Part shown: positions 1 to 64,000 of the stretch, in pieces | How the letters are laid out: each line of letters opens with the position of its first letter | Numbering within the stretch: position 1 is the stretch's first letter | From: Mustelus asterias | Lineage: Eukaryota | Assembly: GCF_964213995.1 (NCBI RefSeq) | Contig: NC_135808.1 | Span: 23,498,001 to 23,562,000, forward strand | DNA length: 64,000 bases | Direction of reading: 5' to 3' | Program-made: the position numbers and the translations under genes | The notes under the pieces: generated by a model | What the model saw: the letters and a program-made list of their open reading frames with translations, nothing else | Told to the model about the DNA's origin: nothing | Databases searched by the model: none

Positions 1-1320
1 TCTTTGAGATGGTAACAGACATGATGATGGGAAAACGTGGTGGATATGTGCAGCTGGATTTTAGAAAAATGTTCCCACACAGGGATTATCAGTTAAGATT
101 AAATGAGTACTTTGCGCATCTCTTTAACTGGATCACAATGTTCTTGTATCATTGCAGCCTCTCATTCCAGATTAAAACCTGGAAGATGCATGAAGGTGAC
201 AATAAGTAACCTTTGCGGTCTTGTCCAGTTCCACCTCCCCAAGCTGTAATTCCTGATTTTGATAACCCACCACACAGGTGTGTGACGCATGTCCTGTAGT
301 TCCATGTGGAATTTGGGCTGCCAGCTGAGTAGAGGTATTGCAACAGGACTAGTAATCCAGAGACACAGGATAAATTTCTGGGAACCGAGATTTGAATCCC
401 ACCAAGACAGAGGGTGGAATTTGACCTCAAGAAAAAATAAAATCTGGAATTAAAAGTCTAATGATGACCATGAAACCATTATTAATTGTTGTAAAAACCC
501 ATCTTGTTCACTGCTGTCGTTTAGGGAAGGAAATCTGCCATCCTTACCTGGTCTGGCCTGCATGTGACTCCAGACCCACAGCAATGTGGTTGTCTCTTAA
601 ATGTCTTTGGAAATGACCCAGCAGGATCTAGGTGGAGGGCGTGCAATGTTCATCTACCCACTTCAGCTGCATCACTGTAGCTTGTCACCAGGTGGTTCCA
701 CTGCGGCATCCTCTTTGACAGAGCTGCCTTGGGCTCAGCACACTGTGGGGGGAGCTGATTAAGATCCAGCAGAGGGAGTGTCTGCTGGGTAGTTGTTTAT
801 AGAGCTGGCCAATTAAGATGCCGTGTCCAGCACCCAATGTGGGAGTTGGGTGGATCTGATGTGTTTTGTTGGGGGTGCTCCAGCTCTGCTGGGTTTGCCT
901 CACTCTAAAGTGATGTATTTCTTTCTCATCCCCAGTGCGGGCCAGGCAGTGTAATCCAGAGGTACCAGTCCCTGAGAACAGCAGTGGACAAGAGAATGAG
1001 GGAAGATCTGCTGTCATCGAGCTGACAGCGACCAACTGATTCAAGTTCCATATTTGTGACTCTGTAAATGGAACTGTGGTCATGGTTTGTCAGGAATTCC
1101 TCTATCTGGAGCTGCACATTTAAAGCTATTCTGATCTGCCCTATCATCCTGCACAAACTCGAGGAACCTGTCTCGTTCACTGCAAACTCAGTCACCTGTT
1201 TCTGCAATCTGTCACTTTGCTGCAATGTCTTTCACTTCCTGCCTCTGTGAAGCCTTCAATACAAAACTAATATTGCTGGGGTAGGGTAACACCACTGCAG
1301 TGCAGAACATTTCAAGACAT

Positions 1321-1555
1321 GGGCGGCATGGTGGCACAGTGGTTAGTACTGCTGCCTCACAGTGCCAGGGTCCTGGGTTCAATTCCCAGCTTGGGTCACT
1401 GTCTGTGTGGAGTTTGCACATTCTCCGCGTGTCTGTGTGGGTTTCCTCCGGATGCTCCAGTTTCCTCCCACAGTCCAAAGATGCGCAGTTGAGATGGATT
1501 GGCAATGCTACAATTGCCCCTTAGTGTCAGGGGGACTAGCTAGGGTAAATGCATG
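1321..1555 (+). mobile_element. HE1-type tRNA-derived SINE
   Basis: GGCACAGTGGTTAG A-box, GGTTCAATTCC B-box, GGGTTTCCTCCGG..CTCC core. Confidence 0.85.
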
Positions 1556-1865
1556 TTGAATTCAGAACAGCTTGTGGATGCGGCCCTGTGCCGTCCGCTG
1601 AGGGGAATGGTCTGGCCCGTTAAGCAATAGCTCTGAGTTGAGTTTGATTGCACTGTGCAACTGCTGCGATTCGAGCTCCAAGTAGAGTTGACATCAGCAG
1701 GTGAATAGTCGATTTTGTGAATCCAGTATTCCATTGTTTAGTGGCGAATTTCCCAGTTTTTTATTGAGCTGCATTCCTTGTTGACTTGGCTGACTTCCAC
1801 AGTCAGAGAGAGAGATTTGAGATATACCTGTAAAAGGGCCACTGTAGTGTGTGATCACCCCCATG

Positions 1866-4800
1866 AACATAGAACATAGAACATTTCAGCACAGAAACAG
1901 GCCTTTTGGCCCTTTTTGCCTGTGCCGAACCATTTTTGTGCCTAGTCCCACTGACCTGCACCTGGACCATATCCCTCCACACCCCTCTCATCCATGTACC
2001 TGTCCAAGTTTTTCTTAAATGTTAAAAGTGCATTCACCACCTCATCTGGCAGCTCATTCCAAACTCCCACCACTCTGTGCGAAGAAGCCCCCCCTAATAT
2101 TCCCTTTAAACTTTTCCCCCCTCACTCTTAACCCATGTCCTCTAGTTATTTTCTCCCCTAGCCTCAGTGGAAAAAACCTGCTTGCATTCACTCTATGGAT
2201 ACCAATCATAATTTTATACACCTCTATCAAATCTCCCCTCATTCCTCTATGCTCCAGGGAATAAAGTCCTAACCTATTCAACTTTTCTCTGTAACTCAGT
2301 TTCTCAAGTCCCGGCAACATCCTTGTAAACCTTCTCTGCACTCTTTCAACCTTATTAATATCCTTCCTGTAATTAGGTGACCAAAACTGCACATAATACT
2401 CTAAATTCGGCCTCACCAATGTCTTATACAACTTCACCATAACATTCCAACTCCTATATTCAATACTTTGATTTATAAAGGCCAATGTACCAAAAGCACT
2501 CTTTACGACCCTATCGACCTGTGATGCCACTTTTAGGGAATTATGTATCTGTATTCCCAGATCTCTCTGTTCTACTGCACTCTTCAGTGTCCTACCATTT
2601 ACCTTGTATCTTCTACCTTGGTTTGTCCTTCCAAAGTGCAATACCTCACACTTAGAACATAGAACATTACAGCGCAGTACAGGCCCTTCGGCCCTCGATG
2701 TTGCGCTGACCAGTGAAACCAATCTAAAGCCCATCTAATCTACACTATTCCAATATCATCCATATGTTTATCCAATAACCATTTGAATTCTCTTAATGTT
2801 GGCGAGTCCACTACTGCTGCAGGCAGGGCATTCCACGCCCTGACTACTCTCTGACTAAAGAACCTACCTCGAAAATCTGTCCTATATCTCTCACCCCTCA
2901 ATTTAAAGCTATGTCCCCTCGTGTTAGCCATCACCACCCGAGGAAAAAGGCTCTCACTATCCACCCTATCTAATCCTCTGATCATCTTGTATGCCTCTAT
3001 TAAGTCACATCTTAACCTTCTTCTCTCTAACAAAAACAACCTCAAGTCCCTCAGTCTTTCCTCACACGATCTTCCCACCATACCAGGCAACATCCTGGTA
3101 AATCTCCTCTGCACACTTTCCAACACTTCCATGTCTTTCCTATAATGTGGCGACCAGAACTGTACGCAATACTCCAAGTGCGGCCGCACCAGAGTTTTGT
3201 ATAGTTGCAGCATGACTTCATAGCTCCGAAACTCAATCCCTCTCCCAATAAAAGCTAACACACCGTACGCCTTCTTAACAATCCTATCAACCTGGGTGCC
3301 AACTTTCAGGGATCTATGCAGATGGACACCCAGATCCCTCTGTTCATCCACACTACCAAGTATCTTACCATTAGCCCAGTACTCTGTATTCCTGTTACTC
3401 CTTCCAAAGTGAATCACCTCACACTTTTCCGCATTAAGCTCCATTTGCCACCTCTCAGCCCAACTCTGCAGCTTATCCATGTCCCTCTGTAACCTGCCAC
3501 TTCCCTCCGCACTGTCTACAACTCCACCAACTTTAATGTCATCCGCAAATTTACTAATCCATCCTTCTACGCCCTCATACAGGTCATTTATAGAAATGAC
3601 AAACAGCAGTGGCCCCAAAACAGATCCTTGTGGTACACCACTAGTAACTGAACTCCAGGATGAATATTTCCCATCAACCACCACACTCTGTTTTCTTACA
3701 GCAAGCCAATTCCTGATCCAAACCACTAAATCACCCTCAATCCCATGTGTCCGTATTTTCTGCAACAGCTTACCATGGGGAACCTTATCATATGCTTTGC
3801 TGAAATCCATATACACCACATCAACCACTTTACCCTCATCCACCTCTTTGGTCACCTTCTCAAAGAACTCAATAAGGTTTGTGAGGCACGACCTACCCTT
3901 CAAAAAATCGTGCTAACTATCCCTCATCAAATTATTCCTTTCTTGGTGATTATAAATCCTATCTCTTATAATCCTTTCCAAAACTTTGCCCACAACAGAA
4001 GTAAGGCTCACCGGTCTATAATTACCAGGGTTGTCCCTACTCCCCTTCTTGAACAAGATTTTCTATCCTCCAGTCTTCTGGCACTGTTCCTGTAGACAAT
4101 GACGACACAAAGATCAAAGCCAAAGGCTCAGCAATCTCCTCTCTAGCCTCCCAGAGAATCCTAGGATAAATCCCATCTGGCCCAGGGGACTTATTTATTT
4201 TTACCCTTTCCAGAATTGCTAACACCTCCTCCTTATGAACCTCAATCCCGTCCAGGCCAACAACCTGCATCTCAGTACTCCCCTCGACAACACTATCCTT
4301 CTCCTGTGTGAATACCGACGAAAAATATTGATTTAGTGCCCCTCCTAGCTCTTCAGACTCCATGCACAACCTTTGACAAGGTTCCGCATGGGAGGTTAGT
4401 CAGGAAGGTTCAGTAGCTAGGTATACATGGAGGGGTAGTAAATTGGATTAGACATTGGCTCAATGGAAGAAGCCAGAGAGTGGGAGTGGAGGATTGCGTC
4501 TCTGAGTGGAGGCCTGTGACTAGTGGTGTGCCACAGGGATCAGTGCTGGGTCCATTGTTGTTTGTCATCTATATCAATGATCTGGATGATAATGTGGTAA
4601 ATTGGATCAGGACGTTTGCTGATGATACAAAGATTGGCTGTCCTTGACTGGCCCTAATCTTACCCTAGTCATTTCTTTTACTCCTGACATACCTATAGAA
4701 AGCTTTAGGGTTTTCCTTGATCCTACCTGCCAAAGACTTCTTATGTCCCCTCCTGGTTCCTCTTAACTCTTTTTCTTTAGGTCCTTCCTGTCTAACTTGT

Positions 4801-6405
4801 AACTCTCAAGCGCCCTAACTGAGCCTTCACGTCTCATCTTAACATAAGTCTCCTTCTTCCTCTTCACAAGAGATTCAACCTCTTTAGTAAACCACGGTTC
4901 CTTCACACGACTGCTTGCTCCCTGCCTGACAGGTACATATTTATCGAGGACGCGTAGTAGCTGTTCCTCGAACAAGCTCCACATTACAATTGTGCCCATC
5001 CCCTGCAGTTTCCTTCCCCAACCTATGCCACCTAAATATTGTCTGATTAACTTGTCTGCATTAAACTGCATCTGCCATTTTTCAGCCCATTTTTCTAGCT
5101 GGTCCAAATCCCTCTGCAAGCTTTGAAAGCCTTCTTCACTGTCCACTACACCTCCAATCTTTGTATCATCAGCAAACGTCCTGATCCAATTTACCACATT
5201 ATCATCCAGATCATTGATATAGATGACAAACAACAATGGACCCAGCACTTATCCCTGTGGCACACCACTAGTCACAGACCTCCACTCAGAGAAGCAATCC
5301 TCCACTACCACTCTCTGGCTTCTTCCATTGAGCCAATGTCTAATCCAATTTACTACCTCTCCATGTACACCTAGCGACTGAACCTTCCTGACTAACCTCC
5401 CATGCGGAACCTTGTCAAAGGCCTTGCTGAAATCCAGGTAGACAACATCCACTGCCTTCCCTTATCCACTTTCTTGGTAACCTCCTCGAAAAACTCTAAT
5501 AGATTGGTTAAACATGACCTACCACGCACAAAGCCATGTTGCCTCTCCCTAATAAGTCCCTGTCTATCCAAATATTTGTAGATCCTATCTCTTAATACTC
5601 CTTCCAATAATTTACCTGCTACTGACGTCAAACCTACCGGCCTATAATTTCCCGCATTACTTTTTGAACCTTTTTTAAACAATGGAACAACATGAGCTAT
5701 CCTCCAATCATCCGGCACCTCACCTGTGGATACCGACATTTTAAATATATCTGCCAGGGCCCCTGCAATTTCAACACTAGTCTCCTTCAAGGTCCGAGGG
5801 AATACCCTGTCCGGTCCTGGGGATTTATCTACTCTGATTTGTCTCAAGACAGCAAGCACCTCCTCCCCTTTAATCTGTATAGGTTCCATGACCTCCCTAC
5901 TTGTTTGCCTTATTTCCATAGACTCCATGCCAGTTTCCTTAGTAAATACGGATGCAAAAAACCCACTTAATATCTCCCCCATTTCTTTTGGTTCCATACA
6001 TAGCCGACCACTCTGATCTTCAAGAGGACCAATTTTATCCCTTACTATCCTTTTGCTCTTAATATACCTGTAGAAGCACTTAGGATTATCCTTCACCTTG
6101 TCTGCCAAAGCAACCTCATGTCTTCTTTTAGGCTTCCTGATTTCTTTCTTAAGTAGTTTCTTGCACTTTTTATACTCCTCAAGCATCTTATTTGCTCCCT
6201 GTTGCCTATACATGTCATACATCTCTCTCTTCTTCTTTATCAGAGTTCCAATATCCCTCGAGAACCAAGGTTCCTTATTCTTATTCACTTTGCCTTTAAT
6301 CCTGACAGGACCATACAAACTCTGCACTCTCAAAATTTCACCTTTACAGGCCTCCCACTTACCATTCACATCCTTGCCAGGGAACAGCCTGTCCCAATCC
6401 ATGAC
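1866..6405 (-). mobile_element. Nested CR1-clade LINEs: element 1 (1866-2653 plus 5050-6405) interrupted by element 2 (2654-5049)
   Basis: RT motifs ([32 protein letters not shown]); two (TTCTATG)n tails at 1866 and 2654; ACTT duplicated at 2650-2653 and 5050-5053, where element 1 resumes. Confidence 0.9.
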
Positions 6406-7377
6406 TTGCATGGGGAATCAGTCATTGACCTCCCAGTAGGACTCATTGAATATGAGCTCCCTGGGAATTGGTAATTAACCAACCAGATTTAATTTACTTA
6501 AAGGCTGCTGGTTTAGGTCAGAATCTGGCTTTTACTCTACATTTGAACGTGTAAAAGATCTATGAGTTGAATTTCCACTTGGACCCACATTCCCTAATTT
6601 ACTGTCGCACTCAGACTGAAGCCTCACCTGACTGATCATGCATTTCTAACTTCACACATAACAGAATGACACATCCAATCACACTTGCATTAATATCCTA
6701 ACATTTCTAGCCATGGCGGGGAGGTGGAGGAGGGGGAGTTAGGGGACCTCTTGTGGAGTCTTTGCTTCCACCCCAATGCACGGTCCCAGGGCCTTTGGTA
6801 ACGGCCAGCCTGTGACCTGTCATTTTAAAGAAATCAGACTCAAGGGCAAAGACACCACCAAGCGTAAGTGAGCAAATTAATCTATATTTTCCTTTCTCTA
6901 AAATATACATCAATACCAAATTACACCCATGACGATTTATGCTAATTTGGTGGTGTGTGTGTTGTGTGTATGTTTCCTAACACTACATCTCATTCTCAAT
7001 CATTTTCCTCACAAACATCCCATTAGTTTCCATCTGATCCCATCCCTGAGCCCTGGAGATTATTGACTGTCCAATATAACATTTTCTGTTTTGACATTGA
7101 ATTTGATTTCTGGCACTAACATGTTTGCTCCTTAACTCAGGTAACATCTCATTACTTCAGCAGAAGACTATATGAAACTGATATTTTCCAAATCATCTCA
7201 AATTCAGATAGCCCCATGTATCGTTTATTTCTTAACATTCATAGAAAGGAGCTAACGTGTATTTTAATTCCCAGCAAATTTCTCCTTGAGCATTTTAAAG
7301 TATTAATTCACATGTATTAAATTCATGAATTCCAATTTCTTCTGTTGTTTTTTCATGTTTCTTTAAATGAGTGTATG

Positions 7378-7590
7378 GGGCAGCGTGGTGAACAGCACTG
7401 CTGCCTCACAGTGCCAGTTACCCGGGTTCGATTCCCGGCTTGGGTCACTGTCTGCGCGGAATCTGTGCGTTCTCCCCGTGTGTGCATGGGTTTCCTCTGG
7501 GTGTGCAAAAGATGTGCTGGTTAGGTTCATTGGCCATGCTAAATTCCCCCTCAGTGTCCGCAAACAGGCACTGGAGTGTGGCGACAAAGA
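7378..7590 (+). mobile_element. HE1-type SINE
   Basis: A/B boxes and HE1 core. Confidence 0.8.
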
Positions 7591-8759
7591 TTCTGATAGT
7601 AGATTCTGAAAGCCATGATAGTATTAAATGGTGTAGCAGACTCGAGGGGCTGAATAGTCTGCTCCTGCCCCTAATTCTTATGTCATTATGTTTTTATATT
7701 ATCATCTCACATCTTATCAATTTGATTCTGAGATGTTGCAGTTCTCTTTATTATGGATGTCAAATCTACTGAGAAGTTTTGGACCCAGCTCATTGCCTTC
7801 AGTGTTTTTTCATGCAACGCAAAGGTGAGTGTATTGGGAGGGAGTTGGACTGAAATGCAGGAGGATTATGCTTCGCGATACTACCTCCGAGCTATTAGTC
7901 CCGATATCTGAGGAAGGATGCTAATGCGAAAGAAGCATTTTAGAAAATGTATGAACATGTACTGGAAGCATTAGACTATCCCCTATCCCGATGGACTGGT
8001 GGGTTTGAAACAAAATGATTGGCACAATACTGTTCCCTGCTTCTTTTAAAGTATTAGTGCTGATACAGTATGTGTAGATTTAAGTGATTCCAATAGGTGT
8101 TGGGTTGGACATGTGAAGGTATGGGGGCGGAGGATGCTGGGGGCCGAGGCCAGTTAATATTTCATTCCAAATTCCCGATGTTTTCCACGTTTAAAACTTG
8201 GTCAGTGCTCTCATTCCTCACATATTTTAACATAAGTGCATGTGGGATCATAGGAACATCGGCACAGCAGTAGGCCATTCGGCCTGCTCCGCCATTCAAT
8301 AAAACCGGACACGTCAATATATTTTACACGTTATGTCGGTATAGCGCGCAAGAAACAATACTTTTCACTGCATACAGATATATGAGTCAAAATCAAATCA
8401 AACATACTAACCCCAAACCCTTCCGATATGTTAATGGGAAACATATTCAACTCTTCCATAAAAATACTCAATTTTCCTGCCCGACTGCAGAATGCGGCCA
8501 TGACACTATGTCGTTTTGCAATTTTAATTCTGTTACGTTGTTTCCTCGCTCTGTCAGAGAGGAAATACCGGAACCCATAACACCTTCTTTCTTAACACTG
8601 ATCCACGCCCAGTATTTTTTTCACATTTCGGTCTTTGCTGTCAGCTGGAACAACACAGGCTACTGTGTACAAGCACATCGAGCAGGGCAGATTCTAATCT
8701 CGATATTTCACGCTCTTGGACTGTTAGTTGCAGCATTTCCAAACTCCATTCGCAACAAT

Positions 8760-9337
8760 GGGCGGCAAGGCGGCACAGTGGTTAGCACTGCTGCGTCACA
8801 GTGGTTAGCACTGCTGCGTCACGGTGGTTAGCACTGCTGCGTCACGGTGGTGAGCACTGCTGCGTCACGGTGGTTAGCACTGCTGCGTCACGGTGGTTAT
8901 CACTGCTGCGTCACGGTGGTGAGCACTGCTGCGTCACGGTGGTTAGCACTGCTGCGTCACAGTGGTGAGCACTGCTGCGTCACGGTGGTGAGCACTGCTG
9001 CGTCACGGTGGTGAGCACTGCTGCGTCACGGTGGTTAGCACTGCTGCATCACGGTGGTTAGGCACTGCTGCGTCACGGTGCTAGGGACCCGGATTCAAAA
9101 TCCCGTTTGGGTCACTGTCTGTGTGGGGACTGTACAATCTCCCCGAGCCGGCATCGGTTTCCTCCCACAGTCCAACAATGTGCGGGTTAGGTGGATTGGT
9201 CATGCTAAATTGCTCCTTAGTGTCAGGGAAACTAGCTAGCTTAAGTGCATGGGTTTAAGGGAATAGGACCTGGGTAGGATTATGGTCGGTGCAGACTCGA
9301 TGGGCCGAATGGCCTCCTTTATTATAGGGATTCTATG
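8760..9337 (+). mobile_element. HE1-type SINE with a 13 x 23-bp internal tandem amplification (8776-9075)
   Basis: Unit CGGTGGTTAGCACTGCTGCGTCA, then a normal HE1 body and CR1-like tail. Confidence 0.88.
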
Positions 9338-12017
9338 CAATGAACAATGCTTTTAAGCATCCAATTGTATTGGGGGGGGGGGGGGGATGGGGGGTGGAGT
9401 TCACACAGCATTGCAAATGCAGATTTTGGGGGCCTTATATCGTCTTACCATGACTTCTGTGGACTTCGGTTGTGCAATTTGACTTGGATTCGTATCATTT
9501 CTTGCAATTGAGTACGTTCTTCTGCTAAAGTGTGAACCTTTGCCGCTGCCCATCTAAAATGGCAATTTGCTCCGACAGAGCATTTTTCTCGATGATATTG
9601 CTGGTTCAGCTATTACTTATCGATAATTTTGGTGGTTTCTGTTCAACATAGATTAATTTGGCTTTAATACATCATGATTTCAACGACTGTCCAGCTCTCC
9701 CTTTTCCTGTGTCCATCATGTTTTACGTCTTACTTTATATCATCATCCTTAATTGTCTCATATTCTTATCATTTCAACTTGATTGTTATTCATTTGGATG
9801 TTCGGAAATCAGCTCATGTCTATCCTTATTGTTTGGATGTCACCTTCTCACTGGAACATATGTGAGTGACTTGATGAATTTAGATAACGTCTCATTCTAA
9901 TGGTCACATTAGCGATGTCATGGATATCGTTTGTCAAATGATTGTGCAGAGCTGAGACCCGTGCTTTGGTAAATTCACAAGGCGATTGCACTCGGTACTT
10001 GCTCCATACGCACCAAATCATATTTCCACATTCAAAATGGCATCCCAATATTGGAGTGAATACAAGCCCAGTCAACCCAATCTCTCCTCTATCGACAGTC
10101 CTGCCATCCCAGCAATCAACCTGTCGACATTTCGCTGCACGCCCTCTGGTAAGTACGTCCTTTGTTAGATAAAGAGAACAAGTCCGCACGCAATGCTCCA
10201 GGTGTAGTCTCACCAATACCGTTGTAATGCTGCTTTTTTGTAAAGATGGGGCATGAACTGCAGCTGTAAATATTCATGACATCTCCTCATCTTTAGGTGT
10301 CTCGAAGAAATTCTGGAGTTCGAAGTGTCGCAAAACTCCTGAAACTCCATCGTGATATTGCGCTGTCAGGATCCCGTCCTCCCTGGAGTGGAAGTGGCGG
10401 CTTTGGGAGGTGCTGTTGATAAAAGCTGTCGGGAGTTGCTTGGAGATGCTTGGTGTTGGAGATGACGACTTTGCGAGGTGCTGTTGAAAGAAGCTGTTGC
10501 TTTGTGATGCTTAATGTGACAGAGCCCCAACTCGCCAATTGGACTCTGATTATCCACAAGCATTTCCCCCAACCTTGCACCGTAACCTCACATCATTCAA
10601 GCCAGTGAGTTTCGGGCCAGTAACATAAATAACCCCAACCTTTCGAACAGGCAACAGTGAAGGAGTTCAACTGAATAATTGCTTTACTTTTGACGTTGAT
10701 ATCTCGTGATGACAAGGAGTATCAACCGTTTGCACAGGTATTTCAGTGTTTTGATTTCCACAATTTGATCTCAAATCCCGCACTCCATTCAATGGTGAAA
10801 AACTCTCTTGTAATGTCAACATTTCCTATTTAAAATTGGAACCATTCTCTATCACTGAGCCGACGGGTGACTCCCGATCCACAGCAATGTGGTTGATTCT
10901 TAGCTGTCTTCGGGGCAATGGGGATGGGCAATAAATGCTGACCAGCCAGTGATGCCCATGTCCCACGAATGAATAAACAGAAAATGTGTACCTTATAGAA
11001 TGCCTTTCGAAAATTAAAATACACCACCTCTACTGTTTCTCCCTTTCGAGCTATAAAGGCCTATATTACCCTTAACTACCCTATTTATCCGGATATATTA
11101 TTAATAAACTTTAGTATTGTCCCTGATATTCCTCACGGTGCCACGCCCTCTTCCCTCCATAGAACTCTCATTGTTCAGCTCTTCCTTTGTGGATGTTTGC
11201 ATCTTTCCCTCTCTCCCGGATCGTCCCAGTGCCATGCCCTCACATCAGTTTGATGGAATTTGTCACTCCCTTTGATGACACCAATGGAAGTTTTTGTATC
11301 GTTGGTTTCATTGAGGGTCGGTGATGAATATTTCTATTGATGGTGCATAAAGCTTTGGCATATTGTAACTTGTGGACTTGTGAGTCGAAGTATTGCTAAT
11401 CCATGCACAACATCGCTGTACATGTGCCTGTACCACATGGACTACTGTCCTTTAAAAAAGGCAGCTCACCAAAAACATTTAAAGGGCGAATTTTGGCTTA
11501 GCCAGCACACCCACATCCCATTAATGATTTTTTAAAATGATGCAGAATGATATTTATTCAGTTGAAGGAGAAGTGGAGAGATGTTTTTAGAGCGAACGAT
11601 GGGTATTGATGCATTGTCCTATTTGAAATAAAGTGAGCTACTGAATTGGAGTGTGTCTGAATACATGATGGCATGATTTGCCACAGCGTCAGCACCCTTT
11701 GGAAGAAATGAACACAGCACGTGCTGTTTGTGTGTACTACTAAAATGCCCACTAAAATGCAACTTGATCAGTTTCTGAGACAACTTTGGCAGATGCCCAG
11801 ATTTGATAGTTAGTTAAGACTGCAGTGTGCTTTCTTTGCATTCTCATTAATGCATGTGCAATAACTGATCATTTGGTAACGATATCTCTTCACTACACTT
11901 GCTGTTTGGCGTACAGGATATCATGCCTTGCAGTTTCACCAGGCTAACACGGTTGATGAAAAGATTGGGATCAATATAATATTTATTCATACAAAGCATG
12001 TTGTTCTGCTCACAGAT

Positions 12018-12916
12018 CTATTGTTTATTAATGAAACGGATAATTGATGTAAATGGATATTTCAGCGCGCTCTTGAACTGATCCCTGAACTTAGACTGAG
12101 TCACTCCATATATAAATGCATTTGTGCAGCAACTTAAATCCACCAGCATAACTCCAACTTGATCAAATATATATAAAGAATCGTTATAATTTGCGGGATT
12201 AGTTCCTGAAATTATATATAAGAAATTTGTAACATATAAAAACCATAAGAGTATGAAGCTCCCAGATATGGTGAAGAGTAAAATCATAGACTTCCTTCTG
12301 CCCTCCATCTCTGGGTCACTGCGATTATCGCATTTGCTCTGACCCCTCAGTCCCTTCCGTACTCGACTGGTCACTAAAATATATCTGACTGTAAGAGTGT
12401 TGAGCAACAGAATTGAAACATATGGGATCAATGGAGTTGAAACCGTTTCAAACCATTCAAATGCCACCCATCCTGGGTCAGTATAATAACTTGGTTTTTC
12501 ATTACAGAACCAGGGGACATTGTCGATTATCTCTCTAGGTTCAAACCTAAAGTAGATCGGAATGGCTTTTAAACACATCAGGGTGCAAGTGGTTGATAGT
12601 ACTGCAGCTGCAGTTTGTTCGGTGCAGTATTTCGTTTTCAGCTTCTGACAACAAATGGCCACAAATCGATCGAAGGAGAAAGTGACGGTGAACCAGACAG
12701 AACAGTTCACAGTTGCATAAAGCAGTACAAAGATAATAGTACATGCAGGGGTGATGTTCAGTAAAGATCCTGGGAAAAAGTAGCTGATCCGATATAATAT
12801 GACCGCAGTGATAATCACCAGAAGATCTGCCGCTGCCATGGCCACGAGGTACCGAGTAGTACAGCTGGAGAGACCGCAGTTTCTCCGGGACAGGATCACG
12901 ATTGCCATTAAATTAA
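12018..12916 (-). CDS. gpr139-like: Gene A exon 2: GPR139/GPR142-like class A GPCR (end of TM1 to C-terminus); spliced protein 320 aa
   Basis: Open frame with NLMAIVIL (TM1), YLVAMAAADLL (TM2), SVWFTVTFSFDRFVAICC (TM3, DRF), WFC (ECL2), ILLFTISGSFILLW (TM6), CCTNAFIY and KFR (TM7/H8). Acceptor TCCCTCCCATACAG|TT at 12918-12917, phase 1. AATAAA on - strand at 11982-11987. Confidence 0.9.
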
Positions 12917-14434
12917 CTGTATGGGAGGGATAAAAATGTAGACTGTAAGTTACTGATCCAGCATTCTCCATATCGGCTGGGTTGGTGTGGGGCAACAGCT
13001 GATTGTTTGAAATAGATCTTTATTTACCCAAAGACAATTTAAACTTGCAAATATCTGTGCTTAACAGAATTAGGATGGTGGGCTCTGGGAGGGGTTATCA
13101 TAATTTCTTTTATTTTTTAATAAACTTCAAATAATCTATTGCACATACGTCACAGACACAGTTCTCAGACTTTGGGCAATGTGAAAGGTGAAAGAGGGAT
13201 GAGCACAACTTCAAGGCTAAGGCAAGTGTCTTCATCACACTGGTTATGTGCAAGGGGAAAGTAGTAGTTTTCTTGCTTCACCTCCACCTTGCACGCAATA
13301 CACAAACTCCACCACCGCCTCAACCCCATCCAAACAGAAAGGAACCCGAAGCAGCCATCAGTCCCTGCATGTCCAGACAACCACGCCCAGTAACGAAGTT
13401 AGAACGGAACAGAACTGCTCCTGAAGAGTGCTATGAAGCCTCGCCCGCCCTACCTCCGCCGAATGTGGAGAGAGCCCTGACAACTGGGCTACTCTGAGAA
13501 CAAGAAACTTGTCAGGTATTACAGAAGCATGAAACGAAGTTTATAATATCACGGTAATTGGGGAAAGTCTAACTTGTGTTGCCTGCCCGATGCCAAAGTT
13601 CAAGACATCTGCTGAAGTCTGGAGAGGAAATTGCAGTGGGATCCACTTACTATGGTCCAGTATGGATCAGCGACATAGACAGGATAAATAAAGACGTTGT
13701 GCAGAGGCAAAACGGGATCCTCGGCAGCAGATTATGAAGTAAAACCTGAACGGTCATAACGTCGAGCCACGTGCAAATTAGCATAGGAAAATCGTATCTG
13801 AGGGCTGAAGGCATGGAGCAAACGGTGTGGGCGAACATAGTTCCGGTTCGGGGGCATTGGCAGAATAATTGCGGAAAGTTGCACCTTAACCATTGAAACG
13901 GTTAACACCTGACTTAGAAACAGATCATTCGGACCATCGAGCCTGCACCGACAATAATCCTACCCAGGCCTTATCCCCGGAACACCAAGTATTTATCCTG
14001 CTAATCTCGCTGACACAAAGGGGCAATTAAGAATGGCCAATTAAGCTAATCCACACAAATTCGGACTATGCTGAGGCTAGTTTTCTTGTGAGGAGTGGAA
14101 AGTAGAGAGGTTGTACTTGACCTGGTATTCTGCGATTAAATGGAAATAATTAATCATCCAATAGTGCAGGAGCCCCGAGGTAGCAGCGACTAAATTACAA
14201 TTGAATTTTGCACTCCGTTTCAGGGGTGGAGAAGTGGGTCTGCGAATTTCAACTGATCAATGGGATCAAGCCATCGAATCTGGGAAAAGATCGCCAATAA
14301 ATGAACCGAGACAAGGCAAAAAAGGAAGGTATTTTTAGAGGAACGGAAGAACAATCTATGACAGGAAGGGAGAGAGAGCATAAATCCCACAGTGAACCAA
14401 TGGATGACACCAGTGTTTATGAAAATAATAAGAT

Positions 14435-14733
14435 GATCATAGATTCCCTACAGTGCAGAAGAAGGTTATTTGGCCGATCGAATCTGTAACGAGCACAATT
14501 CTACCCAGCGCCTATCCCGGTAGCCGCACACATCTACCCTGCTAAGTGGAAATTCAGCATGGCCAATGAACGTGACCTGCACATCTTTGGACCGTGTGGA
14601 AACCGGAGCACCCGGAGGAAACCCACATAGACACAGTGAGAACGTACAGACTCCACGTAGACGCTGGTCCAAGCTGGGAATCGAAACTGGCGCTGTGAGG
14701 CAACAGTGCTAACCATTGTGCCACCATGCCACC
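14435..14733 (-). mobile_element. HE1-type SINE
   Basis: Reverse-complement HE1 head and core. Confidence 0.8.
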
Positions 14734-16330
14734 CGGAAAAATGATAAAACAAAATGTTCTGTCTCTGAATGCACATAACATTCAGAGCGAAGCAGATGAA
14801 ACTGGAAATAAACAAGTTATATTTTAGAGCTTTTATGCTGACATGGCTGCAGGAAATGTAGTTTGACCTCAATATTATTGGAGTACAAAATGTTTCTGAA
14901 GTACAAGAGCGAGGAACAGGTGGAAGGGTGGTTCGTTTAGTTAATAATGGTGTTAGAACAACAGTGTGGGATGGCTGAAGTTCAGAGAACATGGATGTTG
15001 AAACGGTTAGGATGAAGAATAGAAATGATAACTGCAGGAAGCAAGCTGTGGGATTTGTGTACAGGCCCCCTAATTGTTATCACTGGTAGGCGATAGCATA
15101 ACGGCAGAAATAATTAAAGCTAATCAGAAAGGGGTGTTCTTAATCTAAATATAGATTGGAAATGTCAGAGGGACAGTGAATGTTTTTGGGATAGTTCCTT
15201 ATAACAGCATGTTGTGCAGCCAACGAGAGAGCAGCCTGTACTTGACCTGGTATTCTGCGATTAAATGGAAATAATTAATAATCTAACAGTGAAGGAACCC
15301 CTAAGTAGCAGCGACTAAATTACAATTGAACATTGCACTCCGTTTGAGGGGTGGAGAAGTGGATCTGCGACTTAAAAAAATGATAAGTGCAATTGTGAGA
15401 GCATGAGAACTGAACTGGCTAAATTGATGTGAGAAATTAGTTGAATGGATCGGCCAATAGAGATACAGTGAAAAACATTTAAGGGGATATTACAAAATGC
15501 GCAGAACAGATACATACCAACGAGTAAGAAAAACACGAAGGGGCGGACTCACCATCTATGGTTAAAGACGGAGATTAAATATACTATCAAACTAAAAGAA
15601 AACGCATATAATTGTACAAATAAAGATGACTGATTAGAAGATAGGAGTGAACATAAGGATCAGCAAAGAATGACCAAATGCCGAGAAGGAGGAAAATTTA
15701 GCATAAGAGGGAAAGTTAGCCACATAGCAAATGGTTTACAAGTATTAAAAAAGAAAGCTTATAACATGATGAACATTGTTTCAATATAATGTGTGTCTGG
15801 AGAAATAAAAATGGGAAACAAGGATTTGACACATTTACTGAACAAATATGTTCCATCGGTTTGCACAAAAGGGGGACACATGTAACATACCAGAAGAAAT
15901 TATAGTTCAGAAAATAGAAGGGAGGAAGTTAAGAAAGTTAAAGCCACCAGAGAGGTGGTGCTGCGAAAATTGTTGCAGAGCCAGGCTGATAAGTGCCTGT
16001 GTCCTGATGGACTTCATTCTCGGGGCTTAAATAGATGTCTCGTGAGATAATTGATGCATTGATTTTAGATTCGAAGATTGCAAATGTAATGAATAAATGA
16101 AATTTATTCAAAAAGCAAGGGAGAAAGTAAGCTTGAAACGACAGGCCTCTTCACTGAAAATCTGCCAGAAGGAAAGACGTTAACGCGAGCCATTTGGATA
16201 AGTTTAACGCAGTCAGGCAGATTCAACAAGGTCCTGTGCAAAAAAAAGTTTAACTAGCTTGTTGGAGTACTTTGTTGAAATAAAAGGTGCAGTGGATAAA
16301 TGAGAAACAGTGTTTGCATTTACAAAATGT

Positions 16331-16553
16331 GCGGCACGGTAGCACAGTGATTTGCACTGCTGCCTCACAGTGCTGGGGACCCAGGTTCAATTCTGGCCAC
16401 GGGTCACTGTCTGTGTGGAGTTCTCACTTTCTTCTCATGTCTGCGTGGGTTTCCTCCGGATGCTTCGTTTCTCCCACACTCCAAAGATGTGCATGTTCGG
16501 GGGATTGACCATGCTCAATTGACCCTAGTGTCAGGGGGATTAGCAGGGTAAAT
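16331..16553 (+). mobile_element. HE1-type SINE
   Basis: HE1 head and core. Confidence 0.8.
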
Positions 16554-17454
16554 GATGTAAGAAGTCATAGATTATGTCTATCCAGAAATAAGGAAGGAGC
16601 TGATTTTTTTTTAGCCTCAGAGAAGATTTAATGCAGAAACTGAATTTATAAGGTCGACATACTGAACAGATTTTCAGTTCTTAGGGGCTCCAGAATTAGG
16701 GAACATCAATATAAGATCCTCACTGATAAATTCAACAAGATATTCAGGAGAACTGCCTCAACTCAAATAATTATGTGGCACTCACTGCAAATTGGAACAG
16801 TTCATCCATGTAGCTCAGTTTACAAAAAATAAATATTTATATTTGTGGCAAAGACTGGAAGGTTACTGTGCCCAGGTTAAATGGATGAGATGAGAGAAGG
16901 TTCGGCTGGAGCATAACAACTATCAGAAATCAATTGTCTTAAATGGGCTGTTTCGGTGCTGCAAATTCAATCGTAGAAATAACTTGAGTCATCACAGCCG
17001 CAGAATTACAGAATGGTTATGGCGCAGAAGGAGTCCATTCGGCTCATCTTGTGTGCACCAGCTCTCTAAATGAGTAGTATGACTGAGTACCATTCCCCTA
17101 CATTTTCTCCATACTCTTTAACATTGTGTCCATTCAGATAATCATCTAATACCCTCTCGAGTGCTTCGATTGAAGCTACCTTCACCATAATTCAGGCAGT
17201 GCATTTCAGACATGCACACTAGTTTTTTGAAAGCCTCATGTTGGTATTTACTGTGGTGGAACTGATCCCTTTCTAAATGAAAACCAATATCTATGATCTT
17301 CAGTTTCATGTTTGTTTCTTTTCAAGGACTGAGCTAAGAGCAGGGATCAGTGTAGGTTAAATACATAGAAATTCTGAATCATAGATAATTACTGGTCTGT
17401 CAAACATTAGTCGGATACAGAAGTGAGCAATGCAAGAACTACATCCAATACTAA

Positions 17455-18852
17455 GATTGAAGCAAAATACTGCAGATGCTGAAACCTGAAACAAAATCAG
17501 AAAAGGCTGCAAAATCTCAGCAGGTCTGACAGCATCTGTGGCAAGATAATAGAGCCAACGTTTCGAGTTTGGATGAACCTTCTCCAGAGCTCAAGGCAAA
17601 CAAAATAGAACTAGATTTATGCTGTAAGGGTAGGTGACGGGGTGGGGGTTGCTCTCTAATTGAAGCGGACAGAATAGACAAAAATATATGCAAAAGGTAA
17701 TAAAAGCTGAGAATGGTGCTAACATCATCCACTAGTAGATCGGGATGTGGCAGCTTTCACAATGGTTCATGTGCACCTCCTTCAACCTGATCTATTGTAT
17801 TTGCTGGACACAATGCGGTCCACTCTACATTAGAGAGACCAACTGCAGGCAGTGTGGCCGCATTATAGAGAACATTTTATCGTCCACAAGCAGGAGCCAG
17901 GCCTTCCTCTCACTTGCCATTTTAACACCTCATCCTTCTCTCATGTGCACATGTCCGTCCTTTGCCTGTGGCAATGTTTGTGTGAAGCCCTATGCAAATT
18001 GGAGGAACAGCACCTCATCTTCCGAGGAGGCACTTTACAGCCTTCCAGACTGAAGATAGAGTTGAATAAATTCAGAGAATGAACTCTTTGCTCCACCTCC
18101 ACTCCATTTATTTCATTTTATTTCATATACTTTTCTCTTATGAATCCATTTTTATTACTTAATTTTTTTTATAATCAGTTTGATTTTTAATTTAATCCAT
18201 CGTTTCATTTGTGTACTCTCTAATCTTCCTTTCCGTCTCCACCTACCCCTTCCCCCCAAACACACACACACAAACGCACACATCCCACTCAGGTCATCTG
18301 CCACATACCTCAGCTTGTCCTTTGACATTTTACACCTGTGTTCTCTTTTTTTAGGTATTCAGATCGCTTAGTGGATGTTGCTAGCACGATTCTCAGCATT
18401 TATCAAAGCTCACATTCCCTTTTGTCCTTTGTCCATGGAATCCCTATCAGTTCTGTGCCTCTCTCTCCCCTCACCATTGCACTATACATCTCGTCCTATT
18501 TTCTATGTCTTCAGCTCTGAAGGAACGTTATCATTCAGCTCTATTCTGTCTCAACAGATGCTGTAAGAAGTCTCACAACACCAGGTTAAAGTCCAACAGG
18601 TGTATTTGGTAGCAAATACCATAAGCTTTATATATACGATAAATACGAAAGCTTACGGTATTTGCTACCAAATAAACCTGTTGGACTTTAACCTGGTCGA
18701 AAGCTTATGGTATTTGCTACCAAATAAACCTGTTGGACTTTAACCTGGTGTTGTGAGCCTTCTTACTGTGTTCACCCCAGTCCAACGCCGGCATCTCCAC
18801 ATCAACAGATGCTGTCAGACTTGTTGAGATTTCCAGCATTTGTGTTTTTTTT
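17455..18852 (+). mobile_element. Penelope-like element with an inverted terminal copy and GIY-YIG endonuclease remnant
   Basis: FMCTSFNLIYCICWTQCGPLYIRET (GIY-YIG) and KLEEQHLIF..GTLQP. The two ends are reverse complements (CTCAGCAGGTCTGACAGCATCTG). Confidence 0.8.
18565..18801. mobile_element. Short palindromic Penelope-derived element nested in a Penelope terminus
   Basis: Inverted arms (GTAAGAAG...ACACCAGGTTAAAGTCCAACAGG), internal partial duplication, 14-bp duplication TCAACAGATGCTGT at 18551-18564 and 18802-18815. Confidence 0.75.
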
Positions 18853-18999
18853 ACGACAGTCCTTCATTCAGCACTTGTGATAGGCGGATCGTTAAAAACA
18901 GTGACGCATTCTCAGGACTATGTTGGATGAAGTTGATTAATCAGCAGCAAAATAAATATTAAGGGTTTACTGGAAATATTGCAAATACTAGTATTGGTG

Positions 19000-19278
19000 A
19001 CCGACCATACCAACCCCATGCCGGTAACCCTTTGCGTTTATCGTGGCTGATCCATCGAACCTATACATCTTGGGAAACAAAGGCCAATTTAGCATGGCCA
19101 ATTCACCTAACCTGCACATCTCTGGACTGTGGGAGGAAACCAGAGCACCGAGAGGACACCCACGCCAACGTGGGTGAATGTGCAAACTCCACACGGACAG
19201 ACATCAAAGGTCGGAATTGAAAGTGGGTCCCTTGCGCTGTGAGGCAGCAATGCTAATCATTGTGCCACCGTGCCGCCC
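19000..19278 (-). mobile_element. HE1-type SINE
   Basis: Reverse-complement HE1 head and core. Confidence 0.8.
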
Positions 19279-19670
19279 AATGTCAATGCCAATACAATTC
19301 ACATTAGAAGTTTATTACCAAACATCTTGAACCAAAAGTAAAATAAATCACTTGGCCACAGATAAGCAATAAAATACGAAGGCAAGCACACAGATCAGGG
19401 ATCAGACAAATAAAACAATGATACAAAAATACAACCAAATTGTTTCATACCAGTTAGTGACTACAGTCAGTACAATTCTACAGTGACAGCGACTCCCGAA
19501 ATCTCCCTCTGAGAGTTTCCTGCGCTGAGTCCGATTCAGTTCCACACATAACACAATTACTGATCGTGCATCTGTGCAAAATTCAGTATATCACTGTATG
19601 AAACGCAGAGCAAGGTCCTGGACCAGCTCTGGCATATCGCCAGACTTACTCAATTGCCATACTTACTCAC

Positions 19671-19734
19671 TTGGAATGCCAATGACAGCAAGAACCATGT
19701 AGTATATTTTCCTGATACTATCAACATATTCCAT
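19671..19734 (-). CDS. gpr139-like: Gene A exon 1 (MEYVDSIRKIYYMVLAVIGIP + 1 nt)
   Basis: 64 nt from ATG to a canonical GTGAGT donor. Phase 1 matches exon 2 and gives ...IGIP-I-NLMAI. YYxxLxxIGxP parallels GPR139 TM1 (YYSLLLCLGLPAN). Spliced length 963 nt = 321 codons. Confidence 0.88.
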
Positions 19735-20224
19735 GTTTTTCTATGTGACGTGATCTGTCCTTCAAGCAATCTTTCTGTCTCCAACTCTGGCATGGTACAT
19801 TTGTACACGTTTTAATTAATATGGATTCTCCACTGGGACCATGAAGTTGTAAAATCATTGACGTAGATTCTTTAAAAAAATCAAACAGATTGTGAGGACC
19901 AATTTAATCCCTGCTGTGACAACTATATTTGGAGCTGAGATTGAATTGGAAAACACTAAAGAATGAACAATTTTGATCACACTATTTTTAAAAAGATGGA
20001 AATGTTGATCATTATAAAACCGTCAGGTCCATCTCTAGAATACACACAGTTTCAGTGACCACTTCACACTGCTGTTTCCAATCAGCAATTAAAATACAAA
20101 GTTGAACTGCTAATTCTGGGCTGCACCATTGAAATATTGGATATGGCTGCAGTCTTTAACTGTAACCATTCGCTTCGATTATTCCAGTGGAAGTTTTGTG
20201 TCTGTGCAGTGGGAAAATAACCCA

Positions 20225-20710
20225 AACCCTCAAACGAATATAATCCCTCAAATTGATAAGAGTGTCGCAAACAAATACAAACCCTCAAACTGATACAATC
20301 CCTCAAACAAATACAGACATTCAAACTAATACAGTCCCTCAAACTGATTCAGGCCATCAAAGTAATACAATCCCTGAAAATGATACAGTCCCTCAAAATA
20401 ATAGCCTGTCAAATTAATATATTCACTCAAACTGTTACAGTCCCTCAAACTAATGCAGCCCATCAATCTAATGAAATCCCCCAAACTAATACAATCCTTC
20501 AAACTGATAGTCTTCAACCGAAAAAAGTCCCTCAGACAAATGCTTTCCACATATTAATACAATGCTTCCAACGGATACAGTCCTTCAAACGAATACAATC
20601 CCTCAAAGTAATACAATCCTTCGAACTGATCAATGGCCGCAAACAAATACAGTCCCTCAAACTAATACTGTCCACAAACTAAGACAGTCCCTCAACCTAA
20701 TACAGTGCCA
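20225..20710. repeat. Degenerate 18-bp minisatellite (CCCTCAAACTAATACAGT)n upstream of gene A
   Basis: Repeated CCCTCAAAC with 18-nt period. Confidence 0.85.
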
Positions 20711-21689
20711 ACTGCGACAGTTTAAAACATTCTTGACATTCAGTGGAGTTACCATCGCTCAGTGCCTGACTATATCAAACTCCAGGGGTTGTGGAGGAGT
20801 CAGGGTTGGGGAGGAACGGGAGAGGAGAATGGCTGTCGGAGTTACCATTGATCAGAAACTGAAGTAACTCAACTGTCTAAATGTTTTGCCTGTAATAACA
20901 GATCTGATCCTGGGAATGCACTTTCAGCGTCCATAAAGCCAGTCCACCATCTGCAAGGCACAAGTCAGGAGTGTGACGGAATATTCTCCACTTGGCTGAG
21001 CTGGTGCAGCTCCAACAACACTCAAGAATCTTAACAACATCCAGAATAAAGCAACCCATCAACATCCACAGTCAACACCATTGATTCAGAGTAACAGTAA
21101 TGTCTACCATTTACATGATGCCCTTCTGCAACTCACCAAGTCTTAGGCAATATCTTTCAACCATGCACAGAATAGATCAAAGCATAGAATGTGTACAGTG
21201 CAGAAGGAGGCATTCAGCCCATCAAGTCTGCACCGAATCTCTGAAACAGCACCTTAACCAGGCCTTGATTTGAACTCTGTGCATCTATTTTTAAAGCCAA
21301 GGATTCTGCGTGCTGTTTTAACCAAAATAATAACCTGTCTGCCACATTCAGAGATTTCTGCATACGCACCTTCAGATGTTGTGCTAATACTGTGCCATTA
21401 TGAAAAAAATAAAAAAATATATAGTTATATCATGTTTTATTGCAATGGATGTGTTTGCAATTCAAATCTGTTTTATAGGGTGCCAATTTGTCTAAGAAGA
21501 AAATTAAATTGGTAGGTGGTGGAACACCTGTTTTCTCTACTTAAATGCAATGGATTAAGCAGATAGACTGCTGCTGCGCACAGTAACATTAAGAATTGCA
21601 ATTCTAAGAACTTGCAGTGCGTTTGCTTGCAGAGGAACATGGAGGGAAATGCTGAAATAACATTCCATTCCTCTGATTGTTGTCAAATC

Positions 21690-22960
21690 AATTCCTAAAA
21701 ATGTTAATTAGCTTGTTCCAATCGTGAAGGGAGGCAGGTGGGCAGGGCAGACAGGGAGGGTGCTGGCAGCCATGCCAACCTTGGAGCCACATCTCCCTAA
21801 TGCCAAATATATCATGCACGTTTATCTGAGCAACAAATTCTTCCATTTTGTTTCGAATGCTCCGAGCAGTCAGGTATAACACCTTAAGGTGAGAACTTTT
21901 AACATTTATTTTCCTTTTCCTACTATTTTTACTCGGTCTGTATACGACTCTGGCCCTTGATTTCTCTGCCTATCACGTTCCTTATTCGCCTTACTGTCTT
22001 TTATTCTTGTTCTTAATTCCCCTGCTCTGAATTCTTGCAAAGGTTCCCATCCCCCTGTCATATTAGTTTAAACCCTCCCTAACCACTCTACTATGTACAC
22101 TTCCAAGGACATCAGTACAGGTCCTGCCGAGATTTGCACGAGTCCCACCTGCCCCAGAACTGGTCCCAACGCCCTAGGAATCTGAAACCATCTTTTCAGC
22201 CACGTATTCATGCTATGTATCCTGCTGTTTCTACACAGGTTAGCATGCGGCACAGGTAGTAATCCTGAGATCACCACCTTTGATTCCTTTTCAGCTTGCT
22301 CCCTACATCTGTATACTCTCCTTTTAGGACCTCATTCTTTTTTAAATGTATCGTTTTTACCAATTTCTACTGCAACCACTGGTGGTTCACCCTCCACCTT
22401 CAGAATGTCCTGCAGCTGCTCCGATACATCCTTGACCCGAGCACCAGGGAGGCAACATACCTCCCTGAAGTCTCGTTTGCAGCCACATAAACACCTATCA
22501 GTTCCCATTATAATTTAATCCCCAATACCTATTGCATTTTCACAAATTTTACTCCTCCCCTCTGCAGAACCAACAGTGGTACAACGGATTTGGCGGTTGC
22601 TGATTTCCCCTGAAAGGCCAATCCCCTCAACATGATCCATAACATTGTCTCTGTTTTGCATGGCAATAGCCACAGGAGATTCCTGCAATGCCTGCCTAGC
22701 TCCCTTGCTTTGCTGTGGCCACCTCTCTATATGTGCTATCAACAATACTCCCCACCTCGCAGATACTCCATAGTGTCTCCAACCGCGGCTGTATTTCCGG
22801 GATGTGTGTTTCCAGGAGTTGCAGTTGGAGACACTCCTGCACACATGCTGGCCCCGGGCACTGGAAACATGGTGCACCTCCCACATGGAGCACGAAGAGC
22901 ATACACGGCTTGGAGCTCTCCTGTTATGTCTTACCCCTTTAAATTAAACTTTTGAAAGAT
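21690..22960 (-). mobile_element. CR1 5' region (ORF1 zinc finger plus SGNH-esterase, start of ORF2)
   Basis: CSSCSMWE..HVC zinc finger, IGD, VVISGLLPVP, MNTWLKRW; LYLTARSIRNK endonuclease start. Confidence 0.75.
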
Positions 22961-24269
22961 GTTTTGTTTCAGATTATATCTAATTATCTAGGTCTCGTAT
23001 TTCCTGCTCCTCGTTCCTACCGGATATCAACTTTAAAAACTATAAACCAGAAAATTACCTCCGAGACTACAAGCAATAAAATAATTAAATAAATGCCCGA
23101 ACTTGCTACCTACCAATCAGCTCGTTCCTTATGCCCTCTACTACTTCAGCAGGGCAAGGCCACACCTTACTTTTCCTCTTCACCTTTTCGCTCGAGGAGG
23201 AAGGAGAGAGGGAAACACTAACGTTGTGTCTTAAGCTTAACCGCTCCTTGACACCAGTTCATCCGCTGTCCACTGTACATTCGAGGTGACCTTGCTGAGC
23301 TCTCCCTGAATGCTCATCTACTGCCTCTTTTGGATGATTTTCCTACTGTTTTTCTCTGGAAAAATCCACTGTACAGTCGAGGTGACTGCACTGACTTCTC
23401 CCAAAATGTTCCTCTGCCATTTCTGCTCGATGTTCTTCCTCCTCTTTGTCTATGGAGGGTTTCTTCTGCCGGCTACTCCCATGAGGACATGACGCTACAG
23501 ATTTTTGTTGAGCGCAATTCTGTTGCTATCGATTGACCACAGTGGCTCATGGAAGCCGAGTCCTTGTTGTTCGATCGATTCTATCGTTTTTTTTTCCAAC
23601 ATCGCATGTGCCACAGGAATTGATGTAGCGTTTCTTCACTGTGAAGAGGGGCCTTTCTCTCCACATGAACACCGCGGTGGTCTCTTCTCCAAATCATGTC
23701 ATGGATAAAGCAGCTGTGGTCGGCAGGGTGGTTGAAATGAGGTGGAATATGTTTTTTTCTTCTTAATGTGGGCAGAATTTTCCCATGTGCGCAGTGGGGT
23801 GGCTGCTGCTGCGACTCTCCAACTGACCAGAATGGTGGATTCCCACACCACATGCATCGCTTTCATTCTCATTAATTGGATCCGTTCTGACTCTCCTGGC
23901 AGGACGCCAGCTAATTCGTCCAACCGCCCTCAGCTGGCAGGTGTGAAGCTTCCGGCGCCACATTTAACGACCAGTGGAACACATCCACCTTCCAGTCTCT
24001 CAGCCCACGTGTTTTAATCAGACCATGTAGAATGTCATCAACCCAGAGGGGTATGCAATAAGCCTGAATTAAGAAATATGTTCCTTGATTCAAGAACCGC
24101 CCCCCCCACCCCCAACCCATCATATGCTCCACTTAGACCTCAACCCTAGGTGCAGTATTGAACCAATACTGTTACGCAGGAGGATCAATGGGTCTAACAG
24201 CACTGTGCTGTCCATGAAGACCAACTCAGCATCGAGACAGAGGCAGAAACTAATTTGTCCCGGCTGAAT

Positions 24270-25380
24270 GGTGAACTGCTCATTCGGACCAGTGCGGCAT
24301 TACGGCAGAAAGTTTGTTGCACTGACCCCTAAGAACCATGGGGATGAAGGATCGCTTTGCACTTATTCGCTGTTTGCAGTCAACGTTAACACAATGAAAG
24401 GTGATTGTGGGAATTGGAGGTCAGTCATCTCAACTATTGGGACATCACTGCTGCAGGTACACAAGAAGGTGCCTGAGACGCAATCATCTTCAGCTGCTTC
24501 ATCAATGACCGTGCCCTATCCGAAAGTCATAAGTGTGGTTTTTCGCTCATTAATGCACAATATTCAGCACCGTTCGCATCTCCTCCGGTACTGAAGTAGT
24601 AAGAACTGGATCATTACTCAGTCCTGGACTGGCAAGTAGCAAGTAACATTCCCAACACACAAGTACCAGGTAAGGACCATCCTCAAACATAAAGGTGCGA
24701 AATATTCTCATTACATTCAATAGAATTGCCATTGCTGAATTCCCATGCTTTCAATATCCTAGGCTGGTACGACTAAACTGAAATCGAATTGGACTTGATA
24801 GAGAAATACTGTGGCTCTAAGTGCAGATAAAAGGCTGGGAAATCCGTGGGGAGCAAGACACTTCCTAAAGCCGACATGCTGCCCACAATCTACAAGGCAG
24901 AAGTCAGCAGGGTGATGGAATACTCAACATTTGTCTGGATATCTGCAGCTGGAACAACACTCAAAACGCTCGAAACCATCCAGGAGAAAGCAATGCGCTT
25001 CATTGTCAACACCTCACCCCCCAAAAAAGAAACATTAATACCCTTCACCACTAATAACCAATGCCAGGCGTGTATACCATCTACACCATACATTGGATCA
25101 CCTCGTTTTTTTCTTCGACAGCACTTTGCAAACCCACATCATCTACAATCTAAGAAAAAGGGAAGAGGCCTCTTGGAAAAATACCAAACTGGAAGTTTCT
25201 TCCCATCCGGTCACCATCCTGACTTCAAAATATGACGCTGCTCCTTCACTGTTACCCAGTCAACATCCAGGAACTCCCTCGCTAACAGGACTGCAGTGCA
25301 CCAAGAAGAGGGCCCACCACCAGCTTCTTAACGCCAATTAGGGGTGGGCAATAAATGCTGGCATTACCACCGATGTGCAC
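24270..25380 (+). mobile_element. Degenerate CR1/L2-group LINE RT fragment (related pieces at about 20870-21160 +, 51100-51790 -, 53820-54680 +)
   Basis: TIYKAEVSRVMEYS...LETIQEKA motif recurs in all pieces, with a shared 3' UTR (GGGCAATAAATGCTGG). Confidence 0.65.
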
Positions 25381-25435
25381 AACCTTTGACAAAAGACCCT
25401 GAATGTTTAGTCATTAAACTTAAGGCCGAGCTCTT

Positions 25436-25763
25436 TTTTTAAATACTTTTCCAATTCAATCAAATCAAATCCAATTCAGAGTCTCAACAAGTTGAGACAT
25501 TTCAGATCCAGGCTGACAAGACAGGGCGAGCGACCAAATCACCCTGTCCTGGGCCTGATCTACATGAGCCAAGTTGATTGGAGGAGCAAAGCAACACCTC
25601 CTCCAAGACTTGAGCTCATTTGCATCTTAGCCAAAAGGCCGGGATGCCGCTTTTAAAAATTGCTTCATATGAAACATATGAAGCCTCAATGTAACCCAAT
25701 GACCTCAACCAAGTGCAGCATCCAATCCATACTACACTTGATCTTCGCCAAAAGGCCGAGAAG
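25436..25763 (-). mobile_element. U2 snRNA-headed short retroposon (Keno/Tx1-derived or SINEU-like)
   Basis: 5' end CTTCTCGGCCTTTTGGCGAAGATCAAGTGTAGTA matches the U2 5' end; second U2-like stretch near 25622-25647; A-rich 3' end; 18-bp TSD ACTTAAGGCCGAGCTCTT. Confidence 0.8.
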
Positions 25764-26426
25764 ACTTAAGGCCGAGCTCTTATATTAATTCAGCATTCCT
25801 CCCAGTTCCTATCTCTGCAGCTTGTCCCAAAATGAAATACGGAAACTGGATTTAAGCACCCCCTTTCAAAGTGCAGCTGTCTCACTTCATTCCTTGCACT
25901 AGTATTGTCTATGCAGCATTAGTGCTGTATTTGATGCCCTCTGAGATGGGTTCCAGATGGATCTCACTCAGTCTAGCATCCCCCAATAAGGGGTACCTGG
26001 GGTGTTACAATGGGCTGTTAATTTTCATGCAAAGCTCCTGTTGAAGCGATAGAATAGTGAGAAGCTTAAATGAAACAAAAAGAAATGCATTGGGTGACAG
26101 TCAGAAAATGTGTTCACGCAATCCAGGAAAAGGGAAAATAATTTTAAAAAAGTAAGTAAACCAGATGGGAGCAAAAGAAATATGTGATTAATTGTGGACA
26201 ACGGCCCTGCAGTCATCCGCAAACTGCAGATCTGGTTTGTTGATGGTGGTGAATTAAATTTTGGCACTGAGGCATCTGAGGTTAAAGAACTTTCCATCCA
26301 GAATGGACTTAATAGTTGACTTCTGGTCAGCTGAATAGCCACTTTCAGGTAGATTGCGAATATTAAGGTGGTTTATCAACCTTGATGGACACAGGTCCAC
26401 ATCTTCACATTAATAACCATGGTAAC

Positions 26427-27885
26427 AGCAAAATACTGCGGATGCTGCTGAAAAATCTCATCAGGTCTGACAGCATCTGTGGGGAGAGAATAGAGCCAAC
26501 GTTTCGAGGCTCGATGATGCTTCGTCAGAGCTGAATGCAAAGAGAATATGCAGAAATTTATATTTTAAGGGTCGGAAGATGGGGGTGGAATTGAACAAAA
26601 GCAATGGAAACGAGGATACAGAAGGCTGGGAAGATGCTAAGAGTGTCCATTAAGTGATGAGAATGCAGGAATGGCAGAACACAGGTACGGATTGTTAAAG
26701 GACTGCCTGAGGAATGTGGCAGTTGCAGTGAAGGAGAGCTGGAATGGAGAAGTGAAAATATATAACTGAAAAAGGATGATTAAATGGATGAATGATAGGA
26801 CTTGAAATGAAATAAAATAAATTGAAATGGGGTGACGGTGGAGGAGAGAGTTCATCCTCTGAAGTCGTTGAACTCAATGTTCAGTCCAGAAGGCTGTGAA
26901 GTGCCCAATCGCAAGGTGGGGTGCTGTTCCTCCACTTTGTGTTGGGGTTCGATAGAACATTGCAAAAGGCCGAGGATGAACATATGGACAGGAGAGCAGG
27001 GTGGTGTGTCGAAGTGGCAAGCGACCAGAAGGACTGTGTCCTGTTTGCCGACGGACTGAGTGTGTTCAGAAAAGCGGTCACCCTGTCTGCATTTTGTCTC
27101 TCCGATATAGAGTTGACTGCATTGGAATCAGCGAATGCAATAGTGCTGTTTGTAGGAGGTGCATGTGAACCACTGCTTCACCTGAAAGGAATGTTTTGGA
27201 CCCGTGACGCAGGAAAGAAGTAAAGGAGCAGGTGTTACACCCTCTACGATTCATAGAAATCATAGAAGAAATCATAGAAGCCCTACAGTACAGAAAGAGA
27301 CTATTCGGCCCATCGAGTCTGCACCGACCACAATCCCACCCTGGCCCTAGCCCCACATCCCTACATATTTACCCACTAATCCCTCTAACCTACGCATCTC
27401 AGGACACTAAGGACAATTTTTAGCATGGCCAATCAACCTCACCCGCAGATCTTTGGACTATGGGAGGAAACCGGAGCACCCGGAGGAAACCCACGCAGAC
27501 ACGAGGAGAATGTGCAAACGCCACACAGACAGTGACCCAAGCCGGGAATCGAACCCAGGTCCCTGGAGCTGTGAAGCAGCAGTGCTAACCACTGTGCTAC
27601 CGTGCCGCCTGCATGGGAAGATGCCGTGGGCAGTGGGTGAGGAGTTGGGTGTGATGGAGGAGTGGATCAGCCTATCCCAGAACGAGTGGTCCCTGTGGAA
27701 TGCTGACAGCGGGGGCGAAGGGAAGCTGTGTTGGGTAGTGGCATCATGCTGGAGTTGGCAGAAATGGCTGAGGATAGTCCTTTGAATGGGAACAGAAAAT
27801 ACTGGAAAATCTCAGCAGGTCTCACAGCCTCTGTGGGGAGAGAATAGTCCCAACATCTCGAGTCTAGATGACCCTTCGACAGAGC
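26427..27885 (-). mobile_element. Penelope-like element with a directly repeated terminus, interrupted by an HE1 SINE
   Basis: GIY-YIG remnant at 26860-27240; terminal motif repeated at 26427-26535 and 27787-27885. Confidence 0.8.
27250..27609 (-). mobile_element. Young full-length HE1-type SINE
   Basis: Complete head, core and (TTCTATGA)n tail. Confidence 0.88.
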
Positions 27886-29307
27886 GGTCTGTATTGCCAT
27901 TAATGGGTTTACCATGTGAAAACAAACAGATTAAAGAAGGCCAGGGCTATCGCTCAGCAAGTATGGACCCACTGAAATCCATAAGCACTTGGGGCTCAGT
28001 CATTTTGGAATAGAACCATAGAAAATTTCAGCTCAGAAACCGGCCTTTTGGCCCTTCTTGTCTGTGCCGAACCATTTTTTGCCCAGTCCCACTGACCTGC
28101 ACTTGGAATAGAACCATAGAAAATTTTCTTCAATTTTCTTAAAGGTTTATTTGTTAGTGTTACAAGTAGGCTTATAGTAACACTACAGTGTGAAAATCCC
28201 CTAGTCGCCACACCCCGGCACCTGTTGGGGTACATTGGGGTAGAATGTAGCCTGGCCAAAGCACTGAACCTTCACGTCTTTTGTCTATGGGAGGAAACCA
28301 GCGCATCCGCACAGACAGTCATCCAAGCTGGGAACCAAACCTAGGTCCCTGGCGCTATGATTCAGCAGTGCTAACAACTGTGCCAATTGAAACCTCAACC
28401 GTGGAGAATTAATAACAGTGCACAATGACAGATCACAGGACTATACCATACCAATCCCAATGTATTAGAAAGAATCAGATGAGTATATTGCAGATGTTAC
28501 AGATATAACCTTCCAATGTTTCACCATGTCGGGAACTACTTGATCAATAAGGTTCTGTTCACTCAAGTTAAAGAAGTGCACAAAGGCCAACTCCCAGTTC
28601 AAGATATGAAAGGTGCAGATATGATGCAGTTGGCTGGCGAGAAGCCAGACATCTTAAACAATCCTGAGATTGGTGATGGCGTAATACATTCTATTAAGCA
28701 GCGTGCTCTGTTGGTGTGGTTGGGTTACCGAGTTGTGCAGGTTAGGTGGATTGGCCGTGCTAAATTGCCCCTTAGTGTCAGGAAGACTAGTTAGGCTAAT
28801 ACAGGGGGTTATGGGGACAGGGCCTGGGTGAGGTTGTGGTCGTTCCAGACGATAGGCTGAATGGCCTCCTTCTGAACTGTACGATTCTATGACTCTCATA
28901 AACCTGAGCTGCAAAGGTGTCTGGGAAAGGGGAGCAGAGATTGAATGTGATGGAAGTGTGGGCCAAGTTTTCCACGCCACAAAGAGGTGAGGGCACCCTG
29001 CTTATCCTTATAACTGTGTGCAAGATATTCAGCTGTTCCATTGACCCAGGCCTGCGAAGAATGACCAGTTAGAGCCATAGCAGTGACGGAAATCAGAGGC
29101 TGCTCGGCACTTTAAATAATTGAAGCAGATTGTTTTCTTCCACTTGTAACGTGTCTCCAATGCAGCCAATAGTGAGCAAGTTTGTGCTATGCGGATATTG
29201 GTGAGTGAATTTCGTTTGAATTTTAAACTTTAAATCAACACATGCTGCGTCAGAAGTTGAATGGTAAACCATAATTTCTAGCTACATTTTCGTTTTCTCT
29301 CTTACAG

Positions 29308-30173
29308 TTAAGTGTAGTGGCGATTGCAGTCCTCACCTGGGGGAAGGGCAGCCTTTCCACTTTCACCACTCGCTACATGGTGGCCATGGCAATGGTAGAT
29401 CTGCGAGTCATTATCAATGCTGTCATATTCTTAGGAATCAGTTCTTATTATTTGCTGTCATCTTTTTGGGGCATCGCCCCTGTTTGCAGTGTTAGCTTCA
29501 TCCTGATTTATGCAGCTACGGAATGTTCTGTCTGGTTCATTGTCGTTTTCTCCTTTGATAGATTTGAGACCATTTGTTGCTCGAAGATTGAAACAAAATA
29601 TTGCTCCGAGAAAACGGCAGTTGTTGTTCTTTCGACGACTTGAACTCTACTCTGTTTAAAAGCCAACCTGGTCAATTCAGACCTGAACCTGGAGAGGTAA
29701 TTGACAATGTTCCCTTGTTCCGTAATGACAAGCAAAGCTATTATACTGATCTTGGGTGGCATTTAATTTATTTGATAGCATTTTTACAACATTGCTCCAG
29801 TTGACTACAATTATGTTGCTCAATGCTATGACAGTCAGATATATTTTAGTGACGTGACGAGTCCTTAAGGGACTGAGGGGTCAGAACCAGGGAGAGAATC
29901 GCAGTGACCCAGAGGTGGAGAGCAGAAGGAAGTCTGTGATTTTGCTCTTCCCCTTTTCTGGCAGTCTCATACTTCAATGGATTTTAAATGGAATCAAGTT
30001 GTCGTGTGTTGGAGTGCAGGAGGTAATCACGAATATTACAATGATTCCTTGAAAGTCTTTGTGAAAATCAGACCGATGCTGGTGGATTTAAATTGCGATA
30101 CAAACGTATTTATTATGTAGTGGCCCAATGCAAGTTCAAAGAACAGTTCAAAAGTCTGGTGAAATATTCGGTT
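29308..30173 (+). pseudogene. GPR139-like exon 2 pseudogene (P), truncated at its 3' end by an ERV
   Basis: Acceptor TTTTCTCTCTTACAG at 29306-29307. Recognisable TTRYMVAMA, ECSVWF..FSFDRF..ICC, IDNVP, SRRKSVILLF, YNDS and KFKEQFKSLVKY. Extra base just after the acceptor, TGA at 29641, further stops and frameshifts. Confidence 0.88.
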
Positions 30174-31399
30174 TGTCGAAATCTCGACTTCTGAGTTTGA
30201 CTTTAACGCAAACACACATAAACACAATAAACTTAACAGACAGATTGTCTTTATTTACTTGCTAGCAAGGGGACGGTCTTGACACAATGGGTCAGAGGCA
30301 CCACTCCACCGGACGAAAGAAAACCATCCTGGTTTATCCAATTCTGCAGCTCACAGTCAGTTAGGCACAATCCAATCAAAAGTGTTACGAATGACATACT
30401 TTAAGTATTGATCCAATAGAATGAAAGTACTGAACCACGCTGATGTACAAGATCACGATACCTCGTGGGATAACCCAATATATCATCCCTAAGCCTGTCT
30501 TCTAGTCTTTTAATCAGACATCATGTCTCTATTTTGATAGCAGCCTCACAAAATATCTTCACGAAAACAGTCTCACATGGACATTCTTTAATTGAGAAAG
30601 GGGGCATTCAAAGGCCATTAGCATTTTAGGGCCTTGTCAGTGAAGTTAACTGAATCTCTAAGGGATATGGTCAACTCAACTTGGTCTCAGAATATTCCCT
30701 GATTATAGCCCTGATATGTTTGTTTATGGCCAACATAATGAAACACGTGTATATATTGCTTATCAATTCAATGACTGACCTTTTTATCACTACCTACAAT
30801 TTCGAGGGGTGTCATCATGTTTCTATTAATCATTGTCAGTTCCCATTAAGTCCCCAACCATAACTCTTTCGTTAGCTGTGATACTAATGTCTTTCTGACT
30901 CTGTTTTGATTAGAAACTGTGAAGGCAACCTCATTAAAACTCACTCTTGTATCAGTTGTTTCTGATAAGGGATCTGGTAAGGCAATTAAGTGTCCTTTAT
31001 GGCCTTGTGATTCCAACAGTTGGATGCTTTAAATGAATGTATCTAACGTATGTTTAGTATCAAAGGACACTCTAAAACTGTGCATCTAAATTTCTTTGTT
31101 TAACTTCTAAAAATGTACAGAAGATATATTTATATTTATAGACTAATTAAAGGTATTAAACATATCTTTAAAAGTACAAAGTACTAAAAACACCTAATTA
31201 CAATTACGAACAAACTTGGTCCCCATTGATAAAATGAATTCTACATCTAAGTTTGATTAAACAGAAAACTCGAGCAGAGTCTGGCAATCTCGGAGTAACC
31301 CTTTTCTTTTCTATCTTTCTACATGCCCTCCTCTTGTCCTTGTCAAGGACAACAATTTCAATCTAACTGAATCTTGTAAAGTCTCTTCATTTCCTTGTC

Positions 31400-32600
31400 T
31401 ACTGCATTCTCTGAGAGTTCTGGAGTTGTTATTATCATCATAGTGGCTACAGCTCCTGGTATAACTGCATTTCCAAACCGTGCACGGCAACACTTTATCA
31501 TGGCAAATACCAGACATAGGGTAACGATAACGGCCAAAAATACGATTAACCCATGTACTAGGGACCTACCTATTGCTCCTAAACATCACCCCACCCAACC
31601 AAAAATTCTCGAAGAATCTGGTTCCTTAAACATCTTATCCTTCTTTTGGACATGGTCCACTAAACTACCAATTTCATCAGAATACTTGGGGATGTATGTG
31701 CAGCATTCAGACCTTATTATCGCACATGTCCCACCTTTTTCAGCTAACAAATAATCTAGGGCCATCCTGTTCTGTAAAGTCACTGTCCTAATGGCTCTCA
31801 TCTCATTGCTTAACCCTTTTATAGCTTTTGTGATTTCATTTGCCACCACTTCTAATAATTTAGCTATTTTTATCATTTCGACTGAGGTAAATCCCATTCC
31901 AACAGAGGGAAAAAGGGTGGAGAAGAATTGTTGTGTTTCTGTAAGTGCGCGTTTAGACCAATAAAGGGGGAGATGTGCTAGGGAGGGCAAATGATGGATA
32001 TAAGACATTACATAGCCCAGGTAACATGACCCTTCCCAATTTAATGGCAACCAGGGATATGCTTGATGTCCATACAACAAAGTATGTTCCATTTAAGGTT
32101 CACAAACTGATACCATTTCCTTCAGTTATAGTGTTTGCAAATGTGCGGATCAGTGAAATGTTACACTTAGTTGTTCCTGCATTCCATCCACCTGTCTGTA
32201 TGCTGACCAGACAAATTGTCCCATTGGGTCTCCCTTGTTCTGTTGTGTGAGTAAGGAACAAGACAGGGGGCTTCTGAGAAAGGTTATAATTAGCTTGGAA
32301 CCTTCCATTAAATTTATTCATATTATGCCCAGCTGATTTCCAATGTTCCCTGCTATTCACTCGTCGTTCCTGAAGAAGGACTATTGTTCTGATTTTGGGC
32401 GACATTTTCTGATTCAGCCACCATTCTGATTCATTGAAAGGAATTGGACTTAAAGGAATACCTCCTTCGGGTGCGTCGGTACATGAGTACACACCCAACA
32501 GCTGGAAGCGGTGATATCCCTGGCATAGGTGTATCACATGTGCATGAAGGTATTTATGTGCAATTCACACAATACATGTATTATATATGTCACAAGAAAA
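31400..32600 (-). pseudogene. env: ERV-2 env (disrupted; ends approximate)
   Basis: WLPLNWEGSCYLG, cleavage SKR/A, ISD LQNRMALDYLLAEKGGTC, CX6CC (CAIIRSECC), hydrophobic TM near 31430-31560. Confidence 0.9.
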
Positions 32601-32622
32601 TAGAGTCTTAATGTCCAGTTTC

Positions 32623-33550
32623 CTATATCGATGAGGCTGATGATTCCTTTTCCTCGGGACCTGGAGCCCACTTGCAATGCGATGCGTGGATCCATGACGG
32701 TCTTTCCTTCACCTTGATCGCAGTGTTGGTGGTCAGCAAGACGTGAGAGGGGCCCTCAAATCGTGGGTGAAGACTATTCTCTCTTTTAAACACCTTCACA
32801 TGAAAGACGTCGCCCAGTTCTAAGTTGTGGCACCTCCCTTCTGTGGGATCAGTCTGAGCTTCCTTTACCTGGGAATGGAAACTAGAAATACATTTTGTTA
32901 ACGCAATACAATCGTTTAGCACATTTTCTTCCATTCTGTGGATATTCAAATGCTTAACAGAAATAAAAAGGCAAATGTTACGGGCTTGTGTGGCAATAGC
33001 CCAATTGTTCTGTTTGTTGCTGACCGCATTACCATTACTGCTCAGGGTAACAGTTGAACCGATTTTATTCCGGTTTCCACACAATGTTTGCCAGCTTGTT
33101 CTTCAGCATTCCATTATATCTCTATACCAGTCCAGCTGACTGTGGAGGATAACTGCAATGAAAATGCTGATTGATTCGCAATGCTTGACACATTTCTTTC
33201 ATATCTGTCCCGTTAAAATGTGATCCATTATCACTTGAAAGTTGTAGAGGTATGCCAAATCGTGGCACAATTTATTTTAGGAAATACTTAGCAACAATAG
33301 TAGCATCATTATTTTTAAATGGAAAGGCTTCAAGCCATCTAGGAAATACATCAATAATTACTAATATACACTTAACTCCCATGCACGGGGGTAATTCAAT
33401 AAAATCAATTTGCAGATTTATAAAGGGTCCTGTTGGATTTGGGTGGGAGGCAGCCTATACCTTTTCTGTTTTTCCCAGATTTATGGTTTGACAGGAAACA
33501 CATCTTTCAGTAATTTGTTTGTGGTTGCTGAAATATCTGGTGCATACCAT
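32623..33550 (-). pseudogene. pol: ERV-2 integrase remnant
   Basis: GPFINLQIDFIELP, DVFPRWLEAFP, PRFGIPLQLSSDNGSHF, YPPQSAGLV, GPSHVLLTTNTAIKV...WIHASHCK. Confidence 0.88.
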
Positions 33551-34691
33551 TTTTAAAAATATAGTCTGCCACCCCCCCCCCCCCCCCACCCCCACCCCCT
33601 TTTTCGAATCTCCAATTTACCTTCTTTTTTTTCCTTCCTCCCGGGATCTCTGTTCAAAAGGCATTCTTCTAGACAGGATATTCTATCGAGGTTGAATGTA
33701 TCAAAAGGTGGGAAAGATTTTTTCTTACCCTTGGTCCATTCTACCCATTGTTGCAGGTCACTGATTGGTGACTGACCACAATTTTGAAACAAAGAAAGCT
33801 GATGTTCCCGTCTGTGAAATTTTATTCGAACTCGCTCCCATTCTCTTAACCGATTGAGTTGGCACAGGTCACAGTATACAATCCCATTGCATCAACCGGT
33901 ATTCTCTTCGCTCACTTCACCTGGCCTTCATGTGCCCATTTGGGCTCTTAATTCCGGCTCAGTCTGGGTGTCTGTGATATTTGTTGGAAGCAAGTCACTC
34001 GTTTGCTGATCAACCGATTATCACAGCAACTCAATCAGTTAAGGGTGATTTACTTTGTATCTCTCTGTTAATTCCCAGTGATTTGATTCCCAAGGGCTCG
34101 ACAGGAACATAAAGTACAAAACGCACAACAAAAAATCACTTGCAGTACAATCTTATACTTTAACTAAACATATAAACAATTCTCTGTCTACGTTGTGTGC
34201 CACCACAGACAGAGCCCTTAGCACATTATCTTAAACTCTAACAGTGCACTTTACTTAATCTCACTTATGATCCTATCACAGAAGGATCGGTCCTATCACA
34301 CAAGGACTCTATCTGTCCCTTTTAGCTTTTTTGCTCCATCAAACAAGGGCTTATTCCTCTCACAGATGGAACAGTAACTTTCTCTCTTTCTTCTGACGTC
34401 TTTCCTGTAGGCTTACTTACACAACCTGTCCAGTCTGTTCAGGAGTGGATTTTGAACAATCTGTCCCTCTTTGTCGTCAAGCTAAAGAAGAGGAAGTGAT
34501 AAAAATAAGTTACTGAAATCAGTCAAATATCGCAGGACACCCGCCGGGACAAACAGACTGCACTTTCATCCATCCAAGGGAGGGCCTCTTTAGTGACTGA
34601 AGTATCACCCTTTATTTCACTGGCCAGTTGGAGTCATTCCTTGGAGAGCCGCTGTCCTTGTGTCTGTTTACTCACCAGGTAGGGGCAAGTG

Positions 34692-34709
34692 ATTTTGGAG
34701 GAACCTCCA
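34692..34709 (-). promoter_or_regulatory. Primer-binding site, tRNA-Gln-like
   Basis: TGGAGGTTCCTCCAAAAT versus the tRNA-Gln complement TGGAGGTTCCACCGAGAT; adjacent to the LTR end. Confidence 0.7.
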
Positions 34710-35897
34710 AGGAACACTGTCGAAATCTCGACATCCGAGTTAGACTTTAACATAAACACATATCAACACAAAATACTTAACCGGGACCCCTCGGCTCCCA
34801 CCCCTCCTTGTGTCCTTTAATTTATATGTTTGATTCATGTTTTTCCGATCAATATTAATCACTTAATCTGCACTTGACCACCAACTCCACCAATTTATCT
34901 CAGTCATTTAGAAGTTCTGCACTGTCCACCTCCAAATTCCACAATTTTGCGAATTTGCATATCATCTACAACCTTTGAAAGTCTGCCCTGTACAATAAAG
35001 GATGCAATATGAGAAGTTTGATTGATCCGAACTAAGATTTATGGGGACCACTTTCTAACAATAACGCCCAATCGGAAAACGCATCAGGTTATAGAAACGT
35101 TAACCATTTAGCAGGAAACAAAGTTTAAATGATGAATTCAGAAAGAATATGAACCAATTGCCAGTAATTAGCAGCACTTAACAAAAAGAGAAGACAGAGC
35201 ATCGCTCTATCCACTTCTCTCTAATAACACCTTCTCCCAACACCTCTCGCTACATCTTGATCTCTATCTCTGTCTGCAATTTCCTCAACGTATCTTCCCA
35301 TCGCAGTTCTTCTCATCCTTTTATATGCCACAGCACATTTCTTTACTATTTAAGAATAGAGAGGTAATTCTGCTATTTTCCCAGAACTGCTCTACGGCAA
35401 ATACTTCTCTGGGCGGATTTTAAGCCTACATTGTCCCGAGTGCACTTTTCGTGCCCCTTACATCACATTCTCGAATTGGAGGATACTCTTTCATTTCTTC
35501 GTATATCACATCCTGTGTCGCACATTCTGTCATCTTCCCTTACTGGGAACTTTGTTTTGGAGATGGCGAGCATAGAGCTGAAGACAAAGGTTAGCTTTAG
35601 TTTAATTGCCTCAATTTTTAATCATTTCGATTATTTTTTCGGGGATTGGGGGTTGGGAGGGAGGGGGGGGGGGGGGTGGTGGTGGTGGCGCGGTGTTCTT
35701 CACAATGCACCAGTGTAGCTTTGCAGACCAGCTGGGAACCACTGCTCTAACGTTCTTTTAACATCTCCTTTGGCCCTTCTCTCGACAAGAAGGCTTCTGA
35801 GAGTCATTTTTTAAAAATTCCTTAAACTGTTTAAATCTCACCTTTTTTCCAATTTTTGGAAATTACCCTGGATAAAATATTCTGAAGAACAGCTCAT

Positions 35898-37340
35898 GTG
35901 CTCCCACTATTGAAGAAAGGTTGCAGAGACAAGCCAGGGAAAGTCAGACCAGTGAGTCTCATGTCTGTAGTTGGAAAACTACTGAAGAAGATTCTGAAGG
36001 AGAGAATCTATCTCCATTTGGAGAGGCAAGGTTTGGTCAGGGCTAGTCGGCATAGTTTTGTCAGTGGGAGGTCATGCCGAACAAATTTGATTTTTTTTGA
36101 GCATGTAACGAAGTGAGTGGATGAGGGTAGTGCGGTTGATGTAGTTTACATGGATTTCAGCAAAGCCTTTGACAACGTCCCACATGGGAGACTTTCTAAG
36201 AAGGCCAATGCACATGTGATGCAAGGTGATCTGACAAGGTTGACTCATAATTGTCTGAGCGGTAGGAGACAGAGGTGACAGATGGCTGCTTTAGTGACTG
36301 GAGGCCAATGAGCAATGGTGTACCACAAGGATCTTTGCTGGGTCCACTATTGTTCGTCATTTATATAAAAGTCATAGATGACTATGTGGGGCGTAGGATC
36401 AGTAAATTTCCCGATGACACAAAGATTGGCCTGGAAGTTAACAATGAGTTTGAGTGTCTTGGGTTACAGGAAGAGATTGATGCGATGGTCGAATGGACGG
36501 AAAAGTGGCAGATGGAACTTAACCCCGAAAAGTGTGAGGTGATGCATTTTGGAAGGAGTAATTTTACAAGGAAGTATGTTATGAAAGGTCTGACACTGGG
36601 AAGTTCCGAAGAACAAAGGGACCTTGGTGTGTTTGTCCATAGATCTCTGAAGGCCAAAAGGCAGGTAAATAGGGTGGTAAAAAAGGCACATGGTACACTC
36701 GCCTTTATCAACCGGGGCATAGATTACAAAAGCAGAGAGGTCATAATGGAATTGTATAAAACTTTGGTGAGGCCACAGCTGGAGTACTGTGTGCCGTTCT
36801 GGTCGCCACAGTATAGGAAGGACGTGAACGCACTGGAGGGGGTGCAGAGGAGATTCACCTGGAAGCTGCCTGGAATGGAACATTTAAGTTATGAAGAGAG
36901 GTCGGAAAGGCTTTGGTTGTTTTCGTTGGAGCAGAGAAGACTGAGCGTTGACCTGATTGAGGTGTTCTATATTATGAGGGGCATGGACAGGATGGATAGG
37001 GAGCAGCTGTTTCCCATAGTTGAAGGGTCAGTTACGAGGGGACACAAGTTAAAAGTGAGGGATGGGAGTTTTAATGGGGATGTGAGGAAAAATATTTTTA
37101 CTCAGAGGGTGGTGAGAGCCTGGAATGCACTGACTGGGAGTGTAGTGGAGGTGGGGTGCCTCACATCCTTTAAAAAGTACCTGAATGAGTACTTGACACG
37201 CCATGACATTCAGGGCGATGGGCCGCGTGCTGGTAAGTGGGATTAGATGGGCAGTTCAGGGCATTTCATGCGTCGGTGCAGGCTTAATGGGCCAAAAGGA
37301 TTCTTCTGCACTGCAGTCTTCTGTGATTCTGTGATTCTGT
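35898..37340 (+). mobile_element. 5'-truncated CR1 LINE (RT and 3' UTR)
   Basis: RPVSLMSVVGK, GVPQGSLLGP, FPDD, LVRPQLEYC; (TTCTGTGA)n tail. Confidence 0.9.
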
Positions 37341-38150
37341 GAAAAGCAAATTACTGCGGCTGCTGGCATCTGGAACCAGAAGGAAAAATGATGGAAAAAC
37401 TCAGCTTGTCTGGTGAGCATCTGTAGGGAGAGAAAAGAGAGCTGACGTTTCGAGCCAAAACTCAAAGGGATAGAAAGTGGACGATATTTATACTGCAGGG
37501 TAATCAAATGAAAGATGAATAATAGGCATAGAAACAAGGCGAAAAGCTGCTAATGGCAGTCCATAGAGAGAACAGAAAGTGTGAATGGCCAAACGGCAGA
37601 GAAGCTGAAATCAGAGGCTAAACTGTGATAGATAAAGATGTGGGTGGAGGTGGGAGATGGGTGGAGGTGGGAGATGGGTGGGAGAGAGGTAAAATTGAGA
37701 AAGGGCGAAAGGGGGAGAAAAGGTAAGGAAAATGGGGGAATACATAGGGGTAAAGAGTGGGAGGGGAAAGAATAACAAAAAAAGACAATGAAGAAATAAA
37801 AGGCAGGGAACAGTTAAAGTTAAGTGAAATGAAAACAAAGGGGTCGAGATGGGGTAGAGCTAATCACCTGAAGTTTTTGAATTCGATGTTGCGACCGGAA
37901 GACTGTAACGTGTCTAGATGGACAATGAGATGCTGTTCCTCCAGTTTGTGTTGAGCTTCACTGGAACATTGCAGAAGGCCAATGACAAACATATGGGCAT
38001 GGGAGCAGGGTCGTGCATTAAAATGGCAAGCAACTGGAAGGTCAGGGTCCTGATTGCTGTGCTGAGCAATGTGATCACCCAGTCTATGTTTGACCTCTCT
38101 GATATAGAGGCCACTATATTGCTAGCAGTGAGTGCAACAGACCAGACGGC
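37341..38150 (-). mobile_element. Penelope-like element 3' fragment
   Basis: Same terminus and GIY-YIG C-terminal remnant as the 26.4-kb copy. Confidence 0.75.
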
Positions 38151-38329
38151 ACCCTGACCATCCCTGTTGGCCGAGGGTTTTCGGAAACAAATGAAAATGG
38201 AGGAAAGAGTTCATGCTCCGAAATTATTCCAGTCAGTGTTACGCCCAGCGGTCTGTAGAAAGTCTACTCAGAAGACGAGGGTTTCTTTCTCCACTTTCCC
38301 AATGCAATGTGGGGCACACAGGCACTGAA

Positions 38330-38850
38330 AGAGATCCACACACACACACACGCAAGCACGCACATACACACACACACATAGATACACACAATAACGAGCC
38401 CACAAATCTAAATATGCAGGCTCACAGAGATACAGGCACACACGCTTACAGGTATACAGACACACGCATGCTCGCACAGAGATACCGACTCACACAAACA
38501 TTCACAGAGATACCACGCAAAAGGTTCACAGAGGCACACACGCTTTCACAGAGATACAGGCACACACACACAAATACTCGCAGAGATGCAAACACACACC
38601 CTCACATAGATGCACACATGCGTGCTAACATTGATATCGATACAAACGCTCACAGAGATACACACGCACACATGCTCACAAAACTGTTCACACACACAGT
38701 CCACAGAGGCACAGAATCACACCCACAAGCACACACACATAGAGATACACAAACACACACAGTCACACACAAAAATAGGCAGGGACACACAAATACACAC
38801 AGAACTACACATACAAAGAGGCAGACAGACACACATGAACAGTTACACAT
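38330..38850. repeat. Degenerate CA-rich simple repeat
   Basis: (CA)n and CAGAGATACA variants. Confidence 0.9.
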
Positions 38851-39019
38851 TATTCCAACTGCAACAACAAGAAAAGAAGAACGTTGAATGGCAGGGGACA
38901 AATGATCCTATCAGAAATTTTCGAATCTTGTCCAGAGTAAGTTCTGCACAGTCCCATTGGCAGCTTCAGTGAGTTGAATGTGTTCTGCGCCCGTGCTGCT
39001 CTTTGCGAGTGTGCAGATG

Positions 39020-39465
39020 TTCTCCTTCTACACTGTCCACATGAATGACTCCCAGCACAGATCCAGCACGGGGTTAGATACAGAGTAAAGCTTCCTCTCC
39101 ACTCTCCCCATTAAACACTGCAAGGACATGTAGAGCACAGGGTTAGATACAGGATAATGCTCCCTCTGTACTCTGCGCTCAAACAGTCCCAGGGCAGGTA
39201 GAGCACGGAGTTAGTTTGAGAGTAAAGCCCATTTAAACTGTCACAATCGAACACTCCTAAGACAGGTACAGCACTGAGAAAGAGATATAATAAGTCTCCT
39301 TTTACACTGTCCCTATCAAACACTGACAGGACACGTACAAAACGAGATTACATGCAGACTAAAAGTCCCTCTACACTGTCCGACCAAAAACTCCCAGGGC
39401 AGCAGCAACACGGGGGTAAATGCAGAGTATAGCTGCATTTTCAATGAACCATCAAACATTCCCAG
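39020..39465. repeat. Tandem satellite, unit about 66-70 bp (..CAAACACTCCCAGGGCAGGTACAGCACGGGGTTAGATACAGAGTAAAG..)
   Basis: About 6 degenerate copies, ending abruptly at the ERV-1 5' LTR. Confidence 0.8.
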
Positions 39466-40056
39466 TGAAGTGAGGAAAAACATACAGATGAGTACACTTT
39501 AAAAATGACTGCCTGGCACATAAAGCGTTAACTGGGAGAGAGACCATAAAAGTGACACTGACTCTTAGCCCAGCAACTACTTGTAAATTAAAACATGCAT
39601 GAATTAGATACTGCAGGAAGCCAGTGGAAATAGGGACAGTCCCAGGACAAAAGGGTCTGTTAAAGAGATTAGCCACAAATGGGAATGGGAATAAGTAAAT
39701 GCAGGAAAGCCAATTATTTTATGAATGAGCCGAAACTAAACCACTGATGGTCACTGACGTAGGAAATGTATCCATTCATAGAACAATGCGATGTTAACAT
39801 GCTTATGTCTGTATCTGTCTGTATTTGTCTATAACGATGTGTTAACAATCGATCACCGACTTGATTACAACGATGTGATAATGGCTAAATGTCTGGTCCA
39901 TCTATTGTGTAAATGGTATAAAGATGGACCGCTCCTGTTGTATCATTGAGAGAAGGTTTGCTGCTTGTTAGTGCCTTGTCTCCACGAAGCTTCGTTAAAA
40001 TAATACTGTATTCTTGAAACCTTCATGCCTGACTCAGTGGTACATTTCCCACAAAA
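39466..40056 (+). repeat. ERV-1 5' LTR
   Basis: Direct repeat of 46307-46935; GGTATAAAAG TATA box near 39916; followed by a PBS. Confidence 0.88.
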
Positions 40057-40058
40057 AT

Positions 40059-40077
40059 TGACTTAGTCGGCTAGGAT
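40059..40077 (+). promoter_or_regulatory. Primer-binding site, tRNA-Ser-like
   Basis: TGACTTAGTCGGCTAGGAT resembles the tRNA-Ser complement TGGCGTAGTCGGCAGGAT and lies right after the 5' LTR. Confidence 0.65.
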
Positions 40078-40765
40078 CCTATTACTGGTGAGATCGATTG
40101 GCCACGATCGGAGCCGGGGTAGAGATCACTGAATCTGTGAGAGTCAGACAAGGTCAAGAATACAGTTTGCAAGGGGTTAAACTTAACGGGTTAAACTTAA
40201 GGGATATTTCTGGCAATAATTATTATTGTATGTGATATCGTGATATGTACTAACTGCTGATAGTGATAAGTAACTGTTGCTTGTGCTGACCGACAAGAGG
40301 ACAAGGTAGTGCCTGTCTCAAAACCCTGCCTTAGACTGGCTGTTAAGAGGAGGAACCTCCCACGCAAAGGCCAGGAGATTGAAGTGGGAAAAGAGACACC
40401 AAGGGCAGTTAAGATTGTGAAGCACAAGTGGCAGAGGTCGGTTAACATCAAACTCTGCAGTGGTGAACAAATGCAGAGTTGCTATCTGATTGCATGAAAG
40501 TTTGAAAAGTTGGGAACTGTACTGTCAATGTTGTGAAAAGCGGGACAGAAAAGGAGCTTCATCAACTCTGACCTAAACTGGATCCGGTGGAGAAGCACAT
40601 TGCCGAGGTGGTAATAGTGGAAGCCGTGAATATAACTTGAAACCCTATAATGGTAGTGAAACACGGTGCTAGAGTAGTATAGTGGCCGGGGATAGTGAAG
40701 TCCCTACGGGAGAGAGCACACTTTACGAGGGAATAATCGTGGCCGGGGTTAGTGAAGTCTGTGAA

Positions 40766-42105
40766 ATGGCAGATAATGAAGTTAAAAGGGGACCTGCAGG
40801 ATCCTTCATTGAAATTTACATGACAAACAGGAAAGAGTTAATAAAGAGAATGCAAAACGACGGCTGGGATACTTCTCAGACCTTAGAACAGCAGAGAAAG
40901 TGGATAGATAAAGAAAAGAGAAAGAAGACAAAGAAGATAGGAGTAATATTATCACATCAATTAGCTGGTCTAATTGAGCAAGTAGTCACCTCGACTAAGA
41001 AGTGGAGTGAAGATAAAGAAAGGATTAGAGAATTAGAATCCCGAGTGAGGGAACAGGAGAAGCAAAATCAGGTTTTAGAAGAAAAGCAATGGAGAGGGGA
41101 AACTGTTCCTCTAACTCCTTATGAGTCCACACAGCAGGGACCAACCACTCCTTCAGAGGAGTGAGAAGCGCTAGAACACAACTTAGCGCCAGTAACCCGA
41201 GGGGGAACAAATGCACGACCAAAGGCAACTTATCAACCCTTCACCCCAGGTGAGAGACAGCAGATAATGGCTTCCCTGGGTAAATTACAACCCAGAAGCG
41301 CAAGTACTAAATTCTGGGAATAATTAGACACAATCTGGATAGGACACCAATTACACCTGAGAGACATATACCAGCTGGACAGGGCAGCCTGTCCAGCGGA
41401 TAAGTGGAGGCATGTAGCTGGTGGACCAGCAGCTCCTCCAGCACAGCATTATAATGGGGGACGGTGGACACATGCAGTCTCCCTAGCATCAGAGATAGAT
41501 GCCCAACAGGCACCCTTCACCCAGTTCAAAGCAGAGATTCAGAGGGTATTAGGGAATGCTTCCACTAACTGGAGAAGACTTACCACAACAAAACAGTTAA
41601 AAGGGGAAGGAGCTTCTGAATACGGGGAACGATTGTTACAGGTATATCAAGAGTGCTCAGGACAAGGGAACCCAGGTCGAGGGGATTGAGCATTCATCCA
41701 GGCTTTTAAGGATGGACTCTCTAGCGCTCACCAGGTCATCCTAAAAATGGGAGTGATAATGTCCCAAGATTACGATGAATTGGTAGCGTGGGCCAGCGGA
41801 GTACCAGGAGAAGAAAAATCCCAGGCAAGAACAAGGCCAGAAAGAGTAGCAGCTTACAGTAATGGGAATGGAACAAAGTCTAAACTGACTTGACTCAATT
41901 GTGGTCGGCAAGGACACTTTGCGAGGGATTGCGGGACTCCACGGAAAGGGAACAGGTTTTGAACAGTGGGAAACATTGCAGCCACTGTAATAAATGTGGA
42001 CACACAGAAGCAGTGTGTTGGAATAAGCATGGAAAACCCTCGACCCGATCCATGACCACAGCAGAACCAGAGGAACCACAGGACCTCCGGGGTCAGCAAG
42101 ATTGA
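40766..42105 (+). pseudogene. gag: ERV-1 gag (disrupted)
   Basis: Coiled-coil-like N-terminus; two CCHC knuckles (*LNCGRQGHFARDC near 41890, first Cys mutated to TGA, and CSHCNKCGHTEAVC); stops and frameshifts. Confidence 0.8.
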
Positions 42106-42109
42106 CGGT

Positions 42110-43983
42110 CTGCAGCCCCCATTCACAAGGGTAAGAAGGAGGGAAGAATTTACGTGTCAGCACTAGTAGGGGGCAGACAATGTGAGATGCTAGTGGACAA
42201 AGCAGCGTCCATATCTGTCACCGACCTACCCTTCCCCACTACAAATAAAATGATTTCCCTGACTGGGATAGGAGGGAACAAAACACCCGCCTACCTGAGC
42301 GAGACCACGTTAGTAGAGATAAATAATCTGTATATACCAATGAGGTTTTGTGTGTGCAAAAATAACGAGGGTACAATAATGGGAAATGATCTGATGAAAG
42401 AATATGAGATTCTGCTCGACTGTTGAAAAGGAGAATTAATCTGGCCAAGACAGGACGGTCGGAAAACTAGAACAGGGAAACTTACAAGTCACCTCGAAAC
42501 TATTAAGGTAGCCACAGTCACCACCAGAAATTGGGAATTAGAAACAGGAGGGTTCGGAGCCATCTGTGCCCCTGTCCCCGGAATATGGTCGAAAACGAAG
42601 TTAGATACTGGTTTGACTAAAACAGACCCAATAAAGGTACCGGGACCAGAGCATAAGCCACACCGACAATACCCAATCAAACCCGAGGCAGAGAAAGCTG
42701 TAGTGGAGATAGTTAAAGGGTTAGTGGAAAGGGGGATTCTGAGAGAAACCACAAGCACCACTAACTCCCCAACATGGCCAGTGAGCAAGTCTGACGGAAG
42801 CTATAGGCTCACGATAGATTACACCGGACTCAATAAAGTCACGTCCAAATTGCACCCCATCGTAGCAAGCCCTTCGACAATCCTGAATGGACTGAATGGA
42901 GCATAAAATATTCACAGTATTGGACATAGCCAACGGATTCTGGTCCTTACCATTTGTTCCTGAATCCCAAGACAAATTTGCCTTTCCAGTGGGTGAAAAG
43001 CAGTACACTTGGACTCGTTTACCACAGGGATTCCACAACAGCCCAGCTATATTCCATAGAGCAATGAGTGACATCCTGAACAGAGTAGAACTGCCAGAGG
43101 GTAGTATGGTCCTACAATATGTAGATGATATCGTGATAGCTTCAGAGTCCAAGTCAGGACATCAAGAAGCCTTACATTTAGTACTGAATGAATTAAAAGC
43201 TGCAGGGTTAAAGGTGAGCCCCAAAATGGCACAAATCGGGAAAACACAGGTCCTATACCGAGGACACGTTATATCCCAAGGACTTAAAGAAATGCCAACA
43301 GACTGACAGAAGGCAGTACAACAAATGCCGCGACCCGTCACCATAAGAGGGGTCAGAAAGGTGCAAGGACTATTCAACTATAGCCAGAGTTTCAACCCAG
43401 GGTTCACAAAATTAGCAGAACCCATACAGAGACTCGTCAGAGGGGGAAAACCAGCTTAAGATCCCGTAGAATGGGGACTCGAGCAGGAAGAGGCTTATCA
43501 TAGAATCATAGAATTATAGAAACCCGACAGTGCAGAAGGAGGCCATTCGGCCCATCGAGTCTGCACCGACCACAATCCCACCCAGGCCCTACCCCCACAT
43601 ATTTAGCCTCTAATCCCGCTAACCTACGCATCTCAGGACTCTAAGGGGCAATTTTTAACCTGGCCAATCAACCTAACCCGCACATCTTTGGACTGTGGGA
43701 GGAAACCGGAGCACCCGGAGGAAACCCACGCAGACACGAGGAGAATGTGCAAACTCCACACAGACAGTGACCCGAGCCGGGAATCGAACCTGGGACCCTG
43801 GAGCTGTGAAGCAGCAGTGCTAACCACTGTGCTACCGTGCCGCCCCCTATACTGAACTAAAAACTGACATCAGCCCCTGGACGAGGATTACCCAATTCTA
43901 ATAAGGACTTCCATATCCATTGTAGAAATGAGAGAGGGTTCTATTCCGCCGTGGTAACACAAGATCATGGCGACAGAAATAGA
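42110..43983 (+). pseudogene. pol: ERV-1 protease, reverse transcriptase and connection region (disrupted; SINE inserted)
   Basis: MLVDKAASIS (degenerate DTGA), QYPI, NSPTWPV, YRLTIDY, VLDIANGFWS, LPQGFHNSP, QYVDD, TSAP..GLP..KDFHI. Confidence 0.9.
43498..43846 (-). mobile_element. Young full-length HE1-type SINE inserted in ERV-1 pol
   Basis: Complete element with CpGs retained; pol frame resumes (YTELK) after it. Confidence 0.9.
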
Positions 43984-44239
43984 TGATGTGGAGATGCCGG
44001 CGTTGGACTGGGGTAAACACAGTAAGAAGTTTAACAACACCAGGTTAAAGTCCAACAGGTTTATTTGGTAGCAAAAGCCACACAAGCTTTCGGAGCTCCA
44101 AGCCCCTTCTTCAGATGAGTGGGACTTCTGAATTCCCACTAACCTGAAGAAGGGGCTTGGAGGTCCGAAAGCTTGTGTGGCTTTTGCTACCAAATAAACC
44201 TGTTGGACTTTAACCTGGTGTTGTTAAACTTCTTACTGT
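43984..44239. mobile_element. Short palindromic Penelope-derived element (arms about 105 bp) inside ERV-1
   Basis: Near-perfect inverted repeat over 44019-44239; same family as 18565-18801; no TSD. Confidence 0.8.
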
Positions 44240-44254
44240 ATTTGTGATCCACAG

Positions 44255-44508
44255 GCATCCATGTCTTCCAGATGATGACTGGCTGCAACCTGAGGGATGA
44301 TGGGACTACGAGTGCATTCAACCAGTTTGGGTGGGATGGACAGGATGTTCTCAGCTTCGACAAGGATCACATGGTGTGGGTGACCCCAGTGCTCTGGGGA
44401 GATGTCATCAAAAACTATCTTGATAGGGACACTGCCAACAATGAGCGACTCAAACAATTCCTGGAGGTGGACTATATTGAGTAACTGAGGTAATTCCTCA
44501 AGTTCGGG
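44255..44508 (+). pseudogene. MHC class I heavy-chain alpha-2 domain exon fragment embedded in ERV pol
   Basis: After the acceptor GATCCACAG (phase 1): GIHVFQMMTGCNLRDDGTTSAFNQFGWDGQDVLSFDKDHMVWVTPVLWGDVIKNYLDRDTANNERLKQFLEVDYIE*LR*FLKFG. Matches the class I alpha-2 pattern (GxHxxQxMxGC...DGxDxxxF...W...LExxCxEWL). Second Cys is Tyr; two stops. Confidence 0.9.
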
Positions 44509-44619
44509 ACATATGAAGTTATAATTAGTGGAGACACCTGTGCCTGTATAGACATAAGAGGGAAAGGTGTCTGGAAACACTGGACACAACTAAAATTACA
44601 CAAGGGAACAAATAAGTAA
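44509..44619 (+). pseudogene. pol: ERV-1 integrase C-terminal GPY/F-like remnant
   Basis: (G)TYEVIISGDTCACIDIRGKGVWKHWTQLK fits the GPYxV...WxHxxxLK integrase tail pattern, also seen in ERV-2 as GPSHVLL...WIHASHCK. Confidence 0.7.
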
Positions 44620-44699
44620 TTAAATTGATGAACTAACAGAACTGATTTCCTCAACACAGGCAAAGACTGCAAACAAGAACGACTGGTGCGCGCGGGTTG

Positions 44700-46253
44700 A
44701 TAGATAATATAACTTGTAAAGATTATATGAATTATCGTGTTAGGTTTGATATTTGATCGTTGTGAATATGTATTTAATCGCGTATGTAACTGTACTACTT
44801 TGCATTGCCGCGACTGTAAATTTAACTGGATTGGAGGATAACTTGTTTTACAAAGCTCACATAAATTAAGACGGGAATCGAACTGTATGTTACCCGTTAG
44901 CACAATTGGTAGAAGCCCTATTTGTAGCCACCCCTGGGTGGACCCCTCATGACTTATGTACTGTAGATACATCAGATACACCCTGCAAGGGACAAATTGG
45001 CAAATATAAAAGAGGTATACAGGGGAGACGTGTGGGACTTGTAAATCCCACAGATCCTGTGTTCAGGGGGTTCCAACAGGTGGGAGGAATAGCTTGTTCA
45101 GATACTGCAAGCTATCCGCTTTGTTTTATGGGGCAGGGAGGGGATGTGCCTATGCCTTGGTCCCAAAGAATTATTCCTGCGTACAGATGCAGTGTGTCCG
45201 TCAACATTGTCAGATTAATAAGGGACAGTTTACTTGCACTTGTGATGAACAGAAATGTCTCAATATAACTGCGGACAATGCAATGGAACTCACGTAATCT
45301 CAGCCAAATGGACATACCCATTTGATACTTACCAGGTGGTGGGGTCAAACGGGGAGTCAAGTAAACCGAACAATTGGCAATATGAACAAACTCATAATCA
45401 AGACACTAAATGTTACCGGGCTAAGAAGGGATATGTGTTCCTCTTCAATGGTACTTACATGACAGAAACACCAAACCTCCCAAACCATTTTGCAGTCGGA
45501 ACAATAGGACCACTGACTGTTCCATGCCCTCAGAAGGGGCATATTCGGAGGAGAATAGTAACTCGGGCTATCAGCAAAAATTCTGCGCTGACTGGGAAGC
45601 CCCGGGCACAATGGGATCCTCACTGGGATATGGGTTCCTTGGAGCCTTATCCCTGCGGAGGGGCGGGGGGTGGGCGGGGTGGGGGGGGGGGGGGTGGTGG
45701 GGGAGGGCAGCAGGAGTGATTAGTGCAAAGAATAGGAATCATATTGTTTGTGGACTAACAGTCCTGGGAAACAGCACTTCAAAAGCACTGGAGGCTGTTA
45801 ACCAAGAAATGGCTGAACTGAGATTATATGCACAGCAGACACAATATGCAGTGGACTATCAGTTAGCACAACAAGGGGGAGTGTGTACAATTATAGGCAA
45901 TAAATGCATAACCCATGTCACGGACGAGTCCTATAACATTACACAGGTCATCAATAGCAACAGAAAAACAACTTGATAGCTTCAGACAGGGACCCAAGAA
46001 AAGATGTAACTGGCTGGAATGGTTAGTAGGGGGGTTCTGGGAGTCTTACCTATGACATGGATTGGTCATACTCGTTTCAATTGTAATTGTCTGTTGTCTG
46101 ACTGTTGGATGCTTTAAAGTCTGTTTTAAAATAATGTTGGCTAGAATTGTGCCAGGAGCCAGTGTATACATCGAAGAAGAAAACCCGATGAAGATCCCCG
46201 AAGACATCAGAAGAAATGAAGAAGGAAAGAAGAACAAAGAATTATACATGTAA
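44700..46253 (+). pseudogene. env: ERV-1 env (frameshifted; start approximate)
   Basis: Cys-rich SU fragments, basic cleavage-like RRRIVTRA, heptad ALEAVNQEMAELR, ISD-like VDYQLAQQGGVCTIIGNKC, hydrophobic anchor near 46062-46120. Confidence 0.85.
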
Positions 46254-46306
46254 AAATTGCTGGTCTAGGGATTAGTGAAACTCATAATCCGACCAAAAGT
46301 GGGGAC

Positions 46307-46935
46307 TGAAGTGGGAAAAATATACAGATGGGTACACATAAAATGGCTGTCTGGCACATAAACAGTCACCTCGGAAAGAGACATTAAACAGGCACTGACG
46401 TTCAGTACAGACAACCACCTGAGATTAAAGGACAGACAGCTATTCAAAGTTCAAGATGCAGGAATCAAATCCTGCAGGAAGCCAGCCAAGGCTTGAGGCA
46501 CTCTTTCGGATAAGGACAATAGGGTTGGATAACGAAATTAGCTACAGGTGGGATTGGAATACCTAACTGCAGGAAAGCCAATTACTGTAAATTACGATAT
46601 GAATAGATTGAAACTAAAACCACTGATGGCCACTGACAAAGCAAATGTATCCATTCATAGAACAATGTGATGTTAACATGTTGATGTCTGTATCTGTCCG
46701 TATTTGTCTACAGCAATGTGTTAACAATCGATCACCTACTTGATTACAACGATGTGATAATGGCTAGATGTCCGGTCCAGCCATTGTGTAAAGGGTATAA
46801 AGATGGACTACTCCTATAGTCTCATTGAGAGAAGGTTTGTTGCTTGTTAGTGCCTTTTCTTCACGAAGCTTCGTTAAAATAAAACTGTATTCTTGAAACC
46901 TTCAAGCCTGACTCAGTGGTACACTTCCCACAACA
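46307..46935 (+). repeat. ERV-1 3' LTR
   Basis: Preceded by a polypurine tract; TATA box near 46795; AATAAA near 46878; imperfect terminal inverted repeat TGAAGTGGGAA/TTCCCACAACA. Confidence 0.9.
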
Positions 46936-47029
46936 GTGACCAAGATGAAGATCGTTGTAGAAACACGTCTGCTTCATTAATATTCTTTAGGGTAGGAATA
47001 CAGCCATCCTTACTTGGTCTGGTCCATAT

Positions 47030-47552
47030 GTGCTTCATTTATGGAGTAACATAGGAAGCATCCTTTCCGGATGTATCACAGCTTGGTCTGGCCCCTTCTC
47101 TGATCAAGACCACAATAAATTACAAAGAGTTGTGAATGAAGCCCAATCCATCAGGCAAATAATCCTCCCACCCATTGACTCCCTCCACGCTTCCCGCTGT
47201 CTCAGAAAAACATCAAGCATAATGAAGGACGCCACACACCCCGGATACACTCTCTTCCACCTTCTTCTGTCAGGAAAAAGACACTAAAGTCTGAGGTCAC
47301 ACACTAACAAATCAAGATAATCTTCTCTCTGCTGCCATCACACTTTTGAATGGACCTAAACAGATCATATTAAATTGATCTTTCTCGACACCCCAGCTAT
47401 GACTTAGCTTTATATTAAGGACCAACTCCTTTCCATCTCCCCTCTGAACTCCAGGAACGCTATGCTTTTTCTATATGTTACCTCAGAAACAATATTTTCC
47501 ACTGTATACTAATACACGTGACAATAATAAATCAGGTCAAATCAAATCAAAC
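47030..47552 (+). mobile_element. Rex1/Babar-like LINE 3' end
   Basis: SILSGCITAW...LQRVVNEAQSI...IMKDATHPG..LF.LL.SGKR; AATAAA and an (AATCA)n tail. Related 3' UTR at about 48940-49140. Confidence 0.7.
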
Positions 47553-49674
47553 ACCGGAGAATAACTAGTCGCAGAATTCAATTAGTAACATGTCCAGATG
47601 CTCAGGGTCACACTTTAGGACAGGATGGGAATGTCCATCAAAGCGATCCCTCAAACAGTGTTTGCTGTTTCCCATATATAAGGGAACACATCATGAGCAG
47701 AGAATACAGCTGTTAGAGTGAAAGGAATACAAATAAGTTGTTTCTCCATGTGTATGCATTTTGCGAAGTAAGAAGGTGAAAGGTTAGGCGATGTATCTGT
47801 GTGTATGGATAGTGAGTTGTTTCGGGAACGAGACTGGTTAGAGGGTGTGACGGGAAGAGCGGACCAATGTCTTGCAAGGGGCGAAGGCGGGAGAGGAGAT
47901 GAAGATGAGTTTGGAGGTGGAATTGCGCTGGAACTGGAGGAAAAGCAAAGGGAGGTCTGTTGAATGTTCAAGGTGAGGAATGTGTCATCATCATCAAAGC
48001 TGAATCCGAGACTGAGAAACAGGGAAAAAAAGAAATGACGCATGTCCAGGAAGTCGGGTGGATGAAAACCTAATCAAGTGAACTGGGGAAATCAGTGCGT
48101 AGTAAAGATTGCTGAACAGCCATTCCCCTGAAATGGAGAGAGATAAGTCGGGAAGCAAATGAGATGAATCATCTGAAGATGGGCCGTGTGGCCTCCTGTG
48201 CATTGTAGACATTCTATAAAATACTACTCGGGTTAGATTAAGAGTGATTAAGAGCCATTCGGCCCATCGTGTGGGGCATAAATACCGACTGAAACCAATT
48301 GGACGGACAATTTCAGAGCTGTAAATGCAATGTTGTTCTATGTTGCTGGATTTTTATTTAAGAAGTCAACAGTTGTTTCATAATATTGCAGACATTGAAA
48401 TGACTTACTGATGAAGAAGGGCACTACTATTCATCTCAATATTAACACTATAATTGTATTAATGCTTACTGTCCTCAGGCTGATATCTGTGTTATGAAGG
48501 CCTATTTCGATGCTCGGCCTGAGAGAAAACACCTCATTGAGCTAAGGGTGGAAATTGGTGCTGGTTACATATGTTAAATAGATAATTACTGGTCTGTCAA
48601 ATTAATCCATTACAGGAATGGATACCCAGTGCCCGATGCAATGTACAGACTATCAAATACAACACTTGTAAGCACAGAACATTGTTGGAAAAAATAATCA
48701 GCACTGCATTGGTTAGCACACAGTGTTTGCAGCAATCATACTTATTAGAACCCCAGAATCCCTCCAGCGCAGAAGGAGACAATTCGGCCCATCGAGTCTA
48801 TGCAGACTCTCCGATGGAACGTCTTACACCCCCCCCCCCACCCCCTCATCCTTCTGCCCTTTTCCCTTAACCCCATTAACAATGGCCAAACCATCTAATC
48901 TGCACATCTTTGGACACTAAGGACAATTGAGCATCACATAATCAGACTTTTGAATGGAACTACCATATATCAAGCTTTTCTTTCTCTGCAACCTGGCTGT
49001 TAAGACAAGACTATATGCAACACCCACTACTTTCCTTCTCCCCTATGTACTCTACGAATGTTATATTTTGTCTGTACAACAGGCAATAATCAATACTTTA
49101 CACTGTTTCCAAATGCATCTAACAATAATAAATCAAATCAGATGAAAAATAGAGCACCCGGAGAAAGCACACAAAAACATGTGAGAACGTGCAAACTATG
49201 CACAGTCACTCTAATAGCAATTCATTCTTCAAACTGTTGGAATGCATTCAACGTGTTCTCCATCTCTTATCTGCCGTTAAATAGTGGAGATCTGTTTCTC
49301 TTCGTGTAAGTTGAAATAGAAAGATCAATATCAATACATTTCATTGGAAACATGTAATGAAACAACTGGAAAAGTCTCCTGTGTTACCATTGGTTACGTT
49401 GATAACTACGAAGACAAATCTACGGAGTGGAGAGAAAGATCAGTCACCACAAACAATGATACAGAAAATTAATCAGTTTGTACTGCTCAAGTGACTGCCC
49501 CACACTCAATTCTATTGTGACAGATACTCCCAGGAATACTTTCCAAATGAGAATTAACTGATAGCGGTACGACTGTGACCACTAGATCAGCATGCAATAT
49601 TATGAGGCACAGTGTAAAACCAGAGACCAGCTCACATGCACATATACTTAAATTCACTTGTTGTAGCTATGCAC

Positions 49675-49738
49675 CAGGAACACCAATGACAGCAAGAGTC
49701 ATGTAGTACACTTTCCCGAAACTATCAAGGGATTCCAT
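49675..49738 (-). other. Orphan first exon B of a GPR139-like paralog (MESLDSFGKVYYMTLAVIGVP + 1 nt); no own exon 2 found
   Basis: Same 64-nt length, phase and sequence as exons 1 of A and C; weaker donor GTGCAT; flanking promoter and intron blocks homologous to gene A. Confidence 0.8.
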
Positions 49739-50424
49739 GCTCCCCTGTCCCTTCACTGTGTTGGCAATCACTAGGAATTAAATTCTGAGTTGATGCAGTC
49801 ATATAACTTATATCATGTGAGATTTCCACTGAGACTATGAAGTTGCAAACAGATGATCACTCCCATGTTCGGTCCCTGTTGTGGGAGACTTAATTGGTAA
49901 ACCCTAAAAATACCGCAACTTCAGTTACATTAATTAACTAATGAAAATTGGAAGCTCAATTGTTCCAGCAACAGTGATGAATATTCAAAGGTCATCAAGG
50001 TCCATCTCTCAATCTCATAGGTGGGAATAAAGAAACACAGAAAGGCCAACGAATCCATCGTGCCTGGTCCGCTATTTGGACCATCGAGCCTTGTCCGCCA
50101 ATTAACTAGATAATGGCTGATCTTCCACCTCAATGAAACTTTCTTACACTATATTCATATTGTTTGATGTCATTTTTGCCTCCGAATCTATCGATCTCTG
50201 CTTTGAACAATCTCAACCATCAAGGTTTCACAGTCCTCTCTGAGGCAGTGAACACCAAAAGGTCTATACCTTCTGTCTGAAGATGCTCCTTCTCATCTCG
50301 TTGACAAATGGTGTAACTCTTGTTCTGAGATTGAGACGATGGTTCTAACCAACCCCCACTCCTGCGCAACACCCCCAAGACACACACACTGTTACCTCTC
50401 ACCCTAACACCTTGGAGGATCAAA

Positions 50425-50736
50425 GAGAATCACAAAATCACCAGTGCAAAAGGGGGCCATTCGGCCCACCGGGTCTGCACTGACATCAATCCAACTCAGC
50501 CCCATCGCCTCATGTATTTACCCTGCCAATCCCCCTGACACTAAGTGGCAATTCAATATGGCCAATCACCATATCCCGCACATTTTTGGACTGTGGGAGG
50601 AAATCAGAGCACCCGGAGGAAACCCACATAGACCCAGGGAGAATGTGAAAACTCCATGCACATAGTGACCCAAGCCAGGAATCGAACCTGGATCCCTGCT
50701 ACTTTGAGGCAGCAGTGCTACCCACCGTGCCACCGT
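50425..50736 (-). mobile_element. HE1-type SINE
   Basis: Reverse-complement HE1 head, core and tail. Confidence 0.8.
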
Positions 50737-53700
50737 ACCACACCTTCACTTCAGCTGCACTTCATACTGCTGCCTTCAGTCAGGAATTGACTTCTGAGGT
50801 TGAGATGTGCTCTCTGGGTGGCAGTAATTTGACCTTGGATGTAGCTGCCCTCTTCATCTGCTGCAATTTGTTAAATAAGTCAAGTGGGGGAATTGATTCA
50901 ACTTATTTTCAAACTTCTTCAAAAACTCCAAACAATGTTGTCACTCAGAATAATACAGAAGCTCAAGCCAAACAGCACGTCAAACACGTTCCTCATTGTC
51001 CAGGAGCAGGTGGTGTTGAGCAGGTGGTGTTGAGCCATCTTACGGTGCTACTGCAGTCCAACTGCCTGTTAGGCAGGGAGTATCAGGATGTTAATGTAGT
51101 GACCATATGATCAGTGAAATAAGCCCTTATGCTTTGTTGTTTTAAACTGGAAGTAAAGGTGATTTGTCTCCATGTAGTTATTGCCTTTCTCATTCCAGAT
51201 GGTAAAGGTTGCAGGTTTGGAATGAGCTGTGGAAGGAGAGATTGTTCTCTCTTTCGAAGAGAGTTGTTCCAGTGCATCTTATATATGTGCACACTGCAGC
51301 AAACGTGCACTGGTAAGGAAGGATTGAATCTTCATGGTGGCAGAATGGATCACGTCCTCTGTGGTGTGGAGCTTCTTGGGTGTTGTTGGAATCACTTTCA
51401 TCCGGGAAAATGAAGATTTTTCAATCAGACTCCTGACTTGTGCCTTGCAGAGGGTGAACAGTGTTTGAGGAGCCAGGCTGTGATCTACTCCTTGCAGCAT
51501 ATCCAACTCCGGTTGCATGTGTATCCACAGAACCATGTCTTGTGTATGACACTTCCGAAATGATTACCATTGCCTGGCACTTCTGTGTCATAATGGTTTT
51601 CGCCACTTATCAGCCTAAGTCAGAATCGTGCTCATTCCTGCTGTATATGGACGATGACTGTTTCAGTATCTGAAGAGTCATGAAGAGTACTGTGAACTGG
51701 TGAGCAGTTAGCTGACACTCCCATTTAGATCCCATGATGGTAGGGAAGATAACCGATGATGCAGCTGAATATAGTTGGGCCTAGAACACTATGCCTTGGA
51801 TTCTTATCTTTTGCCCATGTTTGACCGAGGGTGTAATTAGTTCGGGAACCAAACAGTTCCGGCAGAGCTCATCCCGAGCAGCAATGAGCAAGATAATACT
51901 GAGTTAATCCTGATTGGTGCCATTGTCAGAAACATCTTCAACCGTTGATGAGGACATAGCTTATTTGGCCTGATTGAATGCTCTTTGTGGACGGGAACAT
52001 AGTCCTTCAGGGGTTGAGCATGCAGGCCTGAGAGCCAGCTCCGCCAGTCAATAAGATCATAGTGGGATCTCAACTCCACTTTTCTATCTGCCCACTGCCC
52101 ACTCCCTCCTATAACCCCTGACTCCAATGCCTCTCAAAGTTGTCTCGAGCTCTGTCTTAAATACTTTGATGTCCCAGTTTCCATTGTTTTCTGGTGAAGA
52201 GCATCCCAGATAAAAATGACAAATTGAGTGAAAACAATTGTCCTCATCTCCATCTTAAATGGTAGACCGTTTATTTGTAAATTGTATCCCCTAGTTCTAA
52301 TCTCTCCCACAGGTGCCGCCTCAGCCATGCCATGTCGAGCCGCAATAACGTTTTCCTACTTCTACATTCCATTTCCCTCGCAATGAACACAAACATTTTA
52401 TTTGTCTTCCTAATCACTTGCTGGACCTGCAGGTTACCTTTTCTTGGTACATTTTGCAGGACAACTGTGCCACTGAGTTGTGCAAACCTTTTCACTTGAA
52501 ATTGGATCCTGCCACGTGAACAAGGTCCCACTTCCCACATTGTACTCTAGCCATTTTATGCACGGTCACTTAACCTGCTGGTGTCCCTTTCCAAGGTTTC
52601 TATCTCCTCATGGCAACTAATGTTCCGAATTTTCTTGGTACGTTTGAACATTTATCTCCCATTCATTTGTTCCCTTCATCCGAACCATGAATGCAGATCA
52701 TAAATAGTTAAAAGCACTGGCCCCTGAGGCACTCCACTACCTACCCCGAAAAATATCCATTCACGCCTATTAAGTAACCCATCCTTTACCCATAATAATA
52801 TGTTACACGCTGCACCAAGCAGCCATATTCTGTGTCGTAACAATTGATGTTGCACCTTATCATGTTTTGAATTCTAAGCACCCCATATCTACTGAATCCC
52901 CCCTTGTCCACGAAGTATTTTTATTCCTAAAAAAATAGTTAAACACTATTTGTTTTGTACGAAACCAAGTTAACTCTGCCTAGTCAAATTATTGTCTTTT
53001 AAATATCCTGCTATGGTCTCCTTCAAAATGCATCTTTTCTTTTTACAGGACATGTCATGGAAATTTACAGTAAATTTCACTCTTCCCCGAGTAACCAGGC
53101 CTGCAATCTGAAAATGAAAACCCATTTTACTCCACAACTCCCTCTGAGTCATGAGTTGAATGACCGAATGAGCTCGAATCCATATTCTCAGTTTGTCATG
53201 AACGACAAGCGGGCAGGCAGCACGATATTCAGAGCTCCCGGCCGCTTTTGTTTCTCTGAACGTAATTTGAGGAAAGATATGAAATTCATTTTGAAATGCA
53301 TTACAAGCTTTTTATAGCATTTCCCCGCCCCCACGATCGCCCACAATCCGCCCCCCTCCCCCAACGACTCATTTTTGCAGTGTCTTTTTGCAGTGTCTCC
53401 CACGACTCCTTTTGCAGCCTCTTTGTCACCCTGTACGGTTCTTTACATCTTCTGTGTCATCAAGACTTGTGTCATGTTTGTATTTTTTATGCATATCTTT
53501 ATTTTTGTATTGTCTATTACCTCTTTATCCTCCACAGCTGTTTCTGTTGGCAGCTGCGCCTCTTGCTCTTTAGGGGCAAAAGACTGTTCTATTTCATGTT
53601 AGATTCATTTTTTCACACCTACCTATTTTCTATCATTTTAAACATTGTCAGACTTGACAATTTATGTGGACCATTTTTGAATGTCGGCATCCACCTTGTC

Positions 53701-55859
53701 TGAGCCGAGGATCTTAATATCTGTTGAGCACACCGCCACCGTTGTCTACCCTCATCCCCACTCCGCCCACCAGTCCTTTTCAAAACATTCCACTCAGTGG
53801 ATCCTTTTTTGAAGACTAGGAATGGGAATCAACTGATCGGAGTCATAACTTACATAAAGCAAGATGGTTGTAAGCTTTTAATGTCTCAATGTAGCAAGAC
53901 CGAGACAATATCCAGGCTTCGGCTGATAGCTGGTAAGTAAGATTCGCCTCTCATATGTTCTGGCAATGACCAACTCCAACAAGAGGTTAATCTAACCGTC
54001 GACGCCTTATATTCAATGTTATTACGATCGCTGAATCCCCTACGAACAACATCCTGAGTTACCATTGTTGAGAGATTGAACAACTCTCGCCTTACTAATA
54101 TTGTGGCAACAAGAGCAGGTCAGAGGTGAGGATTCCTGCAATGAGTAATTAGGCTCCTGAATGCCCAAAGCCTGTCCACCATCTACAGGGCAGAAATCAG
54201 GAGCGCGACGGCATGCTGCCATTTGCCAGGGTGAACGCAGCACCAGTATTCTTAAGTAATTTGGCCTCATTCAGGGCAAAGCAGCCGCTTGATTGATACC
54301 ACTTCCACAAACATACACTTTATCCACCACCGACACACAGTATCAGTCATGTGCACTATCGAGAAGATGCACTGCAGGGACTCACCAAGCCTCCTTCGGC
54401 AACAGCTTCCAAACCGACGACCTCTACCATCTAAGAAGGCTGGAGAAACAGATACCTGGGGAGACCTCGACCCGGAGGTTTTCCTCCAAGCCAATTAACA
54501 TCCTGATGTGGAAATATATTGCTGTTGCTTCACGGATGAACACCCTGGAACTCCATCCCTACCAGCACTGCAGGTGTACCTACACCGTAGGGACTGCAGT
54601 GGTAAGAAGGCATTCTACCATTTTGTCAAGGGCAAGTATGAGTAGACAATAATTGGTAGTCTTGTCAATGATGCCCATATCCTGTAAATTATATAAATGC
54701 CCTCCATATTAAGTATGTGCCTGCATTTAATTTTGTTCTGTATTCTCCAAGCATCTTCATAAATAAAGTACATTTGGGCCAAAAAACCCTAACTTGTCCA
54801 TTTACTATCAAGTTTCATTCACACATTTCCTATTGCTCTCCCCTGGGTCAATTACTTTACATCGAATCTTTTCCCTTTCAACAGCATTGCCCAGTGCATA
54901 ATTTCTAACTGCTGTTCTACTCTTTTCTCTTTTGTTCATCCTTGAACAACTCTTTTTCTCTTTATTGTTTCCTGTGTATTTCAAGATATATATTCGTTCA
55001 TGTGATTTGGCAAGGCTGGCAAGACCGTTATTGCCCATCACTAATTGTCATCGAATTGTCATCGCTCTGGCCATTTCGGAGGTCAGTTAAGGGTCAACCA
55101 CATTGTTGTGAATCTGGATTCATATCTAGGACGGCAGCTTTCCTTACCTAAAATGTCATTAGTGAACCTGATGAGTTTTTGTGACAACTCATGATAGTTC
55201 AGTAGCCAGCATTACTTTATACAAGCTTTCAATGTCAGATTTAGTAATTAATTGAATTATATTTCTACCAGTTGCCGTGGTTGGACTTCAGGAGATATCA
55301 CCTCAGCATTAACCTAGGCCGGTGGATTCATAAGCCATTGGGTCACCATCTCCTCCCATATTCTCTGTTCCAACTTTTTCACCTGAACTATCTCTCTCTC
55401 ACTTACTGGTTCATTCTCCTTGTCGTCATCTTATTTATCGTTTCTGCGAGGACACCAATCCCACTTCCATTCAAGTGGAGACCCTTCAACGGTGCAGTCC
55501 GAGGCTTTACAAATCTGAGTGCCTGTGCCCCATTAAATGAAATAATGCTTTCCTAAACCACTTCTTCAGTGACACTTTTGCCAGGATAACCTATTGATCA
55601 TTCTGATAACTATTATGTGACTCGATGAACAATCAAGATATAATAGCTCTTGAGCTCCTGTTTTGATTTCACTCCTTGCTTGTTGCAGTCTTCAAACAGT
55701 ATCTTTCTCCTATACTTTACTTTTTTTCTTGATGGCTCACAGTGATTGGATGTTCCTCCAGAAAATCCACTTTGTTCTCAGCCAGGATGGAACCTTCTGA
55801 GACCTGACACCGGTTAGGAAATGCAAGCCTTCCTGCTCCCAATTACAGTTACTGAAATT

Positions 55860-56260
55860 GAACAGTTTTAGTGGCTCTATTAATGTGTTGGTTTGTGTTA
55901 GTTTGTGGGGTTATGTTAGTTTGAGAATCGGTATTAGTTTGTGCTCCTATATTAATTTGAGGGGCTGTATTAGTTTGTGGGACTGTTTTGGATTCAGGAT
56001 ACTTATGCGTTTGATGTTCTTTATTAGCTTTAAGGACTGTAGTATCTGAGGGATTGTATTTGTTTGAGGGTCATTATTTTTTGAGGACCTTTATTAGTTT
56101 GAGGGACTGTATCAGATTGAGGGTTTGTATTTGTTTGAGGGGGTGTATCAGATTGAAGGTATGTCCCAGTTTGATGGACTGCATTAGTTGAAAGCTTGTC
56201 CTGATTTGATTGGCATGTCTAATTGTGGGGTGCTGTATAATTTGAGCTGCTGTATCAGTA
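55860..56260. repeat. Degenerate 18-bp minisatellite (TTTGAGGGACTGTATTAG)n upstream of gene C
   Basis: Reverse complement of the 20.2-kb array. Confidence 0.85.
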
Positions 56261-56662
56261 AGTGCTGCTCAGTTAATTTGAAGAAATATTACCTGGAGTT
56301 GCTGCGTTAGTTTCAACTACGGCCTTCGTGAATCTCTGAAAACTGACGAGTAAAATTCACACTCGAAAGTTCAGAATTTATTGACTGAATGAGCACATCA
56401 GAATGGAGGAAATCACAGAAACCATACGTATTCTCGATATGGGACTGATGGAGTTTGATCATATCCAATTGATTCGAAATTGCAGTGTCCATTTACGTTA
56501 GCCAGTTAATGTTATCAAAATTGTCTGGATTTTGGGATTTTCCAATGGAATCTCAGTAGTAAATACATATTGCCATAACAGGTACGTGAATCAGTCATCC
56601 ATTTTTTTTTCTGCCACTTAAAAATAAATGAAAACAACTTGGAGAATTTGGTAACCTTATTC

Positions 56663-56690
56663 TCCCTGTGGAGATTTCATGGGGTATAAA
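56663..56690 (+). promoter_or_regulatory. Putative gene C core promoter: TCCCTGTGGAGA motif plus TATAAA
   Basis: Motif conserved at a similar distance (82-104 nt) upstream of the ATG in A (19827-19838) and B (49823-49834). Confidence 0.55.
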
Positions 56691-56755
56691 TGAAAGGCTC
56701 TGAGGATGTATCACTCAGAGTTTAATTCAAAGGATAGATCACATCACAGTAAAGT

Positions 56756-56819
56756 ATGGAAACATTTGAGATGATCAGAAAAATATACTACATGCTTCTT
56801 GCTGTCATCGGTGTCCCTG
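56756..56819 (+). CDS. gpr139-like: Gene C exon 1 (METFEMIRKIYYMLLAVIGVP + 1 nt)
   Basis: 64 nt from ATG to a GTAAGT donor at 56820; paralogous to gene A exon 1; TATAAA at 56685-56690. Confidence 0.9.
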
Positions 56820-57067
56820 GTAAGTGAACATGACGTTTGAAATTGTCTTCATCGATGAGTATGAGCTCATCTCCGATTTTACGCTGATTTGGTGGTCACC
56901 ATTATACAAACACAAAATCAATGATATTTTAAGTCGTGTCCTGAATTAAACTTATGGTTATATTATTTTACCTCAACTGAAAGTAAGACACCAAGTAATT
57001 GCTCATAGTGGAACGCTTTGTATAACACAATAGATTTTAGCATCGTGAGCTAGCAAAGTGAAGCAAA

Positions 57068-57520
57068 TACTGGGAGTAACTGTCACTGCAGTATTGTACC
57101 GAGACTGGATGTTAACCGAAATGTACCACTTGACCCCCAATGGTCATGATTACTGGGTGTCTCTTTCACTGTAGAATTGCACAAAGTGTTGGTCATTAAC
57201 TAGAGTGGAACACATGATCCCAGTGATTATGTATTACTGGGGGTGTCTGTCACTGAAGCATTGTACTGCGTATGGATCACTAACTAGACTATAACACCTG
57301 ATCAGGACCACATATTATTGTGAGTAACTGTCTCACAGTGTGGGTCTTAACTGGAATGGAACTCCCGACCTCAGTGACCATATATTACAGGGAGCATCTT
57401 TCACTGTGGAATTGTACTGAGCGTGTGTCTCTAACTGGAATGGAATTCCTGATGCGAGTAACCACGCATTGCTGGGTATATTCGTCATTGTGGAATTGTA
57501 CTGAGAGGTTTACCTACGTG
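57068..57520. repeat. Degenerate tandem repeat, unit about 83 bp, about 6 copies, in the gene C intron
   Basis: TACTGGG..TGTCACTG..GAATTGTAC recurs near 57068, 57151, 57235, 57315, 57386 and 57470. Confidence 0.7.
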
Positions 57521-59102
57521 AGTGGAACCAAGTGGTTTCTCTCATGAAACTGCTGCTTTAGGTGAATGATCTCTCCAATCCATGGAGCCGTCACTGTGAT
57601 TCACGGATGTTACCGATGGCAATGGAGGAATCCTTTGCTGTTGTGTGACATTTTCTATTACTTGCATAAAATAGAATATATTCGTGTTACTGAAAGAAGA
57701 GACATGTGGAGTGTTTTGTTTTGCACTCCTCAGGACACTTTGCATCAATATCTACCTCAGGACTATGCCCTGATGTCAGCAAGACAAAAAACTTTATCAT
57801 CTCACTTTTTTCAGCAACACTTCCGTTCTGTACTATCAGATGACTATTTATATTCGTACTGCTCTGTTCCATTCTGAACTGCATTAACAGAAACTCATGG
57901 TAATTGTTTTCTGAGAGGCACACCTTCAAGGGAGCACTGGTACTATCCCCTATTCTGATGATTATTAATGAAAATTCTTTACCTTCTCATTATCATATTA
58001 TCAAATATTTCCTCCCTTACCAACATTTGATTATTATTAAGATTTTCCTTCAATGTATTCACTATTGTTGAACATTGAATTGGAGAACTTCATCAATTTA
58101 ATTTTTTCCTCCCTGTTATCTCTGACTACATGGGTTCACAACCTCCATTCAAAAGATTGTTATGAACCCCTTCACCTTGCCCGGATACTGGGACAAAAAG
58201 GTTGTTTTCTGATCCAAGATCTGGCATACATTCCGACCTAGGCCGTCCAGTTACAAACATTTCCACAAACCCGCGGGTCAGAACCAGGGGATGCAGCTGC
58301 AAATGACCTGTGAACTGGCTTCCCAAATGCACCACTAACCCGGGGATGTGGGATTATTCCAAGGGTGTTCCATTGCAATGCCTTGAAAAAAATCAGGATA
58401 CCCTCACAAACCTTGAAGTGGTATTAGACCTAACAATTTCACTCAAATCCCATTCCAACCCCAGACGACGTTCAGTCTTGGGGCTCCAATTACCACATAA
58501 TACTCCAATTCTCAGATCTCTGGTGATCCAATTCTCCCCCAACCTTCCCCCCGCCTCCCTCCCCACTCCCAGCCGTGCAGGGATCCACTCACAGTGAGGA
58601 TCGGAATATCTGCCCAACTGCAGTGGAGGCAGGGCTGCGGATGGGGGGTGGGGGGGAGGGTGCGGGGTGATTCCAAAGGGTCTGAATGGCATCTAACCCA
58701 GTGTTGGGGGATCTGTAGCCCAAGGGTACAGGGATTGCGAAAGCTGGGTGTATTTAAATGGAATCAAATAAGGAAAAAAACGTGCCTGGCCAGGGTAACA
58801 TCTGTGAATCACATTCAATCAGAGACTTCTGTCATCGTTAAATAATTAACATTCCATCTCGTCTACTTGAGTGGCTGTTGGTCCCTTCTCTCTCGCCCAA
58901 TCTCTTTCTATCTGGCAGTCAGCAGTTTGAAGATGGGATTGAGATACTTTAACGAATATCCCCGAGCACCACACGCATACACACGCACACGCGCTCACAC
59001 ACACGCACACGCGTGCACACACATGCACTCACTGAATTAGATCACACAACAAGAATGTTTGGTTGATAATTTCTAACCTATTACCCATTATCTCCCTTAC
59101 AG

Positions 59103-60043
59103 TCAATTTACTGACAACTGTGATCCTGTCCCGGGGAATGTGTGGCCTCTCCACCTGCACCACTCGTTATTTGTTCGCCATGACATTGTCTGACCTAACA
59201 TTCAATTTCATTGCGGTGGTACTGTATCGGATCCGTTCATGTTATTTCCCAGGATCTTTTCTGGACATCACCCCTGTGTGTCGTCTTGTCGGTATGCTGC
59301 TTTATGCAGCTGGAAACTGCTCGACCTGGTGTACTGTCATGTTCACCTTTGATCGCTTTGTGGCCATTTGTTGTCAGAAACTGAAAATAAAATATTGCAC
59401 TGAGAAAACTGCAACTGTGGTTCTATCAACAATCTGCATCCTGAGCTGGTTAAAATGCATTCCCTATTACTTTGCATTTCAACCTGGCGTGATAATTAAC
59501 AATACTCCCTGGTTCTGCACAAGGAATCCAAGCTATTTTACTGACCCAGCTTGGGTGGCATTTGACTGGCTTAGTAAGGTTTCAACTCCATTTCTCCCAT
59601 ATATTTTAATTCTGTTGTTCAATGCTCTGACAGTCAGATACATTTTAGTGACCAATCGTGTCCGCAAAGGACTGATGGGTCAGAACAAGGGGGAGAATCA
59701 CATTGACCCAGCGATGGAGAGCAGAAGGAAGTCCATGATTTTACTCTTCACCATATCTGGCAGCTTCATACTTCTGTGGCTTTTATATGTGATCAACTTC
59801 TTATACTATAGAATTACAGGAACTTATCCCGTAGACTACAATGATTCTTCATCTATTTTTAAGGAAGTCGGATCTATGCTGGCTGAATTAAACTGCTGTA
59901 CAAACGCTTTTATTTATGGGGTGACTCAATCTAAGTTCAGGGAGCAGTTCAAGAGTTTAGTGAAATATCCGGTTACATTATTTATTCAATTTATGAATAA
60001 AGAAAGCAAAAGAGGGAAGCTCCTCCATACTTCGATCAATTGA
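59103..60043 (+). CDS. gpr139-like: Gene C exon 2: GPR139/GPR142-like GPCR; spliced protein 334 aa
   Basis: Branch-point-like TTCTAAC at about 59071, polypyrimidine tract, AG at 59101-59102. Open frame with DRF, WFC, CCTNAFIY and KFR. 64+941 = 1005 nt in frame. Confidence 0.9.
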
Positions 60044-62579
60044 ATCGTATGAAGAATCATTTTGAATCAAAAAATGCCCTCTAGTGGCAGTTGTTTCCAT
60101 GGGAAACAGGAGCTTTAATTCATTTTGAAGCCAGATGGTGAAGTATTGAAGTAGGTGATGATCCTTCAATCAATAATATAGTTTTTTTCACAATGGAACA
60201 CTGCATTTCTGCATGTCCTCTTTAACAAAAAAAAACAATGTCCAAAATATCTCTCTTTGCACACTTTAGATTAACTAATTGACTCATAAACTACCCCTCA
60301 AAGAGGAAATGTTTCTTTGTAATTTTTTGAGTGGTGTGATTAAACACGACAACTAATTGGCAAATTAATTAATGACAGGAAATCGTGGTAATATGAAAAA
60401 TTAAGGAAATGTAATAATTGAGAATATGTTCTGTGGTTGTACGACTTTTATTGTTTAGAAATGGAAACTGTGCAGTTGCAGAGACAACTGTGTTTATGCA
60501 ACCAGTGTTTTTGACATGTCAATAATCCTTACAATGATGTATACACGTTTAGCAGAGAACTTGCTCACAATGCAAAGGTTTCACTAAACATGTCAGAAGA
60601 TTGAAGAAGGGGATGAGGTTTGAACTTCACAATTACATTCCAAATCGTGAACTCATGAGACGAAGTTAATTAGGAATGACTTCTGAGGAGGTTAGTTCTG
60701 AGAAAGGTTGATCAAAATGGGAAACAGTATATCGGGACCTATGCATTTTAGCTGTTGTGGGAGCTCAGTCTACAGAAGGAAAAGCTGTGTGAACTCCCAT
60801 CAGACCCTGTAGGAAAGCCTGTTTGGCAAACCGTTCCTTCTGTCATACCTGAGAAGAAATCCCAAAAGTTTTAACTGCCTGGTGTGGTAACCATGAATTG
60901 CTCTGAAGTTAGGGAAGATAGAGAGATTTGGAACTGGGTACTGGGCACCTCTAAAATGCTGTGTGTGGCTATTAAGTTAGTCAAGTGTATTTCGAGTTTC
61001 ACTTTCGTGTGTGCTTTGTTATGAAATACACAGTCATTTTATTTCATTTAAAATCACTACAAAACGTTTAGGACATACTTTTTTGATTTTTTCCATCCTT
61101 CCTCACATTATACCAAACAGCAAAATACAGTTGAGAGCCCGATTCTCAACATTTTCAAACTTCCCGATTGGAACTTGGAAGAACCGTAGTGTCCAACATT
61201 CTCTGTGCCATTAAATATGAACCAATTAACAAATTAACGAAATAAACGAGCTGACAGCCCTTTTTTGAAGGTGTACCACAATAAAATGACAGAACTGTAA
61301 AAAAAACTATCAAAACCTACTCTGAATCTCCACGTGAAGCCTATGTAAACAAAAATGCATTAACTCCGTTTCAACAAAACATTCCATCAGCGAAAATTTT
61401 ATCATTATCCGATATTCTCAAAATTTGAGCTGCCAGTTCCCCAGACAAACTTGGACCGTATAAAACAGAATGAATTTTTAAACATACCACTTTCAAGAAA
61501 CTTGATTAAACTACAATTCTTAAAGGTTCAGTGTCATCAAAGATCCCCCCTTAAAAGTGAACCAACAAGATGTAAATATGGCTTCATCTTACAAAACCTA
61601 TAGTTTTTACACTAATTGCACCCTGTGGATGGAGAAAGAATGGCGTACCGGTGCCCGGCTGACCCTGCCCAAAGTGCACCGCACCCCCCCCCCCTCCAAC
61701 TCCACCCCCCCCCCCCCCCCCGCCGCGCCAACTCCCAACCTCTCGGGGGGTCTCAACAGCCTGCGGTCCCACGAATGAGGCCATCATGCCAGGCCTAGAT
61801 TGCTTGGGACAATCTGTGATTCCCGATCGTGTGAAGCTCCACGGGCGTGGTCGGAACCATAAGAGAGCCTGGTCAATATCGTCACGGACTTGCTAAATAG
61901 TTTAAATTAGGCTATAAATATTTAAATCAGCCTCCTCCCTTTCCCGGCACAAGGCTAATTGTGTCAGAAAAAACCATAGCGCGGGAAGATCAGGACCGGC
62001 GTTCAGTTTTTGGCGTGATTTTGGCCTCCTGCTTAAATTTCCGGCCCTTGGCGTGGCAGAGTTGATGGGGATGAACTTGCTGCTTGCAATGCACTCAAGT
62101 CCGTCGTGGAGAAAAGGGAGGGAGGTGGAACGGTAATTTACAAAGGCAGTGGGGTGAGGGCCAGATTTAAAGATGGGGGAGTGGTTAGAGTAGAGTCCAG
62201 TGAGTGAGGGAGGGAGCCTAAGGAGAGAGAACAACGAACAATTTCAGCTACCATGAGAAACCAAGAAGGAAGCTGCCGCTGTTTACCTGAGCAGCCACCC
62301 ATGTGCGAAGCTACTGAATTCTGTCCCAGTTCGGATCCTTCACCCTGGTTGCGAGCCACCCACCACAGCACCTGGGCTGGACACGTCCAGACATAAACAA
62401 TCTCCACCAATGCTGGAGGGCGAGGGAGAGAAACAGCAATGACAAACACACGGGAAATGTAAGACTCAATAAAATGTATCTAACCAAAAATAAATCAATT
62501 CACAGAAATATACATTTGCAACCACTTGAAAATTTATGATTAGTTTTATCAACTCGTGTTTGTCTCCCTGAGTTGAGAA

Positions 62580-62958
62580 TCAAACCAGTGATCGTGGAAG
62601 CGAGACCGTGGTCTCCTGGACTCCTTGTGATCTCCTGGACTCGTTTCGATCGCCTCAGGGGGTCGGAGAGGAATTTTTTTTTTCCCCATATTGGCCCTGG
62701 GGTTTTTCACTCTGGGTTTTCGCCTCTCCCTGGAGATCACATGGTCTGGAATGGGGGGGTGGGTTAATAGGTTGTAATGAACAAAGCATCGTAGCTGTGA
62801 GGGACAGCTCGGTGGATAGGATATTGGTATGTAGATAGGCTGGAAAATTGGGCGGGGATCCTGGATTCAGGATTCAATCCTGGACCGGGGAGCGGCGCGG
62901 GCTTGGAGGGCCGAAGGGCCTGTTCCTGTGCTGTATTGTTCTTTGTTCTTTGTTCTTT
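62580..62958 (+). mobile_element. Young CR1-type 3' end or CR1-mobilised short element
   Basis: GGGCCGAAGGGCCTGTTCCTGTGCTGTA followed by a (TTGTTCT)n tail; CpGs retained. Confidence 0.6.
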
Positions 62959-63507
62959 GTGGTCACTGTTTGCCTGTTGTCCCGATCGGGGCGGTCTGAA
63001 TCCACCCTTGAACATCCCACCGCCACAGTGGGAATTTTTAGGACCCAGTGATGCCTGGTTTAATTTTGTTGATAGCAATCTTGGGATAAATATTATATTC
63101 GGGTACAGGAAGCACAATCTTTTAACATTTCGCTATTTTAAATACCGCTGTCAAGTTCTCATTCAGCCTTTTATCAAGAGAGAAGAAACCCAACTTGTCA
63201 AACATTTTCCAGATATCCACAGCGATAATCTCTGGAAATTTTCTCGACACATTCTCCATGGCCTCGGCATCCTCTTTGTTACATGACACCCAGAGTTGCA
63301 TGCAGTAGTCTGTCACTTTGTACTCGCCACTCTGAACACTTTAAACGTGCCCTAAACATGTTTTGATGCAGACTGAGTATAGCTTCACTGCATTTCAGTT
63401 CTCTCCCTCGACAAACAAAGCTCTGTGCCTTCTTTGCTTGTTTTATGGCCTTGCGACACAATGCTGCAACTTTTATTGATTGAGGTACTTGTTCTCCAAG
63501 ATTGGAG

Positions 63508-64000
63508 ATTAGCCATGTGCTAGTGAGGTGAGGAATAGGCAGATAATGCAGCTCAACTCGTGGCTAAACAGCTGGTGTGGGTGGGAGGTTTTCAGCTGTC
63601 TGGACCATTGGGGTCTCTTCCGGGGCAGATGGGACCTGCACAAGAAGGACAGGTTGCATCTAAACTGGAGGGACACAAGTATTCTGGCCGGGAGGTTTGC
63701 TAGTGTCACACGGGAGGATTTAAACTAGTTTGGCAGGGTGGTGGGACCCAAAGGAAAGGTGAATTAGCTGAAGGGGAACGAGAGAGTAGGGCCAGTAAGA
63801 CTCAGGGAATACAGCGAGGTAATATGGGTAGAGTTCAGGAATAGGAAAGGTGTGGTCACAATGTTGGGGTTTTACTATAGGCCACCTAACTGTCAGCGGG
63901 AGATTGAGGAATAGATGTGTAGGCAGATTTTGGCAAGGTGTAAAAGTAACAGGGTTGTTGTGGTGGTAGATTTTAATTTCCCCCATATTGACTGGGACTC
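63508..64000 (+). mobile_element. CR1 ORF1 esterase end and ORF2 endonuclease fragment
   Basis: QLNSWLNSWC...DHWGLF...LHLNW...ILAGRF; FYYRPPN, VVVDFNFP. Confidence 0.8.

Follow-up and report, generated by a model that had tools for sequence, protein, structure and literature searches.

A large family of compact shark receptors named GPR139 in databases combines a variable pocket with a conserved intracellular face and is a candidate chemosensor repertoire

Results

Two intact receptor genes and two gene fragments at one locus

The window, a stretch of 64,000 nt from contig NC_135808.1 of Mustelus asterias, harbors two intact receptor genes (A and C), one pseudo-exon (B) and one orphan exon (D), each confirmed where a first-pass annotation of this DNA had placed it. 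Gene A on the minus strand consists of coding exon 1 (19734-19671), which encodes the N-terminus and most of TM1, an intron of 6754 nt, and exon 2 (12916-12018), which runs intact from the end of TM1 to the stop, giving a product of 320 aa. Gene C on the plus strand has the same layout (exon 1, 56756-56819; intron, 2283 nt; intact exon 2, 59103-60043) with a product of 334 aa, and the stop codons of A at 12018 and of C at 60043 form the ends of the locus. Both second exons match Pfam 7tm_1 (E 2.6e-21 for A and 2.2e-18 for C), and seven helices, modelled in the relative P0012, with N1.50, D2.50, R3.50 and Y7.53 place the receptors in class A (rhodopsin). The N-terminal glycosylation site is absent in both. 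The DRF motif in A, B and C and the CCTNAFIY motif in A and C are present as first described. Searches with Rfam and ARAGORN gave no matches.

Unit B (29308..30173, plus strand) is a pseudo-exon 2 with five frameshifting indels (a +1 insertion at 29312 and deletions of 1, 4, 1 and 1 nt) and in-frame stops at 29641 and near 29855, and it has lost its last codons, the 3' end being cut at 30173. A broken retrovirus-like insertion on the minus strand (30174..34781; Pfam TLV_coat and MLVIN_C), with a 64-bp direct repeat at 30174 and 34718, begins exactly where the homology of B stops and is context outside the receptor; the lost 3' end of B was not found beyond it. In all, the cluster contains two broken proviruses, and sequence that occurs more than once in the window makes up 27% of its length. 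Unit D (49675..49738, minus strand) is a coding exon 1 with an open frame and a splice donor less typical than those of A and C.

The coding part of exon 1 in A, C and D is in each case 64 nt from ATG to GT and of phase 1. Although 61 open ATG..GT stretches of this length occur in the window as chance background, a matrix built from the N-termini of 42 relatives gave the three exons 54, 48 and 44 bits, against 8 for the runner-up site, bearing out the three first exons of the earlier annotation. Neither an exon 1 upstream of B nor an exon 2 downstream of D was found in the window with tblastn, nhmmer or the matrix. With three first and three second exons, the locus can therefore be read as four units or as three genes, so that the pieces of the four paralogous units proposed earlier stand and their number is one of two readings. 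The best exon-1 matches of D are Cetorhinus P0007 (16/21) and P0009 (14/21); FastTree places B near the same two genes (support 0.58), and IQ-TREE leaves B unresolved. D and B may thus be one gene split by an inversion. D may alternatively be paired with exon 2 of A, to which it joins in frame to give 320 aa.

A conserved 12-nt block lies upstream of A (19827..19838, minus strand, just 5' of a TATA-like site), D (49823..49834, minus strand) and C (56663..56674, plus strand). The block is probably a promoter element. Its pattern is derived from its own three copies, which makes the chance figure circular. The TATA-like site, which precedes the ATG of A, C and D by 71-87 nt, points to a short 5' UTR. 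The block was also considered as an O/E (EBF) site and rejected: what we take to be the O/E consensus has no exact match within 200 nt upstream of any ATG and is not counted as evidence. In addition, an 18-bp minisatellite upstream of A (20227..20706) is the inverted counterpart of that upstream of C (55894..56189), and it belongs to the duplicated unit.

The receptors belong to a large and clustered shark family

In one search, 2117 of 2756 candidates were relatives of these receptors at E<=1e-3. The best 120 of the 2117 are all from sharks, including 72 from Heterodontus francisci, counted as clusters less than 90% alike; among these best 120, at least 25 H. francisci members lie on one contig and at least 12 on another, contigs being told apart by their length. 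Members were seen in 10 shark species among the matches listed, as well as in a skate (P0408). A and C are 77% and 69% identical to Cetorhinus P0004, respectively, and identical to no listed match. Together with B, they fall in a clade with seven Cetorhinus genes from one contig and genes of catshark, whale shark and zebra shark. Species-restricted subclades in the tree and a pseudogene indicate turnover. Copy number, contig clusters and subclades thus uphold the earlier view of a clustered, multi-copy, birth-and-death shark family, and the family search rules out low copy number with one-to-one orthology. Clustering, high copy number, a pseudogene and lineage-specific turnover make up the genome pattern of chemoreceptor families. 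A passage of PMC10869828 gives 20-62 olfactory receptor genes per cartilaginous fish, fewer than the at least 72 Heterodontus members among the best 120 of 2117.

The name GPR139 is carried by 116 of the 120 best matches; such shark genes belong to the same family as A and C, and their names are automatic. Recognisable exon 1 is missing from 65 of the 120 best database models, and pseudogenes or haplotype duplicates may be among them. Literature searches found no paper describing the family, and no GPR139 match was present in the supplements of the whale shark paper (12 of 24 files), PMC12361510 (11 of 12) or PMC13188829 (8 files).

Two single-copy clades are closer to the family than GPR139

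Human GPR139 is the best solved relative of the family (E 4.6e-11 and 45.8 bits with a single sequence; 7.8e-23 and 84 bits with the profile), followed by solved receptors, including CCR5, at 60 bits or less. GPR139 is nevertheless outscored by two other vertebrate clades, at 175-242 bits to the family profile, and by five more distant proteins. The first clade, an amphibian and sturgeon orphan receptor (Pleurodeles P0229, Xenopus tropicalis P0390 and Acipenser P0406; 175-242 bits), is the sister group in both trees (0.93; SH-aLRT 91), FastTree and IQ-TREE, which contain no true GPR139 or GPR142 protein. It shares a short N-terminus and a similar ICL3 motif with the shark family, but forms one cluster per species (20 amphibians and one sturgeon), keeps P6.50 and a near-invariant pocket, and is only 25-29% identical to A and C. 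The next branch out (SH-aLRT 98; 201-221 bits) is a second orphan clade of jawed vertebrates (Latimeria P0238), likewise with a short N-terminus and no P7.50, but with a conserved pocket. Sharks own an ortholog of this second clade (P0269, P0272 and P0276), making it a paralog of the family; it is possibly the GPR210 of PMC6504862, whose taxon range it resembles.

The family shares with GPR139 two exons, at an intron position that we presume to be the same as in GPR139/GPR142, and a TM7 without NPxxY (NFFLY in GPR139); with GPR139 as the nearest solved receptor, these features place it in the wider GPR139/GPR142 clade. By contrast, human GPR139 has DRY and P6.50 and lacks a Cys at the corresponding TM3 position, whereas among the best 120 relatives DRF is found in 111, P6.50 in only 2, and C3.25 is kept. 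GPR139 is 70% conserved from human to zebrafish according to part of PMC7318219, an ortholog-level conservation that the above scores of 45.8 and 84 bits do not reach. Judged from these comparisons, the family probably did not arise by expansion of GPR139 itself and looks like a separate lineage despite its database name; the descent from GPR139/142 proper proposed earlier is not favored by the profile scores.

That the family consists of GPR139/142 duplicates sensing free aromatic or other amino acids, as the first-pass annotation had supposed by analogy, is accordingly improbable on the pocket evidence. The section of PMC5430874 on the Trp/Phe pocket of GPR139 names E3.32, F3.33, H5.42, W6.48, R6.51 and N7.39, which are kept in 0, 13, 4, 120, 2 and 1 of the best 120 relatives, respectively. 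A and C retain only W6.48, a generic residue, and with their Y at 3.33 this aromatic pair is consistent with amino-acid sensing, as are the rank of GPR139 among solved receptors, the database names and the two exons shared by both genes (PMC7318219, in part). The rarity of the other five pocket residues in the family and the higher scores of the two vertebrate clades and five more distant proteins argue against it.

Kinship to known chemoreceptors was not found either. No family Pfam domain of OR, V1R, T2R or V2R is present, 7tm_1 being the only domain above cut-off; C has one sub-threshold Srx match. TAARs are an aminergic lineage with D3.32. This position carries L in both window genes and, for the most part, L, S, R, I or T across the 72 Heterodontus paralogs; together with the nearest solved receptors, GPR139 and peptide receptors, this leaves TAAR kinship unsupported. 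The structure model of a relative, P0012 (pLDDT 86.6), rather than of a window protein, shows ECL2 as a beta-hairpin and comes closest to galanin and neurotensin receptors, in a fold search that does not discriminate, peptide receptors and GPR139 all being near E 1e-9 to 1e-8.

The pocket is variable and the intracellular face is conserved

A and C have a dN/dS of 0.33 (bootstrap 0.24-0.46), indicating purifying selection, and they differ at 13 of 24 pocket residues and 27 of 112 intracellular TM residues, with pocket positions that we take from a class A consensus. Across the 72 Heterodontus paralogs, column entropy is 1.62 bits in the pocket, 0.84 in the other extracellular TM positions (computed without TM1) and 0.39 in the intracellular TM positions (p 0.0004, for columns that are not mutually independent). 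The order is reversed in the 21 single-copy amphibian and sturgeon proteins (0.10, 0.56 and 0.59 bits), at a similar overall identity (74% against 76% in the paralogs), and the 53 proteins of the second single-copy clade, at 0.65, 0.98 and 0.85 bits, likewise have a pocket less variable than the intracellular side. The pocket-variable direction was repeated in Cetorhinus (p 0.01), Heptranchias (0.014) and Pristiophorus (0.07). The cysteine linking TM3 and ECL2 is kept in 72 of 72 Heterodontus paralogs. At the level of sequence, a hypervariable pocket joined to a conserved intracellular face is evidence for a diversified repertoire, evidence that the earlier annotation lacked. Its OR/TAAR-type repertoire is thereby strengthened as a diversified one and loses its argument from the N-terminus and TM7: the short N-terminus is common to the single-copy relatives, and the missing NPxxY to these relatives and human GPR139, so both are inherited traits and no argument for a sensory role.

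The pocket dN over global dS for A and C, the only pair with DNA, is 0.73, and being below 1 it is compatible with relaxed constraint. Mostly neutral drift in repeat-rich shark genomes, leaving weakly expressed copies whose pockets vary freely, would also suit the self-repetition and proviruses of the window and the many database models without a true first exon. Such drift is improbable, as it sits poorly with the overall dN/dS of A and C, with an intracellular entropy below that of both single-copy controls, and with conserved promoter blocks and the spread of members over 10 shark species and a skate among the matches listed.

Discussion

The best explanation, to which we give a probability of roughly 45%, is that the family is a ligand-diversified sensor repertoire, most likely for external chemosensation. 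A and C would function within a multigene family of compact class A GPCRs in elasmobranchs. Local duplications of an ancient gene would have produced this family; amphibians still carry that gene at one per species, and it turned up once in sturgeon. Every gene has a short putative promoter block to itself, followed by a very small first exon and a single large second one. Selection holds the intracellular half, which faces the G protein, almost constant, whereas the pocket (3.29, 3.32, 3.33, 3.36, 7.35, 7.39, 7.42 and 7.43) varies from copy to copy, and many specificities could thus feed one signalling pathway. The receptors may serve olfactory, taste-like or solitary chemosensory cells in detecting varied water-borne molecules or peptides.

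At the genome level the shark family resembles the OR, TAAR, V1R, T2R and FPR repertoires and nematode srw in its clustered birth-and-death genes, variable pocket and conserved intracellular face. It differs from them in that it belongs to none of them by sequence, its coding region is split by one intron, A and C lack an N-terminal glycosylation site, and its sensory expression is putative. Nematode Srw chemoreceptor clusters also appear among Atlas look-alikes, which is a lead only. By analogy only, an excerpt of PMC10638732 lists a 'probable GPR139' among the highly expressed genes of a deep-sea snail osphradium. Catshark olfactory neurons are described in a passage of PMC10116579 as all microvillous with robust V2R expression; the nose thus has a known repertoire, which counts against an olfactory reading. 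Moreover, part of PMC11979771 reports catshark V2Rs in testis and rectal gland, so that family expansion is no proof of olfaction.

Immune receptors also diversify in a pocket-variable manner. Pocket hypervariability with a fixed intracellular face and rapid turnover would fit equally well with immune or barrier sensors that recognise peptides of microbial or damage origin on leukocytes or mucosa, much as formyl-peptide receptors do, as would the conserved TM3-ECL2 cysteine and the peptide receptors among the closest folds. We consider such a role unlikely but the foremost of the rivals, given the lack of close kinship to chemoattractant receptors, with CCR5 among the solved receptors at 60 bits or less, and of any immune gene seen in the window. 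Somewhat less likely still is a part in internal or reproductive signalling, with a range of peptides as ligands (in gonad, sperm, oviducal gland, gut endocrine cells or brain), which would agree with a neuropeptide-receptor ancestry. The part of PMC8514136 on the wider clade joins MIP/sex-peptide, FMRFamide and proctolin receptors with GPR139/142, and the ECL2 hairpin of the model and its galanin and neurotensin receptor matches agree with this. Receptors for a fixed endogenous ligand, however, keep their pocket, as in both single-copy control clades, and dozens of pockets would require an equally large ligand family; we know of none of that size.

In summary, chemosensation as the preferred reading could extend to a bolder proposition, which we hold tentatively: that sharks and rays have no larger chemoreceptor family than this one, which would be a seventh family of chemosensory GPCRs in vertebrates. 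It would have arisen by independent recruitment of an orphan gene resembling neuropeptide receptors, paralleling nematode srw, and have stayed hidden as 'GPR139'. If true, it would resolve the contrast between large olfactory organs and only 20-62 olfactory receptor genes, a paucity that passages of PMC10869828 and PMC10116579 explain as sensitivity traded for discrimination. The whale shark paper likewise notes a relative paucity of GPCRs in cartilaginous fishes (PMC8455134), and non-traditional olfactory genes are suggested in a preprint on the Greenland shark (10.1101/2025.02.19.638963). A GPCR repertoire with diversified pockets and at least 72 members in one horn shark changes the picture of shark receptor biology regardless of the tissue, and sharks may use the family to detect chemicals in a manner so far unrecognised.

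Receptor genes and their surroundings in the window

The window DNA is vertebrate and rich in repeats. LINE/retroviral remnants aside, its identifiable long open frames comprise a pair that encode 7TM proteins, plus one broken copy. Gene A (minus strand; coding exon 1, 19734-19671; exon 2, 12916-12018; intron 6754 nt) encodes a 320-aa product, and gene C (plus strand; coding exon 1, 56756-56819; exon 2, 59103-60043; intron 2283 nt) one of 334 aa, both spliced in frame across a phase-1 GT-AG intron close to the end of TM1. Unit B is an exon 2 only (29308-30173, plus), disrupted by premature stops and by indels that shift the frame at five places, and its homology stops at the exact start of a broken retrovirus-like element. 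Unit D is an open exon 1 (49738-49675, minus). The bare ATG-to-GT pattern fits 61 stretches in the window; an exon-1 matrix scored the three first exons at 54, 48 and 44 versus 8 for the next site, a match strength far above chance. They also resemble genuine N-termini of database relatives, D being identical to a basking shark protein at 16 of 21 residues. Of the four paralogous units reported by the first-pass annotation, the two intact genes, pseudo-exon 2 and orphan exon 1 were recovered, but each of the two exons occurs exactly three times in the window. Two decayed genes could account for D and B, as could a single gene divided by an inversion; D may instead serve A as an alternative first exon.

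A conserved block with a TATA-like site lies 71-104 nt 5' of the ATG in A, C and D, and A and C have about 1 kb of upstream homology in common, including an 18-bp minisatellite; the duplicated unit thus takes in its promoter. Another short element, possibly regulatory, is common to the introns of A (19441-19503), D (49472-49537) and C (57149-57503), about 170-350 nt 3' of exon 1, and is tandemly multiplied in C with an 84-bp period.

Between B and D lies an old insertion, a broken endogenous retrovirus (39466-46933, plus) whose two LTRs are 78.8% identical across 632 nt and which retains part of RT (42896-43303) along with a heptad region resembling env (45425-45973). The second broken element (30174-34781, minus), adjoining the truncated end of B, retains traces of env at 31589-32092 and of the integrase C terminus at 32626-33102, and its ends have just 64 bp of terminal repeat in common. 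LINE reverse-transcriptase fragments occur at 2057-6417 and 35883-37243, stacked side by side at 2-6.4 kb. A tandem array at 8770-9080 (23-bp unit, 13.5 copies, 94% matches) is directly next to a short interspersed repeat with many further copies in the window.

Size and range of the shark family

With gene C exon 2 as query, 2117 proteins among 2756 candidates matched at E<=0.001. Taxa, names and contigs were taken from the best 120 of these 2117, which came from Heterodontus francisci (72), Pristiophorus (12), Cetorhinus (10), Heptranchias (9), Chiloscyllium (4), Mustelus, Scyliorhinus torazame and Stegostoma (3 each), and S. canicula and Rhincodon (2 each). Among the best 120, 116 are labeled probable or putative GPR139, and at least 25 Heterodontus proteins apparently lie on one contig and at least 12 on another. 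At E<=1e-30, an exhaustive search with 50% clustering yielded 110 clusters, many of them fragments. One skate protein is also a family member. In the trees, A, B and C share a group with genes of catshark, whale shark and zebra shark and with seven from a single Cetorhinus contig (FastTree support 0.955 for 14 of the members; IQ-TREE, 94), suggesting that the DNA probably comes from a galeomorph shark and that the receptor cluster is old.

A recognisable first exon is absent from 65 of the best 120 models and a short one is present in 50; its omission may be a sign of low or restricted expression. In many RefSeq models (P0015, P0026, P0094 and P0115, among other database relatives), exon 2 is joined to unrelated 5' sequence that by eye resembles LINE or histone sequence, the 64-nt first exon having been overlooked.

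These genes are already in RefSeq under an automatic name only, and the family appears undescribed as a biological entity. No description of the expansion was found in the open literature, where GPR139 together with shark retrieved only unrelated papers. In the accessible text, sharks and paralogs go unmentioned in a 2025 GPR139 review (PMC12208981), GPR139 appears in a reference only in a chemoreceptor review (PMC12294341), and the expansion is not described in PMC8455134, PMC8514136, PMC10638732, PMC10869828, PMC12361510, a Greenland shark preprint or the searched part of the PMC13188829 supplement. According to its accessible portion, PMC12361510 removed families of >100 copies ahead of its expansion test. 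This coverage extended to open-access text and part of the supplements, so an earlier mention is possible.

Probable ancestry separate from GPR139

The best solved relative is human GPR139, a weak match at 45.8 bits (C) and 84 bits (35-sequence family profile). With HMMER filters off and bit scores comparable, the profile scored three amphibian proteins at 223-242 bits, a sturgeon protein at 175, a second vertebrate clade at 201-221, three unnamed proteins at 136-154 and two remoter ones at 112-118, which does not support the previously proposed descent from GPR139/142 proper. The amphibian/sturgeon gene (one copy in each of 20 amphibian species and one sturgeon; 25 matches of 1675 candidates) is sister to the shark family in FastTree (199 sequences; 0.93) and in IQ-TREE (58 sequences, fast mode, SH-aLRT; 91), and the second clade branches next (0.96 and 98). 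True GPR139 and GPR142 were not in these trees, so the proposed separate lineage rests on scores and residues, a picture that fast evolution of GPR139-proper could distort.

The pocket of the amphibian/sturgeon orphan GPCR (P0229, P0387-P0406) is near-invariant. The second-clade orphan (P0238, P0269, P0272, P0370), also auto-named GPR139, is conserved from sharks to squamates and turtles; the 120 listed of 145 proteins span coelacanth, sharks, with orthologs of their own, sturgeon, teleosts, amphibians, turtles and squamates, and include none from mammals or birds. Two records carry the name TMEM183A isoform, suggesting that the gene adjoins TMEM183A, and the clade may be the GPR210 treated in the accessible part of PMC6504862. 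The amphibian sister gene has P6.50 in TM6, as do 6 of 44 divergent representatives; of the 120 closest relatives only 2 retain it, indicating its loss in the large subclade.

The GPR139 pocket, established by mutagenesis in the accessible portions of PMC5430874 and PMC7318219, is not preserved in the shark family: among the 120 closest relatives, W6.48 is kept in all 120, whereas E3.32 is kept in 0, F3.33 in 13, H5.42 in 4, R6.51 in 2 and N7.39 in 1. Amino-acid sensing by analogy with GPR139, which the first-pass annotation had put forward, is therefore improbable. Its structural arguments for a sensory role also lose their force as inherited traits, since GPR139 itself lacks NPxxY and N-termini are equally short in single-copy relatives.

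Pocket diversity and candidate function

A and C evolve under purifying selection (dN/dS 0.33, 0.24-0.46). They differ at 13 of 24 pocket, 21 of 64 other extracellular TM and 27 of 112 intracellular TM positions; pocket dN over global dS is 0.73, no demonstration of positive selection. For column entropy, we assumed 25 pocket positions from the class A consensus, chosen before the run. Across 72 Heterodontus paralogs, pocket columns averaged 1.62 bits of entropy, compared with 0.84 for the remaining extracellular TM positions without TM1 (omitted because N-termini are wrong in many models; with TM1, 1.16, p 0.018) and 0.39 for the intracellular part. The order was opposite in both single-copy controls, at 0.10/0.56/0.59 for 21 proteins (mean identity 74%, vs 76% in the paralogs) and 0.65/0.98/0.85 for 53 of the 120 listed second-clade proteins (of 145), and the pattern persisted in paralogs subsampled to 21 (1.46 vs 0.74). 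This signature would be expected for many receptors that bind different ligands and are served by one common downstream pathway; neutral drift as the source of the diversity is as improbable as GPR139-like sensing.

The signature carries no tissue identity. External chemosensation is our tentative reading of these sequences (probability about 0.45), and immune sensing by the same receptors is unlikely. The model of relative P0012 has a confident 7TM fold, with TM1 from residue 2 and an ECL2 beta-hairpin, and its closest fold matches are peptide receptors; internal or reproductive peptide signalling seems a little less likely still than the immune role. Counting against chemosensation, no report on the expression of family members was found in the open literature and, in the accessible text of the respective papers, catshark olfactory neurons are microvillous with robust V2R expression (PMC10116579), and expanded V2Rs are expressed beyond the nose as well while a top-50 olfactory list holds zero GPCRs (PMC11979771).

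The shark family appears to be a birth-and-death GPCR repertoire, a known kind of system with an unexpected ancestor, and its ancestral ligand would emerge from deorphanising the amphibian/sturgeon GPCR.

Follow-up and report, generated by a model that had tools for sequence, protein, structure and literature searches.

The 64,000-nt stretch of Mustelus asterias DNA analyzed here, referred to as the window, consists of repeat-rich vertebrate DNA and does not contain a single N. Between positions 39466 and 46935 lies an endogenous retrovirus (ERV) whose pol gene is interrupted by a Penelope-like unit followed by an exon of a nonclassical MHC class I (MHC-Ib) gene. An initial annotation of this DNA had described these parts, and we found all of them in place. 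Our analyses confirm that together they form a genuine and well-delimited chimera.

The decayed provirus and its surroundings

The element has the order LTR-gag-pro-RT-(RNase H-IN)-env-LTR and is therefore an endogenous retrovirus, from which RNase H and the integrase core have been deleted; its LTRs and genes are all on the forward strand. The 5' LTR (39466..40056) starts inside a tandem repeat with a 69-nt period, in the middle of a unit, and is followed at position 40059 by a sequence that we take to be PBS-like. The decayed gag gene (40766..41980), which includes a zinc knuckle, contains 5 stops in 405 codons. The region encoding the protease and the reverse transcriptase (RT) with its YVDD motif (42106..43498) contains stops and a frameshift, and is 83-91% identical to its relative P0017. 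Next comes a SINE in reverse orientation (about 43499..43845), of which several further copies are present in the window; the copy at 27.4 kb is 94% identical over 199 nt. Pol continues with the frameshifted start of the RT connection domain (43846..43983; RT_RNaseH_2-like, a weak match with an E value of 0.097), which ends abruptly. On the other side of the insert are the C-terminal tail of integrase (44506..44619; 79-91% identical to P0016, P0044 and P0045), a frameshifted env region (44620..46250, with an approximate 5' boundary) with TM heptad repeats at 45425-45976, and the 3' LTR (46307..46935, with its end at 46932 or 46935), after which a fragment of an unrelated repeat starts. With 8 stops in the 872 codons of gag-pro-RT, several frameshifts and a SINE in pol, the ERV is dead, and its pol gene is broken independently of the insert.

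The initial annotation let pol break off at 43983, and our alignments place this break in the RT connection domain, where the relatives run straight on into a P-I/V-G/A-Y-Y/F-S motif. According to the alignment offsets, about 640 pol codons (639-640; ~1.9 kb) are absent, and their place is taken by 522-525 nt. The lost part corresponds to the rest of the RT connection domain, RNase H and the integrase core. The annotated absence of the latter two from this ERV was borne out by tblastn searches with pol and integrase relatives, in which neither was found. The left half of the provirus matches P0017 and the right half P0016; since these two are 72% identical over their overlap, both halves belong to one broad ERV family.

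The two LTRs differ unevenly. They are 78% identical in their upstream part (210/268, 11 gaps) versus 91% in their downstream part (287/315, 1 gap; p=2e-5), and, given this unevenness, they were not identical at birth. The flanks are also discordant. The left flank is the 69-nt tandem repeat that the 5' LTR cuts in mid-unit and that does not recur on the right side of the ERV; the right flank belongs to another, unrelated repeat. The tandem repeat itself (39022-39465) comprises about six and a half diverged units. A proviral target site duplication (TSD) would match at 0 of 4 bases if the 3' LTR ends at 46935, and at 3 of 4 if it ends at 46932. We do not prefer the 4-nt TSD implied by the latter end: as judged by eye, the terminal inverted repeat and the 2-nt gap before the PBS-like sequence favor 46935, and the flanks differ. 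Hence, the matched LTRs and TSD that characterize retroviral transduction and LTR-mediated retroposition are not found here; the other mark of retroposition, host sequence in place of internal ORFs with both LTRs present, is. Because LTRs and flanks are discordant, the locus is a recombinant of two proviruses. The initial annotation had gone further and used the discordant LTRs as support for exon capture between two proviruses. That proviruses recombined somewhere stands; however, the crossover may have occurred away from the MHC insert, and since the LTRs do not locate it there, capture between two proviruses is less well supported than was proposed.

Several other features are present in the window. 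Remains of a second, different ERV (about 31500-33500, reverse strand) match the integrase core, MLVIN_C and TLV_coat, and are about 45% identical in integrase to the family of the first. LINE RT fragments (RVT_1), which we take to be CR1-like, are located at 2054-6417 (reverse) and 36266-37246 (forward), and the first region contains an inverted pair of 268 nt with 97% identity (4370-4637 and 5154-5421). Three ORFs encode rhodopsin-family 7TM receptors (PF00001), at 12018-13019 on the reverse strand and at 59036-60043 and, apparently broken, 29275-30000 on the forward strand; they form a local cluster with 78-80% DNA identity over matched stretches. Tandem arrays have periods of 23 nt (8724-9114, built from the end of a SINE), 18 nt (20229-20703) and about 84 nt (57113-57505).

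The Penelope-like unit and the MHC class I exon

As the initial annotation had it, a palindromic Penelope-derived element directly follows the pol break. It occupies 43984-44239, has 110-nt arms that are identical at 106 of 110 positions, and does not contain an ORF. It is composed of a tail of 31-35 nt, present on one arm only (43984..44018, reverse strand), and of two head-to-head inverted pLTR arms around a central palindrome (44019..44239). This arrangement agrees with the hallmarks of Penelope-like element (PLE) units, namely head-to-head pLTRs, a palindrome at their junction and a one-sided tail with an expected length of 30-40 nt. In the units described in excerpts of PMC3846280, one of the inverted pLTRs carries a 31-bp tail and palindromes occur where the inverted copies meet, and hammerhead motifs mark pLTRs according to a passage in PMC4209133. 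A minimal hammerhead pattern of our own design matched once in the 64 kb, in the left arm, and not at all in 50 shuffled sequences; the right arm contains the same core with one mismatch in a stem. The predicted cut site is 100 nt from the tail end, the corresponding distance in the Anolis element being 85-92 nt, by subtraction from values in excerpts of PMC11167929. An Rfam scan of region 43400-44400 gave no match to a hammerhead family. It did yield 20 matches to miRNA hairpin and snoRNA models, all below the gathering score, which we discarded as hairpin artefacts.

A second Penelope-like palindromic unit in the window (18554..18804) served as control. It has the same two ends as the copy in the ERV and is flanked by a 14-nt TSD, made up of a 9-nt core and overlaps with the element ends. 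Its center is rearranged, with a third partial arm and without a hammerhead core; its ends and TSD are kept. The ends of the element are defined from this one control copy, and with that definition the match is exact: the 5' junction of the insert (43984) is the terminal base of the Penelope tail, and the right arm of the ERV copy stops where the tail-less arm of the control stops. Unlike the control, the ERV copy lacks a TSD. Both of its arms carry the same variants relative to the control copy. At a distance of 5 nt from the arm, the right flank repeats the first 4 bases of the element, and the control TSD likewise repeats 3; this may indicate that the PLE had first targeted the MHC intron (chance of 4.6% for a single test); a left copy of this right-flank target site is not present. 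Hairpin-induced breakage was rejected as the origin of the 5' junction, which is located 31-35 nt outside the hairpin. This junction is decisive for how the locus is to be read.

The right arm is followed by an MHC intron-2 remnant with an AG acceptor (44240..44254, forward strand). The stub is 15 nt long, as annotated, or 11 nt if the arm is extended past one mismatch to 44243. Directly after the acceptor, at 44255, starts a 254-nt nonclassical MHC class I alpha-2 exon in phase 1, truncated at its 3' side (44255..44508, forward strand). The MHC class I identity given in the initial annotation was corroborated by a match of 44257-44508 to PF00129 (E 2.1e-13; 50.7 bits at a cut-off of 28.3), and the closest solved structure is an MHC class I chain (PDB 6LUP, E 5e-24). 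The exon is 81-82% identical over 84 residues to class I proteins of Mustelus asterias, and its closest named relatives are shark proteins throughout, the best being from this species. Other details of the annotation also proved accurate: the exon is nearly complete, with ~7 codons absent at the 3' end, it contains two stops (44482-44484 and 44491-44493), and it has lost the second Cys (44473-44475). It therefore lacks the open frame and the full pair of cysteines expected of a functional alpha-2 exon. The two stops and the lost Cys all fall in a 7-codon stretch (44473-44493) near the 3' junction, and the first 72 codons are free of stops; this clustering may reflect junction damage or chance. 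As annotated, no further MHC exon is present in the window (tblastn with six MHC proteins, E<=10).

In a 20-row alpha-2 tree with an unresolved backbone, the exon clustered with P0001 and P0002 (100/99) and away from the classical-type P0013 and P0014. It retains none of the five classical peptide-anchor residues, which we take to be T143, K146, W147, Y159 and Y171 (numbering assumed), unlike P0013 and P0014 as judged by eye; an origin from a classical MHC-Ia (UAA) gene was rejected on these grounds. Most of these anchors are also absent from its two nearest relatives, and the donor was therefore nonclassical. The latter relatives, the second unit of Mustelus asterias LOC144497682 (P0001) and P0002, resemble the exon at 81-82% over alpha-2, form the 100/99 clade with it and share its non-classical residues at several anchor positions; the exon differs from them in being an orphan, truncated, with two stops and without the second Cys. 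P0001, the best MHC match, is annotated as one 726-aa protein with two class I units, and probably represents two neighboring genes fused by annotation. The donor probably belonged to the UBA lineage, to which P0011 and P0012 are presumably also to be assigned; the supported clade around the exon comprises P0001 and P0002 only. In excerpts of PMC12562908 and PMC10751288, UBA is described as multicopy and derived from UAA, and in those of the latter, class I genes of elasmobranchs have been mapped to the MHC and nowhere else.

The 3' end of the exon and the integrase tail meet at a Gly codon that belongs to both (44506-44508). The two nearest MHC relatives and 5/5 integrase-tail relatives have this Gly at the corresponding position, and because it is common to both parents, at least 2 bases were probably shared at the junction. 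This microhomology is seen at the protein level; the residue after the Gly fits neither set of parents. The initial annotation had placed the join correctly and had stressed that it is in frame; however, a shared Gly codon makes the frame automatic. We rejected a functional sense of the frame, since no upstream frame feeds the exon and the exon contains two stops. A fused MHC-integrase protein was not found among 16 hits out of 56 candidates (15 MHC, 1 integrase), nor among 7/7 hits of another search (3 MHC, 4 integrase tail), in which, as in any protein search, stop-containing copies are invisible. Among the 150 of 469 matches listed in a further search there was no close fused protein, and 2 of those listed match the tail only. 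Three matches among these 150 of 469 reach query residue 104-111 at 31-33% identity, which we took as ordinary MHC extensions.

How the chimera may have arisen

The exact coincidence of the left junction with the terminal base of the Penelope tail, together with the natural end of the right arm, counts in favor of PLE transduction. We consider it somewhat more probable than not that the chimera arose in a single event in the genome that hinged on the Penelope element, when two PLE-driven routes, both acting on an integrated provirus, are taken jointly. Of the two, we lean tentatively, and short of an even chance, to the possibility that a PLE brought the exon by 5' transduction into a provirus already resident in the genome, with deletion of target DNA.

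PLE transduction would have started from a PLE in intron 2 of a nonclassical MHC class I gene, 11-15 nt before the acceptor and antisense to the gene. An antisense read-through RNA may have extended from exon 3 across the end of the intron into the inverted and direct pLTRs. The PLE RT would then have been primed at a nick in the ERV pol gene and have begun at the tail site, which would have generated the junction at 43984, before it proceeded through the palindrome and the intron stub into the exon, most of which it copied. The truncated cDNA would have been joined by short microhomology at the Gly codon ~1.9 kb downstream, presumably during repair; the geometry shows that this join deleted RNase H and the integrase core. 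Finally, a separate recombination between two related proviruses, somewhere, would have given the mismatched LTRs and flanks, and this additional event is needed by PLE transduction.

Some of these steps have parallels in published systems. In Anolis Poseidon, RT initiates internally at two sites bounding the tail (excerpts of PMC11167929), and the tail end is therefore a plausible start for the RT here. Initiation at the tail on a read-through RNA would yield a tail, pLTRs and upstream host DNA, which is the order observed. According to excerpts of PMC3846280, PLEs mobilize intron-containing host genes, probably via antisense templates, and can make 5' junctions with microhomology and without a TSD. 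Against PLE transduction, the Anolis enzyme required RNA up to +172 of the ORF, past the tail (excerpts of PMC11167929), and the donor PLE would therefore have been longer than the unit present here. The RT must also cross a 110-bp hairpin. The size of the target deletion counts against it as well: 1.9 kb would have its parallel in L1 cases, but the truncated L1 insertions in excerpts of PMC11702581, which do show microhomology at the 5' junction, have target-site deletions of only 0-20 bp. Further points against it are the single control copy that defines the element ends and the ages of the parts, given below, which fit it imperfectly. Apart from the junction geometry, we infer all steps of PLE transduction.

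The other PLE-driven route, which we regard as not very likely by itself, is homology-initiated DNA repair between two PLEs, one in the ERV pol gene and the other in the MHC intron. After a break in the palindrome, the broken end would have invaded the MHC-side copy, copied the exon, and been joined by microhomology to a resected integrase tail. Repair that is begun by homologous recombination and completed by end joining is established, and such an event accounts for both natural PLE ends, the non-matching flanks and the lack of a TSD, requiring neither a read-through RNA nor the crossing of a hairpin; the occurrence of two PLE units in 64 kb also supports it. It does require two insertions of the same subfamily plus a rare repair event, and a hybrid signature is lacking, as both arms share the variants that distinguish them from the control copy.

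That two loci were joined, in the genome or in the assembly, we consider unlikely. A provirus would have been present downstream in an MHC gene, and a deletion at microhomology would have brought its integrase tail up against exon 3. PLE-PLE recombination, or an assembly join in the 250-nt repeat, would have supplied the left half from another provirus. Such a join explains the uneven LTR divergence and the unrelated flanks without a further event, and fits with the restriction of elasmobranch class I genes to the MHC in excerpts of PMC10751288. However, the two halves would have to share ERV family, orientation and gene order by chance, there is no second MHC exon in the window, and the window contains no N.

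Similarly unlikely is an earlier capture of the exon, through template switching of the retrovirus or through repair, together with more of the intron than is left now; a PLE would later have inserted in this intron piece with a leftward deletion and erased the 5' junction. The ages of the parts bear on this. The Penelope arms differ at 4 of 110 sites, only 1 of them in the outer ~95. Unique states number 8 in the exon, versus 3 and 4 in the two relatives nearest to it, and its 2 stops in 84 codons, compared with 8/872 in gag-RT, give a Fisher p of 0.22. An exon at least as decayed as the virus next to apparently young arms suggests either an older capture or a pseudogene donor, and suits the earlier capture; a pseudogene donor, homogenization of the arms or small numbers could explain the difference, and the ages estimated from arms, LTRs, stops and CpG depletion overlap. 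An earlier capture would also match the pattern of LTR retroposition, zebrafish included (excerpts of PMC5131818), as well as the Gly common to exon and integrase tail. It requires, however, that two rare events struck the same site; a fused protein was not present in the hits examined (16; 7; 150 of 469 listed), and the LTRs and flanks are unlike those of a clean integration product. Still less probable is that a replicating retrovirus caught the exon in frame with the integrase tail and was propagated with it in defective, transducing form, the PLE arriving later and erasing the original 5' junction.

The initial annotation had taken classic retroviral transduction as its lead inference. With a PLE in the donor intron, a deletion or template switch at the 5' junction and an RT switch at the 3' junction, it would account for an intronic 5' and an exonic 3' junction, the common orientation and the presence of both LTRs; yet it is very improbable, because the 5' junction is the PLE tail end to the base, where an intron deletion or template-switch breakpoint has no reason to fall (by chance, an estimated ~3 in 1000 for an assumed 1-kb intron) and where the hairpin, with its base 31-35 nt away, offers no explanation, and because LTRs that differed at birth, the lack of a convincing TSD and of a fused MHC-integrase protein among the listed hits all speak for a weaker reading. 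The alternatives listed in the same annotation, Penelope-mediated transduction and repair capture between proviruses, were rightly included, as were its part identities.

Known capture systems and biological meaning

The closest precedent for PLE transduction is gene capture by a rotifer PLE (excerpts of PMC3846280). As at our locus, host sequence with an intron lies beside inverted pLTRs, a tail and a palindrome, and an antisense template was proposed. The rotifer case differs in that a whole gene is located between pLTRs, with an 8-bp TSD, whereas at our locus the host part is a single truncated exon, found upstream of the two pLTRs, without a TSD and with a 1.9-kb target deletion. In addition, the host is a vertebrate and the target an ERV.

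LTR-mediated retroposition, as described in excerpts of PMC5131818, resembles our locus in that host coding sequence replaces internal ORFs between LTRs and that short similarity occurs at the 3' junction, seen here at the protein level; FAM8A1 in HERV-K is cited there as a case of retroviral gene capture. Those cases are copies of spliced mRNAs with microsimilarity at most junctions (25/29 in Drosophila), whereas our locus has kept intron and PLE, has a PLE terminus as its 5' junction, and shows discordance in both LTRs and flanks. The human HLA class I/ERV16 hybrid HCP5 is, like our locus, a genomic chimera of MHC class I and ERV sequences; according to excerpts of PMC6562477, it is an expressed lncRNA within the MHC in which the HLA promoter and leader are joined to an antisense ERV. 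Here, a sense alpha-2 exon lies in pol with no sign of function. A literature search that reached few subscription papers returned no report of a retrovirus carrying an MHC class I exon, and only the rotifer precedent for PLE transduction of a host exon, with none from a vertebrate. The locus possibly adds a variation to the known capture processes, namely 5' transduction by a Penelope element in a vertebrate; we consider this more probable than retroviral capture while still giving it less than an even chance.

As it stands, the locus is a single non-coding relic, and the chimera is non-functional, being a dead exon within a dead provirus. It places an MHC class I fragment apparently apart from other class I exons, in a group, the elasmobranchs, whose class I genes have been reported only inside the MHC. 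If PLE-free versions exist in multiple copies, they would represent a retrovirus that had captured part of an antigen-presentation gene. If the Penelope route is true, the locus would be a natural vertebrate test case for internal RT initiation at the tail site and for antisense, unspliced PLE templates, and PLEs would be an agent of exon shuffling in sharks.
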